From positions 1 through 64,000 of IMG/VR virus record IMGVR_UViG_3300042558_004148: a stretch of 64,000 nucleotides of DNA; one strand, given 5' to 3'. The notes under the pieces were generated by a model. The model was not told where the DNA came from and ran no database searches. It saw only the letters and a program-made list of their open reading frames with translations. A program made the translations under genes and the position numbers. Of the stretch, positions 1 through 64,000 are shown one piece after another (position 1 is the stretch's first letter; each line of letters begins with the position of its first letter).

Positions 1-2
1 CT

Positions 3-848
3 TCAGGTACTGATGGAACTTCAGGTACCGATGGAACAAGCGGAACAAGTGGTACCGATGGAACTTCTGGAACAAGTGGTACTGATGGAACTTCTGGAAC
101 AAGTGGTACTGATGGAACTTCAGGTACTGATGGAACAAGCGGAACTTCAGGTACTGATGGAACTTCTGGAACAAGTGGTACTGACGGAACAAGCGGAACA
201 AGTGGTACCGATGGAACTTCTGGAACAAGTGGTACTGATGGAACAAGTGGTACTGATGGAACAAGTGGTACTGATGGAACAAGCGGAACAAGTGGTACCG
301 ATGGAACTTCTGGAACAAGTGGTACTGATGGAACAAGTGGTACCAATGGAACTTCTGGAACATCAGGTACTGATGGAACAAGCGGAACAAGTGGTACTGA
401 TGGAACTTCTGGAACAAGTGGTACTGATGGAACTTCTGGAACAAGTGGTACTGATGGAACTTCAGGTACCGATGGAACAAGTGGTACCGATGGAACTTCT
501 GGAACAAGTGGTACTAATGGAACTTCTGGAACAAGTGGTACTGATGGAACCTCAGGAACTGATGGAACATCTGGAACCTCAGGAACTGATGGAACCTCAG
601 GAACTGATGGAACAAGTGGTACTGATGGAACAAGTGGTACTGATGGAACAAGTGGTACTGATGGAACAAGTGGTACTGATGGAACAAGTGGTACTGATGG
701 AACAAGTGGTACCGATGGAACAAGTGGTACCGATGGAACAAGTGGTACTAACGGTACATCGGGAACTGATGGAACTAATGGAACATCAGGTACTAACGGA
801 TCTTCAGGTACTAACGGAACATCAGGAACAGCTGGAACTAGCGGCGTA
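3..848 (+). repeat. Collagen-like Gly-X-Y block 1 (GTS/GTD-dominated)
   Basis: Tandem GGAACTTCA/GGTACTGAT/GGAACAAGT 9-mers encoding GTS-GTD; GTN appears only from about 745. Confidence 0.95.
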
Positions 849-3800
849 GATGGAATATCATCAGGTCAAATATATTTTTTCAATGAAAGTATTAATTCGG
901 ACGTTTCAGGTTACAAAGAATTAAGTTTAAATCCAACATCTACGGGTCAAGTAACGGTAACTACAAATTTAACAGGTAGTCAAACTGGTGCTTTAGTTCA
1001 AGATTTTATGACACCTGAATTAGGATTTTCAATAATACCTGGTGGTGTACAAAGATTTAAGTTATATTATTTACTACCTGCGGTAAACGCTGATGTTGAA
1101 GGGTATGTTGAAATCCAATTGGCTGATTCATCGGGGTCTTTAATGGGACCTACAATAACTTCTAATGTTAGTGCATTGCCTTATGTTGACCCAACTAATC
1201 CGGGATTACTTGAGGTTGATATAGTATTACCTACAACATCAATATCCACAACTGATAGAATGGCGATAAGACTTTATCTTAATAATTTAGATTCGACAAG
1301 TCGTAGTGTTGTATTTTATACTGAAGGTAATGCTAACTATTCATATATAATAACATCAGTTGGTCAAATCGCTGGTACATCAGGAACTTCAGGTACTAAC
1401 GGATCATCGGGATCAAACGGAACTTCAGGTACTAACGGTACTGACGGAACATCGGGAACTAATGGAACTTCAGGTACTAACGGTACTAATGGAACATCAG
1501 GTACTAACGGAACTAATGGAACTTCAGGTACTAACGGAACTAGTGGAACGGATGGTACGTCAGGAACTAATGGTACGTCAGGTACAAACGGAACCAATGG
1601 AACATCAGGAACCAATGGAACATCAGGAACCAATGGAACATCAGGAACAAACGGAACCAATGGTACCTCAGGTACTGACGGAACTTCAGGGACTGATGGA
1701 GGTAATTTAACAGCATCTAATTACGTTGCTAAAGGAGTTAAAGGAGGTACCATTCAAACAATAACAAATGGAAGTGACCAAGTTGTAACATTTGTTGATG
1801 AGTTTGACCCTAATGGTTGGATAACATCCAATAAATTCCAACCAAACATTGAAGGGTATTATATTATTCAAGTTTCGGTATGGTGGTATCCTGCGTCAAC
1901 AGTATCAGGGCAAAATAATATCCAACTTAGAAAAAATGGTAGTACACAAGTTGCGATTCAACAATTTCCACTTGTTACTACTGAAGGGTACGGTCAAGAA
2001 ATTGATATTATAGTATATTTTAATGGTTCTACTGATTATATCGAGGTTACTGCTTACACCTCTAATCCAACATCGCAAGACATACACGGTGAGAGTTCAG
2101 GTACTTGGATTACCGGATCATTAGTTGTTGGTGGCGGAACTTCAGGTACTGATGGAACTTCAGGTACTAATGGAACCAACGGAACATCAGGAACCAATGG
2201 AACCAATGGAACCAATGGTACTTCAGGTACTGACGGAACTTCAGGAACCAATGGAACATCAGGTACTAACGGAACATCAGGTACTAATGGATCCTCAGGA
2301 ACCAATGGAACATCAGGTACTAACGGTACTAACGGAACCTCAGGTACTAATGGATCCTCAGGAACCAATGGAACATCGGGTACTAACGGTACTGACGGAA
2401 CATCAGGTACTAACGGAACCTCAGGTACTAATGGATCCTCAGGTACTAACGGTACTGACGGAACATCAGGAGCCAATGGAACTTCAGGTACTAACGGTAC
2501 TAACGGAACCTCAGGTACTAACGGAACATCAGGTACTAACGGAACATCAGGAACTAACGGAACATCGGGTACTAACGGTACCAATGGAACATCAGGTACT
2601 AATGGATCCTCAGGTACTAACGGAACATCAGGAACCAATGGAACATCAGGTACTAACGGTACTAATGGAACATCAGGTACTAATGGAACATCAGGAACCA
2701 ATGGAACATCAGGAACCAATGGTACTGACGGAACATCAGGAACCAATGGAACATCAGGTACTAATGGATCCTCAGGTACTAACGGTACTAATGGAACATC
2801 AGGTACTAATGGAACATCAGGAACTAATGGAACCAACGGAACATCAGGTACTAATGGATCCTCAGGAACCAATGGAACATCAGGTACTAACGGTACTAAT
2901 GGAACATCTGGTACTAATGGATCCTCAGGAACCAATGGAACATCAGGTACTAACGGTACTAATGGAACATCTGGTACTAATGGATCCTCAGGAACCAATG
3001 GATCCTCAGGAACCAATGGAACATCAGGTACTAATGGAACCAACGGAACATCGGGTACTAATGGATCCTCAGGAACTAATGGAACATCAGGTACTAATGG
3101 AACCAACGGAACATCGGGTACTAATGGATCCTCAGGAACTAATGGAACATCAGGTACTAACGGTACTAATGGAACATCAGGAACCAACGGAACTAATGGA
3201 ACTTCAGGTACTAATGGAACTTCAGGTACTAATGGAACTTCAGGAACCAATGGAACTTCAGGAACTAACGGAACCAATGGAACTTCAGGAACCAATGGAA
3301 CATCAGGTACTAATGGAACTTCAGGAACCAATGGAACCAATGGAACTTCAGGTACTAACGGAACTTCAGGAACTAATGGAACCTCAGGAACCAACGGAAC
3401 TAATGGAACTTCAGGAACCAACGGAACTAATGGAACTTCAGGAACCAATGGAACTTCAGGAACCAATGGAACTAATGGAACCTCGGGTACTAACGGAACT
3501 TCGGGAACCAATGGAACCAATGGAACTTCAGGTACTAACGGAACTTCGGGAACCAATGGAACCAATGGAACTTCAGGTACTAACGGAACTTCAGGAACTA
3601 ATGGAACCTCAGGAACCAACGGAACTAATGGAACTTCAGGAACCAACGGAACCAATGGAACTTCAGGTGCTAACGGAACTTCAGGTACTAACGGTACTAA
3701 TGGATCTTCAGGTACTAATGGAACATCGGGTGTAAGCGGATTAAACGGTACTAATGGAACATCAGGTACTAATGGTACTAACGGAACATCGGGTACTAAC

Positions 3801-5582
3801 GGAACATCGGGTACTAACGGAACATCGGGTACTAACGGAACTAATGGAACTTCAGGAACTAATGGGACATCAGGTACTAACGGTACTAATGGAACTTCAG
3901 GAACTAATGGGACATCAGGTACTAACGGTACTAATGGAACTTCAGGAACCAATGGGACATCAGGTACTAATGGAACTTCAGGTACTAATGGAACTTCAGG
4001 TACTAATGGAACTTCAGGTACTAATGGAACATCAGGTATCAATGGTGTAGATGGTGCATCTGGAACATCGGGAACTAATGGAACTAATGGAACTTCAGGT
4101 ACTAACGGTAGTCCAGGTAGTCCAGGTAGCCCAGGAACATCTGGTACTAACGGTACTAACGGAACCTCAGGTACTAATGGAACTTCAGGTACTAACGGTA
4201 GTCCAGGTAGTCCAGGTAGCCCAGGAACATCAGGTACTAATGGTACTTCAGGTACTAGTAGTGGTGGTGCAGCTGCAGTTATTGTATTAGGTGGCGGTAT
4301 TTGTTCATCAATTAGATGTGGTGCGAATAACCAGGCAACTGCAAATTACAGTGCAGCCCTAAGCGGTAGATGCAATTCTTCAGGAGCTGCTTTTTCAGTA
4401 ATCAGTGGAGGTTGCTATAATCGAACAACTAACCTATCCTGTAATTCAGTAATCGGTGGAGGCCTTGTTAACTATATTAGCTCCTGTTATTCAACAATTG
4501 GTGGTGGTTGTCTTAACAGAGTTTGTATTCCAAGAGCTACCATTTCGGGAGGGTTATGTAACCTTATAACTGGTGCTTGCTCAACTATTGGTGGTGGATT
4601 TGATAATTCCATAGCTAGTCGTAGGGCAACTATCGGTGGAGGTAATACCAATAGTGCTGCAGGTGATTCAGATCTTGCAACAATTGGTGGTGGATGTGGA
4701 AATGAGATAGGTAGTTGTGGTATAGCTGCTGTGATTTCAGGAGGATATCAAAATTCCGTGGACGCTGGTTATTCAGCAATCGGAGGGGGAGCTTCAAATC
4801 AGATTGGTTCTGCTAGCCATAAATTTATCGGAGGAGGAAAGGGCAACTTTGTAACTAAAAACACAGGATGCTCCTCAGTTGTTGGAGGACAGGATAATGC
4901 CATTGATGGTGATGCCATAAGATCATTTATTGGAGGTGGATATGGAAATATTATCACTGGTTATGCTTGTCTTAGTTCGATCGCTGGTGGAAGGCAGAAT
5001 GCAATATATCAGGGTGCTTGCCATTCTTTTATCGGGGGCGGAAGATATCATAAAATTCGAAGTGGTTCATGTTATAGCTCCATAGGAGGTGGTTTTAATA
5101 ATGATACAGCAGGTTGCTATAATGTGCATATGTTAGGAAGTAATCTTACTGCTAATCAAAATAACGCAACATTTGTCCAATATATTGTTAAAACTGGTGG
5201 TGGTACTTTTAGTATTGACCACCCAAACCCTAAATTAAGTGATGAATTGAGATTAAATCACTCTTTTGTTGAATCACCAACAGCAGGGGATAATATTTAT
5301 AGATTTAATATTGTAGTTGTTAACGGGGAAGCAATAATTGACTTACCAGATTATTTCAAATATCTAAATAAAGACGCTCAAGTTTGGATAACACCTAAAA
5401 ATGGATTTGGAATTGCTTATGGTGTTATAGACGACACGTATTCAAAGATAACAATTAAGGCAAATCTTGATATAGAATATGATGTACTTGTTATAGGTAC
5501 AAGGAAAGATAAGAATACTAAATTCTGGAAAGGCGCTGAAACACCACAACCCAAAAGAACTGAAACCCCGCAATCAGAATAA
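3..5582 (+). CDS. Giant collagen-like tail or virion fibre protein, 5'-truncated by the window edge (at least about 1,860 aa)
   Basis: Frame 3 is open from base 3 through the listed ATG at 1008 (...GTSGVDGISSGQIYFFNESINSDVSGYKELSLNPTSTG...VQDF-MTPELG), so 1008 is an internal Met. Order: three G-T-[S/D/N] triplet blocks separated by globular domains, a GG beta-roll repeat, then a C-terminal FSIDHP...HSFVESP...IDLPDYF domain of the kind seen at phage fibre ends. Confidence 0.85.
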   Translation, partial: SGTDGTSGTDGTSGTSGTDGTSGTSGTDGTSGTSGTDGTSGTDGTSGTSGTDGTSGTSGTDGTSGTSGTDGTSGTSGTDGTSGTDGTSGTDGTSGTSGTDGTSGTSGTDGTSGTNGTSGTSGTDGTSGTSGTDGTSGTSGTDGTSGTSGTDGTSGTDGTSGTDGTSGTSGTNGTSGTSGTDGTSGTDGTSGTSGTDGTSGTDGTSGTDGTSGTDGTSGTDGTSGTDGTSGTDGTSGTDGTSGTDGTSGTNGTSGTDGTNGTSGTNGSSGTNGTSGTAGTSGVDGISSGQIYFFNESINSDVSGYKELSLNPTSTGQVTVTTNLTGSQTGALVQDFMTPELGFSIIPGGVQRFKLYYLLPAVNADVEGYVEIQLADSSGSLMGPTITSNVSALPYVDPTNPGLLEVDIVLPTTSISTTDRMAIRLYLNNLDSTSRSVVFYTEGNANYSYIITSVGQIAGTSGTSGTNGSSGSNGTSGTNGTDGTSGTNGTSGTNGTNGTSGTNGTNGTSGTNGTSGTDGTSGTNGTSGTNGTNGTSGTNGTSGTNGTSGTNGTNGTSGTDGTSGTDGGNLTASNYVAKGVKGGTIQTITNGSDQVVTFVDEFDPNGWITSNKFQPNIEGYYIIQVSVWWYPASTVSGQNNIQLRKNGSTQVAIQQFPLVTTEGYGQEIDIIVYFNGSTDYIEVTAYTSNPTSQDIHGESSGTWITGSLVVGGGTSGTDGTSGTNGTNGTSGTNGTNGTNGTSGTDGTSGTNGTSGTNGTSGTNGSSGTNGTSGTNGTNGTSGTNGSSGTNGTSGTNGTDGTSGTNGTSGTNGSSGTNGTDGTSGANGTSGTNGTNGTSGTNGTSGTNGTSGTNGTSGTNGTNGTSGTNGSSGTNGTSGTNGTSGTNGTNGTSGTNGTSGTNGTSGTNGTDGTSGTNGTSGTNGSSGTNGTNGTSGTNGTSGTNGTNGTSGTNGSSGTNGTSGTNGTNGTSGTNGSSGTNGTSGTNGTNGTSGTNGSSGTNGSSGTNGTSGTNGTNGTSGTNGSSGTNGTSGTNGTNGTSGTNGSSGTNGTSGTNGTNGTSGTNGTNGTSGTNGTSGTNGTSGTNGTSGTNGTNGTSGTNGTSGTNGTSGTNGTNGTSGTNGTSGTNGTSGTNGTNGTSGTNGTNGTSGTNGTSGTNGTNGTSGTNGTSGTNGTNGTSGTNGTSGTNGTNGTSGTNGTSGTNGTSGTNGTNGTSGTNGTNGTSGANGTSGTNGTNGSSGTNGTSGVSGLNGTNGTSGTNGTNGTSGTNGTSGTNGTSGTNGTNGTSGTNGTSGTNGTNGTSGTNGTSGTNGTNGTSGTNGTSGTNGTSGTNGTSGTNGTSGTNGTSGINGVDGASGTSGTNGTNGTSGTNGSPGSPGSPGTSGTNGTNGTSGTNGTSGTNGSPGSPGSPGTSGTNGTSGTSSGGAAAVIVLGGGICSSIRCGANNQATANYSAALSGRCNSSGAAFSVISGGCYNRTTNLSCNSVIGGGLVNYISSCYSTIGGGCLNRVCIPRATISGGLCNLITGACSTIGGGFDNSIASRRATIGGGNTNSAAGDSDLATIGGGCGNEIGSCGIAAVISGGYQNSVDAGYSAIGGGASNQIGSASHKFIGGGKGNFVTKNTGCSSVVGGQDNAIDGDAIRSFIGGGYGNIITGYACLSSIAGGRQNAIYQGACHSFIGGGRYHKIRSGSCYSSIGGGFNNDTAGCYNVHMLGSNLTANQNNATFVQYIVKTGGGTFSIDHPNPKLSDELRLNHSFVESPTAGDNIYRFNIVVVNGEAIIDLPDYFKYLNKDAQVWITPKNGFGIAYGVIDDTYSKITIKANLDIEYDVLVIGTRKDKNTKFWKGAETPQPKRTETPQSE
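1374..1700 (+). repeat. Collagen-like Gly-X-Y block 2 (GTS/GTN)
   Basis: GTSGTSGTNGSSGSNGTSGTNGTD... in the fibre frame. Confidence 0.95.
1713..2127 (+). other. C1q/TNF-like (BclA C-terminal-like) trimerisation domain inside the fibre
   Basis: Beta-rich ~140 aa between collagen blocks with the pattern F-x-P-x3-GYY-x-I...IQLRKNG...IVYFNGSTDYIEV...TWITGSLV, typical of C1q-like jelly rolls. Confidence 0.65.
2136..4259 (+). repeat. Collagen-like Gly-X-Y block 3 (~700 aa, GTS/GTN, two GSP inserts)
   Basis: About 2.1 kb of near-uninterrupted Gly every third residue; GSPGSPGSPG occurs twice near 4110 and 4200. Confidence 0.95.
4350..5115 (+). repeat. Cys-rich ~15-17 aa GG beta-roll repeats (adhesin-head-like)
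   Basis: About 15 repeats of [SA]-[TVF]-I-[GS]-G-G-x2-N, e.g. SVISGGCYN, STIGGGCLN, ATISGGLCN, SFIGGGYGN. Confidence 0.8.
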
Positions 5583-5589
5583 ATAATTT

Positions 5590-5617
5590 GAAATTTTTTT
5601 CATCAATCGCAGTATAA
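5590..5617 (+). promoter_or_regulatory. Candidate middle (ECF-type) promoter GAAAT-N18-TATAA
   Basis: Same motif and spacing recur upstream of several non-structural genes (34335, 41476, 45611, 46543, 59518). Confidence 0.45.
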
Positions 5618-5634
5618 TAATAAAAACATCTCGA

Positions 5635-6456
5635 TTGATGAAAAAAATAATATTCAACTCATCATTACCTAGATCTGGATCAACACTTTGGCAAAATATA
5701 ATTGCACAAAATCCTGATTTCTATTGCACTCCCACTTCGGGACTTGCTGACATGGTGCTTTCCTCCAAGAACGCTTATAATAATTCGCAAGCTGTTTTAG
5801 CTCAGGATCCGGAGGTCATGAAGAAAGCTTTCATAGGATATTGTATGGCAGGAATTCAGGGATATTTTAATGACATAACGGACAAACCATTTGTACTCGA
5901 AAAAAGTAGGGAATGGGGAGTAAATTACGGACTTCTTAATATGCTCCAGCACGAACCCAAGGTTGTCTGTATGGTTAGGGATCTTAGATCCGTATATTCA
6001 TCAATGGAGAAGAATTTTAGAAAAAACCCACATCGCGAGAATCATGTGCAGAATGTTCCGGAATTGGTCGGTACAACTCTCAGAAAAAGAATAGATATTT
6101 GGGCTGATGGTGTACCTGTTGGTGTTTCTGTTGATAGATTGAGAGATATAATAGATCAGGGAATAGATAAAAATATACTTTTTATTAGATACGAGGACCT
6201 TATGAGCGATCCAGAATCAGAGGTTAAAAGATTCTACGACTATATAGGGATTGACTATTATCCAGGACATAATTTTAAAACAATCGAGCAGGTAACACAT
6301 GAAAATGATTTAATTCATGGAATATACGGTGATCATAAATTAAGAACCGAATTTAAAAGACTACCTGATGATTATGAGGAGATATTAGGATTTGAGCTTT
6401 CTCAGGCAATCAAGAATACCTATGGATGGTTCTATGATTATTTTGAATATGTGTAA
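5635..6456 (+). CDS. PAPS-dependent sulfotransferase
   Basis: N-terminal 5'-PSB loop SSLPRSGSTL; 3'-PB-like MVRDLRSVYSS; IRYEDL motif. Confidence 0.85.
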   Translation: MMKKIIFNSSLPRSGSTLWQNIIAQNPDFYCTPTSGLADMVLSSKNAYNNSQAVLAQDPEVMKKAFIGYCMAGIQGYFNDITDKPFVLEKSREWGVNYGLLNMLQHEPKVVCMVRDLRSVYSSMEKNFRKNPHRENHVQNVPELVGTTLRKRIDIWADGVPVGVSVDRLRDIIDQGIDKNILFIRYEDLMSDPESEVKRFYDYIGIDYYPGHNFKTIEQVTHENDLIHGIYGDHKLRTEFKRLPDDYEEILGFELSQAIKNTYGWFYDYFEYV

Positions 6457-6485
6457 TAAATAATCGATAATTAATTTTTATAATA

Positions 6486-6935
6486 ATGGCAATTTATATA
6501 CTAACCGGTCAACCTCATTCAGGAAAAACAACCCTCGCTAATCATTTAAAAAATTCTTTGGATAAATCTTTCGTTATAGATGGTGACGATCTGAGGGAAA
6601 TACTGAATAATAAGGATTATTCTGAAGCGGGAAGAAGAAAGAACATAGAGACAGCTCATTCGATAGCTAAATACTTATCTAGGCAGGACGTTAATAACAA
6701 TATAATAATATCATTGGTTAGCCCGTATAAAGATCTTAGAGACAGTCTAAAATGCGAAAATGGAGCTGTCGAATTTTATATACATACTTCTGAAATAAGG
6801 GGAAGAGAATCTTTTCATGTAGCAGAATATCAAAAACCTACTGAAGATTTTACTGATATTGACACTACTGGAATATCAGAAACTGAATCACTAAAACAAA
6901 TATTATGGAAAATTGGTCAAAAAAAGTCCATGTAA
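6486..6935 (+). CDS. cysC: Adenylyl-sulfate (APS) kinase, compact form
   Basis: P-loop LTGQPHSGKTT; IDGDDLR; RRKNI; SLVSPY; YQKP. Confidence 0.85.
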   Translation: MAIYILTGQPHSGKTTLANHLKNSLDKSFVIDGDDLREILNNKDYSEAGRRKNIETAHSIAKYLSRQDVNNNIIISLVSPYKDLRDSLKCENGAVEFYIHTSEIRGRESFHVAEYQKPTEDFTDIDTTGISETESLKQILWKIGQKKSM

Positions 6936-7309
6936 AATCATCACTGCAGCCTAAAGATAGTCAATATGCTATGTTTATTGGTAGATGGCAACCACTTCAT
7001 CCAGGTCACAAAGCTATGTTTCAACAAGCTATAAACGATGGTAAGAAGGTATTAATTGCAATCAGAGATATTGAGCCAGATGAAAAAAATCCTTGGACTC
7101 CCAACGAAGTTATGCTTAATATACATTCCGAGATTAGAGATCTAGTTAGTGAAAGGCTAGCAAAGATCATAATAATTCCAGATATATGCTCAGTTGAATT
7201 TGGTAGAGGTGTTGGTTACGATATAATCGAACATATCCCACCAACTGAAATAGCCAATATATCAGCAACTGCGGTTAGAGAGGAATTAAGGAAAGAAGGA
7301 AAATTATAA
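6905..7309 (+). CDS. HxGH (cytidylyltransferase-like) nucleotidyltransferase
   Basis: FIGRWQPLHPGH and ISATAVR signature motifs; overlaps the APS kinase by 31 nt in the -1 frame. Confidence 0.8.
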   Translation: MENWSKKVHVKSSLQPKDSQYAMFIGRWQPLHPGHKAMFQQAINDGKKVLIAIRDIEPDEKNPWTPNEVMLNIHSEIRDLVSERLAKIIIIPDICSVEFGRGVGYDIIEHIPPTEIANISATAVREELRKEGKL

Positions 7310-7563
7310 TGGAAACTAATCAGGAAATTCTAAAAAAGTCAGATAGAAAAGAAAATAGATCTAATATGATAAGACACATATTAAAAACACTTTCTTATAG
7401 AATATTAGGCACGATGACAACTGTAATTACTGCATATATGTTAGGAGCTTCGGTAGAATTAGCATCATTACTAGGTATGGGAGAGATTGTTTTCAAGCCT
7501 ATTATATATTTTTTGCATGAGAGAATTTGGTATAAATTCATCAGGATAGGATCAAAAAAATAA
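7309..7563 (+). CDS. DUF2061-like small membrane protein
   Basis: RHILKTLSYRILGT...IYFLHERIW pattern with two hydrophobic stretches; ATG overlaps the upstream stop. Confidence 0.75.
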   Translation: METNQEILKKSDRKENRSNMIRHILKTLSYRILGTMTTVITAYMLGASVELASLLGMGEIVFKPIIYFLHERIWYKFIRIGSKK

Positions 7564-7567
7564 GCAC

Positions 7568-8443
7568 ATGAATATAATATTGGAGGTTTCTGGTGGATTG
7601 GGTAAAAGCTTTATGTCCACCGCTGTAGTAAAAGCTTTACGTAAACAGTATACTAGAGATAACATAATAGTGGTAACATCATATCCCGATGTTTTTAAAG
7701 GTAATAATAATGTTAATAGAATTATTACCCACGCAAATGCGGGTCCAATTTATAGGGATTTTATTAACAACAAGGAAGCTAAAGTATTTATTACCGATCC
7801 ATACACAACCTCCGATTTTATAACGGAAAAAAAACATCTTATCGAGATATGGTGCGATTTGTGTGGTGTCCCTTATGATGGGGAACTGCCTGAATTATTT
7901 ATAAGTAAATCTGAAAGACAATATTATGAGCAGTTTTATAAATTAGATAAGCCTATAATGGCTATACATCCGAATGGTGGAAGCATAGAGCAACCTCTAA
8001 AATATAGCTGGACCCGAGATATTCCGCAACCAATAATTGAGAATATTATAGAGCACTATAAAGATGATTATTCCGTGGTACATATAAGAAGGGAAGATCA
8101 ATTTCAATATGATAACACAATTTCTGCATTGGATAATTTTAGAAGCATTGCAATTATGCTGACCCTTTCAGAAAAAAGACTTCTTATAGACTCATCTGCG
8201 ATGCATATAGCATCTTCCCTGGGTTTACCGTCAACAGTTGCCTGGATCGGAACAAATCCCAAAGTTTTTGGCTATAATATACATGATAATATAATTGCTA
8301 ATCCACATACGGAAAAGCACGATATATCGAATAATTACTATCAGAAATATATGTTATTTGAGGATATCAGTAGAATACCATATTCCGATATGAATGACAT
8401 TTTTAATATTAGCGATATTATAGATAGCATAAATAAACAATAA
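7568..8443 (+). CDS. GT9-like (ADP-heptose-type) glycosyltransferase
   Basis: SGGLGK...TAVVKALRK N-terminus; LLIDSSAMHIASSLGLPSTVAW C-terminal GT-B motif. Confidence 0.7.
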   Translation: MNIILEVSGGLGKSFMSTAVVKALRKQYTRDNIIVVTSYPDVFKGNNNVNRIITHANAGPIYRDFINNKEAKVFITDPYTTSDFITEKKHLIEIWCDLCGVPYDGELPELFISKSERQYYEQFYKLDKPIMAIHPNGGSIEQPLKYSWTRDIPQPIIENIIEHYKDDYSVVHIRREDQFQYDNTISALDNFRSIAIMLTLSEKRLLIDSSAMHIASSLGLPSTVAWIGTNPKVFGYNIHDNIIANPHTEKHDISNNYYQKYMLFEDISRIPYSDMNDIFNISDIIDSINKQ

Positions 8444-8454
8444 AAATAAAAAAT

Positions 8455-8730
8455 ATGGAAAATGAATTAAAATTACCTGAAGATCTAATTTTAGAAATTC
8501 AAAATCTGAAAGAGGTTTTGATGGATAATATAATTAAAGTGGGTAGATTAAGTGTACAGAAATCCTTTTACGAGAAGGACCTTTCCGCTATAAACAACGA
8601 ATTAGAATCCTTACATAACGAAGCTTCTGACATATATGCTAGGGAGGAAGCTTTGCAGGAGAAGGTAGTCGGTAAATACGGTAAAGGTAAACTCGATTTT
8701 GAGACTGGATTATTTACGAAGGATATGTAA
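8455..8730 (+). CDS. Small acidic coiled-coil hypothetical protein
   Basis: Clean ORF with A-rich leader inside the operon; heptad-like helix. Confidence 0.6.
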   Translation: MENELKLPEDLILEIQNLKEVLMDNIIKVGRLSVQKSFYEKDLSAINNELESLHNEASDIYAREEALQEKVVGKYGKGKLDFETGLFTKDM

Positions 8731-8736
8731 TTCCTT

Positions 8737-9669
8737 ATGAAGAAACTCTGTATAGATATAAGCGAGGCTAGAGCTATTGGCGATACATTATGTGTATCGC
8801 CAGTTTTGCGTAAACTATATTACTCATATGGTAGAAAAATATCTATAATAACTCATCATACAGATATATTTAGAAATAATCCATATGTTGATTCTCTATA
8901 TCTTCCTGGTGATCTTGATTTGGATGATGATTTCGAAATATTTAGAACTTTCGATGTAAACTATAAATCCGATGGCATATGCAATAAGCATAATACTATT
9001 GACATTAGGCAGTTCCATGCAATTAGCCTTGGATTCATGTTAAATCAGGAGGAACTTACTTTGGATTTTTTCCCTTCTGATTTTGAAGAAATACAGGGAC
9101 TTCCCGATAGATACGTTCTTATACATCCCGTACAAAACTGGGAATCCAGAACATGGGATAGAGAAAAATGGATTCTATTAGTCAGAGCTTTGAATGCGGG
9201 CGGAATAAGTGTGGTTTCTGTCGGAAAGGAGTCATCCGAAATGGGTGGATCCAATGTTCAAAAGCCAACCTTTAATTTTGATATTGAATTGGGTATGAAT
9301 TTACAGAACAAAACATCATTATCTCAGACGTGGTGGCTGATTGAAAAAAGTGAATGCTTCGTTACTATGGATTCTGGTCTTCTACATTTAGCAGGTACTA
9401 CCGATTCTGAAATAATTCAATTAGGCAGTTCAATAGATAATAAGTTTAGAGCACCATATAGAAAGGGATCTCAGGAATATAAATACCATTATGTTTCTGG
9501 TGGATGTAATTTGAAATGTGCGTCTGATATAAAATATGGTGTAAGAGAATGGAACACGATACAGGGAATACCTTCGTTGGTCGGATGTCTGGAGGGAAAG
9601 AAAACTTTCGAATGCCATCCAAGCGTAATGAGTGTTTATAATAAAATAATGTCCACTGTTAATAAATAA
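8737..9669 (+). CDS. GT9-family glycosyltransferase with C-terminal Cys cluster
   Basis: AIGDTLCVSPVLRKL; FVTMDSGLLHLAG; C-x3-C...C-x8-C near the C-terminus. Confidence 0.8.
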   Translation: MKKLCIDISEARAIGDTLCVSPVLRKLYYSYGRKISIITHHTDIFRNNPYVDSLYLPGDLDLDDDFEIFRTFDVNYKSDGICNKHNTIDIRQFHAISLGFMLNQEELTLDFFPSDFEEIQGLPDRYVLIHPVQNWESRTWDREKWILLVRALNAGGISVVSVGKESSEMGGSNVQKPTFNFDIELGMNLQNKTSLSQTWWLIEKSECFVTMDSGLLHLAGTTDSEIIQLGSSIDNKFRAPYRKGSQEYKYHYVSGGCNLKCASDIKYGVREWNTIQGIPSLVGCLEGKKTFECHPSVMSVYNKIMSTVNK

Positions 9670-9677
9670 GTATCCGG

Positions 9678-10607
9678 ATGGGTAATAAAATAATATTGAT
9701 TAGTTCATATTGCGATAATGAGGAAAAGATTAGTGTATTAGAATCTAATATAAGAACACTAAAAAATCTCGGTCTGGATGTTATGCTTAATAGTCCTATT
9801 GATATACCAAATAGGGTCTCCTCATTATGCGATTATTATATAAGAACTAAAGATAATCCGATTATCGACTGGCCAATTAAATCGGTATCGGTTTGGTCTG
9901 AATATCGATGTAAAGGGAAGAAAATAATTATGAATAGATGTCTACCTGATTACGGATGGGCAAATATCCATCAGGTAAAAAAATTATCAGAATATGCATT
10001 AACGTATGATTATGAATATTTCTACCATATAATATATGATATAAAAATTGACGATACCGTTTTGAGTGGTATACTATCCGATGCGGAATGTAATTTCTAT
10101 CATTTCCATGAGCATTGGGTAAGTCTACATTTTATGCTATTTGATAGGAAAAACTTAGTATCATTTATATCTGGATTAAATATAAATGAATATATTGAAT
10201 TTTGTGGAATTGCTGAAACCTGGCTAAAAAACTACCTGGAGAATTCAGATTTGCCGTATAAAGTGGATGATTGTTATGTTGATGACCATATACTTTTTCA
10301 TAATGGAGTAGATCTTTTTAATTATTCGGGATTTTCTGAATTTAGGTATTTCATAGCTAAAAATGCTATGGAAAATAATTCTATTAAAATTTATTTCTAT
10401 GGTGTTAAAAATCATATTGATTTAAAAATCCACCTTAATTCAACCACAAAAATATACGAAATAGCTGATAGAGATATAATAGATCTTGAATTATCTCGCG
10501 ATGACATGATATCTGTCATAATTGAATATAACGGATTAACCGAAGATATAACTGAAAAAATAAGATCCATAACACACAATAATATTAATTTATATGAAGA
10601 GAATTAA
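9678..10607 (+). CDS. Hypothetical protein in the glycosylation cluster
   Basis: 309-aa ORF overlapping the next gene; no confident family. Confidence 0.6.
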   Translation: MGNKIILISSYCDNEEKISVLESNIRTLKNLGLDVMLNSPIDIPNRVSSLCDYYIRTKDNPIIDWPIKSVSVWSEYRCKGKKIIMNRCLPDYGWANIHQVKKLSEYALTYDYEYFYHIIYDIKIDDTVLSGILSDAECNFYHFHEHWVSLHFMLFDRKNLVSFISGLNINEYIEFCGIAETWLKNYLENSDLPYKVDDCYVDDHILFHNGVDLFNYSGFSEFRYFIAKNAMENNSIKIYFYGVKNHIDLKIHLNSTTKIYEIADRDIIDLELSRDDMISVIIEYNGLTEDITEKIRSITHNNINLYEEN

Positions 10608-13473
10608 ACTATTATATTTAACCCCACATCTATCAACCGGTGGAATGCCTCAGTTCGCACTGAAGAGAATACAGAAACTTAATGAATATAGTGATGAGAT
10701 AGAAATCTTTGTTGTCGAGTACTCCAAATTTAGTGATACCTATGTTGTCCAAAGAAATTCAATACTTGAAATGATTGACAGTGATCATTTCTTTACACTG
10801 GGGGATACATCCGATACTAGAAGAAAATATGAGATAATTCAGATAATTAAGGATAATGATATAGATTTAGTTCATTCAGAGGAAATATTAGAGGGATTTG
10901 AAAGTTTTAATAAGATCCCTGCTGATTTAATTAACATGTTATATTCCGATGATAGAAGCTGGAGAATGATTGAAACCTGTCATAATATTTGGTTTGATCC
11001 GAAAGAATTTAAAAAATTAAAACCTGATGCATATTCATTAATTTCACCACATCATACGGAAAAAACATTCGCATCTGAGTCCTCATATAAGGAGCTTCAT
11101 CTATATCCATATGAGAATAAAACAGATATAAGAATAAAAAATAGGAAGAATTCTATCAAAAAACTGGGATTTGATAGAAATAAGAAAAACGTTCTCAATG
11201 TTGGATTATGGACTAGTGGAAAGAATCAGGGAGAGGGAATAGAAATTGCTAGATTCATAGAATCATCTAGTCCTGATGTATTTTTTCATTTTGTAGGTAA
11301 TTTAGCTCCAAATTTCGAAAATTACTGGGGAGATATAACAAAGAATCTACCAAGCAATGTTAAGATATGGGGGGAGCGTGACGATGTTGATGAATTCATG
11401 ATAGCATGTGACGCCATGATGTTTAATTCTACCTGGGAATGCAATCCTTTAGTTATAAGAGAAGCCATAGGATATGGCATGAAGATATTAGCCAGAAATC
11501 TACCGCAATATTATAACATGTATGATGGATACATCACTCCGATAGAGGGTGATATAAAAGAAATATCGGGACGACTTATTGATATGCTTGAATCTGATAT
11601 TGAATATCAGGTACCTGATGATTCTAATTTTGGTAGGACATTATTGGATTTCTATAGGAAGGTAATGGAGATAGAAATAACACCACAGCCTAAAATAGAA
11701 AATGACTACGAGTTTATACAACATTTTGTTGGTCAGCCCTATTTCGAATTAAGAGGCAGTAGTAGTAATAAATTTAAGGTGGAATTCTCTGATGGTGGAA
11801 AAATTATACATTCGGATCTCCTAAATTTTAATAGCTGGTCGAAATTAAACAGAAAATATTATACCAAATGGGACACAACGGTATATGAAAATGGTGAAAT
11901 AATATATAAGAATTCATTAGATCTTAGGGACAGAAGAGTTTATATTGCATTTGGATCTAAATCTCTAGGTGATACTCTTGCGTGGATACCTTACATGGAG
12001 GAATTTAGAAAAATTCATAATTGCGAATTGATAGTTTCTACGTTCATTAATCACTTATTCATTGAACAGTATCCCAATATTACTTTTGTCAATCCAGGGG
12101 AAACTGTAAATAATTTATATGCCCAATATAATATTGGATGGTATTATGACAGTAACGGAAATATTGATTATAATAAGGTTCCAAACGACTTTAGAAAACA
12201 ACCTTTACAGAAGACAGCCACTGATATACTCGGTCTCGAATATAAGGAAATAAAGCCTCGTTTAAATTTACCTAACGTGAAAAAAAAGAAAAAAGTTGGG
12301 ATAGGATTTCATTCAACTGCTCAGGCCAAATACTGGAACAATCCTAACGGATGGCAAGAGGTAATTGATCATCTTAATTCGATTGGTTATGAATGCATGA
12401 TATATTCCAGAGAGGGAGACGGATATATGAATAATGCATATCCAAAAAATGTTGATGTGTTTAAAGGCGGAAATCTACAGGATGTAATAAATGATCTGTG
12501 TGAGTGTGAATTTTTCATTGGCTTGGGCTCTGGATTAAGTTGGCTAGCTTGGTCATGTAAATTACCAATCATTTTGATTTCTGGATTTAGTGAAAGATTT
12601 TCTGAAACTTCATCCGACACATATAGAATTATTAACGAGGATGTTTGCCACGGATGCTTTAATTCGGAAATGCTAGATGCTGGAGATTGGAATTGGTGTC
12701 CATTACATAAAAATTCGGAGAGAATGTTTGAGTGTACAAAACAAATTAATTCTAATATGGTTACCAAGGAAATAGATAGATTAATTGGGGAAAATCACAT
12801 ACCAAATTTTGATTGGGGTTGGATGAACGATGGTAGTTCTAATGGTAATTATCACAAGAAACTTATGTATAATGAGATATTTGAGCAAAAAATATATGAG
12901 AGATTCTTTGAAGTTGATCATTCCGATATTGTATTGGATGTTGGTTCTAGCGTCGGCCCATTCACATATTCGATATTAAAGAAAAATCCTAAACATGTAT
13001 TTTGTATAGAACCTAGTGAGAGTGAATTTACTACACTAGTTAAAAATACATTAGGTAATCCGGTTACTCATATAAATAAGGGATTATCAGATATAAATGG
13101 AGTTATCGAATATGATCAATTATTTGGAGGAGAAACACATATGGAATCCATTACCTTTGATAAGCTCGTTAAATTATACGGTCTGAATAGGATAGATTTC
13201 ATGAAAACTGATTGTGAGGGCGGTGAATATGAGATTTTTAAGAAAGATAATCTTGACTTTATTAAAAAAAATATAAAGAAGATTGCCGGCGAATGGCATT
13301 TAATGAGTAAAGAAAATAAAGAAAAATTCAGGGATTTCCGGGATAATATATTAATAGAGTTCGATCGATATGAGGTATTATCATTAGATGGTATTGATAT
13401 AAAATGGGATCTATGGAACGAACATTTTATAGAGTATTATAATGAGGTCCTTATATACATAGATAATAGATAG
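10594..13473 (+). CDS. Three-domain enzyme: GT4 glycosyltransferase + Aah/TibC-type (BAHT) protein O-heptosyltransferase + FkbM-family methyltransferase
   Basis: GT4: PHLSTGGMPQ, GERDDV, ECNPLVIREA. BAHT: RVYIAFGSKSLGDTLAWIPY and the iron-finger VCHGCFN...WNWCPLHK...FECTKQI. FkbM: VLDVGSSVGPF, IDFMKTDCEGGEY. Confidence 0.8.
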   Translation: MKRIKLLYLTPHLSTGGMPQFALKRIQKLNEYSDEIEIFVVEYSKFSDTYVVQRNSILEMIDSDHFFTLGDTSDTRRKYEIIQIIKDNDIDLVHSEEILEGFESFNKIPADLINMLYSDDRSWRMIETCHNIWFDPKEFKKLKPDAYSLISPHHTEKTFASESSYKELHLYPYENKTDIRIKNRKNSIKKLGFDRNKKNVLNVGLWTSGKNQGEGIEIARFIESSSPDVFFHFVGNLAPNFENYWGDITKNLPSNVKIWGERDDVDEFMIACDAMMFNSTWECNPLVIREAIGYGMKILARNLPQYYNMYDGYITPIEGDIKEISGRLIDMLESDIEYQVPDDSNFGRTLLDFYRKVMEIEITPQPKIENDYEFIQHFVGQPYFELRGSSSNKFKVEFSDGGKIIHSDLLNFNSWSKLNRKYYTKWDTTVYENGEIIYKNSLDLRDRRVYIAFGSKSLGDTLAWIPYMEEFRKIHNCELIVSTFINHLFIEQYPNITFVNPGETVNNLYAQYNIGWYYDSNGNIDYNKVPNDFRKQPLQKTATDILGLEYKEIKPRLNLPNVKKKKKVGIGFHSTAQAKYWNNPNGWQEVIDHLNSIGYECMIYSREGDGYMNNAYPKNVDVFKGGNLQDVINDLCECEFFIGLGSGLSWLAWSCKLPIILISGFSERFSETSSDTYRIINEDVCHGCFNSEMLDAGDWNWCPLHKNSERMFECTKQINSNMVTKEIDRLIGENHIPNFDWGWMNDGSSNGNYHKKLMYNEIFEQKIYERFFEVDHSDIVLDVGSSVGPFTYSILKKNPKHVFCIEPSESEFTTLVKNTLGNPVTHINKGLSDINGVIEYDQLFGGETHMESITFDKLVKLYGLNRIDFMKTDCEGGEYEIFKKDNLDFIKKNIKKIAGEWHLMSKENKEKFRDFRDNILIEFDRYEVLSLDGIDIKWDLWNEHFIEYYNEVLIYIDNR

Positions 13474-13510
13474 TATTAAAAATATGATAAATAGAAAAAC
13501 TTTTTAATTT

Positions 13511-13882
13511 ATGCGAATAGACGTTTCTGTGGGAGAAATTGTTGATAAGTTATCAATATTAGAAATTAAGAAAAATAATATATCGGATAGGGATAAACTT
13601 GTTAATATAAACAGTGAGTTTGAATACCTCTATTCGATTGTATTTAACGATCTTTTGATTGATTACGAAGATTTTTCCGGACTTGTTTTAATCAACGAGG
13701 AATTATGGAAGATAGAGGATAGGATAAGAATAAAGGAAAGAAGAAAAATATTTGACTCGGAATTTATATCTTTGGCTAGATCAGTTTATATAACTAATGA
13801 CAAAAGGTCAGAAATTAAAAAGTATATAAATTTAAAATATGGTTCTATTTTTACCGAGGAAAAATCATACGAAAAATACTAA
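13511..13882 (+). CDS. DUF6165-like protein
   Basis: VSVGEIVDKLSILEIK...NEELWKIEDRIR...ARSVYITNDKR pattern, typically found in glycosyltransferase clusters. Confidence 0.7.
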   Translation: MRIDVSVGEIVDKLSILEIKKNNISDRDKLVNINSEFEYLYSIVFNDLLIDYEDFSGLVLINEELWKIEDRIRIKERRKIFDSEFISLARSVYITNDKRSEIKKYINLKYGSIFTEEKSYEKY

Positions 13883-13895
13883 GTATTAGAAATTG

Positions 13896-13932
13896 AGAAA
13901 ATGCTGGATCATAAGTCCAGCATTTTCTTTTT
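13896..13932 (+). terminator. Rho-independent terminator closing the modification operon
   Basis: 13-bp perfect stem AGAAAATGCTGGA/TCCAGCATTTTCT followed by a T tract. Confidence 0.8.
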
Positions 13933-13933
13933 A

Positions 13934-13941
13934 GATATATA
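13934..13941 (+). promoter_or_regulatory. Candidate late promoter GATATATA
   Basis: 17 nt upstream of the neck gene; motif recurs before structural genes. Confidence 0.6.
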
Positions 13942-13958
13942 CATAAATAATTAAAAAG

Positions 13959-16448
13959 ATGAGTTTCGTACCAGAAGATAAGTTTCCAAAGCCAACCACT
14001 CCTGTATACAATACCAGTGGTGAGCAATATAATCTATCGGATCAGAGATTTAATTATCATGATGGACTACAGAATACAGACAAAGTAAAAAGCTCATCAA
14101 CTGATAATATATTCTCTACCCCCGAGGGTGCAATGGCTAGATCACAGCAGATAGGCTGTGGTGGATATCATCAGGTAACAATAAACGGGGAAACCTTTTA
14201 CAAACCGTGCGAGGATTCATCTTACTATGATCTAAGAATAGAACAATTAGATAGTGCATTAAACTTCACCTATATAGGTAATTATAGGGTGTTATCATGG
14301 GATAAACCTTTCGAGAATGTTACTAAATTTAATGGATGGATAATAGATGCATCGAATAGTAATAACTCAGGATCTATATTAGATGCGAATGACATATCAA
14401 TAGATTTTAGATATAGTATAGATGGTAAAAGCTGGTCTTTATGGACAAACGTAGGTACTGCTTTAGGTGGACTAACTAATGAATTTTCCTCTCTCTTTGA
14501 TATAGCATTAGATCCCAATAACAAATTCTATCCCGAATTTAGATTTACCTCGGTTCTAATTAATGATGACGGGACTATAATCTATAATACCGAGGAACCC
14601 ATAGATCCTACTATAGTTATAGTTTCTTTTGAATTGGACCTAGATTATGGGCCAACCCCGGAGGTTGTTATTTATAAACCAGCACCAGTTTGCACAAATG
14701 AGGTTTCATCTAGGCCGGTTGTATTTTCAAACTGTAATTTTACTTTTAATCCATATGCTGTTAATCGTGCTCTAAATTTATATCAGGATCTTAGTTTAAT
14801 GGTTAATAATGTTTTTGGACTGGAAGCAAACTATTATTCAATACAACCGCAAGCCCGAGGGAAAGATGTTATACTTAGGGAATATACTTTATTCAATGTA
14901 GTTGACGAGAAATGTGTTAAGATAGTGGTTCCGCAAAATCAGTTTCCTGACAATAAAATGAACTTTGACCCATTCGGTCTTCAGTTTGAAGAACCTTTTG
15001 AAATACAGATTGACAAAAGATATTTCGAGAGTATATTTGGTAAGGGATCGCAACCAAGGAAGAGAGATATTCTTTATTTTCCTATTGCAAATAGAATATA
15101 TGAAATAAATTCTACATATCTTTTTAGAGATTTTATGAATTCCCCTGTTTACTTTAAGGTTGAGCTTAAAAAATACACACCTAAAAGTAATACGTATTTT
15201 CAGGACCCAGCTTATAAAGAGGAGCTGGAGGGAATATCTTTAACAACAAGCGATCTATTTGGAGCTGAAACTAGAGACGAGGAAACTAAAGCTACCAAAC
15301 CACAGCAATACGCAACCACAATAACACAATTGTCTCAAGATCCTATAAGATCATATATCTATAAGGAGCTTCAAACAATTGAATATGACCTAAATAATAA
15401 CTGGACCATAGTTGCTAATAATTATTATGATTTATCTGCATCATTTAATGATGATTCTGAATTCGGGTATGACCCGGACAGATATAGAAATGCAATTAGA
15501 TATAAATTCTTACCAAAATCCGATTCGTCCACAGAATTAGCATTTACTACATGGTTTAATATAAGAAATTACTATGACAATCAGCAATTATTAAGAAGAC
15601 CATATCCTGTAATAAACTTGACCCTAGAGAATTCTACCGATGATTTATTATACTTTAATTCATTCCCTAAAAGACATAGACTTGAGAGCTGGCAATCATA
15701 CGCATCAAATCCTAATGGATATGTAGCTATTAAAGGTGACAAACATCATTCGGGTGGATATCAGGTAGTCTCAGTTTTGGATGAATATAGATTCACTGTT
15801 GTTAATAACACCACAGTTTTTTCCGAAGGCACCATAATATGGAGAATGCAAAAAGCACAAAGTCGAAATTTGATTAGTGGTTTATATCAGGATATGGATG
15901 ATTCGATAAAAGGATTCAGAGTGGATATAGTTCATTCCGGAGTAATGGATGATACAGGTAACCAGTTTTTAGAGACTGGTAGTTTAGTGATAAGATTGAA
16001 TGATACAATAATAAACTCACCTCTCCAATTTACACCAGTTTACGGTGATTGGTATTCAATCGTTGTAAACTTCTCCAATGTTTATAAGCAGATTTCTGCA
16101 AATGTATGGGAAATGTCATATGATCCGGTAAATCCTAATGAGCAGACTAGTAAACTTAACAAGGTTCACGAGGTTGTAAGAATGTTTACCGATCCTATAT
16201 TATTCAATGCTCCATCTGTAATAAATAACGATACAGCTAGTCCGTTCTATGGTACCGATGATAATTCATATAAAATATTTACTGGTCCGATATTCTTAAC
16301 TAATATTAGATTATTTAAGAATATGATAGATATAGATACACAATCTACAGTTCTGAATCAGAATGTAGTTAGAGATGCACAATTAGCACATATAATAGAT
16401 AACGCAAAACCATTATTAAAAGCACCTAAGTTTGCTAGAAATAGATAA
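13959..16448 (+). CDS. Neck/head-closure protein (T4 gp14-like core) with long N- and C-terminal extensions
   Basis: Central DVILREY...PFGLQFEEPFEIQIDKRYF...RDILYFPIANRIYEI resembles gp14; lies directly upstream of the terminase genes. Confidence 0.6.
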   Translation: MSFVPEDKFPKPTTPVYNTSGEQYNLSDQRFNYHDGLQNTDKVKSSSTDNIFSTPEGAMARSQQIGCGGYHQVTINGETFYKPCEDSSYYDLRIEQLDSALNFTYIGNYRVLSWDKPFENVTKFNGWIIDASNSNNSGSILDANDISIDFRYSIDGKSWSLWTNVGTALGGLTNEFSSLFDIALDPNNKFYPEFRFTSVLINDDGTIIYNTEEPIDPTIVIVSFELDLDYGPTPEVVIYKPAPVCTNEVSSRPVVFSNCNFTFNPYAVNRALNLYQDLSLMVNNVFGLEANYYSIQPQARGKDVILREYTLFNVVDEKCVKIVVPQNQFPDNKMNFDPFGLQFEEPFEIQIDKRYFESIFGKGSQPRKRDILYFPIANRIYEINSTYLFRDFMNSPVYFKVELKKYTPKSNTYFQDPAYKEELEGISLTTSDLFGAETRDEETKATKPQQYATTITQLSQDPIRSYIYKELQTIEYDLNNNWTIVANNYYDLSASFNDDSEFGYDPDRYRNAIRYKFLPKSDSSTELAFTTWFNIRNYYDNQQLLRRPYPVINLTLENSTDDLLYFNSFPKRHRLESWQSYASNPNGYVAIKGDKHHSGGYQVVSVLDEYRFTVVNNTTVFSEGTIIWRMQKAQSRNLISGLYQDMDDSIKGFRVDIVHSGVMDDTGNQFLETGSLVIRLNDTIINSPLQFTPVYGDWYSIVVNFSNVYKQISANVWEMSYDPVNPNEQTSKLNKVHEVVRMFTDPILFNAPSVINNDTASPFYGTDDNSYKIFTGPIFLTNIRLFKNMIDIDTQSTVLNQNVVRDAQLAHIIDNAKPLLKAPKFARNR

Positions 16449-16451
16449 ATT

Positions 16452-17240
16452 ATGCCAAGAAGAAAACCAAAACCGGAAAAAGTTCTGGAAGAAAAAATTA
16501 AAGAAAGCTTAGATTCCATTATAATGGAGGAAGCATTGGATAATATAGCAGCTGATACTGAAGATCTGCCAAGATTAAAAAGTACGGAAGTTATGGATTT
16601 TGCAACAGAAAAATCCACTGCATTATCGGAGGCAAAGGCTCTTTTAGATTCAATATCCAATTTTTATTTAGATAATTTATCTAAGAACGATGCTACCCAT
16701 GTTGAGTTTAAAAAAAAGATGGACACCATGAATATATCAGCGATGATGTTTCAGCTAAAGTCATCTCAACATGCAATTACCAAATTACTAGAGGAAATAG
16801 ATCTTGGTAACATGCACCCTAGACTGTTCGAAGTTCTTGCACAATTACAATCCCAAATCATGCAGATGCCCAAGGATTACCAGGGATATCTCGAGAAGAT
16901 GGAACAAAATTACAAGAAAACTAGGATTGAGTCGGACGAAAAAAGACATTCTAGTGGTGTTGTGATGGACCAAGAATATACCTCGGATGGATCTTATGCT
17001 CCAGCTATGAATAATGGCGATGGTATTAGATCCAGAGGAACTAGAGGTATAATGGAGGGTTTAAGAGATATTATAAATAGCTCTGAGGTTGTTGATTTAA
17101 CTCCCGAGATAGTCGATCCTAATTCGGTGGTAAATGCTAGACAGAAAAAGATAATAGATATTAATAATCCTAGAAGTATACAGGAAGATTTAGATTCTGG
17201 TATGGAGGATTATTCAGTTGAGGACGATATATTAGAATAA
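16452..17240 (+). CDS. Putative terminase small subunit
   Basis: Helical 262-aa protein immediately before the large terminase; assignment mainly from synteny. Confidence 0.4.
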   Translation: MPRRKPKPEKVLEEKIKESLDSIIMEEALDNIAADTEDLPRLKSTEVMDFATEKSTALSEAKALLDSISNFYLDNLSKNDATHVEFKKKMDTMNISAMMFQLKSSQHAITKLLEEIDLGNMHPRLFEVLAQLQSQIMQMPKDYQGYLEKMEQNYKKTRIESDEKRHSSGVVMDQEYTSDGSYAPAMNNGDGIRSRGTRGIMEGLRDIINSSEVVDLTPEIVDPNSVVNARQKKIIDINNPRSIQEDLDSGMEDYSVEDDILE

Positions 17241-17248
17241 TTGGATCA

Positions 17249-19069
17249 ATGAGTAATTTACCCGCAGCAGAGCAACAAGAAACATCCTACTGGACAACAG
17301 CCAGAGTTGATGAATTATTAAGAAGAGTCGATGAGGATGGATTGGATTATAAAGAGGTTGACAATCCCTTTCATGACCAGGATCCTGAACTGAAGAGATC
17401 TAATATTCTTTGGGAATATACCGGTGATGAAATATTAGAGATGAAAAAATGTGCGGAGGACGTTAGTTATTTTGCTAAGTATTGTAAAGTAATGACTGAC
17501 ACCGGATTGGATTATATACGTCTTAGAGATTACCAATCATCAGTTCTTAGAGAATACCAGAATAATAGATTTAATATATTCTTAGCACCCCGACAGGTTG
17601 GTAAATCTATAACTTCCTCGATTATATTAGTTTGGTATCTACTTTTCAATCACGATAAAAATGCGATGATTCTTGCTAACGTCGGTGACACTGCGGAGGA
17701 ATTAATGGATAAGATAAAATCAATTATAAAGGGACTTCCCTTTTACATGAAACCCGGTATGGTTGTCAATAATGTTATGACAATGAGATTTGATAATGGG
17801 TGTAGGGTATTAGCTAAAACCACAACTAAAACTTCAGGTATTGGTTTTACCATACATTTTCTATACATGGATGAGTTTGCCCATATTAATCCTAATTTTA
17901 TGGAGGCTTTCTTTAGATCGACTTACCCGACCGTATCATCATCCAAGGTTTCCCGAATAATAATAACATCGACCCCAAATGGAATGAATAAGTTCTATGA
18001 CATTTATCAGGGTGCAATAACGGGGGAAAATAGTTTTAATCCGATCAGAGTTGACTGGTGGCAAGTTCCAGGCAGGGATGATGAATGGAAAAAGAGGGAG
18101 ATTGGTAACCTTGGAAGCGAGGAATTATTTAATCAGGAGTACGGTAATCAATTTTTAAGCTCTTCGAGTTTACTTTTAGGTTCAGATGAATTAAAAAAGA
18201 TTAGAAGAAACGAGGTTGAGTATGAATGGAGGGAATTAAGTGCTCTTCATTATGGTGATGTAAATTACGAGAATCTATTATGGCATCCAAAGTTTGATAT
18301 AGATAAATGTAATCAGCCGGGGAAAAAATTTGTTATATCAATAGATCTAAGCGGTGGCGGTAGCGGTGACTTTACTGTTATAAATATATTTAAAGTAACG
18401 CCTCTTCCTAAGTTTATAATAGAAAAAATAGAAGAGTTTGAAGATGAAGCTGATTTTTTCGGCCTTGTCCAGGTTGGTGTGTTTAGGGATAATGAGATAA
18501 AATTAGAAGAGGTAACGAAGCTTCTTCAATTATTATGTAGCGAAATCCTTACTGTGGATAGAGTTAAAATAGCTCTCGAGATGAATTATAAAGGTGAATT
18601 GCTTTATGAGAAATTGATGGCGAGGGAGGATTTTTTCGATGAGATGTTTTTATTTACCAAGCACACAGAAGCTGCTAGAGTCATGAAAGTTGGTATAAAG
18701 TACAACGAGAAAAATAAAATGAAATATTGCGAGGTACTAAGAGGATTGATAAAAAGCGATAGAATACTGGTAAATGATAAAAAATGGACGGTACCTGAAC
18801 TTTTCACCTTTGGTCTAAATAACAGAGGCACATATTCTAGCCAGAGTGGACACGATGACGTTGCAATGACACTGGTTAATCTTCCCGGATTATTCGAGGG
18901 ATATGACTTTAACCAATTGGTCGGGGAGGTATTTGACGAACTTGAAGATAATTCATATAAGGATCTCATAATAAAAAAACTTGAGGATGGACAAACTGGA
19001 GAAGAAGACGGAAGAGGTCCAAGTACGAAGGACGGTAAAATGTTTGGAGACTTTAATAGCATGATGTAA
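17249..19069 (+). CDS. gp17: Terminase large subunit (T4 gp17-like)
   Basis: Walker A APRQVGKS, Walker B LYMDEFA, ITSTPNG motif, nuclease SIDLSGG...DF and HDD. Confidence 0.95.
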   Translation: MSNLPAAEQQETSYWTTARVDELLRRVDEDGLDYKEVDNPFHDQDPELKRSNILWEYTGDEILEMKKCAEDVSYFAKYCKVMTDTGLDYIRLRDYQSSVLREYQNNRFNIFLAPRQVGKSITSSIILVWYLLFNHDKNAMILANVGDTAEELMDKIKSIIKGLPFYMKPGMVVNNVMTMRFDNGCRVLAKTTTKTSGIGFTIHFLYMDEFAHINPNFMEAFFRSTYPTVSSSKVSRIIITSTPNGMNKFYDIYQGAITGENSFNPIRVDWWQVPGRDDEWKKREIGNLGSEELFNQEYGNQFLSSSSLLLGSDELKKIRRNEVEYEWRELSALHYGDVNYENLLWHPKFDIDKCNQPGKKFVISIDLSGGGSGDFTVINIFKVTPLPKFIIEKIEEFEDEADFFGLVQVGVFRDNEIKLEEVTKLLQLLCSEILTVDRVKIALEMNYKGELLYEKLMAREDFFDEMFLFTKHTEAARVMKVGIKYNEKNKMKYCEVLRGLIKSDRILVNDKKWTVPELFTFGLNNRGTYSSQSGHDDVAMTLVNLPGLFEGYDFNQLVGEVFDELEDNSYKDLIIKKLEDGQTGEEDGRGPSTKDGKMFGDFNSMM

Positions 19070-19100
19070 TAGTATAACACATAATTCCCATTTTGTTTTT

Positions 19101-19108
19101 GATATATA
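19101..19108 (+). promoter_or_regulatory. Candidate late promoter GATATATA
   Basis: 30 nt upstream of the sheath start. Confidence 0.6.
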
Positions 19109-19138
19109 GTCTAGAAGCAAAAATATCTTTAATAAATA

Positions 19139-22100
19139 ATGGCAAATAAGGTAAAAATAGACTATTCTCAATTCAGAGCATCTGGAGTCTACACACTTGA
19201 GTTTGACGCATCTCAGAATGTTATATTAACATCACAAACGATAAGACTGGTTGTTGGATTTTCTAACAAAGGTCCTTTTAATACTCCGGTTTATATACCG
19301 GATGTTACTACAATGATATCGATCTTTGGAGATGTTGATAGATCATTAGAAAACAAAGGATCTTTTTTCCAAAGATCCATACTAACATGTTTAAATACAG
19401 GTCCTGTTTTCGCGTTAAATCTTTTAAGATTAAATGATGATGAGGAGACTGCAAATCCTGATGAAGTTACGTATCAGTCATATTCACTTGATACCGAAGA
19501 ATATAACGGTGAAGTAACCAGTAGGTTATATTCATCATACTATAACAAGGAGAGATTTTGGTTCGCTGATCCAAATTATTTTCTTGCTACATTAAGTGTT
19601 GCTGATCAGGGTAAACTATTCAATCTAACAAATCTTGGTAAGTCACCTATGAGTATAATTACTAGAAAATCTACGGATTCGTCTAGACCACTTAGAGGAT
19701 ATGATATTTTTGCTATTGATTGGTATGGTGCAGATAACGTTCCTAGTTTTATGCATCCATATGACTATATGGCTGATTATTTCATAGACGTTATCGCAAT
19801 ATATGGTGATTGGACAAATTATCAAGCATTAGCTCTAGATCCTAAATGGAGCACGTACTTTACTGATAATGGATTTATAAAAAGTAGAATTGATAATTTC
19901 CTATCTGAACCTGATGTATCTATAGTTACTTCAGTTACTGGATGTATCATACCTGATTTCGTTGATCTTAATGGTGTTACTCAATACATTCAGGTATTAA
20001 TAAATAACAGTACTCCTTCAACAGGGTTATTTTGTGCAATAGATGAACAAGCTTTCGATGACATATGTGCTAATGGATCTAAAATAGATTTAGTAGGTAA
20101 TCACCTTATCGATGAATTAACCGGTGATAGTGATCTAGCTACTCCAAGAATAAATTTCTTAAGTTATGATCAGGTTCTTGTTTCTGACTACCTTTATACA
20201 CAGAACGTAATAGGAGTAACAGGAGCTACTGGATTTAATAGTGCTACTGGAGCAACTGTTTATACTACTGGATCTAAAGTGGGTACGCTATATACACTAA
20301 CCGGAAATTCTGGAGCAACAGCTGGTATCGTTCAGCAATCATTCTTACCTTATGATGCTAATGCATATGATGGTGGATTACACTATCTACAAACTAGTGG
20401 AACGTACGGAACAACAGCGGGATATTTACAGAATGCAGCTAATGTTAATTCACTTAAGACTTTCTTAACTGTAACATCGTCTAATGACGAGAAATTCATA
20501 TTGGGTGTTGTTTCTGGATATACTGGAGGTTTAACTGGCGCATTACTTAACCAATTTGCAGAGGCAGATTTAGTTAAACTTAAAGTTACTGGTACCAGAG
20601 ATATCTCGGGGGCACTTAGAATTTTCTGGACTCATCCATTAGATACATCATTCTATAGAGGACAGGGTATAACGGTTACACCTACTTTTAATTTAACGTC
20701 ATATAATACGGGAGCTTCTGGAAGTAATCCTTCATTCTATACTAATGCTTACCAATTTGGTAATTCCGATTATCTTGATATTATCAACGTAGCTACACCT
20801 AGTGGGGTTACAGGACCGGGAGCACCTACTGGAACATCAAATGTGCTTGTCGGATATAATGCTTCTGCTCTTTTCCAGGATAACAAATATGCTGAAATAA
20901 CTGATGGAGATATCGCTTGGACCAGCTCGGACGGAACTTCACTTAGATACTTAGGTTTTGAATCAACAGTTGATAAGGACCAGTTTAATATGGTTTATAC
21001 CAGAGCATTTAGTAATGTATCAAGAGCTAACGAAACAATTACAAACATACCGGCATTTGCTAGCACATATGCTTCAAATAATATAGGTCTTCCAGTAGGA
21101 ACACAAGATTTTGATATAATTTCTCAGGAAGGTTCAATTAACCAATTTGTAGATTGTACTAAAATAGACGTTACCACATTCTTGGTTACACTGGATAGTA
21201 ATAGTAACGTTCCATTCTCGGTAGGAGATTTGGTAGTTTCTACTGATCTTGATATATGTGAACCTGCTACGGGTAACAGACAAAGCAGATTAGCAAAGAT
21301 AACATCTGTTGCTATGACAACAACATTAGGAACTTATAGAGTTACCTCAGCTAGACCTGTACTTTATTATACATCAGGAACAGGAATTAGAGTTCAGAAA
21401 TTCAAATCAATTGCACAGTTTACAAGATCTTTTGATTTTAGTTATCTAAGCGGATTTACTATGAACGAATCTCATAGACCAAACGGAAGCGACGCTAGAA
21501 TTTCTGAAATATTGGATGTTATGTATGACACTAATATAGCTAAAACACTGGCTGCTAAGGACGTTATATCATTCAGATACATCGTGGATACTTTCTCTGG
21601 TCAAATATTACCTAACTCTAAATACCAATTAAGTAGATTGGCTAAGCTTAGACAACAGGCATTAGCATTAATAAACGCTCCTTCAATGGCTCAATTTAGA
21701 GCAAGTACGGATCCTAGATTTACTGATGCACCTACAGCGGCTAACCCATATCCAAGATTAAATACTGCTTATATTGTAGATGGTGGTAATTTATCTTTGA
21801 ATCCATCTTATACATTTAGTTTACCTAGTGAGGACGAAGGAGCTAAGTATGCTGCTTTCTATTCTCCTTATATCACAGTAAGAGAAAATAATAGAAACGT
21901 GGAGGTTCCACCTTCTGCTTACGTTTCTAATAACTTCCTAAGAAAATTTGCAAACGGTGAACCTTATGCAATTATAGCAGGACAGAAAAGAGGGGTTATC
22001 AGTGGAGGTAATATAGTTGGTGTTGAATATGATTTTACCGACGAGGATAGAGGAAATCTTGAACCATTCGGTATTAACCCAATTATAAAAAGAAGAGGTA

Positions 22101-22492
22101 TTGGAGTAGTTATTTTCGGTAACCAAACTGCATATCAGCAAGTTAATTCCGCATTTAACCTTGTTCACGTTAGAGATTTGCTAATCAGCGTAGAAAATGA
22201 CGTACAGGAAATATTAGCAAATTATCTATTTGACTTCAATGACGATTCTATCAGACTTGAAATAAAAACATTAGTGGATAACTACCTAGATGGAGTTAGA
22301 GCAGGTGGAGGTATTTATGCTTATCAGACTGTTATGGATGCTTCGAATAATACCCCTGCAATCATCGATATGAATATGGGAATAATCGACATCATAATCG
22401 AACCAGCTAGAGGTATACAGAAATTCATTAATAGAATCACTGTTACTAGAACTGGCGGAATCGCATCAGGAGGATTTATACAATTTGCATAA
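19139..22492 (+). CDS. gp18: Contractile tail sheath protein (gp18-like), enlarged to 1117 aa
   Basis: ASGVYTLEFD N-terminus; C-terminal VPPSAYVS, FGINPI...VIFGNQT, VHVRDLL sheath motifs. Confidence 0.92.
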   Translation: MANKVKIDYSQFRASGVYTLEFDASQNVILTSQTIRLVVGFSNKGPFNTPVYIPDVTTMISIFGDVDRSLENKGSFFQRSILTCLNTGPVFALNLLRLNDDEETANPDEVTYQSYSLDTEEYNGEVTSRLYSSYYNKERFWFADPNYFLATLSVADQGKLFNLTNLGKSPMSIITRKSTDSSRPLRGYDIFAIDWYGADNVPSFMHPYDYMADYFIDVIAIYGDWTNYQALALDPKWSTYFTDNGFIKSRIDNFLSEPDVSIVTSVTGCIIPDFVDLNGVTQYIQVLINNSTPSTGLFCAIDEQAFDDICANGSKIDLVGNHLIDELTGDSDLATPRINFLSYDQVLVSDYLYTQNVIGVTGATGFNSATGATVYTTGSKVGTLYTLTGNSGATAGIVQQSFLPYDANAYDGGLHYLQTSGTYGTTAGYLQNAANVNSLKTFLTVTSSNDEKFILGVVSGYTGGLTGALLNQFAEADLVKLKVTGTRDISGALRIFWTHPLDTSFYRGQGITVTPTFNLTSYNTGASGSNPSFYTNAYQFGNSDYLDIINVATPSGVTGPGAPTGTSNVLVGYNASALFQDNKYAEITDGDIAWTSSDGTSLRYLGFESTVDKDQFNMVYTRAFSNVSRANETITNIPAFASTYASNNIGLPVGTQDFDIISQEGSINQFVDCTKIDVTTFLVTLDSNSNVPFSVGDLVVSTDLDICEPATGNRQSRLAKITSVAMTTTLGTYRVTSARPVLYYTSGTGIRVQKFKSIAQFTRSFDFSYLSGFTMNESHRPNGSDARISEILDVMYDTNIAKTLAAKDVISFRYIVDTFSGQILPNSKYQLSRLAKLRQQALALINAPSMAQFRASTDPRFTDAPTAANPYPRLNTAYIVDGGNLSLNPSYTFSLPSEDEGAKYAAFYSPYITVRENNRNVEVPPSAYVSNNFLRKFANGEPYAIIAGQKRGVISGGNIVGVEYDFTDEDRGNLEPFGINPIIKRRGIGVVIFGNQTAYQQVNSAFNLVHVRDLLISVENDVQEILANYLFDFNDDSIRLEIKTLVDNYLDGVRAGGGIYAYQTVMDASNNTPAIIDMNMGIIDIIIEPARGIQKFINRITVTRTGGIASGGFIQFA

Positions 22493-22522
22493 TATCCCAA
22501 CCAAAGATAAATATTAATAACT

Positions 22523-23077
22523 ATGGCAGGATTACCACATTTTCAAAATTCACTTTCAGGAACAAACAGATTTGAACCTGTTTACCTGAATCAATTTGAA
22601 GTTACTATAATCCCACCAGCTGCAGTAGCTGGTGGTGATCTTTTATTGCAACATGTAACTAAAGTTAGTGGTTTATCTTTAGATAAACACCCTGGATTGG
22701 CTACTCAGAAATATAAGTTTGCTAAAAGAAATTATGCTGGTGCTAAACCAGACCAAACATACCTTGATTTAAGTTTAAGCTTCAATGTCAATCTTAATGA
22801 TGACAATTCGATGTATGTATTTAAGACTTTAAGACAATGGTCAGACCTTATATACAACCCATTAACTGGAGCTATGGGTCTTAAAAATGATTATGTTGGA
22901 ACCATAGTAATATCAATTTTCAATAAGCAAGGTGACGTTTACAGAAGAATCACATGTAAGGATGCTTTTATAACTAAACCAATAAGTCCGATGAATCTTA
23001 ACTATACCTCAACGGATCTTTATAAAATAGACGATCTTCAGTGGGCGGTTGATTATTGGGAAGATTTATTCCTATAA
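22523..23077 (+). CDS. gp19: Tail tube protein, copy 1 (gp19-like)
   Basis: Follows the sheath; NQFEV, LRQWSDLIYNP, VDYWE motifs; GATAAATA at 22506-22513. Confidence 0.85.
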   Translation: MAGLPHFQNSLSGTNRFEPVYLNQFEVTIIPPAAVAGGDLLLQHVTKVSGLSLDKHPGLATQKYKFAKRNYAGAKPDQTYLDLSLSFNVNLNDDNSMYVFKTLRQWSDLIYNPLTGAMGLKNDYVGTIVISIFNKQGDVYRRITCKDAFITKPISPMNLNYTSTDLYKIDDLQWAVDYWEDLFL

Positions 23078-23093
23078 AAATTAAAAAATATAA

Positions 23094-23669
23094 ATGGCAG
23101 GATTACCACATTTTACGAACTCTAGAGCAGCGATAAACAATTTTGAACCTGTTTATCTTAACCAGTTTGAGGTTATTATTAACCCACCTGCTGGTATAAT
23201 CGATGCATCAACTACATTCAATGGTGAGGGTATATTAGCTCAGCAAGTTAAATCTATCACAGGTTTAGCTGTTGATATAACTGCTAATGACCCAATACAG
23301 CAAAATTATAAATTTGCTACCAGAAGATATGCTGGCGGTGAACCATCAACAACAGATATGACATTATCAATGGAATTTGAGGTCAATCTAAATGATGCTA
23401 ATTCAATGACCGTATATAAGATACTTAGACAGTGGTCGGATTTAATATACAATCCATTAACTGGAGCAATGGGACTTAAATCTGATTATGTTGGATCCAT
23501 GAGTATATCAATATTTAATAAAAGAGGTGATGTATTCAGAAGAATTAGAATACCTTCTTGCTTTTTAAGTGAGGCAATAAACCCGATGGAGCTTGATTAT
23601 GAAACACCAGCAATATACACAATTAATGCTAGCTGGATATGTGATTACTGGGAAGATTTATTCCTATAA
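23094..23669 (+). CDS. gp19: Tail tube protein, copy 2 (gp19-like paralog)
   Basis: Shares MAGLPHF, FEPVYLNQFEV, LRQWSDLIYNPLTGAMGLK and DYWEDLFL with copy 1. Confidence 0.85.
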   Translation: MAGLPHFTNSRAAINNFEPVYLNQFEVIINPPAGIIDASTTFNGEGILAQQVKSITGLAVDITANDPIQQNYKFATRRYAGGEPSTTDMTLSMEFEVNLNDANSMTVYKILRQWSDLIYNPLTGAMGLKSDYVGSMSISIFNKRGDVFRRIRIPSCFLSEAINPMELDYETPAIYTINASWICDYWEDLFL

Positions 23670-23692
23670 TACTTTTTTTTATAATATTTTAA

Positions 23693-23721
23693 AAAAAGAG
23701 GTCAAATTTTGGCCTCTTTTT
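23693..23721 (+). terminator. Rho-independent terminator after the tube genes
   Basis: AAAAAGAGGTCA/TGGCCTCTTTTT stem with one G-U pair. Confidence 0.7.
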
Positions 23722-23759
23722 CTGTGTTTGGTTATATAATAAATAAAATTATATAAAAT

Positions 23760-24821
23760 ATGGACAACATATCGCCGGAACAAATATTAAAGGAAAAAGA
23801 ATTATCTAGTGGATTCGTTTACGATGATCCAGTGGAGGATGACAACAAGAGTGATGAATCTGTAAATAGAACATTACAGCAGCCAATTACTGAGGAATTC
23901 AATAAAGCTAGCGAACCTATTAAAACTGAGAAAATTGAAAATCCGGTTACATCTATGGGTAAGGCACAGTCGGTCGGTCCTTCATTCGATAGCGGATGGA
24001 AAAACGTACCAGTTACCATATTACCTTCAAGCGGTTTATTTTATCCAGATGGAACTAGAATAGCTATCCGTGCTGCTGAAGTAAGAGAGATAAGACACTT
24101 TTCTACCATCGACGAAGATGATAGATTGGATATAGAAGAAAAGTTAAGCTACGTGCTCGAAAGATGCCTTAGAATGGATTTCCCTGGTGAGGGAGTGGTT
24201 AGCTATTTGGACATCAAGCAGGAGGATAGGTTTTTTCTGATATTGGCCATAAGAGATTTAACCTTTGTGAAGGGGGAGAATTCAATAATATTAAGGACGA
24301 ATAAAAAATGTAAGGAAACCCCGGAATGTCCTTTTAATGACGGGATAGAATTAAGAACTGGTGTTCTTAATTCATATGACATAGATCCCAAGATAATGTC
24401 ATATTATAATTCAGAAACTAGAAGCTTTGTATTTGATGTAAAGAAAATAAATAAGGTAATAGAAATGACTGTCCCTAGTATAGGGGTTTCTAATAAGATC
24501 AGTGAATTTGTAATAAACTCAGGAATAAAAGGATTAGATATAGACGAAGGATTTTTAAAAATTGCTCCATTTATATTTAAGGAATGGAGGGATCTAACAA
24601 TTGATTCAATCAAGATAAAAATGAGGGAATCTGATTATTGGACAAAGGAGGAATACAGCTTATATTATGAACTTTCCGATAAAATTAGAATAGGCACTAA
24701 TTTGGAGGTTAAACAAAAATGCCCAGTATGCGGTGATGAGGAGGTCACCGCTGATATCAACTTTCCCAGCGGGCTCAGATCTCTTTTCGTTATTTCAGAT
24801 ATCTTTGGAGAACTTCTTTGA
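23760..24821 (+). CDS. Baseplate hub subunit (T4 gp26-like)
   Basis: LPSSGLFY...IAIRAAEVRE N-terminal motif; C-terminal CPVC and GLRSLF end as in gp26-like proteins. Confidence 0.7.
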   Translation: MDNISPEQILKEKELSSGFVYDDPVEDDNKSDESVNRTLQQPITEEFNKASEPIKTEKIENPVTSMGKAQSVGPSFDSGWKNVPVTILPSSGLFYPDGTRIAIRAAEVREIRHFSTIDEDDRLDIEEKLSYVLERCLRMDFPGEGVVSYLDIKQEDRFFLILAIRDLTFVKGENSIILRTNKKCKETPECPFNDGIELRTGVLNSYDIDPKIMSYYNSETRSFVFDVKKINKVIEMTVPSIGVSNKISEFVINSGIKGLDIDEGFLKIAPFIFKEWRDLTIDSIKIKMRESDYWTKEEYSLYYELSDKIRIGTNLEVKQKCPVCGDEEVTADINFPSGLRSLFVISDIFGELL

Positions 24822-24993
24822 TATTAAATTTAGATTATGGAAAGAACATGGATTAGATCCTGAATGGGTAGAATCCATACCATATTATGAATATCAGATA
24901 TGGATCGATAAGCTTAATTCGGCTATAGATCTGGAAAATGCGGAAAATCAAGCAGCCGGAGGACTTACTCAATTATTTAGCTTTACTAAATAA
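24805..24993 (+). CDS. Baseplate hub assembly catalyst (T4 gp51-like)
   Basis: LENFFDIKFRLWKEH...ESIPYYEYQIWI matches the gp51-type pattern; overlaps gp26 in the +1 frame. Start taken as TTG 24805, uncertain. Confidence 0.6.
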   Translation: MENFFDIKFRLWKEHGLDPEWVESIPYYEYQIWIDKLNSAIDLENAENQAAGGLTQLFSFTK

Positions 24994-25020
24994 AAAATTG
25001 AATATATACATTAATAAATT

Positions 25021-26595
25021 ATGGCAGACCAGAAATTAATATCGAGCATATTTGATCTCACTAAAAATGTGGATAAACTTTCTGGCGACATTAAAAAGAA
25101 TGCTGCTAGTACTTCCGAATTGGTAGCAGCTCAAGAAAAAAGCGCAGAGAGCACCAAGGATCTTGGTAAAGTTGCAGAGAGCATAAAGGGATTGGATCTG
25201 AAGAGTCTGAAGGGTGAATTTTCAGAGCTTACTAAAAGCATCGGAGGACTTGATTTTAAGGGTCTTTCCGGTGATCTTAAAGCACTTGATTTTAAAGGAC
25301 TTACCAAGGATCTAAAATCATTGGACTTTAAAGGATTAACTCAGGGATTAAAAGGACTTGATTTAAAGGGAATTGTAGGTGGAGCTAAAGGATTAGATCT
25401 TAAGGGCATTTCCGGGTCATTAGGAGACATCGGATCTCTTAAGGATACAATATCAGGATCACTTGGTGGATTATTAAAAGGCGGAGGAAAGGGAATATTA
25501 GGTGCTTTTGCAGAGGGTGGTGATGTTAAAAAGACTGGTAATTATCTTGTTGGAGAAAAAGGACCCGAAGTAGTTAAAATAAAGGCTGGAGCTGCTGTTA
25601 TACCTAATAACATTTTAAAGGAAAGACAGGATATTTTAAAAAAACTAGGATCTGATGCTCCTAGCGAAAAAGAAATATCCAGAAAAAGAAATGAACTTAT
25701 TGCTGAGGATCCCTCATATTATGAGGATGAGCCAGGCTGGCTAGAGGAGGACCTTAATTCGTATCTAGCGGGACTTCAGGGAAAAGCAACATCTGAATTT
25801 ACGCAAGAGGATTTAAAGAAATTATCTAAGCCCGTAGATAATAAGGCTGAAGAATTGGTGAACCCTTCAGCAGCTCCAGTAAAAACCGACAAAAAGGGAA
25901 AAAGTGAGGAAGATAAAGCCAAACTGAAGGAAAAAAAGGATGGATTATTTTCTAAGATTTTTGGAAAGAAAGATAAGGATGAAGCTGAGAGTGGTGATAA
26001 GAAATCAAAGTTCTCCGATCTAATATCTAAGGGTGGTGATCTACTAAAGGAAAATAAGGATGCACTTAAAGGAAAGGCTTCTGAATTAGGATTAGGTGGA
26101 ATAACAGATATTTTTAAATCCAAAAAAGATGGCGGTGGTCCGGGTGGAATGTTAAATTCTCTTAAAGGTTTAAATAAAAAATCTGGTGAAGACGGAGCTG
26201 GTGGATTATTAAGTTCTATTAAGGGACTGGGTAAAAAATCTGGTGATGGCGAATCAGGTGGCATTAAGAGTGATATAGTGAAGCTATCAAAAAAAGAGAA
26301 TAAATCTGGAACACCTGGTGATTCTCCTTCCGCACCAACAAATCAAGCTACTGATAATAAAAAATCAACAACAGTTTCATCAGCCACTCCATCCACTGAA
26401 TCTTCTAGCCCAACTACAGGAAAAGAAAAATCAGATGCATCCGCTGCAGCATCTTCCATGGACGGAGGTCAATTAACAGCAGCAGACGGAGCTGAAATAA
26501 AGATACTTTTAGCAAGAATGGCATCTGCACTGGAAGGTACGTTAACCGTTTCCTCACTAGAATCACCATTTAGACCGGATTCTAGAAAATTCTAA
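25021..26595 (+). CDS. Tape-measure-like / baseplate hub protein
   Basis: AFAEGG-x-V...YLVGEKGPEVV motif common in tape-measure proteins; position after gp26/gp51; N-terminal 12-aa repeats. Confidence 0.55.
   Translation: MADQKLISSIFDLTKNVDKLSGDIKKNAASTSELVAAQEKSAESTKDLGKVAESIKGLDLKSLKGEFSELTKSIGGLDFKGLSGDLKALDFKGLTKDLKSLDFKGLTQGLKGLDLKGIVGGAKGLDLKGISGSLGDIGSLKDTISGSLGGLLKGGGKGILGAFAEGGDVKKTGNYLVGEKGPEVVKIKAGAAVIPNNILKERQDILKKLGSDAPSEKEISRKRNELIAEDPSYYEDEPGWLEEDLNSYLAGLQGKATSEFTQEDLKKLSKPVDNKAEELVNPSAAPVKTDKKGKSEEDKAKLKEKKDGLFSKIFGKKDKDEAESGDKKSKFSDLISKGGDLLKENKDALKGKASELGLGGITDIFKSKKDGGGPGGMLNSLKGLNKKSGEDGAGGLLSSIKGLGKKSGDGESGGIKSDIVKLSKKENKSGTPGDSPSAPTNQATDNKKSTTVSSATPSTESSSPTTGKEKSDASAAASSMDGGQLTAADGAEIKILLARMASALEGTLTVSSLESPFRPDSRKF
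25249..25428 (+). repeat. Five tandem 12-aa repeats LD[FL]KG[LI]xxx[LA]Kx
   Basis: LDFKGLSGDLKA / LDFKGLTKDLKS / LDFKGLTQGLKG / LDLKGIVGGAKG / LDLKGISGSLGD. Confidence 0.85.
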
Positions 26596-26637
26596 AAATA
26601 AACATCATTTTTATTTTTTTTTATCGATTTAGTTTCT

Positions 26638-26645
26638 TATATTTG
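26638..26645 (+). promoter_or_regulatory. Bacteroidota-type -7 promoter box TAnnTTTG (TATATTTG)
   Basis: Intergenic, upstream of the dCMP deaminase-sigma operon; identical 8-mer before DNA ligase. Confidence 0.55.
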
Positions 26646-26667
26646 TAAGAAATTAATATACCAGAAA

Positions 26668-27237
26668 TTGATACCAAGTAAAGATCCATATAATTACCAA
26701 CAATATTACAAAAGTGACCTGGATTTTTTGGATCAGGATTTTTTAAATATCCCGAATTGGAGGATAAGAAAAAATGTAGATGGACAGGAATCATACGAGA
26801 TCACTGTGGGTAAAATATCAGATATAATTAGTCATAGAAGTGACGAGATATATTTAGAGATGTCCGGAGTCTGGTCAAAAAATTCACATTGTAAAAGAAT
26901 GCAGGTTGGATGCCTGATTGTTAAAAATAAATCAATTATTTCTGATGGCTATAATGGATCGCCATCAGGGTTTCCGAATGTATGTGAATCCGATACGAAT
27001 GATACCTTACCATATGTTTTACACGCTGAGGCAAATGCAATAACAAAGTTAGCTAGAGGAACACAGAGTTCCAATAATTCAACACTATATGTTACATTAT
27101 CACCATGTTTTGAATGCTCCAAACTAATAATACAATCCGGAATAAAACGGGTTTTATTTTCCGAAGTATATAGGAAACCCGAATCAATTGCTTTTTTAGC
27201 AGAGGCTGGAATAGAAATAATCAAATTGACCAAATAA
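26668..27237 (+). CDS. dCMP deaminase
   Basis: HAEANAI and SPCFEC Zn ligands; CKRMQVGC, SDGYNGSPSG. True start may be downstream. Confidence 0.9.
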   Translation: MIPSKDPYNYQQYYKSDLDFLDQDFLNIPNWRIRKNVDGQESYEITVGKISDIISHRSDEIYLEMSGVWSKNSHCKRMQVGCLIVKNKSIISDGYNGSPSGFPNVCESDTNDTLPYVLHAEANAITKLARGTQSSNNSTLYVTLSPCFECSKLIIQSGIKRVLFSEVYRKPESIAFLAEAGIEIIKLTK

Positions 27238-27241
27238 AAAC

Positions 27242-27874
27242 ATGCAAAAGAAAGAGAAAAACATCCAAAAATTAGCAGAAGATTTCATAGTAGCTAGAAC
27301 TGATTCGTCATTTAGCCTATTATTCGAAAGACTTAGACCAGGAATACTCAATCACTGTTTCCTTATTGTAAAAGAGCAAGAATTGGCACAGGATGCTTTT
27401 CTAAACACCATGACAAAGATATGGACAAAAATTGAACAGTATAACGGTGAGCGTGGAAATTTTTCGACATGGTGCTATAATATAGCTAGAAATGAATCAT
27501 TACTTCTGATGAAATCTAGAAAAAGATATTATAATCACAGTGACAGCGAACTTGAATTTCTATCTTCCAAAAATACAATAGGTGATCTTGGAGGAATTTA
27601 TATGATAGAAGATGATCCAACAAATACCTTTTTTAATGACGGTGAAAGCTTGGATGTAATATACGAATCTGTTTTGGATGAGATTAGAGCACTACCCGAA
27701 TTATATAGGGACATAATGATAGATCGTGAGATAAATAATATGAAGTATAAGGACATAGCTGAAAAATACGACATAAAGAAAAGATCTATAGCTACCAGAA
27801 TAAGAAGGGCTAGATGTAAAATTAGAAAAAGTATAGACGGAAACATTACGCTTATGAGCGGATATAAAAAATAA
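27242..27874 (+). CDS. Sigma-70 family (ECF-like) sigma factor
   Basis: Region 2 AQDAFLNT...NFSTWCYNIARNE; region 4 helix-turn-helix MKYKDIAEKY...SIATRIRRAR. Confidence 0.88.
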   Translation: MQKKEKNIQKLAEDFIVARTDSSFSLLFERLRPGILNHCFLIVKEQELAQDAFLNTMTKIWTKIEQYNGERGNFSTWCYNIARNESLLLMKSRKRYYNHSDSELEFLSSKNTIGDLGGIYMIEDDPTNTFFNDGESLDVIYESVLDEIRALPELYRDIMIDREINNMKYKDIAEKYDIKKRSIATRIRRARCKIRKSIDGNITLMSGYKK

Positions 27875-27881
27875 AGCTTTT

Positions 27882-28316
27882 ATGTTAAGATTAATTAAAG
27901 TAATTAAGGAGATAATTCTCTATAGGGAATATTCCAGAATAATTAAGAAGGAATCAGAGAATGCACAGCTTTGGAGCAGAAGAAAATTAAGACTTGATTT
28001 TTTTAATAGAATATACACGGTTATAAATTTACCTCCTGAGGTTTTATATGCTACTGATTTACCCAAGGAATCAAGACCTTCCTTTGTTATAAGTGAAACT
28101 AAGGATATTAACGACTACCTTAAGGCCTTAAATCTCGAGGAATTACTTACAATGTGGATCGAACCAGTAAAGGATACTGATGAGGAGTCATATCTTGTTG
28201 TTTATCAGTTTTTATTTAGATATTTGAGCTGGCTTTGGTTAATCAGGTTTATACTTGAGATAGCTATAGTGGTAACGATACTTTGTAATCTAAATTGGAT
28301 AATATCACTATTTTAA
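27882..28316 (+). CDS. Hypothetical protein with C-terminal membrane anchor
   Basis: Hydrophobic C-terminal stretch WLWLIRFILEIAIVVTILCNLNWIISLF. Confidence 0.6.
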   Translation: MLRLIKVIKEIILYREYSRIIKKESENAQLWSRRKLRLDFFNRIYTVINLPPEVLYATDLPKESRPSFVISETKDINDYLKALNLEELLTMWIEPVKDTDEESYLVVYQFLFRYLSWLWLIRFILEIAIVVTILCNLNWIISLF

Positions 28317-29123
28317 ATGGTTACCGATAAATTCAAGGAGGATCTTGAAAAAAAATTAGAATTTTTCAATGATCCCAAATTTATATTCAATGAGGATATC
28401 CATGTTTATAGATATGATGGGATAAAGTTTGATTCAGTCACCACATTTTTAAAGAATTTCAAAACTGCTTTTGATAAAACATATTGGTCGAAAAGAAAAG
28501 CTCAGGAAAGAGGTGTAGACGTATCGGTAGTTCTTAATGAGTGGCAAAATAAGGCTGATGTTGCTAATGACCTAGGTACAAGAGTTCATAAGTTTATAGA
28601 AGATTTTTGGAGCGGTTTAAATCCAATAAATCCTAATGATGGTAGCGAATACGCTAAAAGAATAGATAAATTTATGGTTGCCTATGATAAGGTACTAAAG
28701 CATATGGTACCTCTCAAATCGGAACTTAGAGTATTTTCTAAAAAATGGAGAATAGCTGGTACAATAGACCAACCATTTCTTTTCTACGATAAGAAGAGAG
28801 ACAAAATATTTCTTATTATAGGTGATTGGAAAACTAATGGTGAATTTAAGGATGATAACCACCCTAAGGGGAGATATCAGAAATTACTAAGACCTTTTAC
28901 TAATCTATATGCAAACCACCATAATGAGTATTCCATACAAATAAGCATGTATAGATTAATTCTTGAGGAGGAATTGGGGATAGAAACCGAGAGTGGATTC
29001 CTTTGTCATATTGGACCTGATGATGCTCCCAGAATATTCCCAGCAAAGGATTTAAGAGAACCCTTAAGAGCTTATTTAAACCAAAATAGAGAAAATAATT
29101 TAGATATTTTTGATCTAAATTAG
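28317..29123 (+). CDS. PD-(D/E)XK (Cas4/YqaJ-like) exonuclease
   Basis: SVTT, GTRVH, AGTID, IGDWKT and Y-x-x-Q motifs. Confidence 0.8.
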   Translation: MVTDKFKEDLEKKLEFFNDPKFIFNEDIHVYRYDGIKFDSVTTFLKNFKTAFDKTYWSKRKAQERGVDVSVVLNEWQNKADVANDLGTRVHKFIEDFWSGLNPINPNDGSEYAKRIDKFMVAYDKVLKHMVPLKSELRVFSKKWRIAGTIDQPFLFYDKKRDKIFLIIGDWKTNGEFKDDNHPKGRYQKLLRPFTNLYANHHNEYSIQISMYRLILEEELGIETESGFLCHIGPDDAPRIFPAKDLREPLRAYLNQNRENNLDIFDLN

Positions 29124-29167
29124 AAACAAATAGAGAATAATAACTAAAATAATAAAAATATAATATT

Positions 29168-29689
29168 ATGAACAAGAAAGAATCAGAAGCAATGGAAAAT
29201 CAATTCCCTGGAGGATCTACTGAGATCGATTTTAGTAACGATCCTATCATGAGCAGTCTTAATATCGACAATGAATTGGTAAAATCTTTGGAGAATTCTA
29301 TTTCTGAAAAAAAGGAGGAAATAAAAAATAAAGTTTATGCAGTTTCTTTTGACGATAAACTTTTTGCTGAGTATGATAAATTTATTGCTGATTATGCAGA
29401 ATGGACTTCTACTGAGGCATTAGGAATTGTACAAGTTAATAAAACTATCCAGAAAATTAAAAAAGAGGGAATCAAAGACGGTGTAATCTATCTAGGTGCT
29501 TTACCTCTTGAGGCAAGTCACTATTTTCTTTCTAAATCTAAAGGAACAGGAAAGGAAAGTGCAGAATCTTTCATAAGACTTTATAAACCTTTAGATATGG
29601 CATTATCAGATGCTAAATCTGATGTAGCTGAGGTTAAAGATCTAGAAAAACAACTAGCTGCAGCAATGCAGGGTGTTACATTGGGATAA
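29168..29689 (+). CDS. Hypothetical protein
   Basis: Clean ORF with A-rich leader, followed by a terminator. Confidence 0.65.
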   Translation: MNKKESEAMENQFPGGSTEIDFSNDPIMSSLNIDNELVKSLENSISEKKEEIKNKVYAVSFDDKLFAEYDKFIADYAEWTSTEALGIVQVNKTIQKIKKEGIKDGVIYLGALPLEASHYFLSKSKGTGKESAESFIRLYKPLDMALSDAKSDVAEVKDLEKQLAAAMQGVTLG

Positions 29690-29712
29690 TCCAGAATTTA
29701 TATATAGATTTT

Positions 29713-29739
29713 AAAAGCTAGCATTTGCTAGCTTTTTTT
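29713..29739 (+). terminator. Rho-independent terminator
   Basis: AAAAGCTAGCA/TGCTAGCTTTT inverted repeat plus T tract. Confidence 0.75.
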
Positions 29740-29744
29740 ATGTG

Positions 29745-29752
29745 GATATATA
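29745..29752 (+). promoter_or_regulatory. Candidate late promoter GATATATA
   Basis: Just after the terminator, 25 nt before 29778. Confidence 0.6.
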
Positions 29753-29777
29753 ATGAATAAATTAAAATAAATTAGTT

Positions 29778-30062
29778 ATGTTAGAAAAAATTAAAAACAA
29801 TTCTTGGTCAATAAACATGGTTTTACTACTATTAGTATTATTGAGACAATGTGGTGTTAATAGCGACATTGATAGACTTGAGAAAAATTCAAAATCTACA
29901 AAGGCTGTAGTTGATTCGTTACTTATTATTACTCCTTCTAATACGGAGATAAAAGAGGAAATGAATCAGACAATGTTTAATTTCCTGATATATGAAGATG
30001 ATTTTGATAAAGGAAAAACTTCACTATCCGAAATAAAATCAAAGATAAATGAATCAAAATAA
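29778..30062 (+). CDS. Small membrane-anchored (possibly lipoprotein) protein
   Basis: N-terminal hydrophobic helix VLLLLVLLRQC followed by a coiled coil. Confidence 0.55.
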   Translation: MLEKIKNNSWSINMVLLLLVLLRQCGVNSDIDRLEKNSKSTKAVVDSLLIITPSNTEIKEEMNQTMFNFLIYEDDFDKGKTSLSEIKSKINESK

Positions 30063-30699
30063 AAGAGAATCCACCATAAAGTGGTTTATCATTGGTACCT
30101 TCGTTACATTATATCTAATAGTTTCGATCATATCAACTATCCACGTTATTGATTTTTTTAGATTATCCAATCCCGAATGGTTAGCTATATCTCTGGCGTT
30201 AGCATTTGAGATAGGTGCTGCTGCATCTTTGGCATCGCTAATAGCTCTGGATAAAATGAATAAAACTATAGTTTGGATGCTATTTATTATTCTTACTTTA
30301 ATGCAAGCTATGGGTAATACTTATTATGCATATACGAATCTCTCAGATTTTTCTAAATGGAGCGAGCTATTTGGCTTAGTCGAGGAAGAAATAATATATC
30401 AAAAAAGAATTTTGTCACTGATAAGCGGTGCTATACTTCCTTTAGTTTCTTTAGGATTCATAAAATCACTGGTTGATTATATAAGACCAGAAGCTAAAGA
30501 AACAACTAATTATACTCATGTAGATTCAGACGAACCGGATTCCGTACAGATTAAAGAGGCTGATGAGATCATGGAAACACCCATTGTCGATAGTTCTAAT
30601 GAAATAGATTTAAAGTCAATTGACGCTGGAGGGAGCGGATCTGAATTAAAGGACCTAATATATAAGGATGGTCATGTGGATCCAACCAGTCTTAGATAA
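30049..30699 (+). CDS. Multi-pass membrane protein
   Basis: About four hydrophobic helices and an acidic C-terminal tail. Confidence 0.65.
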   Translation: MNQNKRESTIKWFIIGTFVTLYLIVSIISTIHVIDFFRLSNPEWLAISLALAFEIGAAASLASLIALDKMNKTIVWMLFIILTLMQAMGNTYYAYTNLSDFSKWSELFGLVEEEIIYQKRILSLISGAILPLVSLGFIKSLVDYIRPEAKETTNYTHVDSDEPDSVQIKEADEIMETPIVDSSNEIDLKSIDAGGSGSELKDLIYKDGHVDPTSLR

Positions 30700-30722
30700 A
30701 TATGTAAAAAAATTATAAAGAT

Positions 30723-31400
30723 TTGTCAAATACAGAAACCCAAAACATAGATAATTTCGACGGAGGATCTGCAGCATCTTCCGGACCAATCGAATTTATA
30801 GGTGGTTCATCAGAATTTGCTACCGATCCTCTAGGTGGTGCTACTGCAGGATTCGATACATTATATACTAATATTGCTCTTACTTACTCTGATATTGATA
30901 GGGTAAAAGCAACATTTGAGAGATTTAATGATCCTAGTGAGATTAGATTTATAAAAGAAGCTCTCACAGTAACAAAGCAGTCACAAACATTAAATAAACT
31001 TGATTTGGTTGATTTTTTTCACCCATTGCAGGATTTTTCTGAATATCAGAAACAGAGTATGATAATAGGTCCAAGATCATCAGTCAATATAGATGCTGGA
31101 TCTTTTTATGGCACTACAGGTGAGGTTTCAATGTTTATCGCTAAGGCAAATTATCTGCCGGAGGCTGAAGATAACGATAGAATTTTATTCTGGGATTATA
31201 AGGCTAATGTCAGAAATATTATGGGAAGTATAATGATCCTAACCGGTGCGGTAAAAGATGGTTCTCAATGGAGAGGGTGGGACATTGATCCATTTTCAAC
31301 ATATGGACATACTGGGAATGCTAATAGTTCCCAAGGAGGTTTTATATTCACTAATCCAACGGATTATAGTGTTAACCTAACAGTAATAGCAGCTAATTAA
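30723..31400 (+). CDS. Late hypothetical (probable virion) protein, paralog A
   Basis: TTG start after GATAAATA (30695-30702); C-terminal half similar to 31402-31887. Confidence 0.6.
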   Translation: MSNTETQNIDNFDGGSAASSGPIEFIGGSSEFATDPLGGATAGFDTLYTNIALTYSDIDRVKATFERFNDPSEIRFIKEALTVTKQSQTLNKLDLVDFFHPLQDFSEYQKQSMIIGPRSSVNIDAGSFYGTTGEVSMFIAKANYLPEAEDNDRILFWDYKANVRNIMGSIMILTGAVKDGSQWRGWDIDPFSTYGHTGNANSSQGGFIFTNPTDYSVNLTVIAAN

Positions 31401-31401
31401 T

Positions 31402-31887
31402 ATGGCAACACAACCAATAACTTGCCCATATCTGGTAGACGAAGGATTTAGATTCTATAACGGTAATCTAGTATTAGATAACGGGCAGACCAATAATCCA
31501 CCAGTATATTTACCTATGAATGACCTCGAATTAAAAGTAGATACATTTGCAAGGAATAGAGCGATACTAAGAGTATCCAGCTGTTTTCTTTTAAGTCAAG
31601 GTGATATTGCTAATTCCGATGGCTATGTTGATCTTATAGCAGTAAAAGCGATATTCCCAGCTAATATAGTGGAATCTAAGAAATATATAACGTGGGAATA
31701 TCAAGGTGTCACCAATTATATGGGTGAATTAATGGTTCTTAGTGGAAAGATGCTTTCGTCGACAGATTCAACTTACGAGGGGTGGAATTTAGCTAAACCT
31801 GGCACTGCTTTTAATAACGGCGGTATAACTTTCTGTAATCCACATACCGATATAGAGATAAGATTAGAAATATTAATAGGATCCTAA
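31402..31887 (+). CDS. Late hypothetical (probable virion) protein, paralog B
   Basis: W[DE]Y...[IY]MG-x-[IL]M-x-L-x-G...GW...GG-x2-F-x-NP shared with paralog A. Confidence 0.6.
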   Translation: MATQPITCPYLVDEGFRFYNGNLVLDNGQTNNPPVYLPMNDLELKVDTFARNRAILRVSSCFLLSQGDIANSDGYVDLIAVKAIFPANIVESKKYITWEYQGVTNYMGELMVLSGKMLSSTDSTYEGWNLAKPGTAFNNGGITFCNPHTDIEIRLEILIGS

Positions 31888-31939
31888 AAATCGCTATTAA
31901 AATGAAATATATAATGTAAAAGTTTCTTGTCCCTTGATG

Positions 31940-31947
31940 GATATATA
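31940..31947 (+). promoter_or_regulatory. Candidate late promoter GATATATA
   Basis: 22 nt before 31970. Confidence 0.6.
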
Positions 31948-31969
31948 AACTGTAAAAAAAAATTTAACC

Positions 31970-34141
31970 ATGGACTTCATAAACCAAGTAAAAAAATTAA
32001 AAGAAGTAACTAAATCACCTGAGGTTAGAACTCTATGTGAAAGTTTTCTTAACGGGGGATCAGTTTCGGAGAGCGATCTAGTTAAATCTATTAATGAACA
32101 TAATATAACTCCAGACTTCGTATCAAATACGCAAAACCATTTAGATATGATAAGAAAAGAGGAAGCAGAACTTTCTAAAAAGAATGCTGCAGCTCTTATG
32201 GAATCTTGGGGAGGTTTGAAAAATGCATCTTTAAATAATGCAGGATCATACATCTCTAGGAAAGAAGAAAAAGAAGACGTATCACTTTTAGAGAGCTTAT
32301 CGCAATTAGAAGGAAGTGATTTGGATTCTACCGCTAAGTCATTTATTAAATCGCAAGAAGTAAATAATCTAGGAATAAGATTAGCATTAAATTCTATTAA
32401 GGAATCTTCAATTTATAGCTATCCGAAAGCTAAGATTATGGTTGAACAATACAGTAATCTTTTGGAAAATAAAGGAGTTCCTGAATTTTCATTAGTTCAT
32501 AATTTCCTAAATGATATTAAATCTTTATCATGGGATAAAGACGTAGCACAAGTTGCTGAATCTGTTAAGGAGAAATGTGAATCATTGAGCAGAGAAATAG
32601 AGGTAGCTAAAGTTTTGGAAGCTCTAAAGAATAGTGGTAACTCTTCATTCTATTCTGAATTGAACGAAACGTTGAATGCTTGGTTAGTATCGGAAAAAAA
32701 ATCTAATGGTCTACTTGTTAAGAATATTTCAAAATGGAATTTTAATCCAATGGTTAGAGGATTAATAAATTATCTTAATGTTAATGAAACTGAGGATAAA
32801 AGAAAACTTGAAATACCTGAAACTATACAGGGTGAATCTAGCGTATCAAGGGTATATTCTCCAGTTTTATTAGAAAATGGTAGATCACTATTTTACCTTG
32901 GTGGATTTATATTCGAGGCTAATGAGGAAGGTTTAAGAAAAATATCTGATAAAGAAATATCAGCATTGCCACAAGAATATCTTTCATTAGTTTATACATA
33001 CGGTAAAAAACATGTTAGAGTTAACGAAAACGGTATCTTTATTAAATTAGGAAAAAGCATAGTTAGATTGGTTGAAGAAAATGACGAGGTAACTGCTTAT
33101 ATGGGAAAAACTAGATTGAAATTTAGTGATCCTAGTGGTCTTGCTAAGATTGTTGGATTGGAATCCGGATCTTATTTCGGAGTTAATGAATCCGATGTGG
33201 TTAATGACATAATGAATCTTTATACTAATTATAGTAACATCGTAGAATTAGACTTTGCTAAAAGTTTAACTTCAAATGTATATGAAGGTGTTGGTGTTAA
33301 TTTATTCAAATGGATGGATCAAATTTATCTTCAGAAGATAAATGATTCAATGAATGAGAATTCAATACACAAAGTAACTGGAACACAAGCAGTTTCGGTT
33401 GTTAAAAATTATCTTAGATACGATATCTCAGAAGGTTTAACAGAATTCTTGGAAGGTGAGAGCAAGGTTAAATCCGTTATGATTAACGATAGAGAGAAAG
33501 TCATTTCAAACATATCTAAAGTTGATGAGGAATTAAATAAAATAAATACCCTAATAGGATCAAGTCCATTGTACGGAGAATCAGATCAGATCAAAACAGC
33601 TAAAAGAATGCTTGAGTCTGAACTTGTTATGCTAAGAGAAAAATGGAACCAAATAAATCTTGAAATTGAAAAAATAGAGCTTGATATTAATATGAGCGGA
33701 AGCTTAGATCTATTCGAGGATGAAAAATTCAATATCGGTTCTTATATAAAAGTTAAAGAGTCTGGTGAGACTGGAAAAATTATATCTATGGATGGTACAT
33801 CAGGAAGATATACAGTATTATTAGACAATGGCAAAACCTCAGACTTCCTAATAAATGAAATTAGTGACCTTGAGGAAGCATTATCTCAGGCAGCTGAAAA
33901 GAATGCTGAATCATCTGATGAGGACGGTGAGGAAGAAGTTAAAGAATCTAACAATCTTAATAAATCTGACCTTTCAATAGAGGAGCAAAAAAATATACTA
34001 AAGAATTTTGCTGATATGCACGGATTTACTAAAGCTCCTAAAGGTGAAACAGAAGAAAAAATAGAATTAGGTCTAGATAGCTTACATGGTTACAATATAT
34101 CAATGAACGAAGAATCTAGTGAAGATTTAAAAAAAAAGTAA
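31970..34141 (+). CDS. Large late head-associated protein with C-terminal SH3/KOW-like domain; probably extended by -1 frameshift to 34296
   Basis: IGSYIKVKESGETGKIISMD...RYTVLLDNG SH3-like motif; several [LI]-x-E protease-type sites; ends in TTA AAA AAA AAG TAA. Confidence 0.7.
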   Translation: MDFINQVKKLKEVTKSPEVRTLCESFLNGGSVSESDLVKSINEHNITPDFVSNTQNHLDMIRKEEAELSKKNAAALMESWGGLKNASLNNAGSYISRKEEKEDVSLLESLSQLEGSDLDSTAKSFIKSQEVNNLGIRLALNSIKESSIYSYPKAKIMVEQYSNLLENKGVPEFSLVHNFLNDIKSLSWDKDVAQVAESVKEKCESLSREIEVAKVLEALKNSGNSSFYSELNETLNAWLVSEKKSNGLLVKNISKWNFNPMVRGLINYLNVNETEDKRKLEIPETIQGESSVSRVYSPVLLENGRSLFYLGGFIFEANEEGLRKISDKEISALPQEYLSLVYTYGKKHVRVNENGIFIKLGKSIVRLVEENDEVTAYMGKTRLKFSDPSGLAKIVGLESGSYFGVNESDVVNDIMNLYTNYSNIVELDFAKSLTSNVYEGVGVNLFKWMDQIYLQKINDSMNENSIHKVTGTQAVSVVKNYLRYDISEGLTEFLEGESKVKSVMINDREKVISNISKVDEELNKINTLIGSSPLYGESDQIKTAKRMLESELVMLREKWNQINLEIEKIELDINMSGSLDLFEDEKFNIGSYIKVKESGETGKIISMDGTSGRYTVLLDNGKTSDFLINEISDLEEALSQAAEKNAESSDEDGEEEVKESNNLNKSDLSIEEQKNILKNFADMHGFTKAPKGETEEKIELGLDSLHGYNISMNEESSEDLKKK

Positions 34142-34296
34142 GTCGTAACTTTTATTTTGCTCCTAAAGGGGAAAATCAAAATAAACCAGGCGAGACTTTC
34201 GTTCAATCTTCGGATGGTAAATTAAGTAAAGCTCCTGACGGTAAAGAAATTGAATCCTCTGATGAAAACGAGGAGGATGAAGAAGATAAAGAATAA
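34138..34296 (+). other. -1-frame coding extension (52 codons) after the A_AAA_AAG slippery site
   Basis: VSRNFYFAPKGENQNKPGETFVQSSDGKLSKAPDGKEIESSDENEEDEEDKE*; no own start codon; ends just before a terminator. Confidence 0.65.
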
Positions 34297-34298
34297 TT

Positions 34299-34332
34299 AA
34301 AGAATGTAGCTCATAAGCTACATTCTTTTTTT
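34299..34332 (+). terminator. Rho-independent terminator
   Basis: 13-bp perfect stem AAAGAATGTAGCT-cata-AGCTACATTCTTT plus T tract. Confidence 0.85.
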
Positions 34333-34334
34333 AT

Positions 34335-34362
34335 GAAATCATTTATCTATTTTATACTAAAA
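34335..34362 (+). promoter_or_regulatory. Candidate middle promoter GAAAT-N18-TAAAA upstream of the late sigma gene
   Basis: Directly after the terminator; same spacing as the other members of the motif class. Confidence 0.45.
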
Positions 34363-34387
34363 CTATAAACCAACCAAATAACAAACA

Positions 34388-34747
34388 ATGGCTAAAGAAT
34401 ATGTTAAAAACAGCGAGCTTTTAGCAGCTGTAATAGAATCTAAAAGTAAGGGTCAACTTACACCCGATACAATAGATATGTTTATGTTAATGATAAACGG
34501 AATATCTAAAAAAATGTCATATAAGGATCCGGAAGATAAGGAGGATTGTATGGCATTTGCAATGGAGGATCTTTGTAAATATTGGAATAGATTTAACCCA
34601 GAGAAATCAAATAATCCATTTGCTTATTATACACAGATAGCTAAAAATGGATTTGCTAAGGGATGGAAAAAAATACATCCGCCAAAAAATCCTAAAACAA
34701 TACCTTTCAGCTATATAACTGGTGAGGATAATTCGTATAACGTTTAA
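34388..34747 (+). CDS. gp55: Late-transcription sigma factor (T4 gp55-like), very short (119 aa)
   Basis: EYVKNSELL and RFNPEKSNNPFAYYTQIAKN signature motifs. Confidence 0.8.
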   Translation: MAKEYVKNSELLAAVIESKSKGQLTPDTIDMFMLMINGISKKMSYKDPEDKEDCMAFAMEDLCKYWNRFNPEKSNNPFAYYTQIAKNGFAKGWKKIHPPKNPKTIPFSYITGEDNSYNV

Positions 34748-34753
34748 TCTATT

Positions 34754-35239
34754 ATGGTAGATATAAAGAAAGTAAAACCTAACGGAGATCATAAATCTGG
34801 AAAATATGCACCAAGAAATCCGGATAAGTATATAGGAGATATACACAATATCATCTATAGATCTTCGTGGGAATATAGATTCTGTATCTACTGTGATACT
34901 AATGATTCTATATTAAAGTGGAGCTCAGAACCAGTTGCTATAGATTATTATAACCCTCTTGATAAAAAAGATCACAAGTATAATGTTGATTTTTATATAA
35001 AGGTGCAAAGGGAAGATCAAACCGAACAGGACTGGATAATAGAAATAAAACCAGAAAATCAAACGAAGAAACCCATATATGAGGGGGTTAATACATTAGC
35101 AAAACTTAAATCATATAATAGAAATATGCAGATTTGGATAACAAATCAGGCAAAATTCAAATCTGCCAAAGTATGGGCGGAGAAGAGAGGATATAAATTT
35201 GGTGTTGTTGATGAGAATTTTTTATTTAAAAGTAAATAA
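34754..35239 (+). CDS. gp4: Head completion nuclease (T4 gp4 / TnsA-N-like)
   Basis: IIYRSSWE, WSSEP, Y-x-VDFY, IEIKP, NQAK...AK motifs. Confidence 0.85.
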   Translation: MVDIKKVKPNGDHKSGKYAPRNPDKYIGDIHNIIYRSSWEYRFCIYCDTNDSILKWSSEPVAIDYYNPLDKKDHKYNVDFYIKVQREDQTEQDWIIEIKPENQTKKPIYEGVNTLAKLKSYNRNMQIWITNQAKFKSAKVWAEKRGYKFGVVDENFLFKSK

Positions 35240-35841
35240 TGTATTCTAATCTTGTTTTGGAATATAGAGATTCCATTGAAATTGGTAAAAACGTATTTAC
35301 CGAGACCGATTTATATTTTTCTGACAATTACTTCTTTTCTAATAAGGAAATAATACAATTTAAACCACCGTTTATACCGGGTACAATATATAATTTTAAT
35401 TACTTAACTGATACCAGGTTAAGTGAGACCAGAAAATTCATAGATAGAAGACCATTGATATTATGTACAAATGTATACCAGAATCCAAGTTCAGGCACGA
35501 TTATAGAAGGAATAGATATTATAACAGTTCCACCCCGCATAAGAATAGATATAATAGGAAATTTTTATGACCAATTCTATTCTCAGGTAGAATCCAATTA
35601 TCTATCATTTCAGACAGGAGGTGCAATTACCCCTGTTAATTTAAAAAAGCCAATATTAGAAAATCTACTAAGGAATACCGGATATAATTTCTCACTGTTC
35701 GGTTTTAAATATAAATTTATAAGAAATCCAAGAATAATATCCAATAAAGATTGGGCTAAAATTCCATATCTTACTGATAGTAACATAGAGGGGTTAAGCT
35801 TACAAACGATATATAAGGAATATCAATCGAAATTAATTTAA
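35239..35841 (+). CDS. DNA end-protector-like protein (T4 gp2-like)
   Basis: PG-x-IY-x-F-x-Y...D-x2-PL pattern; synteny between gp4 and the portal. Confidence 0.55.
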   Translation: MYSNLVLEYRDSIEIGKNVFTETDLYFSDNYFFSNKEIIQFKPPFIPGTIYNFNYLTDTRLSETRKFIDRRPLILCTNVYQNPSSGTIIEGIDIITVPPRIRIDIIGNFYDQFYSQVESNYLSFQTGGAITPVNLKKPILENLLRNTGYNFSLFGFKYKFIRNPRIISNKDWAKIPYLTDSNIEGLSLQTIYKEYQSKLI

Positions 35842-35878
35842 TCTTTTGACTAGAATAAAACATATACTTTATAAATAA

Positions 35879-37477
35879 ATGGCAGGTTTTGTAGATAATA
35901 ATGATCCTTCTCAAACTCCGGTAATACAGAGAATTAGAGATTCTGTAAGAAAAATTAGTTCATTTGGTATGAAATACGATGACATGGTCATCCGTAATTC
36001 ACAGGCTGTCGGTGTTACTGAGGCTGCTTTTCTTAATAAGAATAAGTCCAACGTTGAGGATGAAAGCATGCTATGGACTTTAGCGAAGCAGGATATATCA
36101 TCCAGACAATTCATAGGATATTTTGACAAGGATTATAAAGGAAAAAGAGACTATCTTAGAAAATTCTCATTAAACCCTGAAGTTGAATGGGTTCTTGATA
36201 CCATATGTGACGAAGCAATATCTTACGATCCATCAAATTTCTTTGCATATCCTGATTTCATAGATCTTAGCGACGTTAATGAAAAAATCAAGGATGATTT
36301 ATATGACTCGTATAAAAAACTTTACGATGTTTGGGGATTTTCTGATGACATAACAGCTTGGCAATATTTTAGACAATTTATAGTAGATGGATTTCTCTCA
36401 TTTGAAATAATATATGATAATAAAGGTGAAAATATAATCGGATTTAAGGAACTAGATCCAATTACACTTATACCTAGTGTTGAGAAACAAATAGACGGTA
36501 GCTATCTTAGTACATGGACGCAATATCCTCAGGATCCCAAAAGAAAAAGAGTATTATATGATCCGCAGATTATATACATTTCATATGCAAAGGGAAATAG
36601 CATATCAAGAGTTAGCTACATAGAGAGATTAATAAGACCTTATAATATTCTAAGAATTATAGAATATACTAGGGTTATATGGTCAGTCATGAATGCATCG
36701 TTTAAACTTAAGATGACCATTCCAATAGGAAGCAAATCTCAGCAGAAGGGTATGCAAACTCTGGGTGAACTGATGAGCATCTATAAGGAGGATATCCAAT
36801 TGAATGATGATAGTGGCGAGCTTACAGTCGACGGTAGACCTAAAATACAGTTTTATAAAAACTATTTGATGCCTTCCGGTGTTAACGGAACTCCAACCAT
36901 AGAGCCTATAAACACTGAGGGACCAAATCTTAATGATCCACAACCTTTATCATATTTCTTTGACAAATATATTTTAGAATCTAAAGTTCCTCCCTCCAGA
37001 TTTCATAATCCAGACGGCGGAACAACTTCACCATATTCGAATGGTGCGGAAGGGCTTGATAAGGAAGAAATTAGATTTGCCAAATTTATAGATAGACTTA
37101 GATCAGTATTCCAGGAGATATTATTAAAACCTTTATGGATACAAATGGTTAAAAAGCATAAATCACTTGACGATGATTTTATGTTTAAGAGTCAGCTTGG
37201 ATTGGATTATGTTTCCGATAACCCATTCAAGTTAAATCAGGAGATGGATTTAATAAATAAAAGGAAGGAAGCAGTTGTCGCAATGACTGGATTAATGGGT
37301 GATGAGGAAAAACCATATTTTTCTAGTGCATTTCTTATAGAGACTTTTCTTGGAATATCCAAACAGGATATTGATGCAAATAAAGAAGCATTGGAAAGAA
37401 AAGAAAAAGAGAAGAAAAAAGAGGAAGGTAAAAAAGAAGAGGGCGGAGAAGAGGAAGCTCCGGAAGTAACACTATAA
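35879..37477 (+). CDS. gp20: Portal protein, copy 1 (T4 gp20-like)
   Basis: PEVEWVLDTICDEAI, FRQFIVDG, YIERLIRPYNILRIIE, SKVPPSR, EEIRFAKFIDRLR. Confidence 0.9.
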   Translation: MAGFVDNNDPSQTPVIQRIRDSVRKISSFGMKYDDMVIRNSQAVGVTEAAFLNKNKSNVEDESMLWTLAKQDISSRQFIGYFDKDYKGKRDYLRKFSLNPEVEWVLDTICDEAISYDPSNFFAYPDFIDLSDVNEKIKDDLYDSYKKLYDVWGFSDDITAWQYFRQFIVDGFLSFEIIYDNKGENIIGFKELDPITLIPSVEKQIDGSYLSTWTQYPQDPKRKRVLYDPQIIYISYAKGNSISRVSYIERLIRPYNILRIIEYTRVIWSVMNASFKLKMTIPIGSKSQQKGMQTLGELMSIYKEDIQLNDDSGELTVDGRPKIQFYKNYLMPSGVNGTPTIEPINTEGPNLNDPQPLSYFFDKYILESKVPPSRFHNPDGGTTSPYSNGAEGLDKEEIRFAKFIDRLRSVFQEILLKPLWIQMVKKHKSLDDDFMFKSQLGLDYVSDNPFKLNQEMDLINKRKEAVVAMTGLMGDEEKPYFSSAFLIETFLGISKQDIDANKEALERKEKEKKKEEGKKEEGGEEEAPEVTL

Positions 37478-37481
37478 TAAG

Positions 37482-39098
37482 ATGGCAGGATTTTTAGACT
37501 TTTTAAAACCGAATCAATCAGCTTTAGGTAATATACTAAAGAATCTTGGAAACATATCAAAATTTGGTATGGAGTACGATGATATGGTTGTAAAAAATTC
37601 TCAGGCTATTGGTAAGACTGAGGGATTTTTCTATAATCAGGATGGTAATGGATTTACAGAAAATGATGCTTTCTATTGGACATCATCTTATCAGGACACT
37701 AAGGTAAGAAAATATATTGCATATTTTGACCGTGATTATATTGAGAAAAGAAATTATCTTAGAAAATTTTCACTTAATGGCGAAATAGAGTTCATATTAG
37801 ATACAATAACTGATGAAGCCATAGTATATGATGATAGAAATTATTTTGCTCAGCCTTCGTTCGTAAATCTGGATCTTAAGGATAAAGTAAAGGATAAGAT
37901 ATCAGAACATTATAATAAGATTTATAATGTATTTGGGTTTCAGAACACAATACTAGGATGGCAATATTTTAAGCAGTTTTTAATTGATGGATTTCTTGCA
38001 TTTGAAATAATATATGACAGTAAGGGAAAAAATGTGATAGGATTTAAAGAATTGGATCCAACTTCACTTCAGCCCATAGTCGAAAAGGTAGGGGAAGAGG
38101 AACATAAACAATTTTGGATACAATATCCAAAGAATCCTCAGATGACCAGGAAGTTGACCAACGAGCAGGTAATTTATATTTCTTATGCTAAAGGAAATAT
38201 GATAACTAGAGTTAGCTATGTTGAGAGATTAGTTAGATCATATAATATTCTTAGAATAATGGAAAATTCCAGAATTATATGGAACGTAATGAACTCGTCA
38301 TATAGATTAAAATTCATTATACCTATAGGTACCCAATCACAGCAAAAAGCAATGCAGAATCTTGGTCAATTAATGTCAAACTACAAGGAGGACATTAATA
38401 TCAATGATTCATCTGGTGAATTAACAATAAACGGTAAACCTAAAATTCAATTCTACAAGAATTATTTATTTCCCGAAAAGGATGGACAAAGTCCACAAAT
38501 AGAATCCCTTAATCCTAGTGGTCCTGATTTCAACGTAATGGAAAATGTGGTTTATTTTTTCAATAAGCTTAAAATGGATTCTAAGATACCCTACGCTAGA
38601 TTTGCGTCTAGAAACAGCACTCCTGGGAATTATCAGACAAGCATAGATCAATTGGAGAGAGATGAAATTAGATTCGAGAAGTTTCTGAGAAGACTTAGAT
38701 CAATTTTTCAGGAAATATTAACGAAGCCACTCTATATCCAGATGTGTCTGGATAATCCTGAATTGTCCAGAGATAAGAACTTTAAAGCAAATATAGGACT
38801 TAATTATAATAGGGATAGCGAATTTGAGGAAATGGTCGAGATGACCAATTACACAAAAAGAACCGAATTTATAAATGGTCTTGGCGAGCTCAAAGTTAAG
38901 ATAGGCGAGGAGGAGAAAGGATATTTTGATAAGAACTTTTTAATACAAAGATTCCTTGGTATGAATCCGGATCAAATAAGAATGAACGAGAAGTATAAGG
39001 AAGCTGAAGAAAAATTAGCTGAAAAAGCGGGAGGTGAAAAACCTGCTGAGGGTGAAGCCCCTGCTGAGGGAGAAGAAGCACCGGAAGTAACACTATAA
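37482..39098 (+). CDS. gp20: Portal protein, copy 2 (T4 gp20-like paralog)
   Basis: Same motif set as copy 1 (EIEFILDTITDEAI, YVERLVRSYNILRIME, DEIRFEKFLRRLR); both end EEAPEVTL. Confidence 0.9.
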   Translation: MAGFLDFLKPNQSALGNILKNLGNISKFGMEYDDMVVKNSQAIGKTEGFFYNQDGNGFTENDAFYWTSSYQDTKVRKYIAYFDRDYIEKRNYLRKFSLNGEIEFILDTITDEAIVYDDRNYFAQPSFVNLDLKDKVKDKISEHYNKIYNVFGFQNTILGWQYFKQFLIDGFLAFEIIYDSKGKNVIGFKELDPTSLQPIVEKVGEEEHKQFWIQYPKNPQMTRKLTNEQVIYISYAKGNMITRVSYVERLVRSYNILRIMENSRIIWNVMNSSYRLKFIIPIGTQSQQKAMQNLGQLMSNYKEDININDSSGELTINGKPKIQFYKNYLFPEKDGQSPQIESLNPSGPDFNVMENVVYFFNKLKMDSKIPYARFASRNSTPGNYQTSIDQLERDEIRFEKFLRRLRSIFQEILTKPLYIQMCLDNPELSRDKNFKANIGLNYNRDSEFEEMVEMTNYTKRTEFINGLGELKVKIGEEEKGYFDKNFLIQRFLGMNPDQIRMNEKYKEAEEKLAEKAGGEKPAEGEAPAEGEEAPEVTL

Positions 39099-39126
39099 AT
39101 TATTAATCTTTAATCTTCATTAAATT

Positions 39127-40095
39127 TTGGATTTATTAGATAAATTTAGATCTGTTAGAATATTGATTGTTGGCGATGTGATGCTGGATCATTATGTCCA
39201 TGGTAGCGTTACAAGAATCTCACCGGAGGCACCTGTCCCTATATTGGATGTAATACGCTCTGAATATTATTTGGGCGGATCTGGTAATATTTTACGTAAT
39301 ATAAAATCGATGGGAGGTAATGCTGATATAATTACTACGGTTGGCGATGATATTCACGGAAATACTATAAAAAATCTAGTAGCTGAATACAGCGACAATT
39401 CATTTATTTTTGAAGATTCTACCAGAAGAACAACACTAAAATCAAGATACATTTCAGGATCAAATCATCAATTATTTAGAGTCGATGACGAAAACCGTAA
39501 TTATATTGACTCGTTAACAGAAGAAATTATAATTTCTAGATTTAACGAGATGTACATTAATTATGATTGCGTTTTAATTGAGGATTATAATAAAGGTCTT
39601 TTGACACCAGCTATGATATCTAATATAATATCAAAATGTAATATTTCTGGTATTCCAGCTATAGCAGACCCCAAGATTTTAAATATTCCTAGTTATTCAG
39701 GTTGTAGCTTACTCAAGCCAAATCTATCTGAATTTTCTAACATGACTGGATTTAATGGTTCTAATTTGGATCTAATTAGTATAGAGCAGCATGCTAGGAA
39801 ATTTATATCCGATAATGATATTGATTCAATATTGGTAACCTTATCAGAAAGAGGATTAATCTATATCAACAAGGATGAATCCGTTTATGATCCTGGATAT
39901 CCAATGGATGTATATGATGTTTCGGGAGCGGGAGACACTGTTATATCGATTTTATCATTATGCATGGTAAGTAATATAGGGATCAGGGAATCATTATCGA
40001 TTTGTAATATAGCTGCTTCCATAGCTTGTTCTAAATCAGGAACTGTTGCTGTCGATATTAATGATATTTTAAATTCAAAATTTTATACATTCTAA
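39127..40095 (+). CDS. rfaE: D-glycero-D-manno-heptose-7-phosphate kinase (RfaE/HldE domain I, PfkB family)
   Basis: ILIVGDVMLDHY-x2-GSVTRISPEAPVP, EDYNKG, DVSGAGDT signature motifs. Confidence 0.9.
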   Translation: MDLLDKFRSVRILIVGDVMLDHYVHGSVTRISPEAPVPILDVIRSEYYLGGSGNILRNIKSMGGNADIITTVGDDIHGNTIKNLVAEYSDNSFIFEDSTRRTTLKSRYISGSNHQLFRVDDENRNYIDSLTEEIIISRFNEMYINYDCVLIEDYNKGLLTPAMISNIISKCNISGIPAIADPKILNIPSYSGCSLLKPNLSEFSNMTGFNGSNLDLISIEQHARKFISDNDIDSILVTLSERGLIYINKDESVYDPGYPMDVYDVSGAGDTVISILSLCMVSNIGIRESLSICNIAASIACSKSGTVAVDINDILNSKFYTF

Positions 40096-40119
40096 TTTTT
40101 TTGATTCGTATATTTTTTC

Positions 40120-40127
40120 TATATTTG
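40120..40127 (+). promoter_or_regulatory. Bacteroidota-type -7 promoter box TATATTTG
   Basis: 16 nt upstream of DNA ligase; TTG about 16 nt further upstream. Confidence 0.55.
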
Positions 40128-40143
40128 TGAAAAAATAAATAAG

Positions 40144-41475
40144 ATGATAAAGGAAATTAGAATTTTTTGTAGTTTAGAAAAAATGACCGGCAACGGATCT
40201 CAAAAATCTAAGCAAGATCTCATAAGGGAATCAATGAATGATAGAATGGAATACATTCTTGATGTTTGCTTCAACCCATTTGTTACTACAAAGCTACATA
40301 GGATAGGATTTAACGCTGTATTATCCGAACCTAATGAAAATCTATGGAACGATTTTAAAAGCCTTGTAGAGGACTTAAAAAAAGCTCCAGCTGCTAACGA
40401 TCTTTTAAGGGAGAGAGCTCAATTATTAATATCTACCAGGATTTCGGATAATCAGGAGGAGGATCTGGAACTTAGAACGATATTGATGAAGATCATTACC
40501 AAAAGAATGAATATTGGGATTGGAGCAAAATTAATCAATAAAGCTGTGGGGAAGGAATTAGTACCTGATCCTTCATTAATGCTAGCAACCGACGATGAGA
40601 AGGTAATGGCTTCTTGGGATTCTGTTTACTGTGAAGAAAAATATGACGGAGTCCGTGTTATAGCTCTATATAAGGATGGCGAATTTTCATATTTCACTAG
40701 AGCATTTAACGAACTGGATTCCTGTTATTTCCCTGCTATAACATTCGCATTAAAAACAGCTATTATAAATAGCGGAATAATGGGTGATTGGTTTTTTGAT
40801 GGTGAGTTAACTGATCTTAATAGAAAATCAGTTAGCGGAAAAGTTACTCAAATACTTAGAGGCACCGCTAATAGTAATATTGAGGAGGGATTCCTATTCA
40901 ATGTTTTTGATTTTGAAGAGCACTCAACTCTTTCCCATGGTTCTGGTGTAATTGATTACCTAACCAGAAGAGATACGCTGGAGAAAATATTATCATATGT
41001 TCCGGAAGATTCCCCTGTAAAATTAGCACAATTATGGAAACTAGATTCTGTTTCCGAAGTTACTAAAATCTATAATGATATAGTAGCACTTGGCGGGGAA
41101 GGCGTTATATGTAAATCAAATTCGGTCTATGAATGTAAGAGATCCAAGACATGGATTAAGATAAAGGAAGTTAATGAATGTGATCTTGAGATTTGTGGAT
41201 GGTATCCTGGTGAAGGAAAAAGAGAGGGTCTTATAGGAGGATTTATATGCACAGATAAATCCAAGACATTAAATGTTAAAGTTGGTTCAGGATTTAGCGA
41301 CGATGATCTTAAATTATTTAGCACCAATCCAGATTCTTATATAGGGAAAATAATTGCTGTTCAATACAATGTTGTTATAACGGATAAGCATGATAATAGA
41401 TCATTATTCCTTCCTAGACTTGTTGAAGTTAGATATGATAAAAATGAATCTGACGATCTTTCCTCGAAATTTTAA
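40144..41475 (+). CDS. lig: ATP-dependent DNA ligase
   Basis: Motif I EEKYDGVR; FDGE, VFD, EGVICK, WIKIK; OB-fold VKVGSGF, LFLPR. Confidence 0.93.
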   Translation: MIKEIRIFCSLEKMTGNGSQKSKQDLIRESMNDRMEYILDVCFNPFVTTKLHRIGFNAVLSEPNENLWNDFKSLVEDLKKAPAANDLLRERAQLLISTRISDNQEEDLELRTILMKIITKRMNIGIGAKLINKAVGKELVPDPSLMLATDDEKVMASWDSVYCEEKYDGVRVIALYKDGEFSYFTRAFNELDSCYFPAITFALKTAIINSGIMGDWFFDGELTDLNRKSVSGKVTQILRGTANSNIEEGFLFNVFDFEEHSTLSHGSGVIDYLTRRDTLEKILSYVPEDSPVKLAQLWKLDSVSEVTKIYNDIVALGGEGVICKSNSVYECKRSKTWIKIKEVNECDLEICGWYPGEGKREGLIGGFICTDKSKTLNVKVGSGFSDDDLKLFSTNPDSYIGKIIAVQYNVVITDKHDNRSLFLPRLVEVRYDKNESDDLSSKF

Positions 41476-41503
41476 GAAACAACTTACCCAATTAGCGATA
41501 AAA
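41476..41503 (+). promoter_or_regulatory. Candidate middle promoter GAAAC-N18-TAAAA
   Basis: Upstream of the clamp-loader operon. Confidence 0.4.
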
Positions 41504-41508
41504 ATAGT

Positions 41509-42453
41509 ATGATAAAAGAATTATTGACAGAAAAACTTAGACCGAAAGAACTAAGACATATGATTCTGCCTTCCAGAATCTCTAAGATATTTGAGAATGG
41601 CCTTGGACATAATGTATTATTAAGCGGACCTCCCGGCTGTGGAAAAACAACATTAGCTAAAATATTAGCTTCACCGTATCCTAGCCTATTTATAAATGTT
41701 TCGGATGAGAGCTCAGTTGAAACTATTAGAGTTAAGATAACTGATTTTTGCTCAACCATCTCGGTAATGGACGGTAAATCATCTAAGAAAATAGTAATCT
41801 TAGATGAGTTCGATGGTGCATCGGACCAATTCTATAAAGCACTTAGAGGAACTATAGAAAAGTTTGCTACAAATACAAGATTTGTTGCTACCTGTAACTA
41901 TATAAATAAGGTTCCCGATGCTATACAGAGTAGATTTGAAGTAATTGATTTCAACCCGGTAACTACTGAGGAGGATGATGCATTAAAGCAAGAATGGAGA
42001 AAAAGAGTTAATCTTATATTATCCAAGCTTAATATATCAATTGACGAAGATTCAATATTGGAATTTCAGAAAAATTATTATCCTGACTTTAGATCAGCAT
42101 TAAACAAAATACAAACATGGACTCTGGAAGGTGTTACTGTTGTAGATTCTGCAAAGATAAAAGAATTTGGATGGTCTTATGAGGAATTATATTCTCTTAT
42201 TGTTACTTCAAAGGATCCAGTTAAGAATTATCAGGCTATAGTGGGAGAATATCAAGGCAAGGTTGACGAGGTTATGTCAGCCTTAGGTGAGGAGTTTATT
42301 GATTGGATAATAAACAATAAGCCGGATCTTATTAAGATAATTCCCGCGGTGGTGGTATTGGTTGCTGAGCATCAGGCTCAAAGAATACAAGTCATAGATC
42401 CTATGGTATCCCTTCTTTCACTAGTATTTCAGATACAAAAATTAGTTGCGTAA
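41509..42453 (+). CDS. gp44: Sliding clamp loader ATPase subunit (T4 gp44 / RFC small-like)
   Basis: EKLRP, GPPGCGKTT, ILDEFD, IQSRF sensor motif. Confidence 0.92.
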   Translation: MIKELLTEKLRPKELRHMILPSRISKIFENGLGHNVLLSGPPGCGKTTLAKILASPYPSLFINVSDESSVETIRVKITDFCSTISVMDGKSSKKIVILDEFDGASDQFYKALRGTIEKFATNTRFVATCNYINKVPDAIQSRFEVIDFNPVTTEEDDALKQEWRKRVNLILSKLNISIDEDSILEFQKNYYPDFRSALNKIQTWTLEGVTVVDSAKIKEFGWSYEELYSLIVTSKDPVKNYQAIVGEYQGKVDEVMSALGEEFIDWIINNKPDLIKIIPAVVVLVAEHQAQRIQVIDPMVSLLSLVFQIQKLVA

Positions 42454-42999
42454 ATGGAGAAGAAAAGAGTTATATTGGTAGGAAAGGGTGGATCTGGTAA
42501 GGATCATGCTAGAAAAGTATTGGAAGATATGGGATTTAGATATTGTGTATCACACACCACGAGACCTCCAAGAGATGGTGAGGTTGATGGGAAGGATTAC
42601 CATTTCATATCAAGAGATTCTGCTGCACATCAATTCGCAGCTAAGGGTCTTTTTTATGAGTATGTGATATTCAATGGATGGGTGTATGGAACTTCACGGG
42701 ATGAATTTGATACTGCTGATCTTTTCATAATGACCCCTTCAGGTATATCGAAGATAGAACCGGAGGACAGGAAAGAATCATTCATAATCTACCTTGATAT
42801 TCAGGAGGATGTAAGGAAAGAAAGATTATCCGGAAGAAGAGATGCTGATGATGTCTCAAGGAGATTGGATGCCGATGACCTGGATTTTGCTGAGTTTAAT
42901 GATTTCGATTTTAGAGTTATAGACCCATTGTTTGATATAAAATCAACTTGGGAGAAAATAAAGGTGGAGTATTCCATTAAAATAAAGGATAAGCTATGA
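42454..42999 (+). CDS. Guanylate kinase-like nucleotide kinase
   Basis: GKGGSGKD; SHTTRPPRDGEVDGKDYHFIS; YGT. Confidence 0.85.
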   Translation: MEKKRVILVGKGGSGKDHARKVLEDMGFRYCVSHTTRPPRDGEVDGKDYHFISRDSAAHQFAAKGLFYEYVIFNGWVYGTSRDEFDTADLFIMTPSGISKIEPEDRKESFIIYLDIQEDVRKERLSGRRDADDVSRRLDADDLDFAEFNDFDFRVIDPLFDIKSTWEKIKVEYSIKIKDKL

Positions 43000-44135
43000 T
43001 TAATATATTGGTTGACGGGAATTACATATTCCATAAGACGTTTGGCGTTTTTGGAGGATACGGGAAAGCTGATCCTGGTAAGATATTAAAATCTAAAAGC
43101 GAGCAAGGTGCTTTTATCAGGAAAGTTTCTACTGATTTGTGTTCCTCTCTTAAACTTTTGCCAACTGGTGGGAGAATGATATTTACTACTGATAGTAGGA
43201 GCTGGAGAAAAGACGTTGAGATAGAAGATGGTGGATATAAATCAGGTAGGGTCAGAGATGATGAAACTGATTGGACTATATTTTTTGAACTCATGAAATC
43301 TTTTGGAGATCATATGGAGAAGATGGGATTTATTTTTTCCAGAGTTGATGGTGCAGAGGGTGACGATCTTTTAATGTATTGGAGTAATTATTTCAATGGT
43401 AATGGTGAAAATTGTATTATTATAACAGGTGATAAAGATTTACATCAGTTATCTAGAAATACTGACAGCTCATGGACAGCAGTATGGAATAACAATTCTA
43501 AGAAAAATGTTCTATCGGTTCCCCAGGGATGGAAAGAATCTTGGCTAAATAGGGACGAGAGTGTTAGTATATTTAACATGGCTTCTGCTATTTCGCCTGA
43601 AAAAGAATCATTTAAGGTTTTTCTGAAGAAGGTTGAAATAGAGGAAATTGATAGTGACTTCTTCATATTGAATAAAGTGCTGGTTGGTGATAAGGGGGAT
43701 TCAGTACCTAGTGTCTGGGAAACTCTTAGCGGTACAAGAACTATGGGATTTACTCCTAAGAAAGCTGAATCGGTTCATGAGGCATTCAAATCCTCTGAAT
43801 GGAAATCTTTGGATTTTAAACAGATGCTAGATTCTGCAGATTTTCTGGATTGGCTAGCTGGAATGGTTCTAAGATCATCGAAATCTGTCGATAGCTCGGA
43901 TAATAGGAAAAAAGTAAAAGCAAACATTGAGAGAAATTTTAAACTTATGTGGCTTAATCAGTTAATGATACCTGATTTTGTTGCCTCTGGTTGTAATTTG
44001 GAAATAGAAAGAGGTATATCCCTACTTAGAAAACCAATAACACTAGACAGGATAAAGATATTAGAGGGAACCGAGTGGATTACCTCTGGTTACCAACCTA
44101 AAGGTTTTGATCCATTTGAACATATACTGGACTAA
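42996..44135 (+). CDS. 5'-3' exonuclease / RNase H (T4 Rnh, PolI-exo-like)
   Basis: LVDGN, D-SRSWRK, EGDD, TGDKDLHQL, GDKGDSVP acidic motifs. Confidence 0.88.
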   Translation: MINILVDGNYIFHKTFGVFGGYGKADPGKILKSKSEQGAFIRKVSTDLCSSLKLLPTGGRMIFTTDSRSWRKDVEIEDGGYKSGRVRDDETDWTIFFELMKSFGDHMEKMGFIFSRVDGAEGDDLLMYWSNYFNGNGENCIIITGDKDLHQLSRNTDSSWTAVWNNNSKKNVLSVPQGWKESWLNRDESVSIFNMASAISPEKESFKVFLKKVEIEEIDSDFFILNKVLVGDKGDSVPSVWETLSGTRTMGFTPKKAESVHEAFKSSEWKSLDFKQMLDSADFLDWLAGMVLRSSKSVDSSDNRKKVKANIERNFKLMWLNQLMIPDFVASGCNLEIERGISLLRKPITLDRIKILEGTEWITSGYQPKGFDPFEHILD

Positions 44136-44137
44136 CT

Positions 44138-44560
44138 ATGCAGCTTTTTGATATAATAAAGAATATATTTTCCACCAATAATAAAACGTGGGATCAAGTG
44201 GGTAGAATAGATAAGTCTAGAAATTTTTTCATGATTAATCGGATTATGGCTATTCAATTTCCGGTACAGGCAAACCAATTTAATAGAATGCGTATAGTAC
44301 CTGGTCCTGTAGTAGATTGGTGGAGAAGTACATTGTCTGGCAGATATTCGAAACCACCTAATTGGATATACACAAAAACAAAAAAGATATCATCTGAAGA
44401 TAAAATAAAGGAAACTAAGAATTTTGACCAGGTAGAGATCTTTATAAGGGAAAAATATTCTGTTTCAAAGAGGGAACTTTCCGATATAAAAAACTTTTAC
44501 CCTGATAGATATAATAAATGGATATCCGATGTTGCTGATCAGCTAGGTATTCAAAAATAA
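44138..44560 (+). CDS. Clamp loader small subunit (T4 gp62-like)
   Basis: FFMINRIM...ANQFN and WIYTKTKK patterns; located near gp44. Confidence 0.6.
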   Translation: MQLFDIIKNIFSTNNKTWDQVGRIDKSRNFFMINRIMAIQFPVQANQFNRMRIVPGPVVDWWRSTLSGRYSKPPNWIYTKTKKISSEDKIKETKNFDQVEIFIREKYSVSKRELSDIKNFYPDRYNKWISDVADQLGIQK

Positions 44561-44572
44561 GATATATAAGAG

Positions 44573-45109
44573 ATGAAGGGTAAAAACAGTAAGTTAATAG
44601 ACAAAGTTATTCTGAGTCTGGACTGGGATACAATTTTTGAGGTTAATAAATGCTTTAAAATAGGTGTCGGAGAGGGAATTTCAGGAATCCCTGGGCTTAA
44701 AAGGAAACCCTTTCTGACTGGGGTAACCAAAAATGATATAAAAAACGAGCTTAAAAATTTACTTAAGCACGTAATCGATAACGATATATCTGAATTTATA
44801 TACAGTCACTGGATGATTTTTTGGAATAATGCTGAATGGTCACTAGAGGAACTAAATAAGATAAAGGATGAGATGGATGATCCTGAAGATTATTACGATG
44901 ATCATTTGATAATAGATTCCACATTAGAGGTTATATATTCCCCACAGAGAGTATTAGCTATGGAACCAGTTTCCATAACCAGTATATCGGGTGAGGATTC
45001 AGATGAAAGTAAGCTAGAAGAAATGCTAAAGAAAGCTCTGGAAAATGAGCACTATGAATTGGCTTCAAAAATTAGGGATGTACTGAAGGTGCAGAAAAAC
45101 CAGCAATAA
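44573..45109 (+). CDS. Hypothetical protein with C-terminal UVR (UvrB/UvrC) motif
   Basis: LEEMLKKALENEHYELASKIRD; GATATATA at 44561-44568. Confidence 0.65.
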   Translation: MKGKNSKLIDKVILSLDWDTIFEVNKCFKIGVGEGISGIPGLKRKPFLTGVTKNDIKNELKNLLKHVIDNDISEFIYSHWMIFWNNAEWSLEELNKIKDEMDDPEDYYDDHLIIDSTLEVIYSPQRVLAMEPVSITSISGEDSDESKLEEMLKKALENEHYELASKIRDVLKVQKNQQ

Positions 45110-45127
45110 CAAAGGATACATACTCTA

Positions 45128-45610
45128 ATGAAACACTTAAAATCTATATACGAATTTGATTCTGCCTTTGGTGATAGCTACGGGTATGGAGGTGCTAATG
45201 GGGTTCTTAAAATAAACTATAAACCATTTAGCGATTTATCGGTATCTGTAGGACAGGATCCTAATATCGAAACAACTGTGAAGGGTTCACAATTTACTAT
45301 AGGTGATATAGTTATTGCTAGCCCTATAGATTCTGATTCTAAGAAGAAAGTAATTGGTGTGATAGTTAGATCATTTAGAAATCCTGATAATAAACAATAT
45401 AGGTATTTTATACAAGTTTATAATAAGGGTAAAGAAACTGAGAGAGTAATAGAGGTAAAATCAGATTCTATAAAATTTGCTCCAGGCGGGGAACATGGAA
45501 ACATGGAAACTGTATCTAAAATGAAGGCAAGCGATGTACCTGCTTCAGCATATAATTCAAAAACGGTATATAGTGCGAGTGAACTCGGGCTTGAAACTAC
45601 CGGTGGATAA
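45128..45610 (+). CDS. Late hypothetical protein, SH3/KOW-like, with capsid-targeting-like N-terminus
   Basis: MKHLKSIYEF start; FTIGDIVIA...VIGVIV beta-barrel; GATACATA at 45115-45122. Confidence 0.6.
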   Translation: MKHLKSIYEFDSAFGDSYGYGGANGVLKINYKPFSDLSVSVGQDPNIETTVKGSQFTIGDIVIASPIDSDSKKKVIGVIVRSFRNPDNKQYRYFIQVYNKGKETERVIEVKSDSIKFAPGGEHGNMETVSKMKASDVPASAYNSKTVYSASELGLETTGG

Positions 45611-45651
45611 GGAACCAAAACAGCTTTATACGGTACAATAATAAAAAGATT

Positions 45652-46551
45652 ATGGTATCAGGAAGCAATCCAAATATTTCATATTTAGGTTTACCTAAGG
45701 CTCTAGCACTAGGAAGTTTTTATATTAGATCCCACGAGGAAATATTAACCCTTATATTAGACCTTGCAAATACAAACTTTTCTATAGGATCCAATATGAT
45801 TTGTTTGGATCTTAATGAGATGGATTTCCACGAGGATTTTTTTAATACGGTCAGCGACGAGGAAAATCCTAAATTGTCCTCCATAATAGATTCCATAAAT
45901 TTAATATTAAATAAGAATTCAATTAGGGTATCCTTTTTCATAGGAAAAGAATATTTTATGGGCAGTCAATTAGAAGGTGTTAAGGAATCAACGATAAGAG
46001 TGATAAATTCAATCTCTGCACTGCTGGACTTAATTGGTGTGGATTATCCTTCGATAATAATTAGAATTGGATCAGCATATGGTAACAGGAAGCAAACAAT
46101 GTCTAATTTCTGTAATAGAATAAAATTACTAGATAAAAATGCAGTAAATAAATTATGCGTTACTAATGACGAAAAACCAAGTTTATTTTCTGTGACCGAT
46201 TTACTTACTGGAATATATTATGAAACTAAAATACCTATATGTTTTAGAACATTAGCTCATCATTTTAATAATGGTGGATTAAGTATAAGGGAAGCAATGT
46301 TTTTGAGTTCTTCCACATGGAAAGATGAACACGTTCCATTTTTTATACACTCTGAATCCGTTGATATTAATGAAGATGGCGTATCATTGTCACCTAATCC
46401 ATCAGCGTATTTAAAAAATAGAATACCCACTTTCGGTCTTTCCTGCGATATTATAATAGAATCTCCAGAAAGAGAAAATAGCTATATTCATTATATCAAA
46501 AATCAAAAATCCTTACCTCCCGTTGTAATTAATAAAATATCAGGAAAATAA
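45652..46551 (+). CDS. UV-damage endonuclease (UvdE/UvsE)-like protein with degenerate active site
   Basis: GSAYGNRK...FC, NDEK-x-SLFSV-x-DL, IPI-x-F, GGLS, STW, HSES scaffold motifs; the metal ligands appear substituted. Confidence 0.7.
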   Translation: MVSGSNPNISYLGLPKALALGSFYIRSHEEILTLILDLANTNFSIGSNMICLDLNEMDFHEDFFNTVSDEENPKLSSIIDSINLILNKNSIRVSFFIGKEYFMGSQLEGVKESTIRVINSISALLDLIGVDYPSIIIRIGSAYGNRKQTMSNFCNRIKLLDKNAVNKLCVTNDEKPSLFSVTDLLTGIYYETKIPICFRTLAHHFNNGGLSIREAMFLSSSTWKDEHVPFFIHSESVDINEDGVSLSPNPSAYLKNRIPTFGLSCDIIIESPERENSYIHYIKNQKSLPPVVINKISGK

Positions 46552-46601
46552 TTTTTTAATTCCGTTATAATATATTAAATTTACAGCTTAATGTAAATAA
46601 G

Positions 46602-47303
46602 ATGTTAAGAAAAGAAGCAATACACAATCTCCTATATTTTGATGTTGAAACTGCAGCATTGTATCCAAATATAGAAACCCTACATGACGAAAATCCAAGA
46701 CTTTATCATCTCTGGAGAAAGAGAGATGAATATTATAGAGGAGCTTATCCTGCATTAGCCAATGAGTCTGACGAATCGGTGTATAAACAGAAAGCAGGCT
46801 TGGAGCCGGAATTTTCAAGAGTTGTCTGTGTTTCATTTGGTTCTTTTACTGAGGACGGAGATCAAAAATATGTTTCCTTCTCTGGTAATGACGAAAGGGA
46901 AATATTAAATAAAGCAAACAAGGTTTTTAATAACGCTATGGCCAAGGGATGGAAACTTTGCGGACATAACATAAAAGGTTTCGACGTGCCTTGTTTGGGC
47001 AAGAGAATGATCTATAATGGTATAAATCCTTCCGGTAATCTTCAGATATGGGATAAGAAACCATGGGAAGTTCCTTATATGGACACATCGGATATATTTG
47101 CATTCGGAAGCTGGACACACCAGAAATACTTGAGTCTGGACCTTTTAACTTGTTCACTTGGTATAGATTCACCAAAGGGTGATATGGACGGATCTAAGGT
47201 TAATGATGTTTTCTGGATCGATAAGGATTTCGAAAAAATAGAATCATACTGTGAAGCTGATGTTAGAGCAGTTATGACAGTAATGGAAAAAATTTGTTTC
47301 TAG
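46602..47303 (+). CDS. 3'-5' exonuclease (DnaQ/PolB-exo-like)
   Basis: ExoI FDVET, ExoII GHNIKGFD, ExoIII YCEADV. Confidence 0.88.
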   Translation: MLRKEAIHNLLYFDVETAALYPNIETLHDENPRLYHLWRKRDEYYRGAYPALANESDESVYKQKAGLEPEFSRVVCVSFGSFTEDGDQKYVSFSGNDEREILNKANKVFNNAMAKGWKLCGHNIKGFDVPCLGKRMIYNGINPSGNLQIWDKKPWEVPYMDTSDIFAFGSWTHQKYLSLDLLTCSLGIDSPKGDMDGSKVNDVFWIDKDFEKIESYCEADVRAVMTVMEKICF

Positions 47304-47363
47304 ACAAACGATAATTTAAAATAATATGCTTGCGTAATATAATATAAAATAGCTAATACATTT

Positions 47364-47399
47364 AAAAGCTTTCCTTGATATATAGAGGAAAGCTTTTTT
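47364..47399 (+). terminator. Terminator hairpin whose loop carries the late-promoter motif
   Basis: 12-bp perfect stem AAAAGCTTTCCT/AGGAAAGCTTTT with loop TGATATATAG, then a T tract. Confidence 0.75.
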
Positions 47400-47400
47400 C

Positions 47401-48216
47401 GTGAATACAGTATTAGATTTTAATGATTTTTTAAATAATAATGGGATTGCTCTTAATGAAAGGGAGAATAGTCCATATTACCATGATGTGCTAAATCCAG
47501 TTTTTTGGACTCAGAAAAAAACAAAATCTGGTGAGATATCCTGGGTTTTTGACCAGAGAGTCAGAAGAAAACTTATTAGGATAGCGGAAGATTTTTATAC
47601 AAAATTTGAAGATATTCTGGGAGATAGAGCAATAAGGGACATTCAATTAACTGGATCATTAGCAAATTTTAACTACACTGATTTTTCTGATCTTGATGTT
47701 CATGTTCTTATTAACATGGATGGCATAGACGATGATAATCCAAAAATACTAAAATCCGCAATCGACGGTATTAAATTCGTATGGAATCTTAGACATAACA
47801 TAACAATAAGAGGTTATGATGTTGAACTATATCTGCAGGATCAGCATGAACCACATACGGCATCCGCATTGTTTTCTTTAAAAAATAATGATTGGATAAG
47901 AAAGCCTGTTTATAATTTTCCCGAGGTTGACGATATGGACGTGGAGAAAAAATATTCAGCCATAGTTTCGGATATAGAGGAATTACAGACAAGACTTATA
48001 ACCACGGACATTTTGCCATCAAATGCTAAGTCTTTATATAACAGAGCATCTAAACTAAAATCAAAAATTCAGAAAATGAGAAAAGAAGAGCTTGCTAAGG
48101 GCGGAGAAATGGCAATCGGTAATCTTGTTTTTAAAAAGCTTAGAAATTCTGGATATATAGAAAAATTAATAGATTTGATTTCCAAATCTTATGATAAAAT
48201 TTACACTGAAAAATAA
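47401..48216 (+). CDS. Pol-beta-superfamily nucleotidyltransferase
   Basis: LTGSLANFNY...SDLDVHV (GS...DxD) plus third Asp in YDVELY; GTG start. Confidence 0.85.
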   Translation: MNTVLDFNDFLNNNGIALNERENSPYYHDVLNPVFWTQKKTKSGEISWVFDQRVRRKLIRIAEDFYTKFEDILGDRAIRDIQLTGSLANFNYTDFSDLDVHVLINMDGIDDDNPKILKSAIDGIKFVWNLRHNITIRGYDVELYLQDQHEPHTASALFSLKNNDWIRKPVYNFPEVDDMDVEKKYSAIVSDIEELQTRLITTDILPSNAKSLYNRASKLKSKIQKMRKEELAKGGEMAIGNLVFKKLRNSGYIEKLIDLISKSYDKIYTEK

Positions 48217-48223
48217 TTAGATT

Positions 48224-50815
48224 ATGATAATATTATTACCAGCAGGAACTAGATATAAAATAGGAAATAATTTTCCTCTTATGACAATCCCGTTAGATAT
48301 GCCAAATGCTCAAAGTACTTCATTCGAAGATTTTCAGTGGTGGGCATTATCTTCAGATTTTCAAAAATGGTTAAAAAAGAATCCTAGAAAATGGGTGGCT
48401 GAATCTAACGATCTTGGTAAATATGAGGGATCTGTTTCGGAATATTTGAAAGAAAACTACAGCTTCTTAGAACCACTATACAATGATATTAATGAATCTG
48501 ATGTTCTGTCATTCGAAGATTTTTCTAGAGAAAAAATGGTTTTCGAAGATGAGCAGGGTGATGCTGATAGTGCGGAGTATAAAGAAGCTATAAAATTTCA
48601 CTTTGCATATAATAGTTTAAAAAGTAAAGGTAAGATAGTTGATTCAATGACCGCATCGGATATCAAGAAGGGTGACGATAAAGCGGTTTTCTTATTATTA
48701 GAGGATCCTGCTAACGGTGAAAACATGATGGAAACAATGAAAGCCTATAGAATGACGGGCTATATTGATGTTGACGGTAAATCTAAGATAAGACTCATTG
48801 ATGTTAGTGAAATGCTACCAGGCGGACCAATAAAGGACGACGAGAAAACTGAGGATGTTATAGGTAAGGTTGTACAGGATGCTGCAGTAATAGCTGCTGC
48901 TGGTGGAGTAGGACTTGTTCTTTATAGCGCTTTGAAAATTGCTGGAGGCGGATTAGCTGCTAGAGCTTTACTTAAAACGATACAAGGATTTTCTCCTAAT
49001 GCAGCTAGCGCAGGAGCTTCCGCTGCTCCTTCTCTTCTGGGTAAAATAAGAGCAGGTGGAGTTAAAGGTATTAAAAGTCTATGGGGAGGCGTTAAAGATA
49101 TCGCTACATTAAAAAATACAAGAGCTTTGGTAACCAGAGGGTTTAAAGGTGCTAAGGCAGCTTATACTTTAGGTAAAGTTGGAGTTGGTGGTGCTATTAA
49201 GGCTTTTGCTAAAGGAGTAACGAGAGGAGGTAGCAAACTAGGAAGTAGAGCAATACCTTTTGTTGGCGAGGTACTTATGATTATAGATGCTGTTGGATCT
49301 ACATGGAATTGGTACAGTGATAACCAGGCACCAAGATATGGTGAAGTTGAATCTTTTGCAAAAAATGAAATGAATCCAGCCAATCTTCCGGTTGGTGTTC
49401 CTATTACTGTATGTTGGTCACAACCAGCTGGTGGAGCTTTAGGTACAGGTATAAGTTTCCTATTCAGTAACGAAACTAGAACAACTGCGGAACTTATTAA
49501 GATAGGAGATAAAAATGGCGAGTCAATATTCATAATGACCCAGATTAACTCTAAGGAAGTCCAAAAGGAACTTGCAAGTCATGATTTAACTTTGATATCA
49601 TTGGATAATAGCAATGTAGTTAATGACCAGGCATCATCTAAGGAAGGTGTACTTGCTCAAATAGGTACAGCTATACAAAGAACTTTTGATAACGAGGATC
49701 TTGATTTTAAGATATCTCACGTAGACGGAATAAATGATATTGCTGCTATGTTTAATTTTCAAGGTATCTGTGACTGGAGCGAATTTGAAACTGCTTACCA
49801 GTCAGCTGGAGATCAGTTAATAGTAGTTGATCCGAATGCACCTGAAACTTATGAATTTTACTACAAGGATAATGAAGAAAATGTAGTAAACGTATCAGGT
49901 AGAATAGTATCAAATGATGAACTTAAAAATTCAAATCCGGAGGAACTTCAAAAAATATTCTATTCTGAGGAAATAGAAGGATCAGCAGAAAAAAAGAATG
50001 AAGAACATGACAATTCTGCTATTCTGGGTGAACTAATTAATGAATCCACAGTGATAACTAGTTTTGATGATTTCAGTGGTAGATTAGCGGGAATATACGA
50101 GAATAAGGATATTGATTCTAAAAAAGAAAAAACAACTCTTGAATTAAGTCGTGAGCAATCAAGTACTCCAGCAGAGGTTGCTGTATATGTAGTTACCGAG
50201 AGAGAATATGCAGATCCCGAACTTAGAAAATACAAAGTTGGTGTATTTAGAAACTTTATGATAAATGCAGATGATTATAAGGCTAAGGTTAATTCACCGA
50301 TTGATGTTGAGACGAATACAGTTAACGAAGATATAGATGAACCTAAAAGAGGAGTTTATGTATTTAAGAAAGAAGCAGATAAAGTTAAACCTAAGCCTAG
50401 CGAGGAAGAAGAAATTAAAAGAAATACCCAACCTTTAACTGATGAGGATCCTAAGCAGGATGATCAGAAAGTAAAGGATGATTATTACATAACCGTTGAT
50501 CCGAAGGACGTTATCATAAAGGATAAGAAGAATTCAACTGTAATAAGGGATAATAGTTTTGCTGGTGGTATTAATCTGGTTGATACCTTCCTTACTGATA
50601 AGGATAAGGAGATTATGAACATAGCAAATTGGAAAGCGGTATCATATGCTAAGGCATCATTGGATACAAGAGGAGATATAATAGAGGTTAAGATAAAAAA
50701 TAAATTTGCACCATTTGGTGATAAGGTAAGAAAGTTTAAAGTATCTGATGGTGAAGCATTCGAGATAGCTAAAAAATTTGCTACTGAAGTTGAAAGTAGA
50801 ATAAAATATCAATAA
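48224..50815 (+). CDS. Large late protein with Gly/Ala-rich hydrophobic segments (candidate internal or ejection protein)
   Basis: AAVIAAAGGVGLVLYSALKIAGGGLAARALL and AIPFVGEVLMIIDAVG segments; internal INES...SF[ED]DF motifs. Confidence 0.55.
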   Translation: MIILLPAGTRYKIGNNFPLMTIPLDMPNAQSTSFEDFQWWALSSDFQKWLKKNPRKWVAESNDLGKYEGSVSEYLKENYSFLEPLYNDINESDVLSFEDFSREKMVFEDEQGDADSAEYKEAIKFHFAYNSLKSKGKIVDSMTASDIKKGDDKAVFLLLEDPANGENMMETMKAYRMTGYIDVDGKSKIRLIDVSEMLPGGPIKDDEKTEDVIGKVVQDAAVIAAAGGVGLVLYSALKIAGGGLAARALLKTIQGFSPNAASAGASAAPSLLGKIRAGGVKGIKSLWGGVKDIATLKNTRALVTRGFKGAKAAYTLGKVGVGGAIKAFAKGVTRGGSKLGSRAIPFVGEVLMIIDAVGSTWNWYSDNQAPRYGEVESFAKNEMNPANLPVGVPITVCWSQPAGGALGTGISFLFSNETRTTAELIKIGDKNGESIFIMTQINSKEVQKELASHDLTLISLDNSNVVNDQASSKEGVLAQIGTAIQRTFDNEDLDFKISHVDGINDIAAMFNFQGICDWSEFETAYQSAGDQLIVVDPNAPETYEFYYKDNEENVVNVSGRIVSNDELKNSNPEELQKIFYSEEIEGSAEKKNEEHDNSAILGELINESTVITSFDDFSGRLAGIYENKDIDSKKEKTTLELSREQSSTPAEVAVYVVTEREYADPELRKYKVGVFRNFMINADDYKAKVNSPIDVETNTVNEDIDEPKRGVYVFKKEADKVKPKPSEEEEIKRNTQPLTDEDPKQDDQKVKDDYYITVDPKDVIIKDKKNSTVIRDNSFAGGINLVDTFLTDKDKEIMNIANWKAVSYAKASLDTRGDIIEVKIKNKFAPFGDKVRKFKVSDGEAFEIAKKFATEVESRIKYQ

Positions 50816-50849
50816 TTGAGAAAGTATTAAAATTATTCGAATTTGAATT

Positions 50850-50857
50850 GATATATA
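50850..50857 (+). promoter_or_regulatory. Candidate late promoter GATATATA
   Basis: 26 nt before the protease/capsid operon. Confidence 0.65.
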
Positions 50858-50883
50858 AATAACATAAAAAACACAATTAAGAA

Positions 50884-52854
50884 ATGCCAACAACCCAAAA
50901 GCTTAATGAAGATTTAGTTTTCATCCTTGAGAGACAGGAGAGAGTACTTGAATCTAAGAAGACAGATTCTGAGGATGATTATGTTCTGGAAGGTATAGCA
51001 GCTGTTTTCGGAAAGGAAAACAATAATAATAGAATATACGAGGAAAATGAATATTTACCTCATTTGGACTATCTTAAAGACAAAATTGCACAGAAGAGAT
51101 TAGTTGGTGAATTAGATCATCCTGAAAAATTCGACGTTTCTCTTAAGAACATTTCACATATCATCGAAGATCTTGCATACGATAAGGATAAGAGAGAACT
51201 TAAAATAAAAGTTAGACTTTTAGATACGCCAGCAGGTATTATAGCTAAAAAATTAGTTGATGCCGGAGTACCACTTTCAATATCATCAAGAGCAGCTGGT
51301 TCGGTTGGCAATGATAAGAAGGTTCAGATCAAGAAAATATTTACATATGATTTAGTTGCTGATCCTGGTTTTCAGGATGCACAATTGGAAAGAGTATACG
51401 AAAGTGCAGGATTTAGTTTCGAAGACGTTTATAAAATGAGAAATAATACAATTCTAAACGGATTAACTTGTGTTAATGAATCTTTCGGTCTTAAAAATGA
51501 ATCTTCAATGAAGATATATAAAGTTGAAAATAACGAAGAATTCAACAATCTCGTAACAAAAACAGAAAAAAATAAAGAAATCCTTATGGAGAATAAAGAA
51601 TTTGTTACTGCTGATGACCTAAATCAATATTCTATTTTCTTGAAGAAAGAAATGGATTCAATGAAATCGGCTATAGCAGAAATTAACGAAAAGAGAGACT
51701 CAATTCAAGAATCTGAAAAAACATCTAATGAGGATGTTGTTACAGCATTAGAAGAAAGAGTAGCTAAATTGGAAAAATATTCTGAGTACTTAGCTGAAAA
51801 CTTGGATAATGCAATTAAGTATGGAGAATACGTTGCTGAAAATCTAGATCAAAACATAACTTATTCTAAGTATTTAGCTGAGAATTTGGATAAAAATATT
51901 TCTTATTCTAAATATTTAGCTGAGAATGTTGACAAATCTATATCTTATTCTGAATATGTAGCAGAGAGTGTAGATAAGAACATAGAATATTCTAAATATT
52001 TAGCTGAAAAAGTAGATCAAAATATTTCTTATTCTGAATACTTAGCTGAGAATGTAGATAATAGTATTTCTTACAGTGAACATTTAGCAGAAAACCTAAA
52101 TAAAGGTATTGCTTATACTGAATACGTTGCAGAGAAACTAAATGATGGTATCGAATACGCAGAGTATTTAGGTGAGAACTTGAATAAGAATATACAATAT
52201 TCAGACTATTTAGCTGAAAATCTAAACAAAGGTTTAGATTATTCTGAATACTTAGCTGAAAAAGTTAAAAGATCTATATCTTACAGTGAATATATAGCAG
52301 AAAGTTTAAACAATTCTGATATGAAAGCAGTAGGACAAGATTTAATGGAAAGTGCATCAGTATCAGCATCAGCAGGTTTAAACGAATCTGGATTTGCAGG
52401 TAATTACGATAACCTTTCAGACAAAATTGATAGTTTGGTAGAATCAGTTAAAACACAAAAAACTGAATCAAATATAAACGAAGCTTCAAAATCATTTGAA
52501 GCGCCAGCCAACACACAAAAGGCACAAGAATCAGCTCTTAATGAAAACGAGAGCACAACAAAAACAGGTCTTAAGTTTATTGACGAAATGCCTGAAGAAT
52601 TTGCACAAGTTTGGGAATCACTTAATGAAGGACACAAGCAATCAATAGTTGCTCAGAGTAACTTCTATAGATTAGATTCTCCTTACCAAATCAAAAACTT
52701 CTGGTCTACAAGACAACTTGGAACTAAAACAGTTGGAGTTCAAAAATTGAACGAGAGCGAAGAAACAGTGCCAAGTGCAACAACTCAAGGTTATTCAAGC
52801 GATTATATGGCTTCAATAGCTGCTGCACTAGAGCAAAAATTTCCAAAAAGATAA
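50884..52854 (+). CDS. gp21: Prohead protease (gp21-like) fused to scaffold/core protein (gp22-like)
   Basis: N-terminal NNNNRIY, GELDHP (catalytic His), ISSRAAGS (catalytic Ser), YDLVADPG; C-terminal coiled-coil repeats; directly upstream of the major capsid gene. Confidence 0.88.
   Translation: MPTTQKLNEDLVFILERQERVLESKKTDSEDDYVLEGIAAVFGKENNNNRIYEENEYLPHLDYLKDKIAQKRLVGELDHPEKFDVSLKNISHIIEDLAYDKDKRELKIKVRLLDTPAGIIAKKLVDAGVPLSISSRAAGSVGNDKKVQIKKIFTYDLVADPGFQDAQLERVYESAGFSFEDVYKMRNNTILNGLTCVNESFGLKNESSMKIYKVENNEEFNNLVTKTEKNKEILMENKEFVTADDLNQYSIFLKKEMDSMKSAIAEINEKRDSIQESEKTSNEDVVTALEERVAKLEKYSEYLAENLDNAIKYGEYVAENLDQNITYSKYLAENLDKNISYSKYLAENVDKSISYSEYVAESVDKNIEYSKYLAEKVDQNISYSEYLAENVDNSISYSEHLAENLNKGIAYTEYVAEKLNDGIEYAEYLGENLNKNIQYSDYLAENLNKGLDYSEYLAEKVKRSISYSEYIAESLNNSDMKAVGQDLMESASVSASAGLNESGFAGNYDNLSDKIDSLVESVKTQKTESNINEASKSFEAPANTQKAQESALNENESTTKTGLKFIDEMPEEFAQVWESLNEGHKQSIVAQSNFYRLDSPYQIKNFWSTRQLGTKTVGVQKLNESEETVPSATTQGYSSDYMASIAAALEQKFPKR
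51778..52323 (+). repeat. 13 tandem 14-aa (42-nt) repeats YS[EK]Y[LV]AE[NK][LV][DN]xxI[SE]
   Basis: YSEYLAENLDNAIK through YSEYIAESLNNSDM, read directly from the translation. Confidence 0.92.
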
Positions 52855-52870
52855 AAAATAAAAACAAATC

Positions 52871-54574
52871 ATGAAATTGATCAACGAACAAGAAATCTAT
52901 GATACATGGTCTCCGATTATCGAGAGCAAAGCTGGTATCACAGAAGAAGGAAAAAAAGGATGGTTGACTAAATATTGTCATTATCATTCATTAAACGAGT
53001 CTGCAGGTGCTTATAACACTTTAGGAGTTGTTAACGGTATGGGTGCAGTTGCGCCTCCAACATACCCAGGAATGGGTTCATTCTCAGGTTCTAATGCTAA
53101 CGCTGGTTTCTATAACACAGCAAACCAAGGATCTGGTGACAAATTCCCATCATTATTACCATTAGCTATTCAGGTAGCTGCTAAGACTGTAGGTTTTGAT
53201 ATCGTTCCTGTTATCCCTATGTCAGGACCAACTGGTATCTTATCTTACTTAGATTACGTATACTCAGGTGGTAAACTTGCTGGTGCTACATCTGCTACTT
53301 CAGGAGATTCATTAGCTAAAGCTCCTACAATGATTAAATTCCCAGTTGCACAAGGATCTTCTGCAGGTCTTACAGGTGCTACTGCTGGTTCATTCCAAGT
53401 AGGTGCTTCTTATACAGTTACTAATGGAGGTGTATTAACACTTAAATTCGTAGGTTTATCAAGAATCGATGGTTTCCCAATCTACGAGATTGAAAACATT
53501 ACGGATGGTTACAACGTAGCTGGTATTATCACAGCTTCAGGAAGCTTCCAAGTTACTGGAGGTTCTCCAGCTTCAACTCTTTTTACTGCAGGTTCTGCAC
53601 AATTAGTTAAAGCTTTAGAAGATCATATCCAAGGTTTCTCTGGTGCTGGTTTCAACAACACTACAGATTGGCAAGGTCCTTACGTAGATGGTACTAAAAC
53701 TTACAACCCTATGTTAAGAGGAGTTGGTGAGTCTACTTACTACAACTCAATGGGTCTTTCTACTTTCACTAAATTCGTGGAGGCTGAAACTTTCCAAGTT
53801 GCTGCTTCAGTTACAACTGAGCAAATCCAAGATCTTAACAAACAATTCGGTATCGACGTTATCTCAATGATCGAGAACGCATTGGTTAATGAGGTTTCTC
53901 AAGCAATTAACAAACACATCTTATCAAGAGCATTCGCTTTAGGTTGGTCTAACCATAACCAATTCTTCAATGTTGAAAACCAAAACCTTAACTTGAACTT
54001 AGTTCTTGGTGGTGCTGCTGGTACAACTTCAGCTTATGTTAACAAATCGGATGCTACACAATCTATGCCTATCCCAGCTGGTCCAGCTACAGGAGGTTAC
54101 GAGAACTTATCAACTCTACAAAGAAGATTATTCTCAAGAATCCTTGCTGGTGCTAACGTGGTAGCTAATAGAGGTAGAAGAGGTCCTGCTAATTTCGTAG
54201 TAACGAATGCTGCAGTTGCAAGTGCACTTCAAGATATTTCTCAGTTCACTTTCGCTCCATTCTCTAATACACTTACTCAAAATAACGGTACTTTATACCC
54301 TGTAGGTTCTCTTGCTGGTATGACAGTTTACGTAGATCAGAACATGAACTACAGCGATACAAGAGTATTAATTGGTAGAAAAGGTGGTGATGATGAGCCA
54401 GGATTAAAATTCATGCCTTACATGATGGCAGAATCAATTCAGACTATCTCTGAAGGTACTATGTCACCTAAAATCGCAGTTAAATCTAGATATGCTTTAG
54501 TAGAAGCTGGTTTCTTACCTGAAACTATGTACTTAACATTATACGTTAACGTACCTGCTGGTGGTTTAGCATAA
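52871..54574 (+). CDS. gp23: Major capsid protein (T4 gp23-like)
   Basis: GFDIVPVIPMSGPTG, EVSQAINKHIL, ANRGRRGPANF, YPVGSL...VYVD, KSRYALV. Confidence 0.93.
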   Translation: MKLINEQEIYDTWSPIIESKAGITEEGKKGWLTKYCHYHSLNESAGAYNTLGVVNGMGAVAPPTYPGMGSFSGSNANAGFYNTANQGSGDKFPSLLPLAIQVAAKTVGFDIVPVIPMSGPTGILSYLDYVYSGGKLAGATSATSGDSLAKAPTMIKFPVAQGSSAGLTGATAGSFQVGASYTVTNGGVLTLKFVGLSRIDGFPIYEIENITDGYNVAGIITASGSFQVTGGSPASTLFTAGSAQLVKALEDHIQGFSGAGFNNTTDWQGPYVDGTKTYNPMLRGVGESTYYNSMGLSTFTKFVEAETFQVAASVTTEQIQDLNKQFGIDVISMIENALVNEVSQAINKHILSRAFALGWSNHNQFFNVENQNLNLNLVLGGAAGTTSAYVNKSDATQSMPIPAGPATGGYENLSTLQRRLFSRILAGANVVANRGRRGPANFVVTNAAVASALQDISQFTFAPFSNTLTQNNGTLYPVGSLAGMTVYVDQNMNYSDTRVLIGRKGGDDEPGLKFMPYMMAESIQTISEGTMSPKIAVKSRYALVEAGFLPETMYLTLYVNVPAGGLA

Positions 54575-54594
54575 TCTTAACCAACTTAAATATT

Positions 54595-54626
54595 AAAACC
54601 CTAGGATTAGTCCTAGGGTTTTTTTT
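54595..54626 (+). terminator. Rho-independent terminator after the major capsid gene
   Basis: AAAACCCTAGGA-ttag-TCCTAGGGTTTT plus T tract. Confidence 0.88.
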
Positions 54627-54634
54627 ATTGTTGG

Positions 54635-54642
54635 GATATATA
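54635..54642 (+). promoter_or_regulatory. Candidate late promoter GATATATA
   Basis: 25 nt before 54668. Confidence 0.6.
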
Positions 54643-54667
54643 GATTATAAAAATTAAAGAATTCAAT

Positions 54668-55810
54668 ATGAAAAATTTACCTTCATTCGAAGAATATAAA
54701 AAATACGATCATTTTCTGGAAAGAACCGAAAGTGATTTAGTTGCTGAACTTAGATCACTCGAAACTGCTGATCCATATCATTCTGTTAATGAGGGACAAA
54801 TTATGAATTCGCTAAAAAATACATTATCCAAGTTCTTTTTGGGTTCAGCTTCCAGAGTAAGTATGCTGGACGAGGCTAGAAAGATAATACTTGAGCTTGA
54901 GCTTGATTTAATAGAGAAAAGAAATGAATTCGAATTAGCTGTTGATAAAATAAATTCACAGATTGACGAATTAAGTAAAACCGAAGAGAATGATAAAGTC
55001 GTTGCACTTGGTAAAGAAAGAGAAGCTAAAGCTAAAGAAATGGAGGCTTATATAAAGGCTCAGAGACTTAAAATTAAAAAATCCAAAGAAGTTGCTAATA
55101 AATTAGTTGATGGTAATGCCAGAAGAAGAGAATATCTTATGGCAGGATATTCTGAGGATGAGATTGCTATTGCTGAATTGGAATATAAATTAGCTAAGGA
55201 AAGATCTGAAGAATCATCAGTTCTTAAAGATTATGAGGATAAGATAAAAACTGCCAAAGCTGAATATGAGGAAAAAAGTTCGGATCTTAAATCAAAAATG
55301 GAGGATGTAGAAAAGGAAAAAGCGGACGATGAATCAACCGGTAATTTAAGAGTGGATCCACGAGAGGAGAAAAAGAAAATCTCCAGCAGAAAAGGTAGAG
55401 ATATTATACAAAGAAAGAATGAATTGGAAAAAGATATAGCTGATATTAGATCGTCCATTGAGAGAAAGCTAAATAGATTATCTGATAAAATAAGCAAATC
55501 AAAAACACCAATTAGTGCTAGATCCGTGAATCCATATAAGATGGATCTTTTAGAATTGGCATCATCCCTTGATTCAAAAACAAATCTTCTAGCACTATTT
55601 AGAAATTTAGGTAAAACAGAGAATGAAATAACTAACAGTCTTAAAGGTGAATCAGATTTTACTAAGATGGCAAATCAGATAAATCAAGTTATAAGTGATG
55701 GTAACGATGCTAATTCTGGTACTAAGAAGATCATAAGTGAAGTATTTTCAGGGGGTAATACAGTTACTGTTGATATCATAAATTCAGCTAGGAAAAAACT
55801 AAATAAATAA
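54668..55810 (+). CDS. Coiled-coil late protein (candidate internal head protein)
   Basis: MKNLPSFEEY start, SVNE site, charged helical sequence. Confidence 0.6.
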   Translation: MKNLPSFEEYKKYDHFLERTESDLVAELRSLETADPYHSVNEGQIMNSLKNTLSKFFLGSASRVSMLDEARKIILELELDLIEKRNEFELAVDKINSQIDELSKTEENDKVVALGKEREAKAKEMEAYIKAQRLKIKKSKEVANKLVDGNARRREYLMAGYSEDEIAIAELEYKLAKERSEESSVLKDYEDKIKTAKAEYEEKSSDLKSKMEDVEKEKADDESTGNLRVDPREEKKKISSRKGRDIIQRKNELEKDIADIRSSIERKLNRLSDKISKSKTPISARSVNPYKMDLLELASSLDSKTNLLALFRNLGKTENEITNSLKGESDFTKMANQINQVISDGNDANSGTKKIISEVFSGGNTVTVDIINSARKKLNK

Positions 55811-55816
55811 TAAATA

Positions 55817-56707
55817 ATGACTCTTAAATTTAAAGAATGGAATGAGCTGAATGAAGCTAATATCTTTGATAAGGTTAAAGATTGGTTTAGTGTCAATTTC
55901 GGAGGTGCCCTAAATAAGATGGAGAATCTAATAACTGAATATAGATCTGCCGAGGAAGAGTATATTGATGAGTGGGAAAAGGTTAATATAGAATTGGATA
56001 AACTAGATCTACAAAAGGATCAGACCAAATCGGATCCTGCTGAATATAAGAAAATCGAAAGATACGTACAAAGAAATCAGGAATTGCTTTCTAATATGAA
56101 GAAATCACATGTTAAGAAGATAGATCACATAATGGTCAAGGTAAAATCCCTAATAAATGACAATGCTAAACTTAGAACATACTGGGAAGTTAATAAGACA
56201 CGAGTTGATTCGGAGATAGCTGAAGACATGTACAAAAGATCCAAAGATCTTGCTGACGAGACATTGTCTAGAGACCTTTATAATAAATACAAGGATTCTG
56301 TATTAAAAGCAAAGAAAAAGGATGATGAATTCAAGGAAAAGTATGGTGATCTATTAAAGGGTTCTTATAAAAAAACTCAGACCGCTCAACAAAAAACTAC
56401 CTCAAAATCTGGTATATCGGAGGCAACTCTAGATCTTTACATAGCCATGTCACTTAGTGAATTTACTAAGGAAATAGAATCTCTGGATCCTAAGGAGAGA
56501 AGAGAATTGACAAATCTTCTGATAAAGAACCGAAATGAGCTATATGTTCAGATGGATATGGAAAGAGAAAATATAAACTCTTTGATATCTAAGGGCCAAT
56601 TAACAAAAGAGGAGGCTTCCAAAGAACTAAAAGACATCAGAGAGAAGCACATGAGTGATATAAGAGAATTAAGATCTAAAATAACAATATCTAGAAAGAA
56701 TGCTTAA
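55817..56707 (+). CDS. Coiled-coil late protein (candidate internal head protein), related to 54668
   Basis: MTLKFKEWNELNE start; FF/WF...G...[ML]D/N pattern followed by a charged coiled coil, as in 54668. Confidence 0.6.
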   Translation: MTLKFKEWNELNEANIFDKVKDWFSVNFGGALNKMENLITEYRSAEEEYIDEWEKVNIELDKLDLQKDQTKSDPAEYKKIERYVQRNQELLSNMKKSHVKKIDHIMVKVKSLINDNAKLRTYWEVNKTRVDSEIAEDMYKRSKDLADETLSRDLYNKYKDSVLKAKKKDDEFKEKYGDLLKGSYKKTQTAQQKTTSKSGISEATLDLYIAMSLSEFTKEIESLDPKERRELTNLLIKNRNELYVQMDMERENINSLISKGQLTKEEASKELKDIREKHMSDIRELRSKITISRKNA

Positions 56708-56954
56708 TTTCAAAGATTTTAAAATGAATGAAATCGAAGGAAAGGGTAGAGTTCAAGAAATTAAACTCGAAATAACAAAAAAATTCGATGATATAAAGGA
56801 AGCTAAAGCTTCTAAAAAAGAGGGGGATGTTAATTCTGAAGTTTCCAGTATAGATAAGCAAGCATTAATATATGCTGAGATTTCTGGACTTATGAAAGAA
56901 TTATCTGCAGAGATTAAAAAATTACCAAAGGATGAGTCCTCTAATATATACTAA
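56700..56954 (+). CDS. Small late protein (candidate internal head protein)
   Basis: MLNFKDFKMNE start. Confidence 0.55.
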   Translation: MLNFKDFKMNEIEGKGRVQEIKLEITKKFDDIKEAKASKKEGDVNSEVSSIDKQALIYAEISGLMKELSAEIKKLPKDESSNIY

Positions 56955-56956
56955 AT

Positions 56957-59449
56957 ATGATGAATAAGAAGAACCCATATATTAATAATCCAGTAGCTTC
57001 AATGCTTTTTGAAAGCTATAATTCAGGCATATTGGAAAATGAAAAAGTTGATGCATTATTAAATAAAATAGCAGATAATGCTCTTAATACATTTAAAATA
57101 TTAACATTCGATCTAGCTCCTAAAAGAGATAGGAATCCTGATGTTATGAGAGTTAAATTATCGGACATATCTAATTCAACTAGTGTTAAAGAGCTTACCG
57201 CAAAACTTGTTGATTATTCCGATGATAATGAACTTTCAAATTCAAAATATGCTGAGGCTAAAAGACTCTATTTACAGTCATTAAATAAGTTTGCTGAAGC
57301 TTTAAATAGAGCTTCAGAGATTTCTAAGAGTAAGGACGAGGTCATTCTAAAAAGCTTTAAATTAGCTCCTATGAAGCTTCAAAGCAGTCTTGATAATATC
57401 GCTAAGCAGGCTGAGGATGAAGCAAAAATAAAAGCAACTAGTGAATCTTTCGAATATCTGGGTGATTCTATAAATGAATCTATATTTACTGGATATAGAG
57501 GAAGGATAGAGAAGCTAAAAAAATTGTTAACAAATCTTATTTCATCTGCTGAGGGAAAAAATCAAAAGAATGGATATGGTAGGGACTGGAAAAGAACTTT
57601 CATTGATCTTGACGAGAAAAGAAAGGTTCTTGATACAACCAGATCTGGATTTGGCGAGAAGGACAAAAAATCTTTGGATGAACTGGAGAAGCAAGTAAAT
57701 AAATTTCAGGACGAATTCAATAACGTTTTAGTTCAAACTGCTAATAGATCCCTACAAGCACTAGAGGATGATGAAGAAATTTATACCACATATAGTGATG
57801 TCGGAGAGTTAACAAATGTGGCATTAGATTTATTAACAAGAGCAAAAGCACAGTACACATTAGCTGATAAGGAAATTGTTGATGATTATGATGCTCAGGA
57901 GTCGACATTCAATAAAACTTTATTTCCTTTAAAGAGAGGTGATAGAGACTCTGATAAAAAAATGAAAGGCAGCGGACTTGTTTATGCTATACAGAATGCT
58001 ATATCAAACGGGATACCTTCGGCTGGAAAATTAATCAGATCTAAAGGTGGACCTAATGGAATATATGGTCCTGCTACAACGTCTGTTATCACAACCATAC
58101 AGAAGCTATCAGGAAATAAGAATGCTAATGGTGAGATAGATAAGAATTTATTAGAGGATATAATAGCATCTGACTGGGTTTCGGAAAAAGATAAAAAAGC
58201 AATACAGAAGTCGATAGATTCAGCTAGAATAAAGATGAACGAGTCAGCTTTTGGTAGTTTCGGATTTGTTGGTATAGATTCCTTTATGTCTCCAATAAAC
58301 GAAGGTAAGATAGTAATTAATAATTCTGAATTTGAGAAAGAATTAGGTAATCAATACAAGGAGGTCAAGGCAAAAACACCATCAGGAGATGGATCTGGAG
58401 TTAAAAAGTCCGCTAATTCTAGTGGTACTGTTAAGGAACTTGCTAAAGCTCTAAGGCAAAACTATAGTCTTAAGGTTGAGTCTGATGATTTTCTTAAAAC
58501 TGACGGTTCCCTTAAGGCATCATTCACACCTCAATTTATCGGTGCTTGGAATAAAGCTGTAAATAAGGTGGAAAAAACGAAGGATGATTATTCATATTTC
58601 TTTTTCTCTGGTGGTGTATATCCAATCAAATTATCATCTACTTCACTTAAAAATCCTGCCAACTGGAACAAATGGGCAGATTCAAGACAGCTAAAAGGAT
58701 TGGGTAATGATGATGCGGTTGATTTTCTTAGTGATTATCTTAGAAATTGGAAAACATTTGGTATGGTTAAACCCGATAGCAGATGGAATGGTATAAAATC
58801 TGTGATCAAAGTAAGAGAAAATTCGGATCTTGCTTCAGGCTATGAAATGATGGAGACATCAATACAGAATAAAGGAATCCCTTTTATTGATTTTGATAAT
58901 TTAAAGGGTGATATAACAAAGGCATTCAATATGGCTTTGCAAAAGTCTGAAAAATCACCGGATCTTGGTGTTGAAGATTTTACTGCAGTAAATGATTTCA
59001 TGGTAATGCTATCCAATGCCGTATCATTTGACGGAAAGAAATTCATAAGTTGTATAAAATGGATACATGACCATGTGCTTGGTGAAGCAACATCTAAAAG
59101 AATAGCTAAGGATTCCATCTATATGGAGAAAAGCTTATCTGAGGATGAAATATTAAGTTACGTTGGAAGCGATATTAAATTAGTTAAAAGATCTTCAATA
59201 GGTACGGGATGGGGAAAAAATTTAGCAGATAGTAAGAATAGTCCTAGTGAGGATCTTTCTGGATTTTCTCCGCTAATATATTTGAAAGATAGCGATTCGA
59301 AATATAAAAAAGTTCTTGGGGTAAACGTATTCTATATTGCAGCTGATATTTATCCTTCACTTAAATCACATATTAGAAGAATGAATGCTACTAACTTTGA
59401 ACAGGTTCCTCAATTTAAACCTTTTAAATGTGTGGACGTTAATCTATAA
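56957..59449 (+). CDS. Large late protein with a peptidoglycan-binding-like domain
   Basis: LKRGD...AIQ...NGIYGPATTSVITTIQ...NGEID resembles PG_binding_1; several [IM]NE sites. Confidence 0.55.
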   Translation: MMNKKNPYINNPVASMLFESYNSGILENEKVDALLNKIADNALNTFKILTFDLAPKRDRNPDVMRVKLSDISNSTSVKELTAKLVDYSDDNELSNSKYAEAKRLYLQSLNKFAEALNRASEISKSKDEVILKSFKLAPMKLQSSLDNIAKQAEDEAKIKATSESFEYLGDSINESIFTGYRGRIEKLKKLLTNLISSAEGKNQKNGYGRDWKRTFIDLDEKRKVLDTTRSGFGEKDKKSLDELEKQVNKFQDEFNNVLVQTANRSLQALEDDEEIYTTYSDVGELTNVALDLLTRAKAQYTLADKEIVDDYDAQESTFNKTLFPLKRGDRDSDKKMKGSGLVYAIQNAISNGIPSAGKLIRSKGGPNGIYGPATTSVITTIQKLSGNKNANGEIDKNLLEDIIASDWVSEKDKKAIQKSIDSARIKMNESAFGSFGFVGIDSFMSPINEGKIVINNSEFEKELGNQYKEVKAKTPSGDGSGVKKSANSSGTVKELAKALRQNYSLKVESDDFLKTDGSLKASFTPQFIGAWNKAVNKVEKTKDDYSYFFFSGGVYPIKLSSTSLKNPANWNKWADSRQLKGLGNDDAVDFLSDYLRNWKTFGMVKPDSRWNGIKSVIKVRENSDLASGYEMMETSIQNKGIPFIDFDNLKGDITKAFNMALQKSEKSPDLGVEDFTAVNDFMVMLSNAVSFDGKKFISCIKWIHDHVLGEATSKRIAKDSIYMEKSLSEDEILSYVGSDIKLVKRSSIGTGWGKNLADSKNSPSEDLSGFSPLIYLKDSDSKYKKVLGVNVFYIAADIYPSLKSHIRRMNATNFEQVPQFKPFKCVDVNL

Positions 59450-59468
59450 CAATCCCATTAAATTTTAT

Positions 59469-59495
59469 AAAAACGGTCCAAATTGGGCCGTTTTT
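59469..59495 (+). terminator. Rho-independent terminator
   Basis: AAAAACGGTCCA/TGGGCCGTTTTT stem with one G-U pair. Confidence 0.75.
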
Positions 59496-59517
59496 AGTGT
59501 TTATAAGAAAAATATAT

Positions 59518-59545
59518 GAAATCATATTGTTTTAATTGCATATAA
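59518..59545 (+). promoter_or_regulatory. Candidate middle promoter GAAAT-N18-TATAA
   Basis: After the terminator, upstream of the kinase-AsnB pair. Confidence 0.45.
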
Positions 59546-59561
59546 CTTCTAAACTTTAAGA

Positions 59562-60131
59562 ATGATTTATGTATTCGAAGGGGTCAGAAACTCCGGTAAA
59601 ACCTACCTGTCAAATCACATAGCCGATGAATTTGGAATAGAAAGATTCCAATTCAATTTCGGATCTTATTTTAATTTACTTGACTTGGAAAGCAAAAACA
59701 ATAGGGAAGCTCACTCGTTCTCTATGGGTAAGGAACTTATGCTAATGCAACTGTCTAAGGACCTATCCAACAAATCAATTGGTAATTTTATACATGACAG
59801 AGGTATACTTACGGTTTTATCCTGGGGATTATCAGAAAATAGAATAAGTAAGGATGATGTAATTAAACAGCTTGAATTTATAAGGGACAATGAACTACTT
59901 TCAGAAATAACAATAATCCACATATGTGGAAATAATCCAAATACTGGTGACAGAAATAAAGATCAGTGGGATTATGCTGATAGCAGCGATTCTGAATCAA
60001 TAGCATTCGATTATGTTAAGACAAAACTTATTGAAATATGTAATCCTGAGATTCATACATTTCAGAATGCATTCGATGTAGAATCAACATCTTCTCTTGA
60101 TCTTTTATTTAAAACCATAATACATAATTAA
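59562..60131 (+). CDS. P-loop dNMP/thymidylate kinase-like protein
   Basis: FEGVRNSGKT; IHDRG motif. Confidence 0.75.
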   Translation: MIYVFEGVRNSGKTYLSNHIADEFGIERFQFNFGSYFNLLDLESKNNREAHSFSMGKELMLMQLSKDLSNKSIGNFIHDRGILTVLSWGLSENRISKDDVIKQLEFIRDNELLSEITIIHICGNNPNTGDRNKDQWDYADSSDSESIAFDYVKTKLIEICNPEIHTFQNAFDVESTSSLDLLFKTIIHN

Positions 60132-60132
60132 T

Positions 60133-61542
60133 ATGTGCGGAATACTACTAACAACCGGAGCAAAGGCTAATCCAGAAATATTAGATTCAATAAGTCATAG
60201 AGGTATAGAGAAATCTATTGAGACTGTAGGTAACGTAACGATGTGCCATCATAGATTACCTATACAGACATTGGATGGTGATGACTGGAGTCAACCAATA
60301 GAAATGTCGGAGGGAGTATATCTCATGTTCAACGGTGAAATATTTAATTATGATTCTAGCCTATTTGAATCTGATACCGAATACCTCTGCAATTTATTTG
60401 GAAATTTTAAAAGTGGTGGTACGCTGGGATTTTTTATTGCAATGTATCTTCCGTATATAGTTAAATGGGATGGGTTTTGGGCCATTGTTATATACGATTC
60501 TAAGACAGGAAACATAATAACTTTTACCGATCCTCTTGGTAAGAAATGTTTATATAAAAATGAGCTTGGTGAGATTTGTTCAGAAATGAAGGGATTATAT
60601 ACGGACAATTCCGATATAGACGATAAATTTATAAGCTCCGTTAGAAAATGGGGATATAATAAAGATGATCGGACACCATATACGAATATAAAAAGATTGC
60701 TACCTAATAAGATATATTCGTATAATATCGGATCTCCGTTATTTGAAAATATCTATCATGAATATTATAGATCTTGGAATCTACCAATTCCAGAACTTAT
60801 CGATGCGGACTACGATACCCATATGGAATGGCTATGGTCGAAAATGATCGAAAGTGTTCAGAATAGATTGGTATCTAGAAATTATCCAATATCAATATTA
60901 GTTTCGGGTGGATTGGATTCTGCTATCATAGCCGGTATACTTAAGGAGATGAATGCTAATGTAACATGGTTTAGTATAGAGAATGGTGAGACACCATTTG
61001 TTAATGATTTAAGCAGCCATTTAAGCACTCCTGTTAATTTTCTGGACTATTCTATGGATAGCGATAAAAATGCTCTTATATACGCTAAATGGAATGAAAG
61101 TCCGATAGATTTAGGATCTGTTATCCCGCAGTATCATTTATTTGAGGCTATTAAGAAAAATACCGATTATAGAATTGTTATAAGCGGTGACGGATCGGAT
61201 GAATTATTTGGCGGATACTCAAGAATACATGAGTATGATTCACAAAAATCAGATATATTCGAGGAACTTAGCTTTTATCATTTACCAAGACTCGATAAAA
61301 TGTCAATGGCTCATACGCTGGAGCTCAGAAGTCCTTTCCTAAATCTAGATATAGTTAGATTCGCTATGCATCTTCCTTTGGAATGGAGGAAGGATAAAAA
61401 AATACTGAAGGATACGTTCGGTCCTCTTTTACCGACGTCCATCGTGGATAGAAAGAAGGAGGCACTTAAAAATCCTGAAATAAAGCAGGACAAAATAGCA
61501 TACAGATATAAGGCGGTGGATCTTTTCCTTTCCCTGGCTTAG
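60133..61542 (+). CDS. asnB: Asparagine synthetase B-like glutamine amidotransferase
   Basis: N-terminal MCGI (Ntn Cys), HRG, FNGEIFNY, PP-loop SGGLDS, SGDGSDELFGGY, LELRSPFL. Confidence 0.9.
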   Translation: MCGILLTTGAKANPEILDSISHRGIEKSIETVGNVTMCHHRLPIQTLDGDDWSQPIEMSEGVYLMFNGEIFNYDSSLFESDTEYLCNLFGNFKSGGTLGFFIAMYLPYIVKWDGFWAIVIYDSKTGNIITFTDPLGKKCLYKNELGEICSEMKGLYTDNSDIDDKFISSVRKWGYNKDDRTPYTNIKRLLPNKIYSYNIGSPLFENIYHEYYRSWNLPIPELIDADYDTHMEWLWSKMIESVQNRLVSRNYPISILVSGGLDSAIIAGILKEMNANVTWFSIENGETPFVNDLSSHLSTPVNFLDYSMDSDKNALIYAKWNESPIDLGSVIPQYHLFEAIKKNTDYRIVISGDGSDELFGGYSRIHEYDSQKSDIFEELSFYHLPRLDKMSMAHTLELRSPFLNLDIVRFAMHLPLEWRKDKKILKDTFGPLLPTSIVDRKKEALKNPEIKQDKIAYRYKAVDLFLSLA

Positions 61543-61566
61543 TGAATGTTTATTATTTTCTGATTG

Positions 61567-61574
61567 GATATATA
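61567..61574 (+). promoter_or_regulatory. Candidate late promoter GATATATA
   Basis: 19 nt before 61594. Confidence 0.6.
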
Positions 61575-61593
61575 GTTTAAATAAAAAAATAAG

Positions 61594-62256
61594 ATGCAGA
61601 GAATACTTAGACTAGATCAATTTAAGAGCAATGCTATATCTTTAGATGAGAATATAGATATTTCAGGAATACTTGGTAAGGTTATACCCTCATTAGGAAC
61701 TGGATTTATTAAAACACTTAAACAAAAATTAGCAGCAGTGCTAATGGAAAAAATAGGGGTTAAGGAAAATTCAAAATTTTCTATTATTATACAGGAATTA
61801 GTAGATTCAATAGAATTTAAAGAAATGCCAGGTTTAATAACTGGTGAAAATGCAAATGCAGAATTTCTAGCACCTAGACTAGCTCAGGCTGTTCAGGAAT
61901 ATATACAAAGGAAAGGTATGGATTCACTAATCGAGCCTTTTGGTTTGGAACCTAACGGATGGATGTACTCAACTATTAGAGAATCCCTACAAGGTGAATT
62001 AGGTAAAGAAAAATTAACAGCATTTTTCATGTCCGCATTTTCTGATGAACCTATAGGAGCAAAAACTATCTCATCATTAAGCGATAAAGAAAAAGAAGCA
62101 TTTAAGGGTGAATTTTTACAAAAAGCTTCTAAAGCTTATCCAACATCGGCTTCTGCAAGAAACATAACTTCTGATAAAAAAGAAAATGGTGGCGGTGGCG
62201 TATTGGATACGTTATCTGGAATTTGGGACGGTTTTGTGGCAGGAGCTAAAAAATAA
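61594..62256 (+). CDS. Late hypothetical protein (candidate internal head protein)
   Basis: MQRILRLDQF...SLDE N-terminus. Confidence 0.6.
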   Translation: MQRILRLDQFKSNAISLDENIDISGILGKVIPSLGTGFIKTLKQKLAAVLMEKIGVKENSKFSIIIQELVDSIEFKEMPGLITGENANAEFLAPRLAQAVQEYIQRKGMDSLIEPFGLEPNGWMYSTIRESLQGELGKEKLTAFFMSAFSDEPIGAKTISSLSDKEKEAFKGEFLQKASKAYPTSASARNITSDKKENGGGGVLDTLSGIWDGFVAGAKK

Positions 62257-62283
62257 AATAAAATAAAATAAAATAAAATAAAT
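62250..62283 (+). repeat. (AAAAT)6+ microsatellite in the leader of a small ORF
   Basis: Six perfect AAAAT units at 62250-62279 plus AAAT. Confidence 0.9.
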
Positions 62284-62284
62284 T

Positions 62285-62356
62285 ATGAAAACTATTTGCA
62301 ATTTAATAACCAAAATGACCTTCGGTATTGTTTGTTTCGGTTTATGTAAAAAATAA
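62285..62356 (+). CDS. 23-aa Cys-containing cationic microprotein MKTICNLITKMTFGIVCFGLCKK (absent from the ORF track)
   Basis: ATG after an A-rich leader like those of the neighbouring genes; fills the gap between two late genes. Confidence 0.5.
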   Translation: MKTICNLITKMTFGIVCFGLCKK

Positions 62357-62367
62357 AATTATAGAAT

Positions 62368-62715
62368 ATGAACGTACAGGACGTAGAAAAAAGAGAGGTT
62401 CTTGATTATAAACAATTTTTAGGTAAAGTACATGACGATACCTATAAACCTTTCGCAGCGGACAATCAAAAAGATTCCAGTGATAGAACGGGTCTTTCAG
62501 TAATAAAAAGAGAACCAGCTTTTGATTTTGTTGGATATGCAGATTCTGTATTTGGTAATAAATCCAAAATAGATGTACCTGCTTATAGAATAGATATGGA
62601 CGGAAAGCAAGGTGAAGTAGATGCTCAGCAATTTGGAAATGTTTTTAATATGGATACTAGTGAATCCGCTAACAATTCAGGCTATTCATTTATAAAAAAT
62701 CTTAGTGATTTTTAA
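62368..62715 (+). CDS. Late hypothetical protein
   Basis: VLDYKQFL near the N-terminus and FIKNLSDF at the C-terminus. Confidence 0.6.
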   Translation: MNVQDVEKREVLDYKQFLGKVHDDTYKPFAADNQKDSSDRTGLSVIKREPAFDFVGYADSVFGNKSKIDVPAYRIDMDGKQGEVDAQQFGNVFNMDTSESANNSGYSFIKNLSDF

Positions 62716-62733
62716 ATCTAATATAAGTATAAA

Positions 62734-62766
62734 AAAAAGGCTTCGTTTTTAAACGAAGCCTTTTTT
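62734..62766. terminator. Bidirectional terminator between convergent genes
   Basis: AAAAAGGCTTCGTTT/AAACGAAGCCTTTTT with an A tract before and a T tract after. Confidence 0.85.
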
Positions 62767-63490
62767 ATGATATTTTTTCTATGAATTTTTCTTTTGCTAA
62801 TCTATATATTTCTGAATTTTCCTCAAAATTTTCATATATCTGAATTACATATAGACTCGGAGATGATTTTTTTTCTAGATTAGCCTCAGCCAATATTTCA
62901 TGATAGATGTATTCATAATTTAGAGAAAATTTGGAATTCTTTAAATATATTCTTTTTAATATACATATTTCCTTGTCTCCATCATCGGTTTTCATCGTTA
63001 ATGATCCTTGCCAATGATAAGGTATGATTTTATCGTTTATCATGTTTCTAATTATAAGAATTCCTGAATTTGGTTTTTTGGTAGAATTCTTTTCTATTTC
63101 CGTTTCAACCTCAAATATTTTTATCTTTGATTCCTCATCCTTTAGTATATCCATACATATTTCTGAATATTCATATAATGTTTCCAATGAGCTATCTACT
63201 ATATTTAATATCTTCTCCTGAGTTGGTTCGTCAAGGGCATTAAATTTAAAATTGGCTATAATATCTCTATCCTCGGGTTTCCACCCATTGAATGATTTTA
63301 ATTCCACCGAATTTTTTGATTTAAAATTTGTTAATATTCTAAGTAATCTAGAAACCTCCCTTAGCGTGGAGTAGCAATTCCCAGAGTTTAAATTTTTACT
63401 GAGCTCTTTTAGATAATCCAGTAGGATATACTCTTTGTGCTCCTGATCGATCGGTTCTTTTATGAACCAAATTGGACTTATATTTTTCAT
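62765..63490 (-). CDS. Hypothetical protein, the only convincing minus-strand gene
   Basis: Likely start MKNISPIWFIKEPIDQEHKEYILLDYL at 63490; the longer listed start overlaps the next gene's promoter. Confidence 0.7.
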   Translation of the reverse strand: MKNISPIWFIKEPIDQEHKEYILLDYLKELSKNLNSGNCYSTLREVSRLLRILTNFKSKNSVELKSFNGWKPEDRDIIANFKFNALDEPTQEKILNIVDSSLETLYEYSEICMDILKDEESKIKIFEVETEIEKNSTKKPNSGILIIRNMINDKIIPYHWQGSLTMKTDDGDKEICILKRIYLKNSKFSLNYEYIYHEILAEANLEKKSSPSLYVIQIYENFEENSEIYRLAKEKFIEKIS

Positions 63491-63544
63491 TTCTTTTAAA
63501 TGGAATCTTATTTTATATATTTGACTAGATAAAAAGTTACGAAT

Positions 63545-63552
63545 GATATATA
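63545..63552 (+). promoter_or_regulatory. Candidate late promoter GATATATA
   Basis: 24 nt before ATG 63577. Confidence 0.55.
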
Positions 63553-63576
63553 CAATAACTAAAATAAAATTCAAAT

Positions 63577-64000
63577 ATGGCTAAAATATATGATTATGCT
63601 GCATTCGCTGGTAGTTCTAAAGGTGCTAAATATAACGATTACTCATTCGGAGTTGAATTAAAGTATATTGACGTGGACATATATGATAGACCGGAGGAGT
63701 ATGCTGATATTTCTGATGCTAAAGTTTTTATTGATTATTCAGTTGATCTTGTTGTTAATAAATCTGGGATAGAGGGAATGAATTTTAGTGTTAGTTCGGT
63801 TGAGCTTGAGTTTATGGTTGACGATCACCCAAACGAAGACAAGGAGTTTGATATAGATCTAATACCTGGTAAAACTATAGACTTTAGTCAGCTTAAAATT
63901 GATGCCAAGGAAAATACAATACCGTCATATCCAACAAATGTATCTATCAATATGAGAAACTCGACGGATCCTAAGAATTTTGAAATAACCGTGGAGTTCG
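63577..64000 (+). CDS. Hypothetical acidic beta-rich protein, 3'-truncated by the window edge
   Basis: Open from ATG 63577 (MAKIYDYAAFAGSSKGAKYNDYSFGVELK...) to the end of the window. Confidence 0.7.
   Translation, partial: MAKIYDYAAFAGSSKGAKYNDYSFGVELKYIDVDIYDRPEEYADISDAKVFIDYSVDLVVNKSGIEGMNFSVSSVELEFMVDDHPNEDKEFDIDLIPGKTIDFSQLKIDAKENTIPSYPTNVSINMRNSTDPKNFEITVEF

What the first reader, a model, noticed from the sequence alone, without database searches (positions are those of the whole stretch)
3..13882. Candidate phage-encoded virion glyco-armour system: giant Ser/Thr collagen fibre next to heptosylation, sulfation and methylation enzymes
Seen: a fibre with over 1,000 residues of G-T-S/N/D repeats is followed, in one co-oriented block ending at a single terminator (13896), by a sulfotransferase, APS kinase, HxGH nucleotidyltransferase, two GT9-like transferases, a GT4+BAHT+FkbM fusion and DUF6165. 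A heptose-7-P kinase is at 39127. Established: BAHT enzymes (Aah/TibC) O-heptosylate Ser in adhesin repeats using ADP-heptose; Bacillus BclA is a collagen + C1q-like surface glycoprotein; sulfotransferases need PAPS. Inference: the phage supplies its own donors and decorates its own fibre or virion with sulfated and methylated heptose glycans, possibly for receptor binding, shielding or stability. An alternative is remodelling of host LPS for superinfection exclusion.
Basis: partly seen in the sequence, partly recalled or inferred. Interest (0 to 1): 0.92.

Follow-up and report, generated by a model that had tools for sequence, protein, structure and literature searches.

The report
Phage fibre with its own glycosylation genes
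A huge uncultured phage encodes a giant serine/threonine-rich collagen-like tail fibre right next to a phage-specific version of the bacterial enzyme that puts heptose sugars on adhesins, plus extension, methylation and sulfation genes; the same pairing recurs in many phages, one of them cultured, so self-glycosylation of the fibre is likely and can now be tested.

Summary
The frame is open from window base 3 to 5582: at least 1,859 aa with 1,104 residues of G-T-S/N/D triplets, a UspA1-like beta-roll head and a C-terminal knob. A tight operon follows: sulfotransferase, APS-kinase-like, HxGH nucleotidyltransferase, DUF2061, a remote GT9-like protein, GT9, an unassigned 309-aa protein, a GT4+BAHT+FkbM fusion, DUF6165 and a strong hairpin.

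The BAHT call is solid: TIGR04414 273 bits (cut-off 200), TibC E 1.5e-66, catalytic Asp and the four iron-finger Cys conserved. It belongs to a clean viral clade that has lost the adenine-contacting Arg-286.

In 17 of 28 viral BAHT lineages a Ser/Thr collagen ORF lies in the flank, and in 14 it lies within 3 kb. Bacterial BAHTs sit beside large ORFs, AIDA-type adhesins where tested. Cultured Microcystis phage Mel-JY01 has the same pairing.

The nucleotidyltransferase belongs to a mobile four-gene sulfation cassette, not to heptose activation.

Best reading (confidence 0.6, inferred from comparative genomics): the phage O-glycosylates its own fibre. The donor nucleotide, the sulfation target and any "armour" role are open. 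This is a new variant of known virion glycosylation. Interest 0.74.

The parts
3..5582 (+). Giant collagen-like fibre gene, N-terminus beyond the window and contig start; at least 1,859 aa
   Evidence: Open frame without stops. Pfam Collagen E 2e-114. The complete homologue in L088 (2,673 aa) has the same domain order, and its N-terminal part hits PHROG 'tail fiber protein' at E 6.7e-20.
6..860 (+). Collagen run 1: 95 G-T-S/D triplets
861..1373 (+). Globular insert A, conserved in the L088 fibre
   Evidence: no Pfam or PHROG match
1374..1706 (+). Collagen run 2: 37 triplets
1707..2135 (+). Globular insert B: all-beta, jelly-roll-like (C1q/TNF/CBM-like); assignment inconclusive
   Evidence: AlphaFold pLDDT 58.6. 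Foldseek gives weak matches with TM below 0.5 to a phage spike knob, C1QL, CBM35 and TNF ligands.
2136..4259 (+). Collagen run 3: 236 uninterrupted G-T-N/S triplets
4260..5159 (+). Beta-roll 'GGG head' repeats (S/T-I-G-G-G-x-x-N) like the head of the trimeric autotransporter adhesin UspA1
   Evidence: phmmer to PDB 3pr7, E 5e-17
5160..5579 (+). C-terminal globular domain (candidate tip or knob)
   Evidence: Conserved in the fibres of L087-L089 and L165; no family match.
5635..6456 (+). PAPS-type sulfotransferase
   Evidence: Pfam Sulfotransfer_3 and Sulfotransfer_1 above cut-off. 'LPRSGSTL' and the R...S motif are invariant.
6486..6935 (+). APS-kinase-like P-loop kinase, short (149 aa)
   Evidence: Pfam APS_kinase 48 bits. 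Matches solved APS kinases at E 1.5e-7 with aligned motifs.
6905..7309 (+). HxGH/ISxT nucleotidyltransferase overlapping the kinase gene; a member of the sulfation cassette; substrate unknown
   Evidence: cassette conservation
7309..7563 (+). DUF2061 small hydrophobic protein, fourth gene of the cassette
   Evidence: Pfam 58 bits; sequence; contexts
7568..8443 (+). Remote GT9-like GT-B glycosyltransferase ('u291'); travels with the sulfotransferase
   Evidence: hhalign against the GT9 family: 95%, E 3.5e-8. Neighbours in L051, L088-L091, L291 and L293.
8455..8730 (+). 91-aa ORF rich in charged and heptad-like residues, unknown
   Evidence: no family match
8737..9669 (+). GT9 glycosyltransferase with four conserved C-terminal Cys resembling the BAHT iron finger
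   Evidence: Pfam 51 bits; family alignment; sequence
9678..10607 (+). 309-aa protein of unknown function
   Evidence: No family, PDB or PHROG match. The fold model failed at pLDDT 46. One homologue beside a fusion gene in L022 and a partial one beside a collagen ORF in L119.
10594..11763 (+). Fusion protein, GT4 (GT-B) domain
   Evidence: Pfam Glycos_transf_1 at residues 184-336
11797..12780 (+). Fusion protein, BAHT (TibC/Aah-type) domain. Asp-460, Thr-575, Lys-579, Trp-650 and Cys-685/688/702/714 are conserved; Val-631 replaces TibC Arg-286; Gly-645 replaces Pro-300.
12931..13344 (+). Fusion protein, FkbM-family methyltransferase domain
   Evidence: TIGR01444 46.5 bits against a cut-off of 37.7; Pfam Methyltransf_21
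13511..13882 (+). DUF6165 protein; directly follows the BAHT or FkbM gene in three other lineages
13895..13929 (+). Intrinsic-terminator-like hairpin closing the block
39127..40095 (+). [quoted passage not shown]
   Evidence: TIGR02198 E 6e-90, 301 bits, below the 345 cut-off. Adjacent to BAHT in L028, L031, L052-L069, L071 and L211.

Best explanation
The block is a virion-fibre glycosylation system of a roughly 370-kb T4-like huge phage.

PROPOSED MECHANISM (inferred; no chemistry shown).
1. Late in infection the giant trimeric fibre is made in the cytoplasm. It consists of proline-poor G-T-S/N collagen stalks, jelly-roll-like inserts, a beta-roll head and a knob.
2. The TibC-like BAHT domain of the 959-aa fusion protein transfers a heptose from an NDP-heptose onto exposed Ser (possibly Thr) hydroxyls of the fibre. 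This mirrors how bacterial BAHTs hyper-heptosylate the repeat adhesin encoded next to them.
3. The fused GT4 domain and the GT9 protein extend the sugar. The fused FkbM domain O-methylates it.
4. The phage HldE-like kinase boosts the heptose-phosphate supply. The host supplies the rest.
5. A separate, mobile four-gene cassette (sulfotransferase, APS kinase, nucleotidyltransferase, DUF2061) makes PAPS locally. Together with the GT9-like protein at 7568-8443 it adds a sulfated sugar, possibly on the beta-roll head.

SHOWN: the gene content, family memberships, conserved catalytic residues and the conserved linkage.

INFERRED: the acceptor, the sugar, the order of steps and the benefit. The benefit could be helix stabilisation in a collagen that lacks hydroxyproline, protease resistance, or receptor or glycan interactions.
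For: BAHT MEMBERSHIP.
- TIGR04414 273 bits against a cut-off of 200; TibC 4RAP E 1.5e-66.
- The catalytic Asp, the beta-phosphate Thr and Lys, the heptose-O4 Trp and all four iron-finger Cys are invariant in 53 of 53 viral domains.

FIBRE LINKAGE.
- 223 viral stretches encode relatives.
- Of 28 lineages (80% identity clusters), 17 carry a Ser/Thr collagen ORF of at least 30 triplets in the flank. In 14 it lies within 3 kb, in 11 within 1.5 kb. Binomial against even placement: 1e-5 and 4e-6.
- Orientation is convergent, tandem-upstream or tandem-downstream in different lineages.
- All such neighbours are G-[S/T]-[S/N/D].
- The group without collagen (L052-L069) has a 1,900-3,000-aa fibre-like ORF directly upstream.
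- The converse search from the fibre C-terminus recovers L088/L089 with the whole enzyme set in inverted order.
- It is the only collagen gene in the 64 kb.

BACTERIAL CONTRAST.
- Bacterial BAHTs are stand-alone and are often followed directly by an ORF of 900 aa or more. Of four such ORFs tested, two carry AIDA repeats, one has cadherin-like and one passenger-associated repeats.
- The viral clade is clean, with support 0.985.

ONE PATHWAY. GT4, BAHT, FkbM and GT9 are fused in different combinations across lineages.

HEPTOSE. The HldE-like kinase is adjacent to BAHT in several lineages.

STRUCTURAL CONTEXT. The order fibre, cluster, neck, TerL, sheath, tube and portal follows the T4 late order.

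CULTURED EXAMPLE. Microcystis phage Mel-JY01 has a G-T-S collagen ORF, a Ser-rich structural protein and a GT4+methyltransferase+BAHT fusion.

PRECEDENTS. Mycobacteriophage virion glycans (cited in PMC12619734); PBCV-1 A064R and Mimivirus L71/L230 (PMC9614988).
Against: - There is no biochemical or proteomic evidence. The acceptor is inferred from gene neighbourhood only.
- Only 6 of 120 randomly sampled viral loci with Ser/Thr collagen had a BAHT in their (short) flanks. Such fibres usually do without a nearby BAHT.
- 11 of 28 BAHT lineages show no long collagen within 10 kb.
- TibC acts on a folded beta-helix inside a dodecameric ring (PMC4358343). A collagen triple helix is a very different acceptor, and the fusion to two other domains may preclude the ring.
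- Arg-286, whose Ala mutant abolished or largely diminished TibC activity, is missing from the viral clade.
- GT9 enzymes classically act on LPS cores. DUF2061 looks membrane-embedded.
- Lineages were treated as independent in the statistics, although synteny is partly inherited.
Confidence: 0.6

Rival explanations
1. The enzymes act on the virion, but the collagen is not the acceptor. The targets would be the beta-roll head of the same fibre, which resembles autotransporter adhesin heads and contains I-S-G-G turns like the N-S-G-G heptosylation site of TibA, or other structural proteins such as the sheath, capsid or a Ser-rich partner protein.
For: - The head matches UspA1 at E 5e-17.
- The TibA sites lie in N-S-G-G and T-S-A-A turns of a beta-helix (PMC4358343).
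- Sulfotransferase plus the GT9-like u291 sit next to beta-roll-head fibres without collagen in L090 and L091. In L291 and L293 they follow beta-roll-head fibres whose upstream parts lie outside the locus.
- Mel-JY01 has a Ser-rich 'structural protein' between the collagen gene and the fusion gene.
- Mycobacteriophages glycosylate the capsid and tail tube.
Against: BAHT itself tracks collagen-bearing fibres with quite different C-termini: L008, L015, L025 and L035 lack the GGG head. BAHT is absent from the flanks of the head-only fibres in L090 and L091.
Confidence: 0.15
2. The cluster remodels the host envelope during infection. It would add heptose, methyl and sulfate to the LPS core, capsule, S-layer or host adhesins, for superinfection exclusion or to stop progeny from re-adsorbing to lysed cells. 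The fibre is only a neighbour.
For: - GT9 is the LPS heptosyltransferase family, and 8737-9669 scores best against LPS heptosyltransferase models.
- A huge-phage heptosyltransferase has been read as an LPS gene before (PMC10747093).
- DUF2061 is hydrophobic.
- The sulfation cassette also occurs away from fibres, next to lysis and queuosine genes.
Against: - The BAHT family is protein-specific, and its residues are conserved.
- Linkage to fibre genes persists through rearrangements.
- The block sits inside the late structural gene order and runs without a gap of more than 76 nt from the fibre stop to the terminator.
- No Wzx/Wzy, WaaL or lipid-carrier enzyme was found in the block.
Confidence: 0.12
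3. The enzymes build a free or lipid-linked sulfated, methylated oligosaccharide or small glycoconjugate unrelated to virion proteins.
For: - Sulfotransferase plus APS kinase modules are known from Nod-factor sulfation (own knowledge). There is a weak NoeE hit.
- Several proteins remain unassigned: 9678-10607, 8455-8730 and DUF6165.
Against: The BAHT domain and the repeated fibre adjacency argue against it. No polyketide, lipid or export genes are present in the block.
Confidence: 0.06
4. The adjacency is incidental. Both the fibre genes and the glycosyltransferases merely accumulate in the same hypervariable accessory region of large phage genomes.
For: Most lack a nearby BAHT.
Against: - 14 of 17 collagen neighbours lie within 3 kb (p about 1e-5).
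- The window has a single collagen gene in 64 kb.
- The pairing recurs in phages whose terminases are only 26% identical.
Confidence: 0.05

Closest known systems
TibC/TibA and Aah/AIDA-I: bacterial autotransporter heptosyltransferases (BAHT) of E. coli and their adhesin substrates
   Same: - The enzyme family is the same by curated HMM and by 228 bits to the TibC structure.
- The catalytic Asp, phosphate- and sugar-binding residues and the Cys4 iron finger are the same.
- The enzyme gene lies next to a giant, repetitive, Ser-rich surface protein.
   Different: - The enzyme is fused between a GT4 and an FkbM domain rather than stand-alone.
- It forms a separate viral clade.
- Arg-286 is replaced by Val, Leu, Thr or Ile, and position 300 is Gly or Ser.
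- The neighbouring protein is a collagen-like phage fibre without an autotransporter barrel.
- Further transferases imply an oligosaccharide rather than single heptoses.
Bacillus exosporium BclA-type collagen-like glycoproteins (own knowledge)
   Same: A collagen-like G-X-Thr/Ser stalk carries a globular C-terminal domain on a surface filament. The O-glycosylation genes are encoded nearby.
   Different: The repeat chemistry differs (G-T-S/N here, G-P-T there), as do the sugars (rhamnose and anthrose there) and the enzymes. The fibre here is far longer and is viral.
Mycobacteriophage virion glycosylation (Freeman et al. 2023, as cited in PMC12619734)
   Same: Phage-encoded glycosyltransferases modify the phage's own structural proteins in the cytoplasm.
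   Different: Those targets are the C-termini of capsid and tail-tube subunits, the enzymes are of other families, and no heptose, methyl or sulfate modules are involved. Here modification is inferred, not shown.
Giant-virus glycosylation: PBCV-1 A064R (GT-GT-methyltransferase fusion), Mimivirus collagen-like L71 with L230, and Megavirinae fibril gene clusters that include sulfate metabolism (PMC9614988)
   Same: A virus-encoded multidomain GT+GT+methyltransferase protein acts on a virion protein. Viral collagen-like proteins are glycosylated by a viral enzyme. Glycogene clusters sit beside fibril genes.
   Different: Those are eukaryotic viruses with unrelated enzyme families and either N-linked or hydroxylysine-linked sugars.
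PAPS-dependent glycan sulfation modules such as rhizobial NodPQ and NodH (own knowledge)
   Same: An APS kinase is encoded together with a carbohydrate-type sulfotransferase, so that PAPS is made where it is used.
   Different: There is no CysD/CysN-type ATP sulfurylase. Instead a 134-aa HxGH nucleotidyltransferase and DUF2061 are always present. The acceptor is unknown.

Membership tests
BAHT (TibC/Aah, TIGR04414) | Curated family HMM above its trusted cut-off over the full domain | tested here: met
   273.2 bits against 200, profile positions 39-373 of 374; TibC PDB 4RAP E 1.5e-66
BAHT (TibC/Aah, TIGR04414) | Catalytic base Asp-110 and the donor contacts Thr-226, Lys-230 and Trp-305 | tested here: met
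   Asp-460, Thr-575, Lys-579 and Trp-650 of the fusion; invariant in 53 viral domains
BAHT (TibC/Aah, TIGR04414) | Four-Cys iron-finger motif (Cys-339, 342, 358, 370) | tested here: met
   Cys-685, 688, 702 and 714; invariant in viral and bacterial sets
BAHT (TibC/Aah, TIGR04414) | Arg-286 contacting adenine N1 (ADP specificity) | tested here: not met
   Val-631 here. The position is V, L, T, I or A in 52 of 53 viral domains but Arg in 44 of 48 bacterial ones.
BAHT (TibC/Aah, TIGR04414) | N-terminal beta-barrel, beta-hairpin thumb and dodecameric ring | not testable with these tools
   The alignment starts at TibC residue 62, so the barrel is only partly covered. The oligomeric state of a three-domain fusion is unknown.
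BAHT (TibC/Aah, TIGR04414) | Transfers heptose to Ser of a repeat protein encoded next door | not testable with these tools
   Only the gene adjacency to a Ser-rich repeat protein is shown.
Collagen triple-helix repeat proteins (PF01391) | Long uninterrupted G-X-Y runs | tested here: met
   368 triplets in three runs; Pfam E 2e-114. Trimer formation was not tested.
Trimeric autotransporter adhesins | Head repeats together with a C-terminal membrane-anchor barrel | tested here: not met
   The head repeats match UspA1, but no anchor domain was found. This is a resemblance of one module only.
APS kinase (CysC) | Family HMM and the P-loop, DGDxxR and SPY motifs | tested here: inconclusive
   Pfam 48.4 bits against 21.1, and the motif stretches align. 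However, it scores 48 bits against the 138.7 cut-off for TIGR00455, and at 149 aa it lacks part of the C-terminal third.
PAPS-dependent sulfotransferases | Family HMM and the 5'-PSB and 3'-PB motifs | tested here: met
   Pfam 60.5 and 50.3 bits, above cut-offs. 'PRSGST' and the R...S motif are invariant in four homologues.
HldE kinase domain (TIGR02198) | Equivalog HMM above cut-off | tested here: not met
   301.5 bits against 345, though E 6e-90 and full length. It is linked to BAHT genes in other phages.
Heptose-1-P nucleotidyltransferase (HldE domain II / HldC) | Family match and linkage to heptose genes | tested here: not met
   The best matches are NadM-type NMNAT models. The gene always travels with the APS kinase and sulfotransferase, even without BAHT or PfkB.
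GT9 glycosyltransferases | Pfam PF01075 above cut-off | tested here: met
   8737-9669 scores 51.2 bits against 22. 7568-8443 is only a remote relative (hhalign 95%). 9678-10607 has no match.
FkbM methyltransferases | TIGR01444 / PF05050 above cut-off | tested here: met
   46.5 bits against 37.7, and 34.8 against 22.7

The most novel reading that the evidence does not exclude
A phage-specific BAHT clade, found on at least 223 viral stretches and in a cultured cyanophage, hyper-glycosylates proline-poor G-S/T-S/N collagen triple helices. The glycan would then do the stabilising job of hydroxyproline and turn the fibre into a mucin- or proteoglycan-like, methylated and sulfated filament. The clade-wide loss of the adenine-contacting Arg would mean it uses a non-ADP NDP-heptose. 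That would give the recently found viral heptose enzymes and CDP-/UDP-heptoses their first physiological role. The 134-aa HxGH protein of the four-gene cassette would be a minimal sulfate adenylyltransferase, making the phage self-sufficient for PAPS.
Probability: 0.2. Interest if true: 0.88.

Novelty: new variant of a known kind. Interest (0 to 1): 0.74.

Why it matters
Virus-encoded glycosylation of virion proteins is established for a few mycobacteriophages and for giant viruses of eukaryotes. It is essentially unexplored in the huge phages of natural waters.

If this reading is right:
- A whole clade of adhesin-type heptosyltransferases has been recruited by phages to decorate giant collagen-like fibres.
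- Ser/Thr-only collagens, which are very common in viral metagenomes, may be glyco-stabilised.
- Viral heptose-pathway genes, whose purpose a 2024 commentary calls unsolved (PMC11573728), get a concrete function.
- The work also defines a compact, mobile phage sulfation cassette.
- Because Microcystis phage Mel-JY01 carries the collagen-plus-BAHT pairing, the idea can be tested directly on purified virions.

Practical consequences include fibre stability, receptor recognition and antigenicity. Annotation pipelines are also affected: they currently call these genes 'LPS heptosyltransferase' or 'methyltransferase FkbM', and they mis-call collagen genes on the wrong strand.

Tried and rejected
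- NUCLEOTIDE SEARCH. Megablast of the cluster and of the structural genes against GenBank phages gave no match. Only protein-level relatives exist.
- N-GLYCOSYLATION. The post-ATG part of the fibre carries 154 N-X-S/T sequons. However, Asn at the Y position is not conserved in BAHT-linked fibres: several have 16 or fewer sequons. No N-glycosyltransferase-like protein was seen. Rejected as the general mechanism.
- NUCLEOTIDYLTRANSFERASE AS THE ADP-HEPTOSE ENZYME. Rejected on family matches and on linkage.
- GmhA AND GmhB. Not found in the 47 window ORFs scanned with Pfam. ORFs 25021-26595, 44138-44560, 48224-50815, 50884-52854, 52871-54574, 56957-59449 and 62368-62715 were not scanned, and the other roughly 310 kb of the genome was not available.
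- T4 LATE PROMOTER. TATAAATA is not enriched: 12 matches against 16.4 expected. The sigma-70 scan was at background.
- ORF 9678-10607. It had no family, PDB or PHROG match, and its AlphaFold model had pLDDT 46, so no fold search was run.
- PROFILE OF 7568-8443 AGAINST PDB SEQUENCES. Nothing found. The link to GT9 came only from profile-profile comparison.
- MISSING N-TERMINUS OF THE WINDOW'S FIBRE. A search using the L088 N-terminus did not hit this contig. All contigs of this phage end inside the collagen repeat. The upstream genes of relatives gave no informative PHROG hits.
- 'LED repeat' HIT OF ORF 13-849. Spurious alternative frame.
- LITERATURE. Searches for phage BAHT or collagen glycosylation found nothing, and none for Mel-JY01.

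Full report
WHAT THE WINDOW IS. The window is the first 64 kb of IMG/VR contig IMGVR_UViG_3300042558_004148 (373,485 bp). Near-identical contigs of 218-373 kb exist. Almost every ORF is on the + strand. After the block under study come a T4 gp14-like neck protein, a T4-type large terminase, a 1,117-aa sheath, two tube paralogues and two portal paralogues. The terminase is 38% identical to uncultured huge phages and about 31% to Sphingomonas phage PAU and the Lak phages. There is no nucleotide-level relative in GenBank phages. This is a huge T4-like myophage of unknown host.

THE FIBRE.
The frame is open from base 3 to 5582 (1,859 codons) and is cut by the contig start. The listed ORF 13-849 is an alternative frame of the first collagen run.
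- There are 368 G-X-Y triplets (1,104 residues) in three runs, almost all GTN, GTS, GTD or GSS.
- Between the runs lie two globular inserts. The second is all-beta and gives only weak jelly-roll matches (C1q-like, TNF, CBM35, phage spike knob), so 'C1q-like' is plausible but unproven.
- After the last run comes about 300 aa of S/T-I-G-G-G-x-x-N repeats that match the head of the trimeric autotransporter adhesin UspA1 (E 5e-17), then a 140-aa terminal domain.
- The complete homologue in L088 (2,673 aa) has the same order of parts. Its N-terminal part hits PHROG 'tail fiber protein' at E 6.7e-20.
- By position the gene sits where T4 has gp12 and wac, just before the neck genes. This is positional inference from own knowledge of the T4 map.

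THE ENZYMES. From the fibre stop to a strong hairpin at 13895-13929 (-20.9 kcal/mol, z -5.75), eleven ORFs follow with gaps of 76 nt or less, or with overlaps.
- Sulfotransferase, with invariant PAPS-binding motifs.
- A short APS-kinase-like protein.
- An overlapping HxGH/ISxT nucleotidyltransferase closest to NadM-type enzymes.
- DUF2061, small and hydrophobic.
- A remote GT9-like protein at 7568-8443 (hhalign 95%).
- A 91-aa ORF.
- A GT9 protein with four conserved C-terminal cysteines.
- An unassigned 309-aa protein.
- The 959-aa GT4+BAHT+FkbM fusion.
- DUF6165.
An HldE-domain-I-like kinase lies 25 kb away. No GmhA or GmhB was found among the ORFs scanned.

IS THE BAHT CALL REAL? Yes. The domain passes the curated TIGR04414 cut-off (273 against 200 bits). 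It aligns to TibC residues 62-386 at E 1.5e-66.
- The TibC paper (PMC4358343) names these key residues: Asp-110 as the catalytic base; Thr-226 and Lys-230 on the beta-phosphate; Trp-305 on heptose O4; Arg-286 on adenine N1; and Cys-339, 342, 358 and 370 as the iron finger.
- In the fusion these are Asp-460, Thr-575, Lys-579, Trp-650, Val-631 and Cys-685/688/702/714.
- Across 53 distinct viral domains everything is invariant except position 286, which is Arg only once. Position 300 is the D,D- versus L,D-heptose selector: it is Pro in TibC and Ser in Aah, and Gly or Ser in the viral domains.
- In 48 bacterial relatives (Bradyrhizobium, Acetobacteraceae, Burkholderia and others) position 286 is Arg in 44.
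- The viral type, plus three MAG contigs with the same state, forms one clade with support 0.985.
- This is therefore a genuine BAHT of a distinct viral subfamily, and its nucleotide specificity may differ from ADP.

IS THE ENZYME TIED TO THE FIBRE?
- A scan of viral contigs with the fusion protein found 223 relatives.
- Clustering the BAHT domains at 80% identity gave 28 lineages. Seventeen have a collagen ORF of at least 30 triplets with Ser/Thr at X in the available flank. In 14 it lies within 3 kb, in 11 within 1.5 kb. Simple binomial tests against even placement give 1e-5 and 4e-6. Lineages are not fully independent.
- In the three with larger gaps, further homologues of the window's enzyme genes lie in between.
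- Orientation varies: convergent, tandem-upstream and tandem-downstream.
- Every such neighbour is G-[S/T]-[S/N/D]. Ser is universal and Asn is variable. This argues for O- rather than N-linked modification.
- Some are enormous, up to 907 triplets and more than 3,000 aa.
- The L052-L069 group lacks long collagen but has a 1,900-3,000-aa fibre-like ORF directly before GT4-BAHT-PfkB.
- In L012 the neighbours are Thr/Pro mucin-like repeat proteins.
- Searching from the fibre's C-terminus recovered L088/L089. These have a 2,673-2,845-aa collagen fibre followed by the inverted set u291-DUF2061-NTase-APSK-sulfoT-FkbM-GT4+BAHT+GT9.
- Many bacterial BAHT genes are followed directly by an ORF of 900 aa or more. 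Of four tested, two carry AIDA repeats, one cadherin-like and one passenger-associated repeats. Long collagen is never present. 'Enzyme next to its giant repeat substrate' is thus the family's habit.
- GT4, BAHT, FkbM and GT9 occur fused in at least six different combinations. That marks them as steps of one pathway.
- The caveat runs in the opposite direction. Ser/Thr collagens are very common in viral contigs: the scan hit its limit at 120 loci. Only 6 of those 120 loci, many with short flanks, contained a BAHT.

A CULTURED EXAMPLE. tblastn against GenBank phages found four records.
- Microcystis phage Mel-JY01 (190 kb) has a + strand ORF at 635-3052 with about 200 G-T-S/G-S-S triplets. GenBank annotates minus-strand hypothetical proteins there.
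- Next come a Ser-rich 'structural protein' and then a 1,227-aa GT4+methyltransferase+BAHT fusion with 47% identity in the BAHT domain. The terminase lies 7 kb downstream.
- Its terminase is only 26% identical to the window's. The module is therefore shared by distant phages.
- The 735-kb phage LR756501 also has a small G-S-S collagen ORF, a GT4 and a BAHT together.

THE SULFATION GENES ARE A SEPARATE MOBILE CASSETTE.
- Sulfotransferase, APS kinase, nucleotidyltransferase and DUF2061 recur in other phage contigs: in the same order with overlapping genes in L288-L290, and with one to three genes inserted after the sulfotransferase in L291 and L293. In L288-L290 they sit next to lysis and queuosine genes, with no BAHT, u291 or collagen hit within 5 kb.
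- In L291 and L293 the cassette follows fibres with YadA-like 'NIAIG' head repeats and is accompanied by u291. In L291 a GT4+BAHT+FkbM fusion and a GT9 are present as well.
- In the smaller phages L090 and L091 a GGG-head fibre without collagen is followed by just sulfotransferase and u291.
- Two inferences follow. First, the nucleotidyltransferase belongs to sulfate activation or use, possibly as a minimal sulfate adenylyltransferase, since ATP sulfurylases share this fold (own knowledge). It does not belong to heptose activation. Second, sulfotransferase plus u291 may serve the beta-roll head, while BAHT, GT4, FkbM and GT9 serve the collagen. The second point rests on few lineages.

COMPARISON WITH KNOWN SYSTEMS. 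It works like TibC/TibA and Aah/AIDA-I, where a cytoplasmic heptosyltransferase acts on a neighbouring repeat protein. It is a family member by every sequence criterion except the adenine-contacting Arg. It also differs in architecture (a three-domain fusion), in its partner protein and in clade. Conceptual precedents for viruses glycosylating their own structures are:
- mycobacteriophage capsid and tail-tube glycans (cited in PMC12619734);
- the PBCV-1 GT-GT-methyltransferase protein A064R;
- Mimivirus collagen-like L71 with L230;
- Megavirinae fibril clusters that include sulfate metabolism (PMC9614988).
Literature searches found no report of BAHT enzymes or collagen glycosylation in phages. 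A huge-phage heptosyltransferase was previously read as an LPS gene. A 2024 commentary states that the role of heptose-pathway enzymes in viruses is unsolved (PMC11573728).

VERDICT. Its details (own donors, ADP-heptose, the role of the nucleotidyltransferase, 'armour') are untested or weakened. I put 0.6 on fibre self-glycosylation with the collagen as the main acceptor, and 0.15 on another virion acceptor. The remainder covers host-envelope remodelling, a free glycoconjugate and chance adjacency. This is a new variant of a known kind of system. It is widespread and now testable in a cultured phage.

Noticed in passing
window 13-849 (+); L281 (Mel-JY01 PP395634.1) 1-651 and 739-2298 (-): Long ORFs in alternative frames or on the opposite strand of collagen repeats look like genes. 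The window's 278-aa ORF even gave a weak 'LED repeat' Pfam hit. In the GenBank record of Mel-JY01 the collagen gene (635-3052, + strand) appears to be replaced by minus-strand hypothetical proteins.
   Followed up: yes
window 1; contig ends of L001-L005, L082-L084, L269-L280: Every contig of this phage and of several relatives ends inside the collagen repeat. These fibres break assemblies, so the true length and N-terminus of the window's fibre are unknown.
   Followed up: partly
window 60133-61542 (+): The phage encodes a glutamine-dependent asparagine synthase (Asn_synthase E 1e-36). The fibre is 11% Asn, with 206 Asn in the visible part, so this could serve fibre synthesis.
   Followed up: no
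window 35879-37477 and 37482-39098 (+); 22523-23077 and 23094-23669 (+): There are tandem paralogues of the T4-type portal protein (both Portal_T4, E 6e-57 and 6e-69) and of the tail tube protein.
   Followed up: no
L288-L290 3314-5204; L291 and L293: A compact cassette with overlapping genes (sulfotransferase, APS kinase, 131-142-aa HxGH nucleotidyltransferase, DUF2061) is conserved across unrelated phage contigs. In L288-L290 it sits next to amidase/holin and QueC/QueD/QueE genes. Its acceptor there is unknown, and the nucleotidyltransferase might be a minimal sulfate adenylyltransferase.
   Followed up: partly
window 8737-9669 (+), residues about 257-293: The stand-alone GT9 family has four invariant cysteines (C-x3-C ... 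C ... F-E-C-H-P) at its C-terminus. They resemble the BAHT iron finger, although the protein scores better against LPS heptosyltransferase models.
   Followed up: partly
L012 5101-6876 and 12980-14998 (-): In one BAHT lineage the flanking genes encode proteins with hundreds of residues of T-P-T-N-T-L mucin-like repeats joined to Cys-rich domains. These are another plausible O-glycosylation substrate type.
   Followed up: no
window 27242-27874, 34388-34747, 34754-35239, 26668-27237, 45652-46551 (+): The phage encodes an ECF-type sigma factor and a second sigma region-2 fragment, a TnsA-like endonuclease, a dCMP deaminase and a UvdE-like UV endonuclease. No tRNA genes were found in the 64 kb.
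   Followed up: no
L214-L216 (MAG contigs assigned to Muiribacterium, Polaromonas and a betaproteobacterium): These 'bacterial' MAG contigs carry viral-type BAHT (Leu or Ile at position 286). Two have a small G-T-S collagen ORF next to it. They are probably phage contigs binned into MAGs, or host hints.
   Followed up: partly

What the first reader, a model, noticed from the sequence alone, without database searches (positions are those of the whole stretch)
3..5582. The fibre gene is much larger than the ORF track shows and has a BclA-like modular collagen/C1q architecture
Seen: frame 3 has no stop from base 3 to 5582, so the protein is at least ~1,860 aa and starts outside the window. Layout: collagen(GTD) - globular domain - collagen - C1q-like - 700-aa collagen - beta-roll - C-terminal domain. 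The triplets are proline-free (Thr in X, Ser/Asn/Asp in Y). Inference: a 235-triplet block at the standard ~0.29 nm per residue gives a ~200 nm filament, and proline-free collagens of this type may depend on glycosylation for stability.
Basis: partly seen in the sequence, partly recalled or inferred. Interest (0 to 1): 0.62.

Follow-up and report, generated by a model that had tools for sequence, protein, structure and literature searches.

The report
Giant segmented collagen fibre of a jumbo phage
The open frame is real and is the 3' two-thirds of one 2,700-residue gene of a 373-kb bacteriophage, encoding a probable trimeric, roughly half-micrometre collagen-like virion fibre with three rods, two globular nodes and an adhesin-like tip; this is an extreme variant of a known kind of phage fibre.

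Summary
Confirmed and extended. Frame 3 is open from 3 to 5582. The window is the start of a circularly closed 373,485-bp jumbo myophage record. The gene's 5' end (ATG at genome 370838) lies at the record's other end. Closing the 127-nt overlap gives one 8,103-nt frame: 2,700 aa, 253 kDa, pI 4.05. An independent assembly spans the junction at 100% identity, and two distant relatives carry complete 2,673- and 2,845-aa genes with the same layout.

Layout: 341-aa anchor, 262 triplets, CBM-like jelly roll, 37 triplets, C1q/TNF-like jelly roll, 236 triplets, Cys-rich UspA1-type beta-roll, conserved tip domain. The C1q-like call holds at fold level (Z 9-10; BclA C-domain Z 8.8) and the domain models as a trimer (0.95 versus control 0.00), but there is no sequence membership in C1q or BclA.

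Thr sits in X, the reverse of BclA-type collagens; six GSP triplets exist. The gene lies beside neck genes and is followed by a sulfotransferase/APS-kinase/glycosyltransferase cassette. Triple-helix formation, glycosylation and attachment site are untested. The read-level check could not be run. Triplet counts are approximate because assemblies differ by in-frame indels.

The parts
3..860 (+). Distal 286 residues of collagen rod 1. The whole rod has 262 Gly-Thr-Ser/Asp/Asn triplets (protein residues 342-1127) and begins at genome 371861, outside the window. It has 86 acidic and no basic residues.
   Evidence: Pfam Collagen E 7e-151. The junction is spanned at 100% identity by L005.
861..1373 (+). 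Globular node A (171 aa, residues 1128-1298): galactose-binding/CBM-like jelly-roll sandwich.
   Evidence: Model pLDDT about 90. VIA Z 13.4, 12.4, 11.6 and 10.3 to CocE/PepX-type C-terminal domains; CBM15 Z 9.8, CBM35 Z 9.1. 13 homologues sit between collagen runs in other proteins. No Pfam or PHROG hit.
1374..1706 (+). Collagen rod 2: 37 triplets (residues 1299-1409), about 32 nm.
1707..2135 (+). Globular node B (143 aa, residues 1410-1552): TNF/C1q-like jelly roll, predicted homotrimer.
   Evidence: VIA Z 9.9 BAFF, 9.6 C1QL1, 8.8 BclA C-domain 1wck (121 of 136 aligned), 8.8 collagen VIII NC1 and PRD1 P5. Foldseek C1QL1/C1q E 1e-4. Trimer score 0.95 versus best control 0.00, pLDDT 93. 74% identical in L010/L011.
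2136..4259 (+). Collagen rod 3: 236 Gly-Thr-Asn/Ser triplets (residues 1553-2260), about 202 nm. Six Gly-Ser-Pro triplets lie at 4107-4223.
   Evidence: One assembly (L007) lacks 21 residues here.
4260..5159 (+). Beta-roll head (residues 2261-2560): about 18 repeats of 14-18 residues with a GGG-x-x-N motif. It holds all 17 cysteines of the protein.
   Evidence: phmmer to UspA1 head 3pr7, E 5e-17. VIA Z 6.6, rmsd 2.0, 26% identity for the last turns. Repeat register; Cys positions.
5160..5582 (+). Tip domain (residues 2561-2700) plus stop codon: conserved beta-sandwich with no named family.
   Evidence: 65 homologues at 42-61% identity without Pfam. 17 invariant positions. Model pLDDT 83.7. Only weak PDB matches, to distal domains of phage tailspikes and R2 pyocin fibre, Z at most 7.2. 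Atlas phage fibre/tailspike clusters.
5635..7309 (+). Candidate accessory genes: sulfotransferase (5635-6456), APS kinase (6486-6935), nucleotidyltransferase-fold protein (6905-7309).
   Evidence: Pfam Sulfotransfer_3 E 4e-16, APS_kinase E 1e-12, CTP_transf_like E 5e-6. They co-occur with relatives of the fibre.
7568..8443 (+). orf291, unknown function; travels with the sulfotransferase in four locus types.
   Evidence: No hit in Pfam, NCBIfam or PDB sequences. Co-occurrence.
8737..13473 (+). Glycosyltransferase GT9 (8737-9669), orf309, and a 959-aa GT1 + GT9 + FkbM-methyltransferase fusion (10594-13473).
   Evidence: The fusion is 46% identical beside the L010/L011 fibres.
13959..16448 (+). 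T4-type neck protein: context that places the fibre gene in a neck-side module (not part of the fibre).
   Evidence: Pfam T4_neck-protein E 9e-6; PHROG head closure Hc2. Synteny in L018.

Best explanation
This is a structural fibre of a 373-kb contractile-tailed jumbo phage, made as one 2,700-residue chain that most likely assembles as a homotrimer. A conserved N-terminal domain of about 290-340 residues anchors it to the virion. From there run three collagen-type triple-helical rods of about 225, 32 and 202 nm. Each rod is closed at its C-terminal end by a trimeric globular unit that can set the chain register: a CBM-like jelly roll, a C1q/TNF-like jelly roll, and finally a cysteine-rich adhesin-type beta-roll capped by a conserved tip sandwich. 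The distal beta-roll and tip, possibly with the CBM-like node, bind the host surface, so the phage can catch cells from about 0.45-0.5 micrometre away. The gene is a mosaic: the lineage's own anchor domain is fused to a distal assembly otherwise found on fibres with a different N-terminus. Shown: the sequence, the architecture, the folds, the modelled trimer of node B, the relatives and the gene context. Inferred: virion location (I favour the neck or collar because of gene order), triple-helix formation, host binding, and any decoration by the neighbouring sulfation/glycosylation genes.
For: There is a single uninterrupted frame after circular closure, confirmed by an independent assembly across the junction and by complete 2,673- and 2,845-aa homologues lying inside contigs. 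The genome is a myophage: sheath, tube, portal, protease, major head protein and TerL. Gly is kept at 535 of 535 positions with degenerate DNA. Node B has a TNF/C1q fold and a trimer model scoring 0.95 against 0.00 for controls. Node A has a CBM-like fold. The head matches UspA1 at E 5e-17. The tip family is found at the C-terminal end of phage fibre fragments and resembles distal domains of receptor-binding proteins. The anchor domain is shared at 58-70% identity by fibres of 509-1,501 aa with unrelated distal parts. The order gp15-like, Mtd_N protein, fibre, neck protein, TerL, sheath is conserved and parallels T4's wac-13-14-15-16-17-18 order (my knowledge of the T4 map). Conventional fibre genes lie elsewhere, at 108-114 kb and 339-345 kb.
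Against: There is no experimental or proteomic evidence that the protein is in the virion. The N-terminal domain has no recognised fold or family, so the attachment site rests on gene order alone. Its cultured-phage homologue (Atu_ph07) is an unannotated protein next to a 'tail fiber protein'. No triple helix made of Gly-Thr-Ser/Asp/Asn triplets has been shown to be stable. Node A trimerisation was not tested. The tip has only weak structural matches (Z at most 7.2). Exact rod lengths are uncertain: near-identical assemblies differ by in-frame deletions of 3 to 54 residues, and the 127-nt closing overlap occurs three times.
Confidence: 0.72

Rival explanations
1. Same fibre, but attached to the baseplate as a long tail fibre or receptor-binding protein rather than to the neck or collar.
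For: Collagen-containing phage proteins in PHROGs are mostly annotated as tail fibres. The gene just upstream carries an Mtd_N motif typical of tail-fibre N-termini. The Atu_ph07 homologue of the anchor lies beside an annotated tail fibre gene. The distal domains resemble those of tailspikes and pyocin fibres.
Against: The gene sits between a gp15-like sheath stabiliser and the neck protein, about 110 kb from the cluster of very large ORFs and tandem fibre paralogues that looks like the baseplate/fibre module. This is gene order only.
Confidence: 0.3
2. A capsid-attached 'hair' or head fibre, as described for some jumbo phages.
For: The anchor domain has homologues in Atu_ph07, whose long thin 'whiskers' are reported as mainly capsid-associated. 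Head fibres are described for Tenacibaculum phage PTm1.
Against: Nothing links the Atu_ph07 homologue to those whiskers; it was not found in the held supplement. There is no decoration-protein signature: the best Atlas lead, Phage_cement_2, scored 0.80, below the lead threshold.
Confidence: 0.12
3. The Gly-Thr-X arrays are not triple helices but flexible, heavily O-glycosylated, mucin-like spacers between folded domains.
For: There is almost no proline (0.6%), Thr is in X rather than Y, and there are no charge pairs in rods 2 and 3, so the known stabilising features of bacterial collagens are missing. The structure models give pLDDT about 24 for the monomeric repeat. Glycosyltransferases are adjacent.
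Against: Gly is kept at every third residue 535 times without one interruption, despite degenerate DNA and frequent indels, and every observed indel is a multiple of three residues. Both features are hard to explain for a disordered spacer. Each array is flanked by domains of trimer-forming folds. Array lengths are similar in relatives (262 versus 264 triplets).
Confidence: 0.15
4. Assembly artefact: the long frame results from mis-joining or collapse of repeats, and the true gene is shorter or split.
For: The record closes on a 127-nt overlap that lies inside the repeat and occurs three times. All near-identical contigs break inside this gene. Assemblies disagree by 3-54 residues inside the arrays. 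Reads could not be checked.
Against: L005 spans the junction at 100% identity over 6,152 nt. All differences are in frame and confined to the arrays, with no mismatches in 1,861 other residues. L010 and L011, from other samples, hold complete genes of the same architecture inside 99-kb and 46-kb contigs.
Confidence: 0.05

Closest known systems
Bacillus anthracis BclA (exosporium collagen-like glycoprotein) and F-BclA of B. thuringiensis
   Same: A collagen-like, Thr-rich rod is followed by a trimeric C1q/TNF-fold globule (VIA Z 8.8 to 1wck and 8.7 to 9h38). It is a surface filament, and glycosylation is known for BclA.
   Different: There is no sequence-level relationship. Thr is in X here, whereas it is in Y in BclA-type collagens. 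The C1q-like domain is internal, between two rods. The protein is about 2,700 aa with three rods. It is phage-encoded with a different N-terminal anchor.
PRD1 spike protein P5 and other phage fibres with collagen-like stretches (E. coli prophage collagens, PMC3368898)
   Same: It is a phage adsorption protein that combines a Gly-X-Y stretch with a TNF-like trimeric knob (PRD1 P5, Z 8.8), with collagen serving as a trimeric spacer in phage fibres.
   Different: Those collagen stretches are short; a review describes phage collagens as about 18 residues. Here there are 1,605 collagen residues in three rods, with two internal nodes and an adhesin-type head.
Trimeric autotransporter adhesins (Moraxella UspA1, Yersinia YadA heads)
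   Same: The 300-residue head shares the GGG-x-x-N beta-roll repeat with the UspA1 head (E 5e-17; Z 6.6 at 26% identity). It is an obligately trimeric adhesive head on a long stalk.
   Different: There is no membrane-anchor beta-barrel, no coiled-coil stalk and no Pfam YadA_head/Hep_Hag hit. The stalk is collagen, the head is Cys-rich (17 Cys), and the C-terminus is a phage-type sandwich.
T4 fibritin (wac), the neck whisker
   Same: The gene position relative to the neck, terminase and sheath genes matches (the T4 order is from my knowledge). It is a trimeric fibre with an N-terminal virion anchor.
   Different: There is no sequence or fold relationship. Fibritin is a coiled coil of roughly 50 nm with a foldon (my knowledge), whereas this is collagen-based and about ten times longer. 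Attachment to the neck is not shown.
Uncharacterised metagenomic fibres L010 and L011 (IMG/VR 3300017917_001914, 3300037502_000915)
   Same: They have the same central and distal architecture. By domain: node A E 1e-60, node B 74% identical, head about 42%, tip 64%. Array lengths are similar and the same modification cassette lies nearby.
   Different: They have a different N-terminal region (short globules with small collagen runs), interrupted third rods, longer heads (673-689 aa), and the cassette on the opposite strand.

Membership tests
Collagen triple-helix repeat proteins (Pfam PF01391) | Uninterrupted Gly-X-Y periodicity over many triplets | tested here: met
   Runs of 262, 37 and 236 triplets with Gly at 535 of 535 positions. 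Pfam Collagen E 7e-151.
Collagen triple-helix repeat proteins (Pfam PF01391) | Formation of a stable three-chain helix | not testable with these tools
   The monomer model gives pLDDT about 24 for the repeat. No trimer model of a rod was made. This needs CD, melting or EM.
BclA-type exosporium collagen-like glycoproteins | Sequence homology of the C-terminal domain, with the C1q-like domain at the C-terminus | tested here: not met
   No Pfam hit other than Collagen. Fold similarity only (Z 8.8, 16% identity). The domain is internal (residues 1410-1552 of 2,700).
BclA-type exosporium collagen-like glycoproteins | Gly-Pro-Thr / Gly-X-Thr triplets (Thr in Y) | tested here: not met
   Thr is in X in 92% of triplets and in Y in 0%. 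The review states bacterial collagens have Pro in X and Thr in Y.
C1q/TNF superfamily | Ten-strand jelly-roll fold | tested here: met
   All top matches for model residues 282-425 are TNF/C1q members, Z 8.5-9.9, 107-123 residues aligned at 2.6-3.6 A. Foldseek E 1e-5 to 4e-4. Monomer pLDDT is only 50-74 but 93 in the trimer model.
C1q/TNF superfamily | Homotrimer about the threefold axis | tested here: met
   Model only: score 0.95, best of 3 controls 0.00, runs agree in at least 98% of contacts, pLDDT at least 93. The mark was reached by 20 of 30 solved pairs and 1 of 23 single chains. The pass may reflect likeness to solved trimers.
C1q/TNF superfamily | Sequence signature (Pfam C1q PF00386 or TNF) | tested here: not met
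   No hit even at E up to 10.
Trimeric autotransporter adhesins | Head built of left-handed beta-roll repeats | tested here: met
   UspA1 head 3pr7 E 5e-17 over query residues 24-248. VIA Z 6.6, rmsd 2.0, 26% identity; SadA Z 5.2.
Trimeric autotransporter adhesins | C-terminal YadA-type membrane-anchor barrel and coiled-coil stalk | tested here: not met
   The C-terminus is a 140-aa beta-sandwich of a phage family. No Pfam anchor or stalk hit.
Phage virion fibre / receptor-binding protein | Encoded in the structural module of a tailed phage | tested here: met
   Flanked by the gp15-like sheath stabiliser and by the neck protein, TerL and sheath. Synteny is conserved in L017 and L018.
Phage virion fibre / receptor-binding protein | Presence in virions and binding to host | not testable with these tools
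   The phage is uncultured and no proteome exists.
T4 fibritin-like neck whiskers | Coiled-coil shaft with C-terminal foldon; N-terminal attachment to the neck proteins | tested here: not met
   No coiled coil; the shaft is Gly-X-Y. Only gene position resembles wac. Attachment was not tested.
Carbohydrate-binding modules / galactose-binding-like domains (node A) | Beta-sandwich jelly roll of this superfamily | tested here: met
   Z 13.4 (155 aligned, 3.1 A) to 8yzn, 12.4, 11.6 and 10.3 to CocE/PepX C-domains; CBM15 9.8, CBM35 9.1.
Carbohydrate-binding modules / galactose-binding-like domains (node A) | Sugar-binding site | not tested
   No ligand-site comparison was made, and sequence identity to all matches is 8-16%.

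The most novel reading that the evidence does not exclude
The fibre is a roughly 0.5-micrometre neck- or head-proximal 'whisker' whose Thr/Ser-rich collagen rods or Cys-rich head are decorated by the phage's own cassette (APS kinase + sulfotransferase + GT1/GT9 glycosyltransferases + FkbM methyltransferase). That would make it a sulfated, methylated O-glycoprotein, and the first virion protein known to be sulfated by phage-encoded enzymes. It would also be a Thr-in-X, proline-free collagen whose stability depends on that decoration.
Probability: 0.12. Interest if true: 0.8.

Novelty: new variant of a known kind. Interest (0 to 1): 0.55.

Why it matters
Phage fibres with short collagen stretches and TNF-like knobs are known. 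A single chain carrying 1,605 collagen residues in three rods, about 460 nm of helix, is different in scale. That is longer than most phage tails and comparable to the longest vertebrate collagens.

It uses a triplet chemistry (Gly-Thr-Ser/Asn/Asp, almost no proline, Thr in X) for which no stability rules exist. Yet this chemistry is common among unnamed metagenomic phage proteins: 48 of the 125 proteins fetched here. If the rods are true triple helices, they define a new sequence solution for collagen stability, useful for designed biomaterials.

The repeated 'rod plus C-terminal trimer knot' layout suggests how very long helices are kept in register. The linkage to a phage-borne PAPS/sulfotransferase/glycosyltransferase cassette gives a concrete, testable case of possible virion sulfo-glycosylation.

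There is also a practical point. These genes break metagenomic assemblies: every near-identical contig ends inside this gene. They can also create 'direct terminal repeats' that are only k-mer overlaps inside a repeat.

Tried and rejected
- Pfam, PHROGs and NCBIfam on the four non-collagen pieces gave nothing beyond chance, so there is no sequence-level C1q, BclA, YadA_head or tail-fibre family assignment.
- ESM Atlas by features gave only unnamed phage clusters for the anchor (0.83) and the tip (0.95).
- Foldseek against the PDB gave no match below 1e-3 for the tip.
- A megablast of window 4400-9000 and a tblastn of the head and tip against 50,697 deposited phages gave no match. Node A gave one weak hit in an uncultured 642-kb phage.
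- Baseplate Pfam models gp25 and Baseplate_J found nothing in the genome. The baseplate location is therefore inferred only from a cluster of very large ORFs and tandem fibre paralogues.
- Sigma-70 promoter and terminator scans around the gene were at or below the shuffle expectation.
- The Atu_ph07 virion-proteome supplement did not list the anchor homologue.
- A host hint from the sulfotransferase failed. The only genome hit is a 15-kb contig in a MAG labelled Iainarchaeum, with sulfotransferase and APS kinase but no fibre. The host therefore stays unknown. Bacteroidota is only a guess, based on TerL relatives such as the Lak phages and low G+C.
- phmmer missed node B in L010/L011 because of bias filtering; blastp recovered it.
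- I considered a giant eukaryotic virus and rejected it: the genome has sheath, portal, T4-type terminase and HK97-type head genes.

Full report
**1. Observation**

Frame 3 of the window is open from base 3 up to the stop codon at 5580-5582. The ATG-limited ORF starts only at 1008, so the ORF track does understate the gene.

Boundaries in window coordinates:
- collagen, 3-860
- 171-aa globule, 861-1373
- 37 triplets, 1374-1706
- 143-aa globule, 1707-2135
- 236 triplets, 2136-4259
- repeat region, 4260-5159
- terminal domain, 5160-5579

Thr occupies X in 92% of triplets, and Ser, Asn or Asp occupy Y. 'Proline-free' is almost right: six Gly-Ser-Pro triplets lie at 4107-4223.

**2. The whole gene**

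The window is bases 1-64000 of a 373,485-bp IMG/VR virus record classed as having direct terminal repeats, with a CheckV completeness estimate of 100%. The last 2.6 kb of the record hold an ORF that starts with ATG at 370838. It encodes 341 non-collagen residues and then runs off the end in the same Gly-Thr-X repeat.

The exact terminal repeat is 127 nt and lies inside the collagen array. Removing one copy joins the two ends in frame, giving 8,103 nt and 2,700 codons with one stop at the end. The protein is 253.5 kDa with pI 4.05.

The 127-mer occurs a third time, 162 nt upstream of the end copy. The 'terminal repeat' is therefore best read as an assembly overlap closing a circle inside a repeat, and the copy number of a 54-residue unit is not secured by this assembly alone.

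Independent evidence for the join and the architecture:
- Contig L005, from another sample, matches the joined gene from nt 1952 to 8103 at 100% identity, across the junction.
- Three other near-identical contigs differ only by in-frame deletions inside the arrays: 54 residues, exactly the loop unit, in L006; 3, 3, 24 and 21 residues in L004; 21 residues in L007. There are no mismatches in the remaining 1,861 or so residues.
- All of these contigs end inside this gene.
- Two distant relatives, L010 and L011, carry complete genes of 2,673 and 2,845 aa well inside 99-kb and 46-kb contigs. Both have the same order: long collagen, 171-aa globule, about 40 triplets, 146-aa globule, long collagen, large C-terminal region.

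The architecture is therefore real. The triplet counts (262, 37, 236) should be read as approximate or polymorphic.

The four other assemblies all keep the frame open across window 3-1008.

**3. Is the periodicity more than a DNA repeat?**

The arrays are degenerate at DNA level, with 63-75% matches. There are 30-34 distinct 9-mers for only 9-11 peptide triplets, and Gly-Thr-Ser alone is written 15 ways. Ser uses both AGY and TCN codons, and Gly uses four codons, yet Gly is present at 535 of 535 first positions. All indels between assemblies are multiples of three residues. This is the pattern expected for selection on an uninterrupted Gly-X-Y register.

**4. The genome and the neighbourhood**

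The virus is a contractile-tailed jumbo phage. Genes found in the window:
- sheath, 19139-22492
- two tube paralogues, 22523-23669
- TerL of T4 type, 17249-19069
- two adjacent portal-like genes, 35879-39098
- prohead protease, 50884-52854
- major head protein, 52871-54574

TerL is 38-39% identical to uncultured huge phages of 462-642 kb, and about 31% identical to Sphingomonas phage PAU and the Lak phages. The host is unknown.

Around the fibre the order is:
- PKD-domain protein
- T4 gp15-like sheath stabiliser
- orf97
- a 262-aa protein with an Mtd_N motif
- the fibre
- sulfotransferase
- APS kinase
- a nucleotidyltransferase-fold protein
- orf84
- orf291
- orf91
- GT9 glycosyltransferase
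- orf309
- a GT1 + GT9 + FkbM-methyltransferase fusion
- T4-type neck protein
- orf262
- TerL
- sheath

In the related phage L018 (TerL 87% identical) the same order holds, but the fibre is 1,501 aa and the modification genes are absent.

**5. The domains**

*Anchor (residues 1-341).* It has no family or fold assignment. Its first 290 or so residues are 58-70% identical in at least 14 other proteins of 509-1,501 aa. In those proteins it is followed directly by 5-43 triplets and by distal parts unrelated to ours. Weaker homologues (about 32% identity) exist in the cultured jumbo phages Atu_ph07, Phosso and SCTP-2. In Atu_ph07 the homologue is a 347-aa hypothetical protein next to an annotated tail fibre gene. 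A conserved N-terminus with exchangeable distal parts is the usual signature of a virion-attachment domain.

*Node A.* The model has pLDDT about 90. Its best matches are the C-terminal jelly rolls of CocE/PepX-type hydrolases (Z 13.4, 12.4, 11.6, 10.3) and carbohydrate-binding modules (CBM15 Z 9.8, CBM35 Z 9.1). Thirteen homologues sit between collagen runs in other metagenomic proteins.

*Node B.* Every top match for model residues 282-425 is a TNF/C1q-superfamily member:

| Match | Z |
|---|---|
| BAFF | 9.9 |
| EDA | 9.9 |
| C1QL1 (116 residues at 2.9 A) | 9.6 |
| Cbln1 | 9.4 |
| BclA C-domain 1wck (121 of 136 residues, 16% identity) | 8.8 |
| Collagen VIII NC1 | 8.8 |
| PRD1 P5 | 8.8 |
| Cyanophage short-fibre domain | 8.6 |

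Foldseek agrees. Three copies model as a trimer with score 0.95 against 0.00 for the best of three controls, with at least 98% contact agreement and pLDDT at least 93. That mark was reached by 20 of 30 solved pairs and by 1 of 23 single chains, and the pass may partly reflect likeness to solved C1q/TNF trimers. No Pfam C1q or TNF signature is present.

*Head.* About 18 repeats of 14-18 residues with a GGG-x-x-N motif match the UspA1 head at E 5e-17. The modelled last turns superpose on UspA1 at Z 6.6, 2.0 A and 26% identity. All 17 cysteines of the protein lie here.

*Tip.* This 140-residue domain has 65 homologues at 42-61% identity, none with a Pfam domain. Most are fragments at the ends of short contigs, and 17 positions are invariant. 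The model (pLDDT 83.7) has only weak PDB matches, all to distal domains of phage receptor-binding proteins: the Pam1 tailspike at Z 7.2, the R2 pyocin fibre foot at 7.0, and AP22 gp53 at 5.9. In the Atlas it matches phage collagen, tailspike and tail-tip clusters, and a giant-virus cluster with YadA-head repeats.

**6. How it most likely works**

Each rod is followed on its C-terminal side by a domain of a trimer-forming kind: rod 1 by node A, rod 2 by node B, rod 3 by the head and tip. I infer that these act as registration and nucleation knots, so three chains can zip into helices of about 225, 32 and 202 nm (0.286 nm per residue). The total is about 460 nm of helix and close to 0.5 micrometre overall.

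Rod 1 is strongly acidic (86 Asp, no basic residue), whereas rods 2 and 3 are neutral and polar.

The distal beta-roll and tip, and perhaps the CBM-like node, would bind the host surface, while the anchor holds the fibre on the particle.

On gene order the fibre sits where fibritin (wac) sits in T4, next to the neck genes; the T4 map is from my own knowledge. The genome's more conventional fibre genes lie about 110 kb away. I therefore favour a neck or collar position, but this is inference only. Baseplate or capsid attachment remain live rivals.

The gene is a mosaic: the lineage's anchor domain joined to an L010/L011-type distal assembly, since those relatives have a different N-terminus.

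**7. The modification cassette**

The cassette (sulfotransferase, APS kinase, nucleotidyltransferase, orf84, orf291 and the GT fusion) recurs beside the L010 and L011 fibres on the opposite strand, at 46-67% identity. The sulfotransferase-orf291 pair also lies directly beside two collagen-free beta-roll proteins, L012 and L013. Loci chosen through the anchor domain, whose fibres lack the beta-roll, lack the sulfotransferase.

The cassette therefore tracks the beta-roll head at least as well as the collagen. This is a small, non-independent sample. It gives circumstantial support to the idea that the fibre is decorated, but it does not show which part is decorated, or whether the target is the fibre at all. 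Virion glycosylation by phage enzymes has a precedent in mycobacteriophages, as cited in PMC12619734.

**8. Comparison with what is known**

A review of prokaryotic collagens states that Pro dominates X and Thr dominates Y in bacterial collagens, that BclA is glycosylated, and that phage collagens are short. This fibre reverses the Thr register and has almost no Pro.

That chemistry is not unique. Of 125 collagen proteins fetched here, 48 have Thr in X in more than 60% of triplets, and 102 have under 2% Pro. This sample is biased, though, because the query's own words were used to fetch it.

This protein has the most triplets (535). L011 has 513, L010 has 451, and no other phage-type hit exceeds 227. 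A 2026 review of jumbo phages does not mention collagen, but it describes hairy and head-fibred jumbo phages.

The protein is not a member of the BclA, C1q or trimeric-autotransporter families by sequence or by full architecture. It borrows their folds.

**9. Verdict**

- The gene is larger still, at 2,700 aa.
- 'BclA-like' is an analogy rather than family membership.
- The beta-roll is specifically of the adhesin-head type.

This is an extreme, mosaic variant of a known kind of object, a phage collagen-like fibre. Function, triple-helix formation, decoration and attachment site all remain untested.

Noticed in passing
window 1-127 and genome 373197-373323, 373359-373485: The record's 'direct terminal repeat' is exactly 127 nt, lies inside the collagen array and occurs three times. 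It looks like an assembler k-mer overlap closing a circle within a repeat rather than a physical terminal repeat of the phage.
   Followed up: partly
window 5635-13473; L010:11212-16983; L011:11856-17627; L012:13652-15186; L013:7161-8845: A cassette of sulfotransferase, APS kinase, nucleotidyltransferase, orf291 and a GT1+GT9+methyltransferase fusion recurs next to fibres with the UspA1-like beta-roll. The sulfotransferase-orf291 pair also sits next to collagen-free beta-roll proteins. A phage-borne PAPS-dependent sulfation system would be unusual.
   Followed up: partly
window 35879-37477 and 37482-39098: Two adjacent genes (532 and 538 aa) both match the portal-protein family phrog_213 (E 2.5e-56 and 1.4e-66): a tandem portal duplication.
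   Followed up: no
window 22523-23077 and 23094-23669: Two adjacent tail-tube paralogues (184 and 191 aa), both matching phrog_32623 and tail-tube families.
   Followed up: no
collagen arrays: joined residues 633-839 (genome 372734-373358) and 1837-1857 (window 2988-3050): Near-identical assemblies from other samples differ from this one only by in-frame deletions of 3 to 54 residues inside the arrays, with no substitutions elsewhere. This is either rapid length polymorphism or assembly collapse.
   Followed up: partly
genome 108376-113750 and 338752-344863 (L021:9377-14751; L022:753-6864): At least six further genes carry short collagen runs (6-36 triplets). They include three tandem 520-710-aa paralogues that hit tail-fibre PHROGs just after four very large ORFs (1,214-1,823 aa) of unknown function, probably the baseplate/fibre module.
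   Followed up: partly
L003:4994-5782 (genome 369993-370781): The gene immediately upstream of the fibre encodes a 262-aa protein with a Major-tropism-determinant N-terminal motif (Mtd_N, E 9e-13). It is conserved at 57-58% identity in the same position in L017 and L018, and could be an adaptor or a small second fibre.
   Followed up: no
protein residues 2275-2546 (window 4302-5117): All 17 cysteines of the 2,700-aa protein lie in the beta-roll head, and the heads of L009, L010 and L011 are also Cys-rich. UspA1, the closest solved relative, shows no cysteines over the stretch aligned. This suggests disulfide bracing of an extracellular head.
   Followed up: no
whole genome: Strong strand bias: 189 of 215 ORFs of at least 200 aa are on the + strand. 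Mre11/Rad50-like genes (L003:69-2845) lie just upstream of the structural block.
   Followed up: no
L023 (JABHJM010000084.1, 15-kb contig): The only genome-collection relative of the sulfotransferase (47% identity, with an APS kinase beside it) is in a MAG labelled Candidatus Iainarchaeum. This may be a mis-binned viral contig.
   Followed up: partly

What the first reader, a model, noticed from the sequence alone, without database searches (positions are those of the whole stretch)
4285..5130. Cys-rich GG beta-roll tip whose S-x-I-S/G-GG repeats resemble the BAHT acceptor motif
Seen: about 15 repeats (SVISGG, ATISGG, AVISGG, STIGGG...) with about 17 Cys in ~290 aa, which is high for a cytoplasmically folded phage protein. 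Established: Aah/TibC modify Ser in the strand-loop-strand V-x-(N)-S-G-G-type repeats of AIDA-I/TibA. Inference: this adhesin-like head may be the cognate substrate of the adjacent BAHT, and the Cys may form inter-chain disulfides after lysis or bind metal.
Basis: partly seen in the sequence, partly recalled or inferred. Interest (0 to 1): 0.6.

Follow-up and report, generated by a model that had tools for sequence, protein, structure and literature searches.

The report
Cysteine-rich adhesin-like tip of phage fibre
The flagged stretch is the cysteine-rich, three-chain "head" at the far end of a giant collagen-like fibre of a jumbo phage, built like the heads of bacterial trimeric adhesins. 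The neighbouring sugar-adding enzyme is real, but it tracks the collagen-like stalk rather than this tip.

Summary
Window 4285-5130 encodes 16 rungs of a 15-17-residue S-x-I-G/S-G-G-x-x-N repeat. It carries 17 Cys in 283 aa (6.0% against 0.84% genome-wide), and the rest of the 1,859-aa frame read in the window, like the 882-aa N-terminal piece at the contig end, has none.

The fold is not AIDA-like. It is a UspA1-type "GGG" left-handed beta-roll, as in trimeric-autotransporter heads (PDB 3PR7: E 5e-17, Z 21.1). It caps a collagen-like fibre of about 2,740 aa or more and is followed by a roughly 125-aa knob.

A trimer model scores 0.95 against a best control of 0.08.

The adjacent BAHT is genuine. 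It scores 273 bits on TIGR04414 (cut-off 200), and the catalytic Asp and four iron-finger Cys are kept. The phage also carries GmhA- and HldE-like genes.

Across 33 non-redundant tip loci, BAHT co-occurs with collagen-like triplets (17 with both, 13 with neither, 3 mixed). Of 39 BAHT lineages, 22-23 sit beside collagen-like ORFs and only 3 beside GGG repeats.

The tip itself travels with a divergent GT9-like gene (31/33) and a sulfotransferase (25/33).

Cys-richness is family-wide, but the role of the Cys is not resolved; disulfide stapling is the working guess.

The parts
3..4259 (+). Collagen-like stalk of the giant fibre gene. There are three G-X-Y blocks (6-860, 1374-1706, 2136-4259), 1,104 aa in the window, mostly GTS, GTN and GTD triplets, with 191 Ser and 337 Thr. 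Two non-collagen inserts interrupt them. The gene starts at genome 370838 and runs across the contig break.
4285..5130 (+). Cys-rich GGG head: 16 rungs of a 15-17-residue S-x-I-G/S-G-G-x-x-N-x-I repeat with 17 Cys. It is a UspA1-type left-handed parallel beta-roll, predicted to be a homotrimer.
5131..5582 (+). Cap of the roll followed by a ~125-aa beta-rich C-terminal knob with an invariant H-S-F-V-E-S-P core. The knob is shared with P-SSM2 and S-TIM5 fibre-like or virion proteins and with 94 of the 120 best metagenome relatives. The stop codon is included.
5635..6456 (+). Sulfotransferase (Pfam Sulfotransfer_3 and Sulfotransfer_1). A homologue is present in 25 of 33 non-redundant GGG-tip loci, often directly downstream of the tip gene.
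6486..6935 (+). APS-kinase-like P-loop kinase, part of the cassette that travels with the tip (23/33 loci).
6905..7309 (+). Small nucleotidyltransferase (CTP_transf_like) of unassigned specificity, part of the same cassette.
7309..7563 (+). 84-aa ORF of unknown function, conserved in the cassette (31 loci).
7568..8443 (+). Divergent GT9-like (GT-B) protein and the gene most tightly linked to GGG tips (31/33 loci). An invariant G-G-L-G-K aligns on the L-G-D of BAHT, so the catalytic Asp position is a Lys.
8737..9669 (+). GT9 heptosyltransferase-family protein (Pfam PF01075, E 1.4e-13).
10594..13473 (+). 959-aa three-domain enzyme. It combines GT4 (aa 184-336), a TibC/Aah-type BAHT (aa 402-730) and an FkbM methyltransferase (aa ~751-917).
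39127..40095 (+). HldE domain-I-like heptose-7-phosphate kinase (TIGR02198, E 6e-90, below cut-off). With the GmhA-like gene (genome 118722-119126) and the HldE domain-II-like gene (genome 317253-317645, minus strand), it suggests the phage makes its own nucleotide-heptose.

Best explanation
Window 4285-5130 encodes the distal head of a giant trimeric collagen-like fibre (about 2,740 aa or more) of a 373-kb jumbo phage. The head is a homotrimeric UspA1-type GGG left-handed beta-roll of 16 rungs, capped by a small C-terminal knob, and most likely serves as the receptor-binding, adhesin-like end of the fibre. The S-x-I-G-G-G motif is the structural signature of this fold. In the model the Ser/Thr strand of one chain packs on the G-G-G turn of the next chain, so it is not an exposed acceptor loop. 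The Cys occupy variable positions next to that interface (-4/-3, +4/+5, +9 to +11), at about one per rung across the whole phage subfamily. The most likely reading (inferred) is that they form inter-rung or inter-chain disulfide staples once the virion reaches oxic water. The neighbouring BAHT fusion (GT4-BAHT-FkbM) is probably active, using heptose activated by phage-encoded GmhA/HldE-like enzymes. Its cognate substrate is most likely the Ser/Thr-rich collagen-like stalk (inferred from co-occurrence) rather than the tip. The tip co-inherits with a different cassette: a GT9-like gene, a sulfotransferase, a kinase and a nucleotidyltransferase. Shown: repeat, Cys bias, sequence and fold similarity, BAHT membership, gene co-occurrence. 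Predicted by a model: the trimer and the interface location of the Ser. Inferred: disulfides, stalk heptosylation, receptor binding.
For: Fold: phmmer to UspA1 head 3PR7 gives E 5.3e-17. The AF2 model has pLDDT 77, above 85 over most rungs. VIA-align gives 3PR7 Z 21.1 at 33% identity over 232 residues, BpaC head Z 19.3 and CbpF Z 16.8. UspA1 is the TAA head with 15-residue layers and an extra conserved Gly (PMC9543794). Trimer: ipSAE 0.95 against best control 0.08, partner pLDDT 91, at least 96% contact agreement; the mark was reached by 20 of 30 solved pairs and 1 of 23 single chains. The upstream collagen triple helix also implies a trimer. Interface: positions -3..-1 and +1..+4 of every rung, holding 14 of 14 motif Ser. 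BAHT real; D110, K230, W305 and the 4 Cys are invariant in 38 phage homologues. Heptose genes. Co-occurrence from the tip side (33 non-redundant loci): collagen and BAHT 17, collagen only 2, BAHT only 1 (fibre ORF cut at the locus edge), neither 13; Fisher p 2e-6. From the BAHT side (39 lineages): 22-23 have a collagen-like ORF within 10 kb, often 63-600 bp away and with many different C-terminal domains, while only 3 have GGG repeats. Cys-richness is family-wide: about 1 Cys per rung in six IMG/VR relatives and a median of 3.3% in 120 metagenome relatives.
Against: No experiment supports any step, and I had no model coordinates, so no Cys-Cys distance could be measured. The trimer score may partly reflect memory of solved TAA heads. 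Modification before trimerisation is not excluded, since TibC modifies free peptides in vitro (PMC4358343). The co-occurrence counts are not phylogenetically corrected and only see +/-10 kb. Individual Cys columns are poorly conserved (mostly below 50% in A1), which sits awkwardly with a fixed disulfide framework, though repeat alignments are unreliable. There are 17 Cys per chain, an odd number. No sulfhydryl oxidase was found, but that search had no positive control. The phage BAHTs lack sugar-binding Arg-286 (V/L/T), so the donor may not be ADP-heptose.
Confidence: 0.62

Rival explanations
1. One reading: the S-x-I-S/G-G-G rungs of the tip are the acceptor sites of the adjacent BAHT, as the V-x-N-S-G-G repeats of AIDA-I and TibA are for Aah and TibC.
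For: A true BAHT domain lies 5 kb downstream in the same transcriptional direction. There is a local strand-Gly turn-strand resemblance, and 3 rungs carry I-S-G-G with Ser directly before G-G, as at TibA S313 (PMC4358343). TibC can modify unfolded peptides, so an interface location does not strictly forbid modification.
Against: 13 of 33 tip lineages have no BAHT within 10 kb, and BAHT presence follows collagen triplets. 36 of 39 BAHT lineages have no GGG repeats nearby. Ser at the TibA-equivalent position (+1) is found in only 0-23% of rungs across relatives. All motif Ser sit in the predicted trimer interface, where a heptose would clash. The same motif occurs in the UspA1 head, where I know of no BAHT partner (my own knowledge, not tested).
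Confidence: 0.07
2. The tip is modified by its own cassette rather than by BAHT. The GT9-like protein (7568-8443) and/or the sulfotransferase (5635-6456) would decorate exposed residues on the outer face of the roll or on the knob. The kinase and nucleotidyltransferase would supply the donor.
For: The GT9-like gene is present in 31/33, the sulfotransferase in 25/33 and the kinase in 23/33 non-redundant GGG-tip loci, usually directly downstream. Loci with only the C-terminal knob mostly lack them. GT9 kinship: 12/30 members hit PF01075 (best 3e-5); hhalign to the BAHT profile gives E 4e-5 at 69% probability; atlas features agree. 15 Ser lie outside the interface.
Against: The evidence is guilt by association only. 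The catalytic Asp position is an invariant Lys, so the protein may not be a transferase and could be an assembly factor. No ATP-sulfurylase is found in the genome. The fold of the GT9-like protein could not be modelled (pLDDT 40).
Confidence: 0.35
3. The glycosyltransferase and heptose genes act on the host envelope (LPS or O-antigen remodelling, superinfection exclusion) and merely sit in the hypervariable fibre region. The fibre would not be glycosylated at all.
For: This is the published reading for glycosyltransferases and rfaE in the tail-fibre hypervariable region of pelagimyophages (PMC7029224). GT9 enzymes are classically LPS heptosyltransferases.
Against: The TibC/Aah family is defined by protein O-heptosylation, and the domain passes its equivalog cut-off. 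The tight coupling of BAHT to the presence of collagen-like triplets in the neighbouring gene is not expected for an LPS function.
Confidence: 0.18
4. The Cys are metal ligands or reactive free thiols (for example for covalent or redox-dependent adhesion) rather than disulfide staples.
For: There is an odd number of Cys (17). Cys positions drift among relatives while density is kept. The virion is assembled in a reducing cytoplasm, and no thiol oxidase was detected (weak test).
Against: There are no CxxC or His/Cys clusters typical of metal sites. Cys stack at the same rung position in consecutive rungs (-4 in rungs 3-4 and 14-17; +4/+5 in rungs 2, 4, 5), a geometry compatible with ladder or inter-chain disulfides. 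More distant relatives have no Cys and keep the fold.
Confidence: 0.12

Closest known systems
UspA1 head of Moraxella catarrhalis (PDB 3PR7), the 15-residue 'GGG' left-handed parallel beta-roll of trimeric autotransporter adhesins (also BpaC, CbpF, YadA heads)
   Same: It has the same repeat (Y/x-S-T-I-G-G-G-x-x-N-x-A-x-G-x) with a 15-residue period. Identity is 33% over 232 aligned residues, E 5e-17, Z 21.1. A homotrimer is predicted, and it takes the adhesin-head position at the end of a long trimeric stalk.
   Different: There is no signal peptide, neck, coiled-coil stalk or YadA-type membrane anchor. The stalk is a collagen triple helix, the C-terminus is a phage knob, and the protein is made in the cytoplasm as a virion part. 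There are 17 Cys where the aligned UspA1 repeats show none.
AIDA-I / TibA passenger domains with their BAHTs Aah / TibC
   Same: A bona fide TibC-like BAHT is encoded nearby, and the candidate substrate is a long repetitive Gly/Ser-rich adhesin-like protein. A few rungs contain S-G-G.
   Different: AIDA/TibA repeats are 19 residues, form a right-handed single-chain beta-helix and expose the acceptor Ser in loops. Here the roll is left-handed and trimeric, and the motif Ser lie in the interface. The enzyme is fused to GT4 and FkbM domains, lacks Arg-286 and is phage-encoded.
Glycosylated collagen-like surface fibres such as Bacillus anthracis BclA (my own knowledge, not tested here)
   Same: It is a long G-X-Thr/Ser collagen-like trimer ending in a globular C-terminal domain, encoded next to glycosyltransferase and methyltransferase genes.
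   Different: Thr is at the X position (G-T-S/N/D), the candidate enzyme is a BAHT heptosyltransferase rather than a rhamnosyltransferase, and the setting is a phage virion.
Phage collagen-like and GGG-repeat fibre proteins in metagenomes and in cyanophages P-SSM2 and S-TIM5
   Same: They share the C-terminal knob (27-34% identity to P-SSM2 and S-TIM5 fibre or virion proteins; 50-55% in IMG/VR relatives L089-L091) and the same head-plus-knob module.
   Different: None of these relatives carries a name or functional annotation in the sources searched. The cyanophage proteins share only the knob.

Membership tests
TAA-type left-handed parallel beta-roll head (UspA1 'GGG' subtype), as a fold module | 14-16-residue repeats with a conserved hydrophobic-Gly turn and Asn; the UspA1 subtype has 15 residues with an extra Gly | tested here: met
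   There are 16 rungs, with modal spacing of 15 and 17 and consensus S-x-I-G-G-G-x-x-N-x-I. The UspA1 layer description is in PMC9543794.
TAA-type left-handed parallel beta-roll head (UspA1 'GGG' subtype), as a fold module | Significant sequence and fold similarity to solved heads | tested here: met
   3PR7 E 5.3e-17; Z 21.1, rmsd 7.8 over 232 residues at 33% identity; BpaC Z 19.3; CbpF Z 16.8. Foldseek alone found nothing significant.
TAA-type left-handed parallel beta-roll head (UspA1 'GGG' subtype), as a fold module | Obligate homotrimer | tested here: met
   This is a prediction only: ipSAE 0.95 against best control 0.08, pLDDT 91, at least 96% contact agreement. The mark was reached by 20/30 solved pairs and 1/23 single chains, and memory of solved TAA heads may contribute.
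Trimeric autotransporter adhesin (type Vc secreted protein) | C-terminal YadA-type beta-barrel anchor, signal peptide and coiled-coil stalk | tested here: not met
   There are no Pfam hits on the C-terminal 465 aa. The C-terminus is a phage knob shared with cyanophage fibre proteins, and the stalk is collagen-like.
BAHT substrate of the AIDA-I/TibA kind | 19-residue right-handed beta-helix repeats with the acceptor Ser in an exposed loop directly before G-G | tested here: not met
   The period is 15-17 and the fold is a left-handed trimeric roll. Ser directly before G-G occurs in only 3 rungs, and all motif Ser are in the predicted interface.
BAHT substrate of the AIDA-I/TibA kind | Genetic linkage of substrate and BAHT across relatives | tested here: not met
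   13/33 tip lineages lack BAHT within 10 kb. BAHT follows collagen triplets (17/2/1/13, p 2e-6). Only 3/39 BAHT lineages sit near GGG repeats.
BAHT (TibC/Aah, NCBIfam TIGR04414), for the gene at 10594-13473 | Score above the curated equivalog cut-off | tested here: met
   273.2 bits against cut-off 200; 275.8 bits in the genome scan; TibC 4RAP E 1e-66.
BAHT (TibC/Aah, NCBIfam TIGR04414), for the gene at 10594-13473 | Catalytic base Asp-110 and sugar-binding Thr-226, Lys-230, Arg-286 and Trp-305 | tested here: inconclusive
   D, T, K and W are conserved, and D, K and W are invariant in 38 phage homologues. Arg-286 is Val here and V/L/T in 33/38. The stereoselectivity site Pro-300 is Gly here, and G or S across the family (PMC4358343).
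BAHT (TibC/Aah, NCBIfam TIGR04414), for the gene at 10594-13473 | Four-Cys iron finger | tested here: met
   The equivalents of C339, C342, C358 and C370 are all present and invariant in 38 phage homologues.
BAHT (TibC/Aah, NCBIfam TIGR04414), for the gene at 10594-13473 | Dodecameric ring; heptosyltransferase activity on a protein Ser | not testable with these tools
   This needs biochemistry. The thumb-tip residues are Y-M in place of F-V.
GT9 (heptosyltransferase) superfamily, for the ORF at 7568-8443 | Detectable profile similarity and a conserved catalytic Asp in the N-terminal G-D motif | tested here: inconclusive
   12/30 members hit PF01075 (best 3e-5; the window protein itself only 0.12). 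hhalign to the BAHT profile gives E 4e-5 at 69% probability. The Asp position is an invariant Lys.

The most novel reading that the evidence does not exclude
Phages encode a large, undescribed branch of the TibC/Aah BAHT family. It is usually fused to GT4 and FkbM domains and supplied by phage GmhA/HldE-like genes, and it O-heptosylates the Ser/Thr-rich collagen-like stalks of giant virion fibres. A second, independent cassette (GT9-like protein, sulfotransferase, kinase and nucleotidyltransferase) decorates the Cys-rich TAA-like head. If so, this fibre is a doubly modified viral glycoprotein adhesin, and BAHTs are not restricted to autotransporters.
Probability: 0.35. Interest if true: 0.78.

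Novelty: new variant of a known kind. Interest (0 to 1): 0.55.

Why it matters
BAHTs are known only as enzymes that glycosylate autotransporter virulence factors in Gram-negative pathogens. Here a full-scoring BAHT domain turns up in at least 39 phage lineages, including the cultured Microcystis phage Mel-JY01 and several huge phages. It is coupled to collagen-like fibre genes and, in this genome, to a phage-borne heptose pathway. That would extend protein O-heptosylation to virions and to a collagen-type substrate.

Separately, a bacterial adhesin-head fold (the UspA1 type) is reused as a phage fibre tip in a Cys-rich form. This raises a concrete, testable question: how does a cytoplasmically assembled virion part use about one Cys per rung? 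Both points bear on host recognition by abundant uncultured aquatic phages.

For the scan itself, the result corrects a plausible but wrong enzyme-substrate pairing.

Tried and rejected
- **Family scans of the tip:** Pfam and PHROGs found nothing on the C-terminal 465 aa.
- **DNA search:** megablast of 4200-9000 against 50,697 phage records found nothing.
- **Foldseek:** the tip model against PDB gave no hit at E <= 0.001. Only the Foldseek-independent aligner recovered the TAA heads.
- **Fold of the GT9-like ORF 7568-8443:** I submitted it as a single sequence and it failed (pLDDT 39.7). That used my last fold job; an alignment should have been supplied. The profile of that family against PDB sequences also gave nothing.
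- **Cys geometry:** model coordinates are not exposed to me, so Cys-Cys distances and solvent exposure could not be computed. I used the interface residue list instead.
- **Cys covariation:** column conservation and covariation in A1 were inconclusive, because repeat alignments are ambiguous.
- **Thiol oxidase:** the Erv1/ALR search found nothing, but its controls were also silent, so it is uninformative.
- **Other absences:** no ATP-sulfurylase, no GmhB, no psbA. An HldD-like hit is only a generic short-chain dehydrogenase-level match.
- **Cyanophage origin rejected:** the knob matches cyanophage fibres. However, the neck protein's nearest relatives are huge phages, Sphingomonas phage PAU and phages of Bacteroidota hosts.
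- **Circular join rejected:** a naive join of the contig ends is out of frame, so the repeat is probably collapsed or mis-joined there.
- **Not used:** the big representative-protein search, sequencing-run search and read mapping were not needed.


Full report
**1. What is at the coordinates**

The window is the first 64 kb of a single 373,485-bp virus contig. GC is about 33% and nearly all genes lie on the + strand.

Frame +3 is open from the window start to 5582. The gene really begins at genome position 370838 and runs off the contig end. The assembly is therefore broken inside the gene's own repeats, and the protein is about 2,740 aa or longer.

Within the window, 1,104 residues are collagen-like G-X-Y triplets, mostly GTS, GTN and GTD. 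They fall in three blocks (6-860, 1374-1706, 2136-4259) separated by two globular inserts.

The flagged stretch 4285-5130 follows directly. It holds 16 rungs of S-x-I-G/S-G-G-x-x-N-x-I, spaced mostly 15 or 17 residues apart. It has 17 Cys in 283 aa, while the rest of the protein has none. Cys is 6.0% here against 0.84% genome-wide, the highest such stretch in the genome.

A cap and a roughly 125-aa beta-rich knob end the protein at 5582.

**2. What fold it is**

Pfam and PHROGs are silent on the tip. A sequence search of solved structures hits the head of the Moraxella trimeric autotransporter adhesin UspA1 (3PR7) at E 5.3e-17, aligning rung on rung to its Y-S-T-I-G-G-G repeats.

An AlphaFold2 model built on 43 homologues has mean pLDDT 77, above 85 over most rungs. 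Foldseek found nothing significant. The exhaustive aligner gave these matches:

| Structure | Z | Note |
|---|---|---|
| UspA1 head 3PR7 | 21.1 | 33% identity, 232 residues, rmsd 7.8 |
| BpaC head | 19.3 | |
| CbpF | 16.8 | |
| Ryegrass ice-binding beta-roll | 13.3 | |

A curli subunit with 6% identity tied at Z 21.3, a generic solenoid match.

UspA1 is the TAA head with 15-residue layers and an extra conserved Gly (PMC9543794), which matches this repeat. So the tip is a left-handed, two-sheet beta-roll of the TAA-head kind. It is not the 19-residue right-handed AIDA/TibA helix.

It is also not a TAA. There is no membrane anchor, the stalk is collagen-like, and the knob is shared with fibre or virion proteins of cyanophages P-SSM2 and S-TIM5.

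**3. Trimer and the position of the motif Ser**

Three copies of residues 40-320 of the tip gave ipSAE 0.95 in all three runs. The best of three controls was 0.08, partner pLDDT was 91, and contact agreement was at least 96%. In the tool's calibration the mark was reached by 20 of 30 solved pairs and 1 of 23 single chains. Those counts hold only roughly here, because three copies and my own alignment were used, and memory of solved TAA heads may contribute.

The confident interface is strictly periodic. Positions -3, -2 and -1 of each rung, counted from the Ile, lie on one face. Positions +1 to +4, the G-G-G turn plus one residue, lie on the other.

All 11 Ser at -2 and all 3 Ser in I-S-G-G are in this interface. 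Fifteen other Ser lie outside it.

In TibA the mapped heptosylated residues are S313 in Q-N-S-G-G and S322 (PMC4358343). Only three rungs here have Ser at the S313-equivalent place. Among relatives that position is Ser in 0-23% of rungs.

The caveats are that this is a model, and that TibC can act on free peptides.

**4. The neighbouring enzyme is a real BAHT**

The 959-aa product of 10594-13473 has three parts:
- A GT4 domain.
- A TibC/Aah domain: 4RAP E about 1e-66, and NCBIfam TIGR04414 273 bits against a cut-off of 200.
- An FkbM methyltransferase domain.

The catalytic Asp-110, Thr-226, Lys-230, Trp-305 and all four iron-finger Cys are present. Across 38 phage homologues the Asp, Lys, Trp and the four Cys are invariant.

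Sugar-binding Arg-286 is Val here and V/L/T in most homologues. The stereoselectivity site Pro-300 is Gly or Ser (residue roles from PMC4358343).

The genome also encodes:
- A GmhA-like isomerase.
- An HldE domain-I-like kinase, inside the window at 39127-40095.
- An HldE domain-II-like adenylyltransferase.

All three are strong matches but fall below the equivalog cut-offs. No GmhB was found. The phage thus appears able to make its own nucleotide-activated heptose, which supports an active transferase.

**5. Which protein does the BAHT go with?**

*From the BAHT side.* The BAHT domain has 145 relatives in IMG/VR. It also occurs in Microcystis phage Mel-JY01 and in several huge phages. Collapsed at 90% identity, the best 80 IMG/VR loci, these phage records and L091 from the tip scan form 39 lineages. 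The domain stands alone (about 380 aa), is fused to GT4 (about 700 aa), or is fused to GT4 and FkbM (about 950-1,500 aa).

The commonest neighbour family is collagen-like. In 22-23 of 39 lineages there is an ORF with 20 to 850 G-T/S-S/N triplets within 10 kb. It is often only 63-600 bp away, and its C-terminal domains vary widely. Only three lineages have GGG repeats nearby.

*From the tip side.* I fetched 79 loci with the head-plus-knob profile. Of these, 40 non-redundant loci have a GGG ORF, and 33 of those have at least 7 kb downstream:

| | BAHT present | BAHT absent |
|---|---|---|
| Collagen triplets present | 17 | 2 |
| Collagen triplets absent | 1 (fibre ORF cut by the locus edge) | 13 |

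Fisher's exact test gives p 2e-6. This is not corrected for phylogeny.

BAHT therefore follows the collagen-like stalk, not the GGG head. I infer that the stalk, with 191 Ser and 337 Thr in the window part alone, is the likelier acceptor.

The published alternative is that fibre-region glycosyltransferases remodel host LPS (PMC7029224). It is not excluded, but it does not predict this coupling.

**6. What goes with the tip**

Homologues found in the 33 tip loci:

| Gene | Loci |
|---|---|
| ORF 7568-8443 | 31 |
| Sulfotransferase 5635-6456 | 25 |
| APS-kinase-like gene | 23 |
| BAHT | 18 |

Across all the loci fetched, including redundant ones, the small nucleotidyltransferase and the 84-aa ORF also recur, in 32 and 31 loci respectively. 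Loci that share only the knob mostly lack these genes.

ORF 7568-8443 has no direct family hit. Evidence for GT9 kinship is as follows:
- 12 of 30 family members reach Pfam Glyco_transf_9 (best E 3e-5).
- Language-model features point to viral GT9 clusters.
- A profile-profile comparison with the phage BAHT family gives E 4e-5 at 69% probability over 183 columns.

Its invariant G-G-L-G-K aligns on the BAHT L-G-D, so the catalytic Asp position is a Lys. It is a divergent GT9-like protein of uncertain activity. It is the best candidate for a tip-specific modifier or assembly factor, but this rests on association only.

**7. The cysteines**

Cys-richness is a property of the whole phage subfamily. 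Six IMG/VR relatives have roughly one Cys per rung, for example 54 Cys for 55 rungs. The 120 best metagenome relatives have a median of 3.3% Cys. More distant relatives keep the fold with almost no Cys.

Cys occupy the variable repeat positions. In the window they stack in consecutive rungs, at -4 in rungs 3-4 and 14-17 and at +4/+5 in rungs 2, 4 and 5. Five of the 14 modelled Cys are in the interface, and the -4 ladder flanks it.

This geometry is compatible with inter-rung or inter-chain disulfides. Three points weigh against a fixed framework:
- Individual Cys columns are poorly conserved.
- The count per chain is odd.
- I could not measure distances.

Disulfide stapling after release is my working explanation, at roughly even odds. 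Metal binding or free thiols remain possible.

**8. Verdict**

Its central inference is wrong, or at least not supported: the GGG motif is the trimer interface of a UspA1-type head, and the BAHT tracks the collagen-like stalk.

The locus remains interesting for three reasons. It reveals a large phage branch of the BAHT family linked to collagen-like fibres. It shows a phage-borne heptose pathway. And it shows a Cys-rich TAA-like tip with its own GT9-like and sulfotransferase cassette. I found no paper describing any of these.

The host is unknown. The nearest neck-protein relatives are huge phages, Sphingomonas phage PAU and phages of Bacteroidota hosts, and no psbA is present.

Noticed in passing
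window 1-290 and genome 373196-373485: The contig starts and ends inside the collagen-like repeats of one gene. The first 100 bases recur at 373196, but the next 189 bases differ at 43 positions, and a direct join is out of frame. The 'direct terminal repeats' label on this record may therefore be an artefact of the gene's internal repeats, and the repeat number is probably collapsed.
   Followed up: partly
window 39127-40095; genome 118722-119126 (+); genome 317253-317645 (-): The phage encodes an HldE domain-I-like kinase, a GmhA-like isomerase and an HldE domain-II-like adenylyltransferase, scattered over the genome. No GmhB was found. Together they form a near-complete nucleotide-heptose pathway.
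   Followed up: partly
window 5635-8443: A cassette of sulfotransferase, APS-kinase-like kinase, small nucleotidyltransferase, 84-aa ORF and GT9-like ORF is conserved next to GGG-tip genes in dozens of IMG/VR lineages, with or without BAHT. No ATP-sulfurylase is present in the genome, so the source of the sulfate donor is unclear.
   Followed up: partly
window 6-4259: The stalk triplets G-T-N-G-T-S create about 130 N-G-T sequons (N-x-S/T) and about 168 S-G dipeptides. N-linked modification was not examined.
   Followed up: no
L001 (PP395634.1, Microcystis phage Mel-JY01) 2-3052 (+): This cultured phage has a 1,016-aa open collagen-like frame (GTS/GSS triplets) cut by the record start. GenBank annotates minus-strand hypothetical ORFs over it. 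Next come a Ser-rich 'structural protein' and a 1,226-aa protein, annotated FkbM methyltransferase, whose C-terminal part is the BAHT domain (47% identity). It would make a good experimental model.
   Followed up: partly
L040, L043, L048, L050, L052, L079: Stand-alone ~380-aa phage BAHTs lie downstream of 1,845-2,470-aa ORFs that are not collagen-like (20-25% Ser+Thr). BAHT may therefore have other giant substrates in some lineages.
   Followed up: no
genome 342519-343193 and 343307-344866: There are two further, shorter collagen-like ORFs (46 triplets each) elsewhere in the genome.
   Followed up: no
window 13511-13882: A DUF6165 gene directly downstream of the BAHT fusion is conserved next to BAHT in 19 fetched loci (63-73% identity outside the window's own lineage).
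   Followed up: no
window 13959-16448: The 829-aa protein with a T4 neck-protein or head-closure domain has its nearest database relatives in huge phages (LR7565xx), Sphingomonas phage PAU, Lak phages and phages of Chryseobacterium, Tenacibaculum and Flavobacterium. This hints at a Bacteroidota host rather than a cyanobacterium.
   Followed up: partly
window 11650-12900 (BAHT domain): The phage BAHT clade replaces sugar-binding Arg-286 with V/L/T. The Pro-300/Ser-294 stereoselectivity site is Gly (21) or Ser (16), which suggests a different or relaxed donor specificity.
   Followed up: partly
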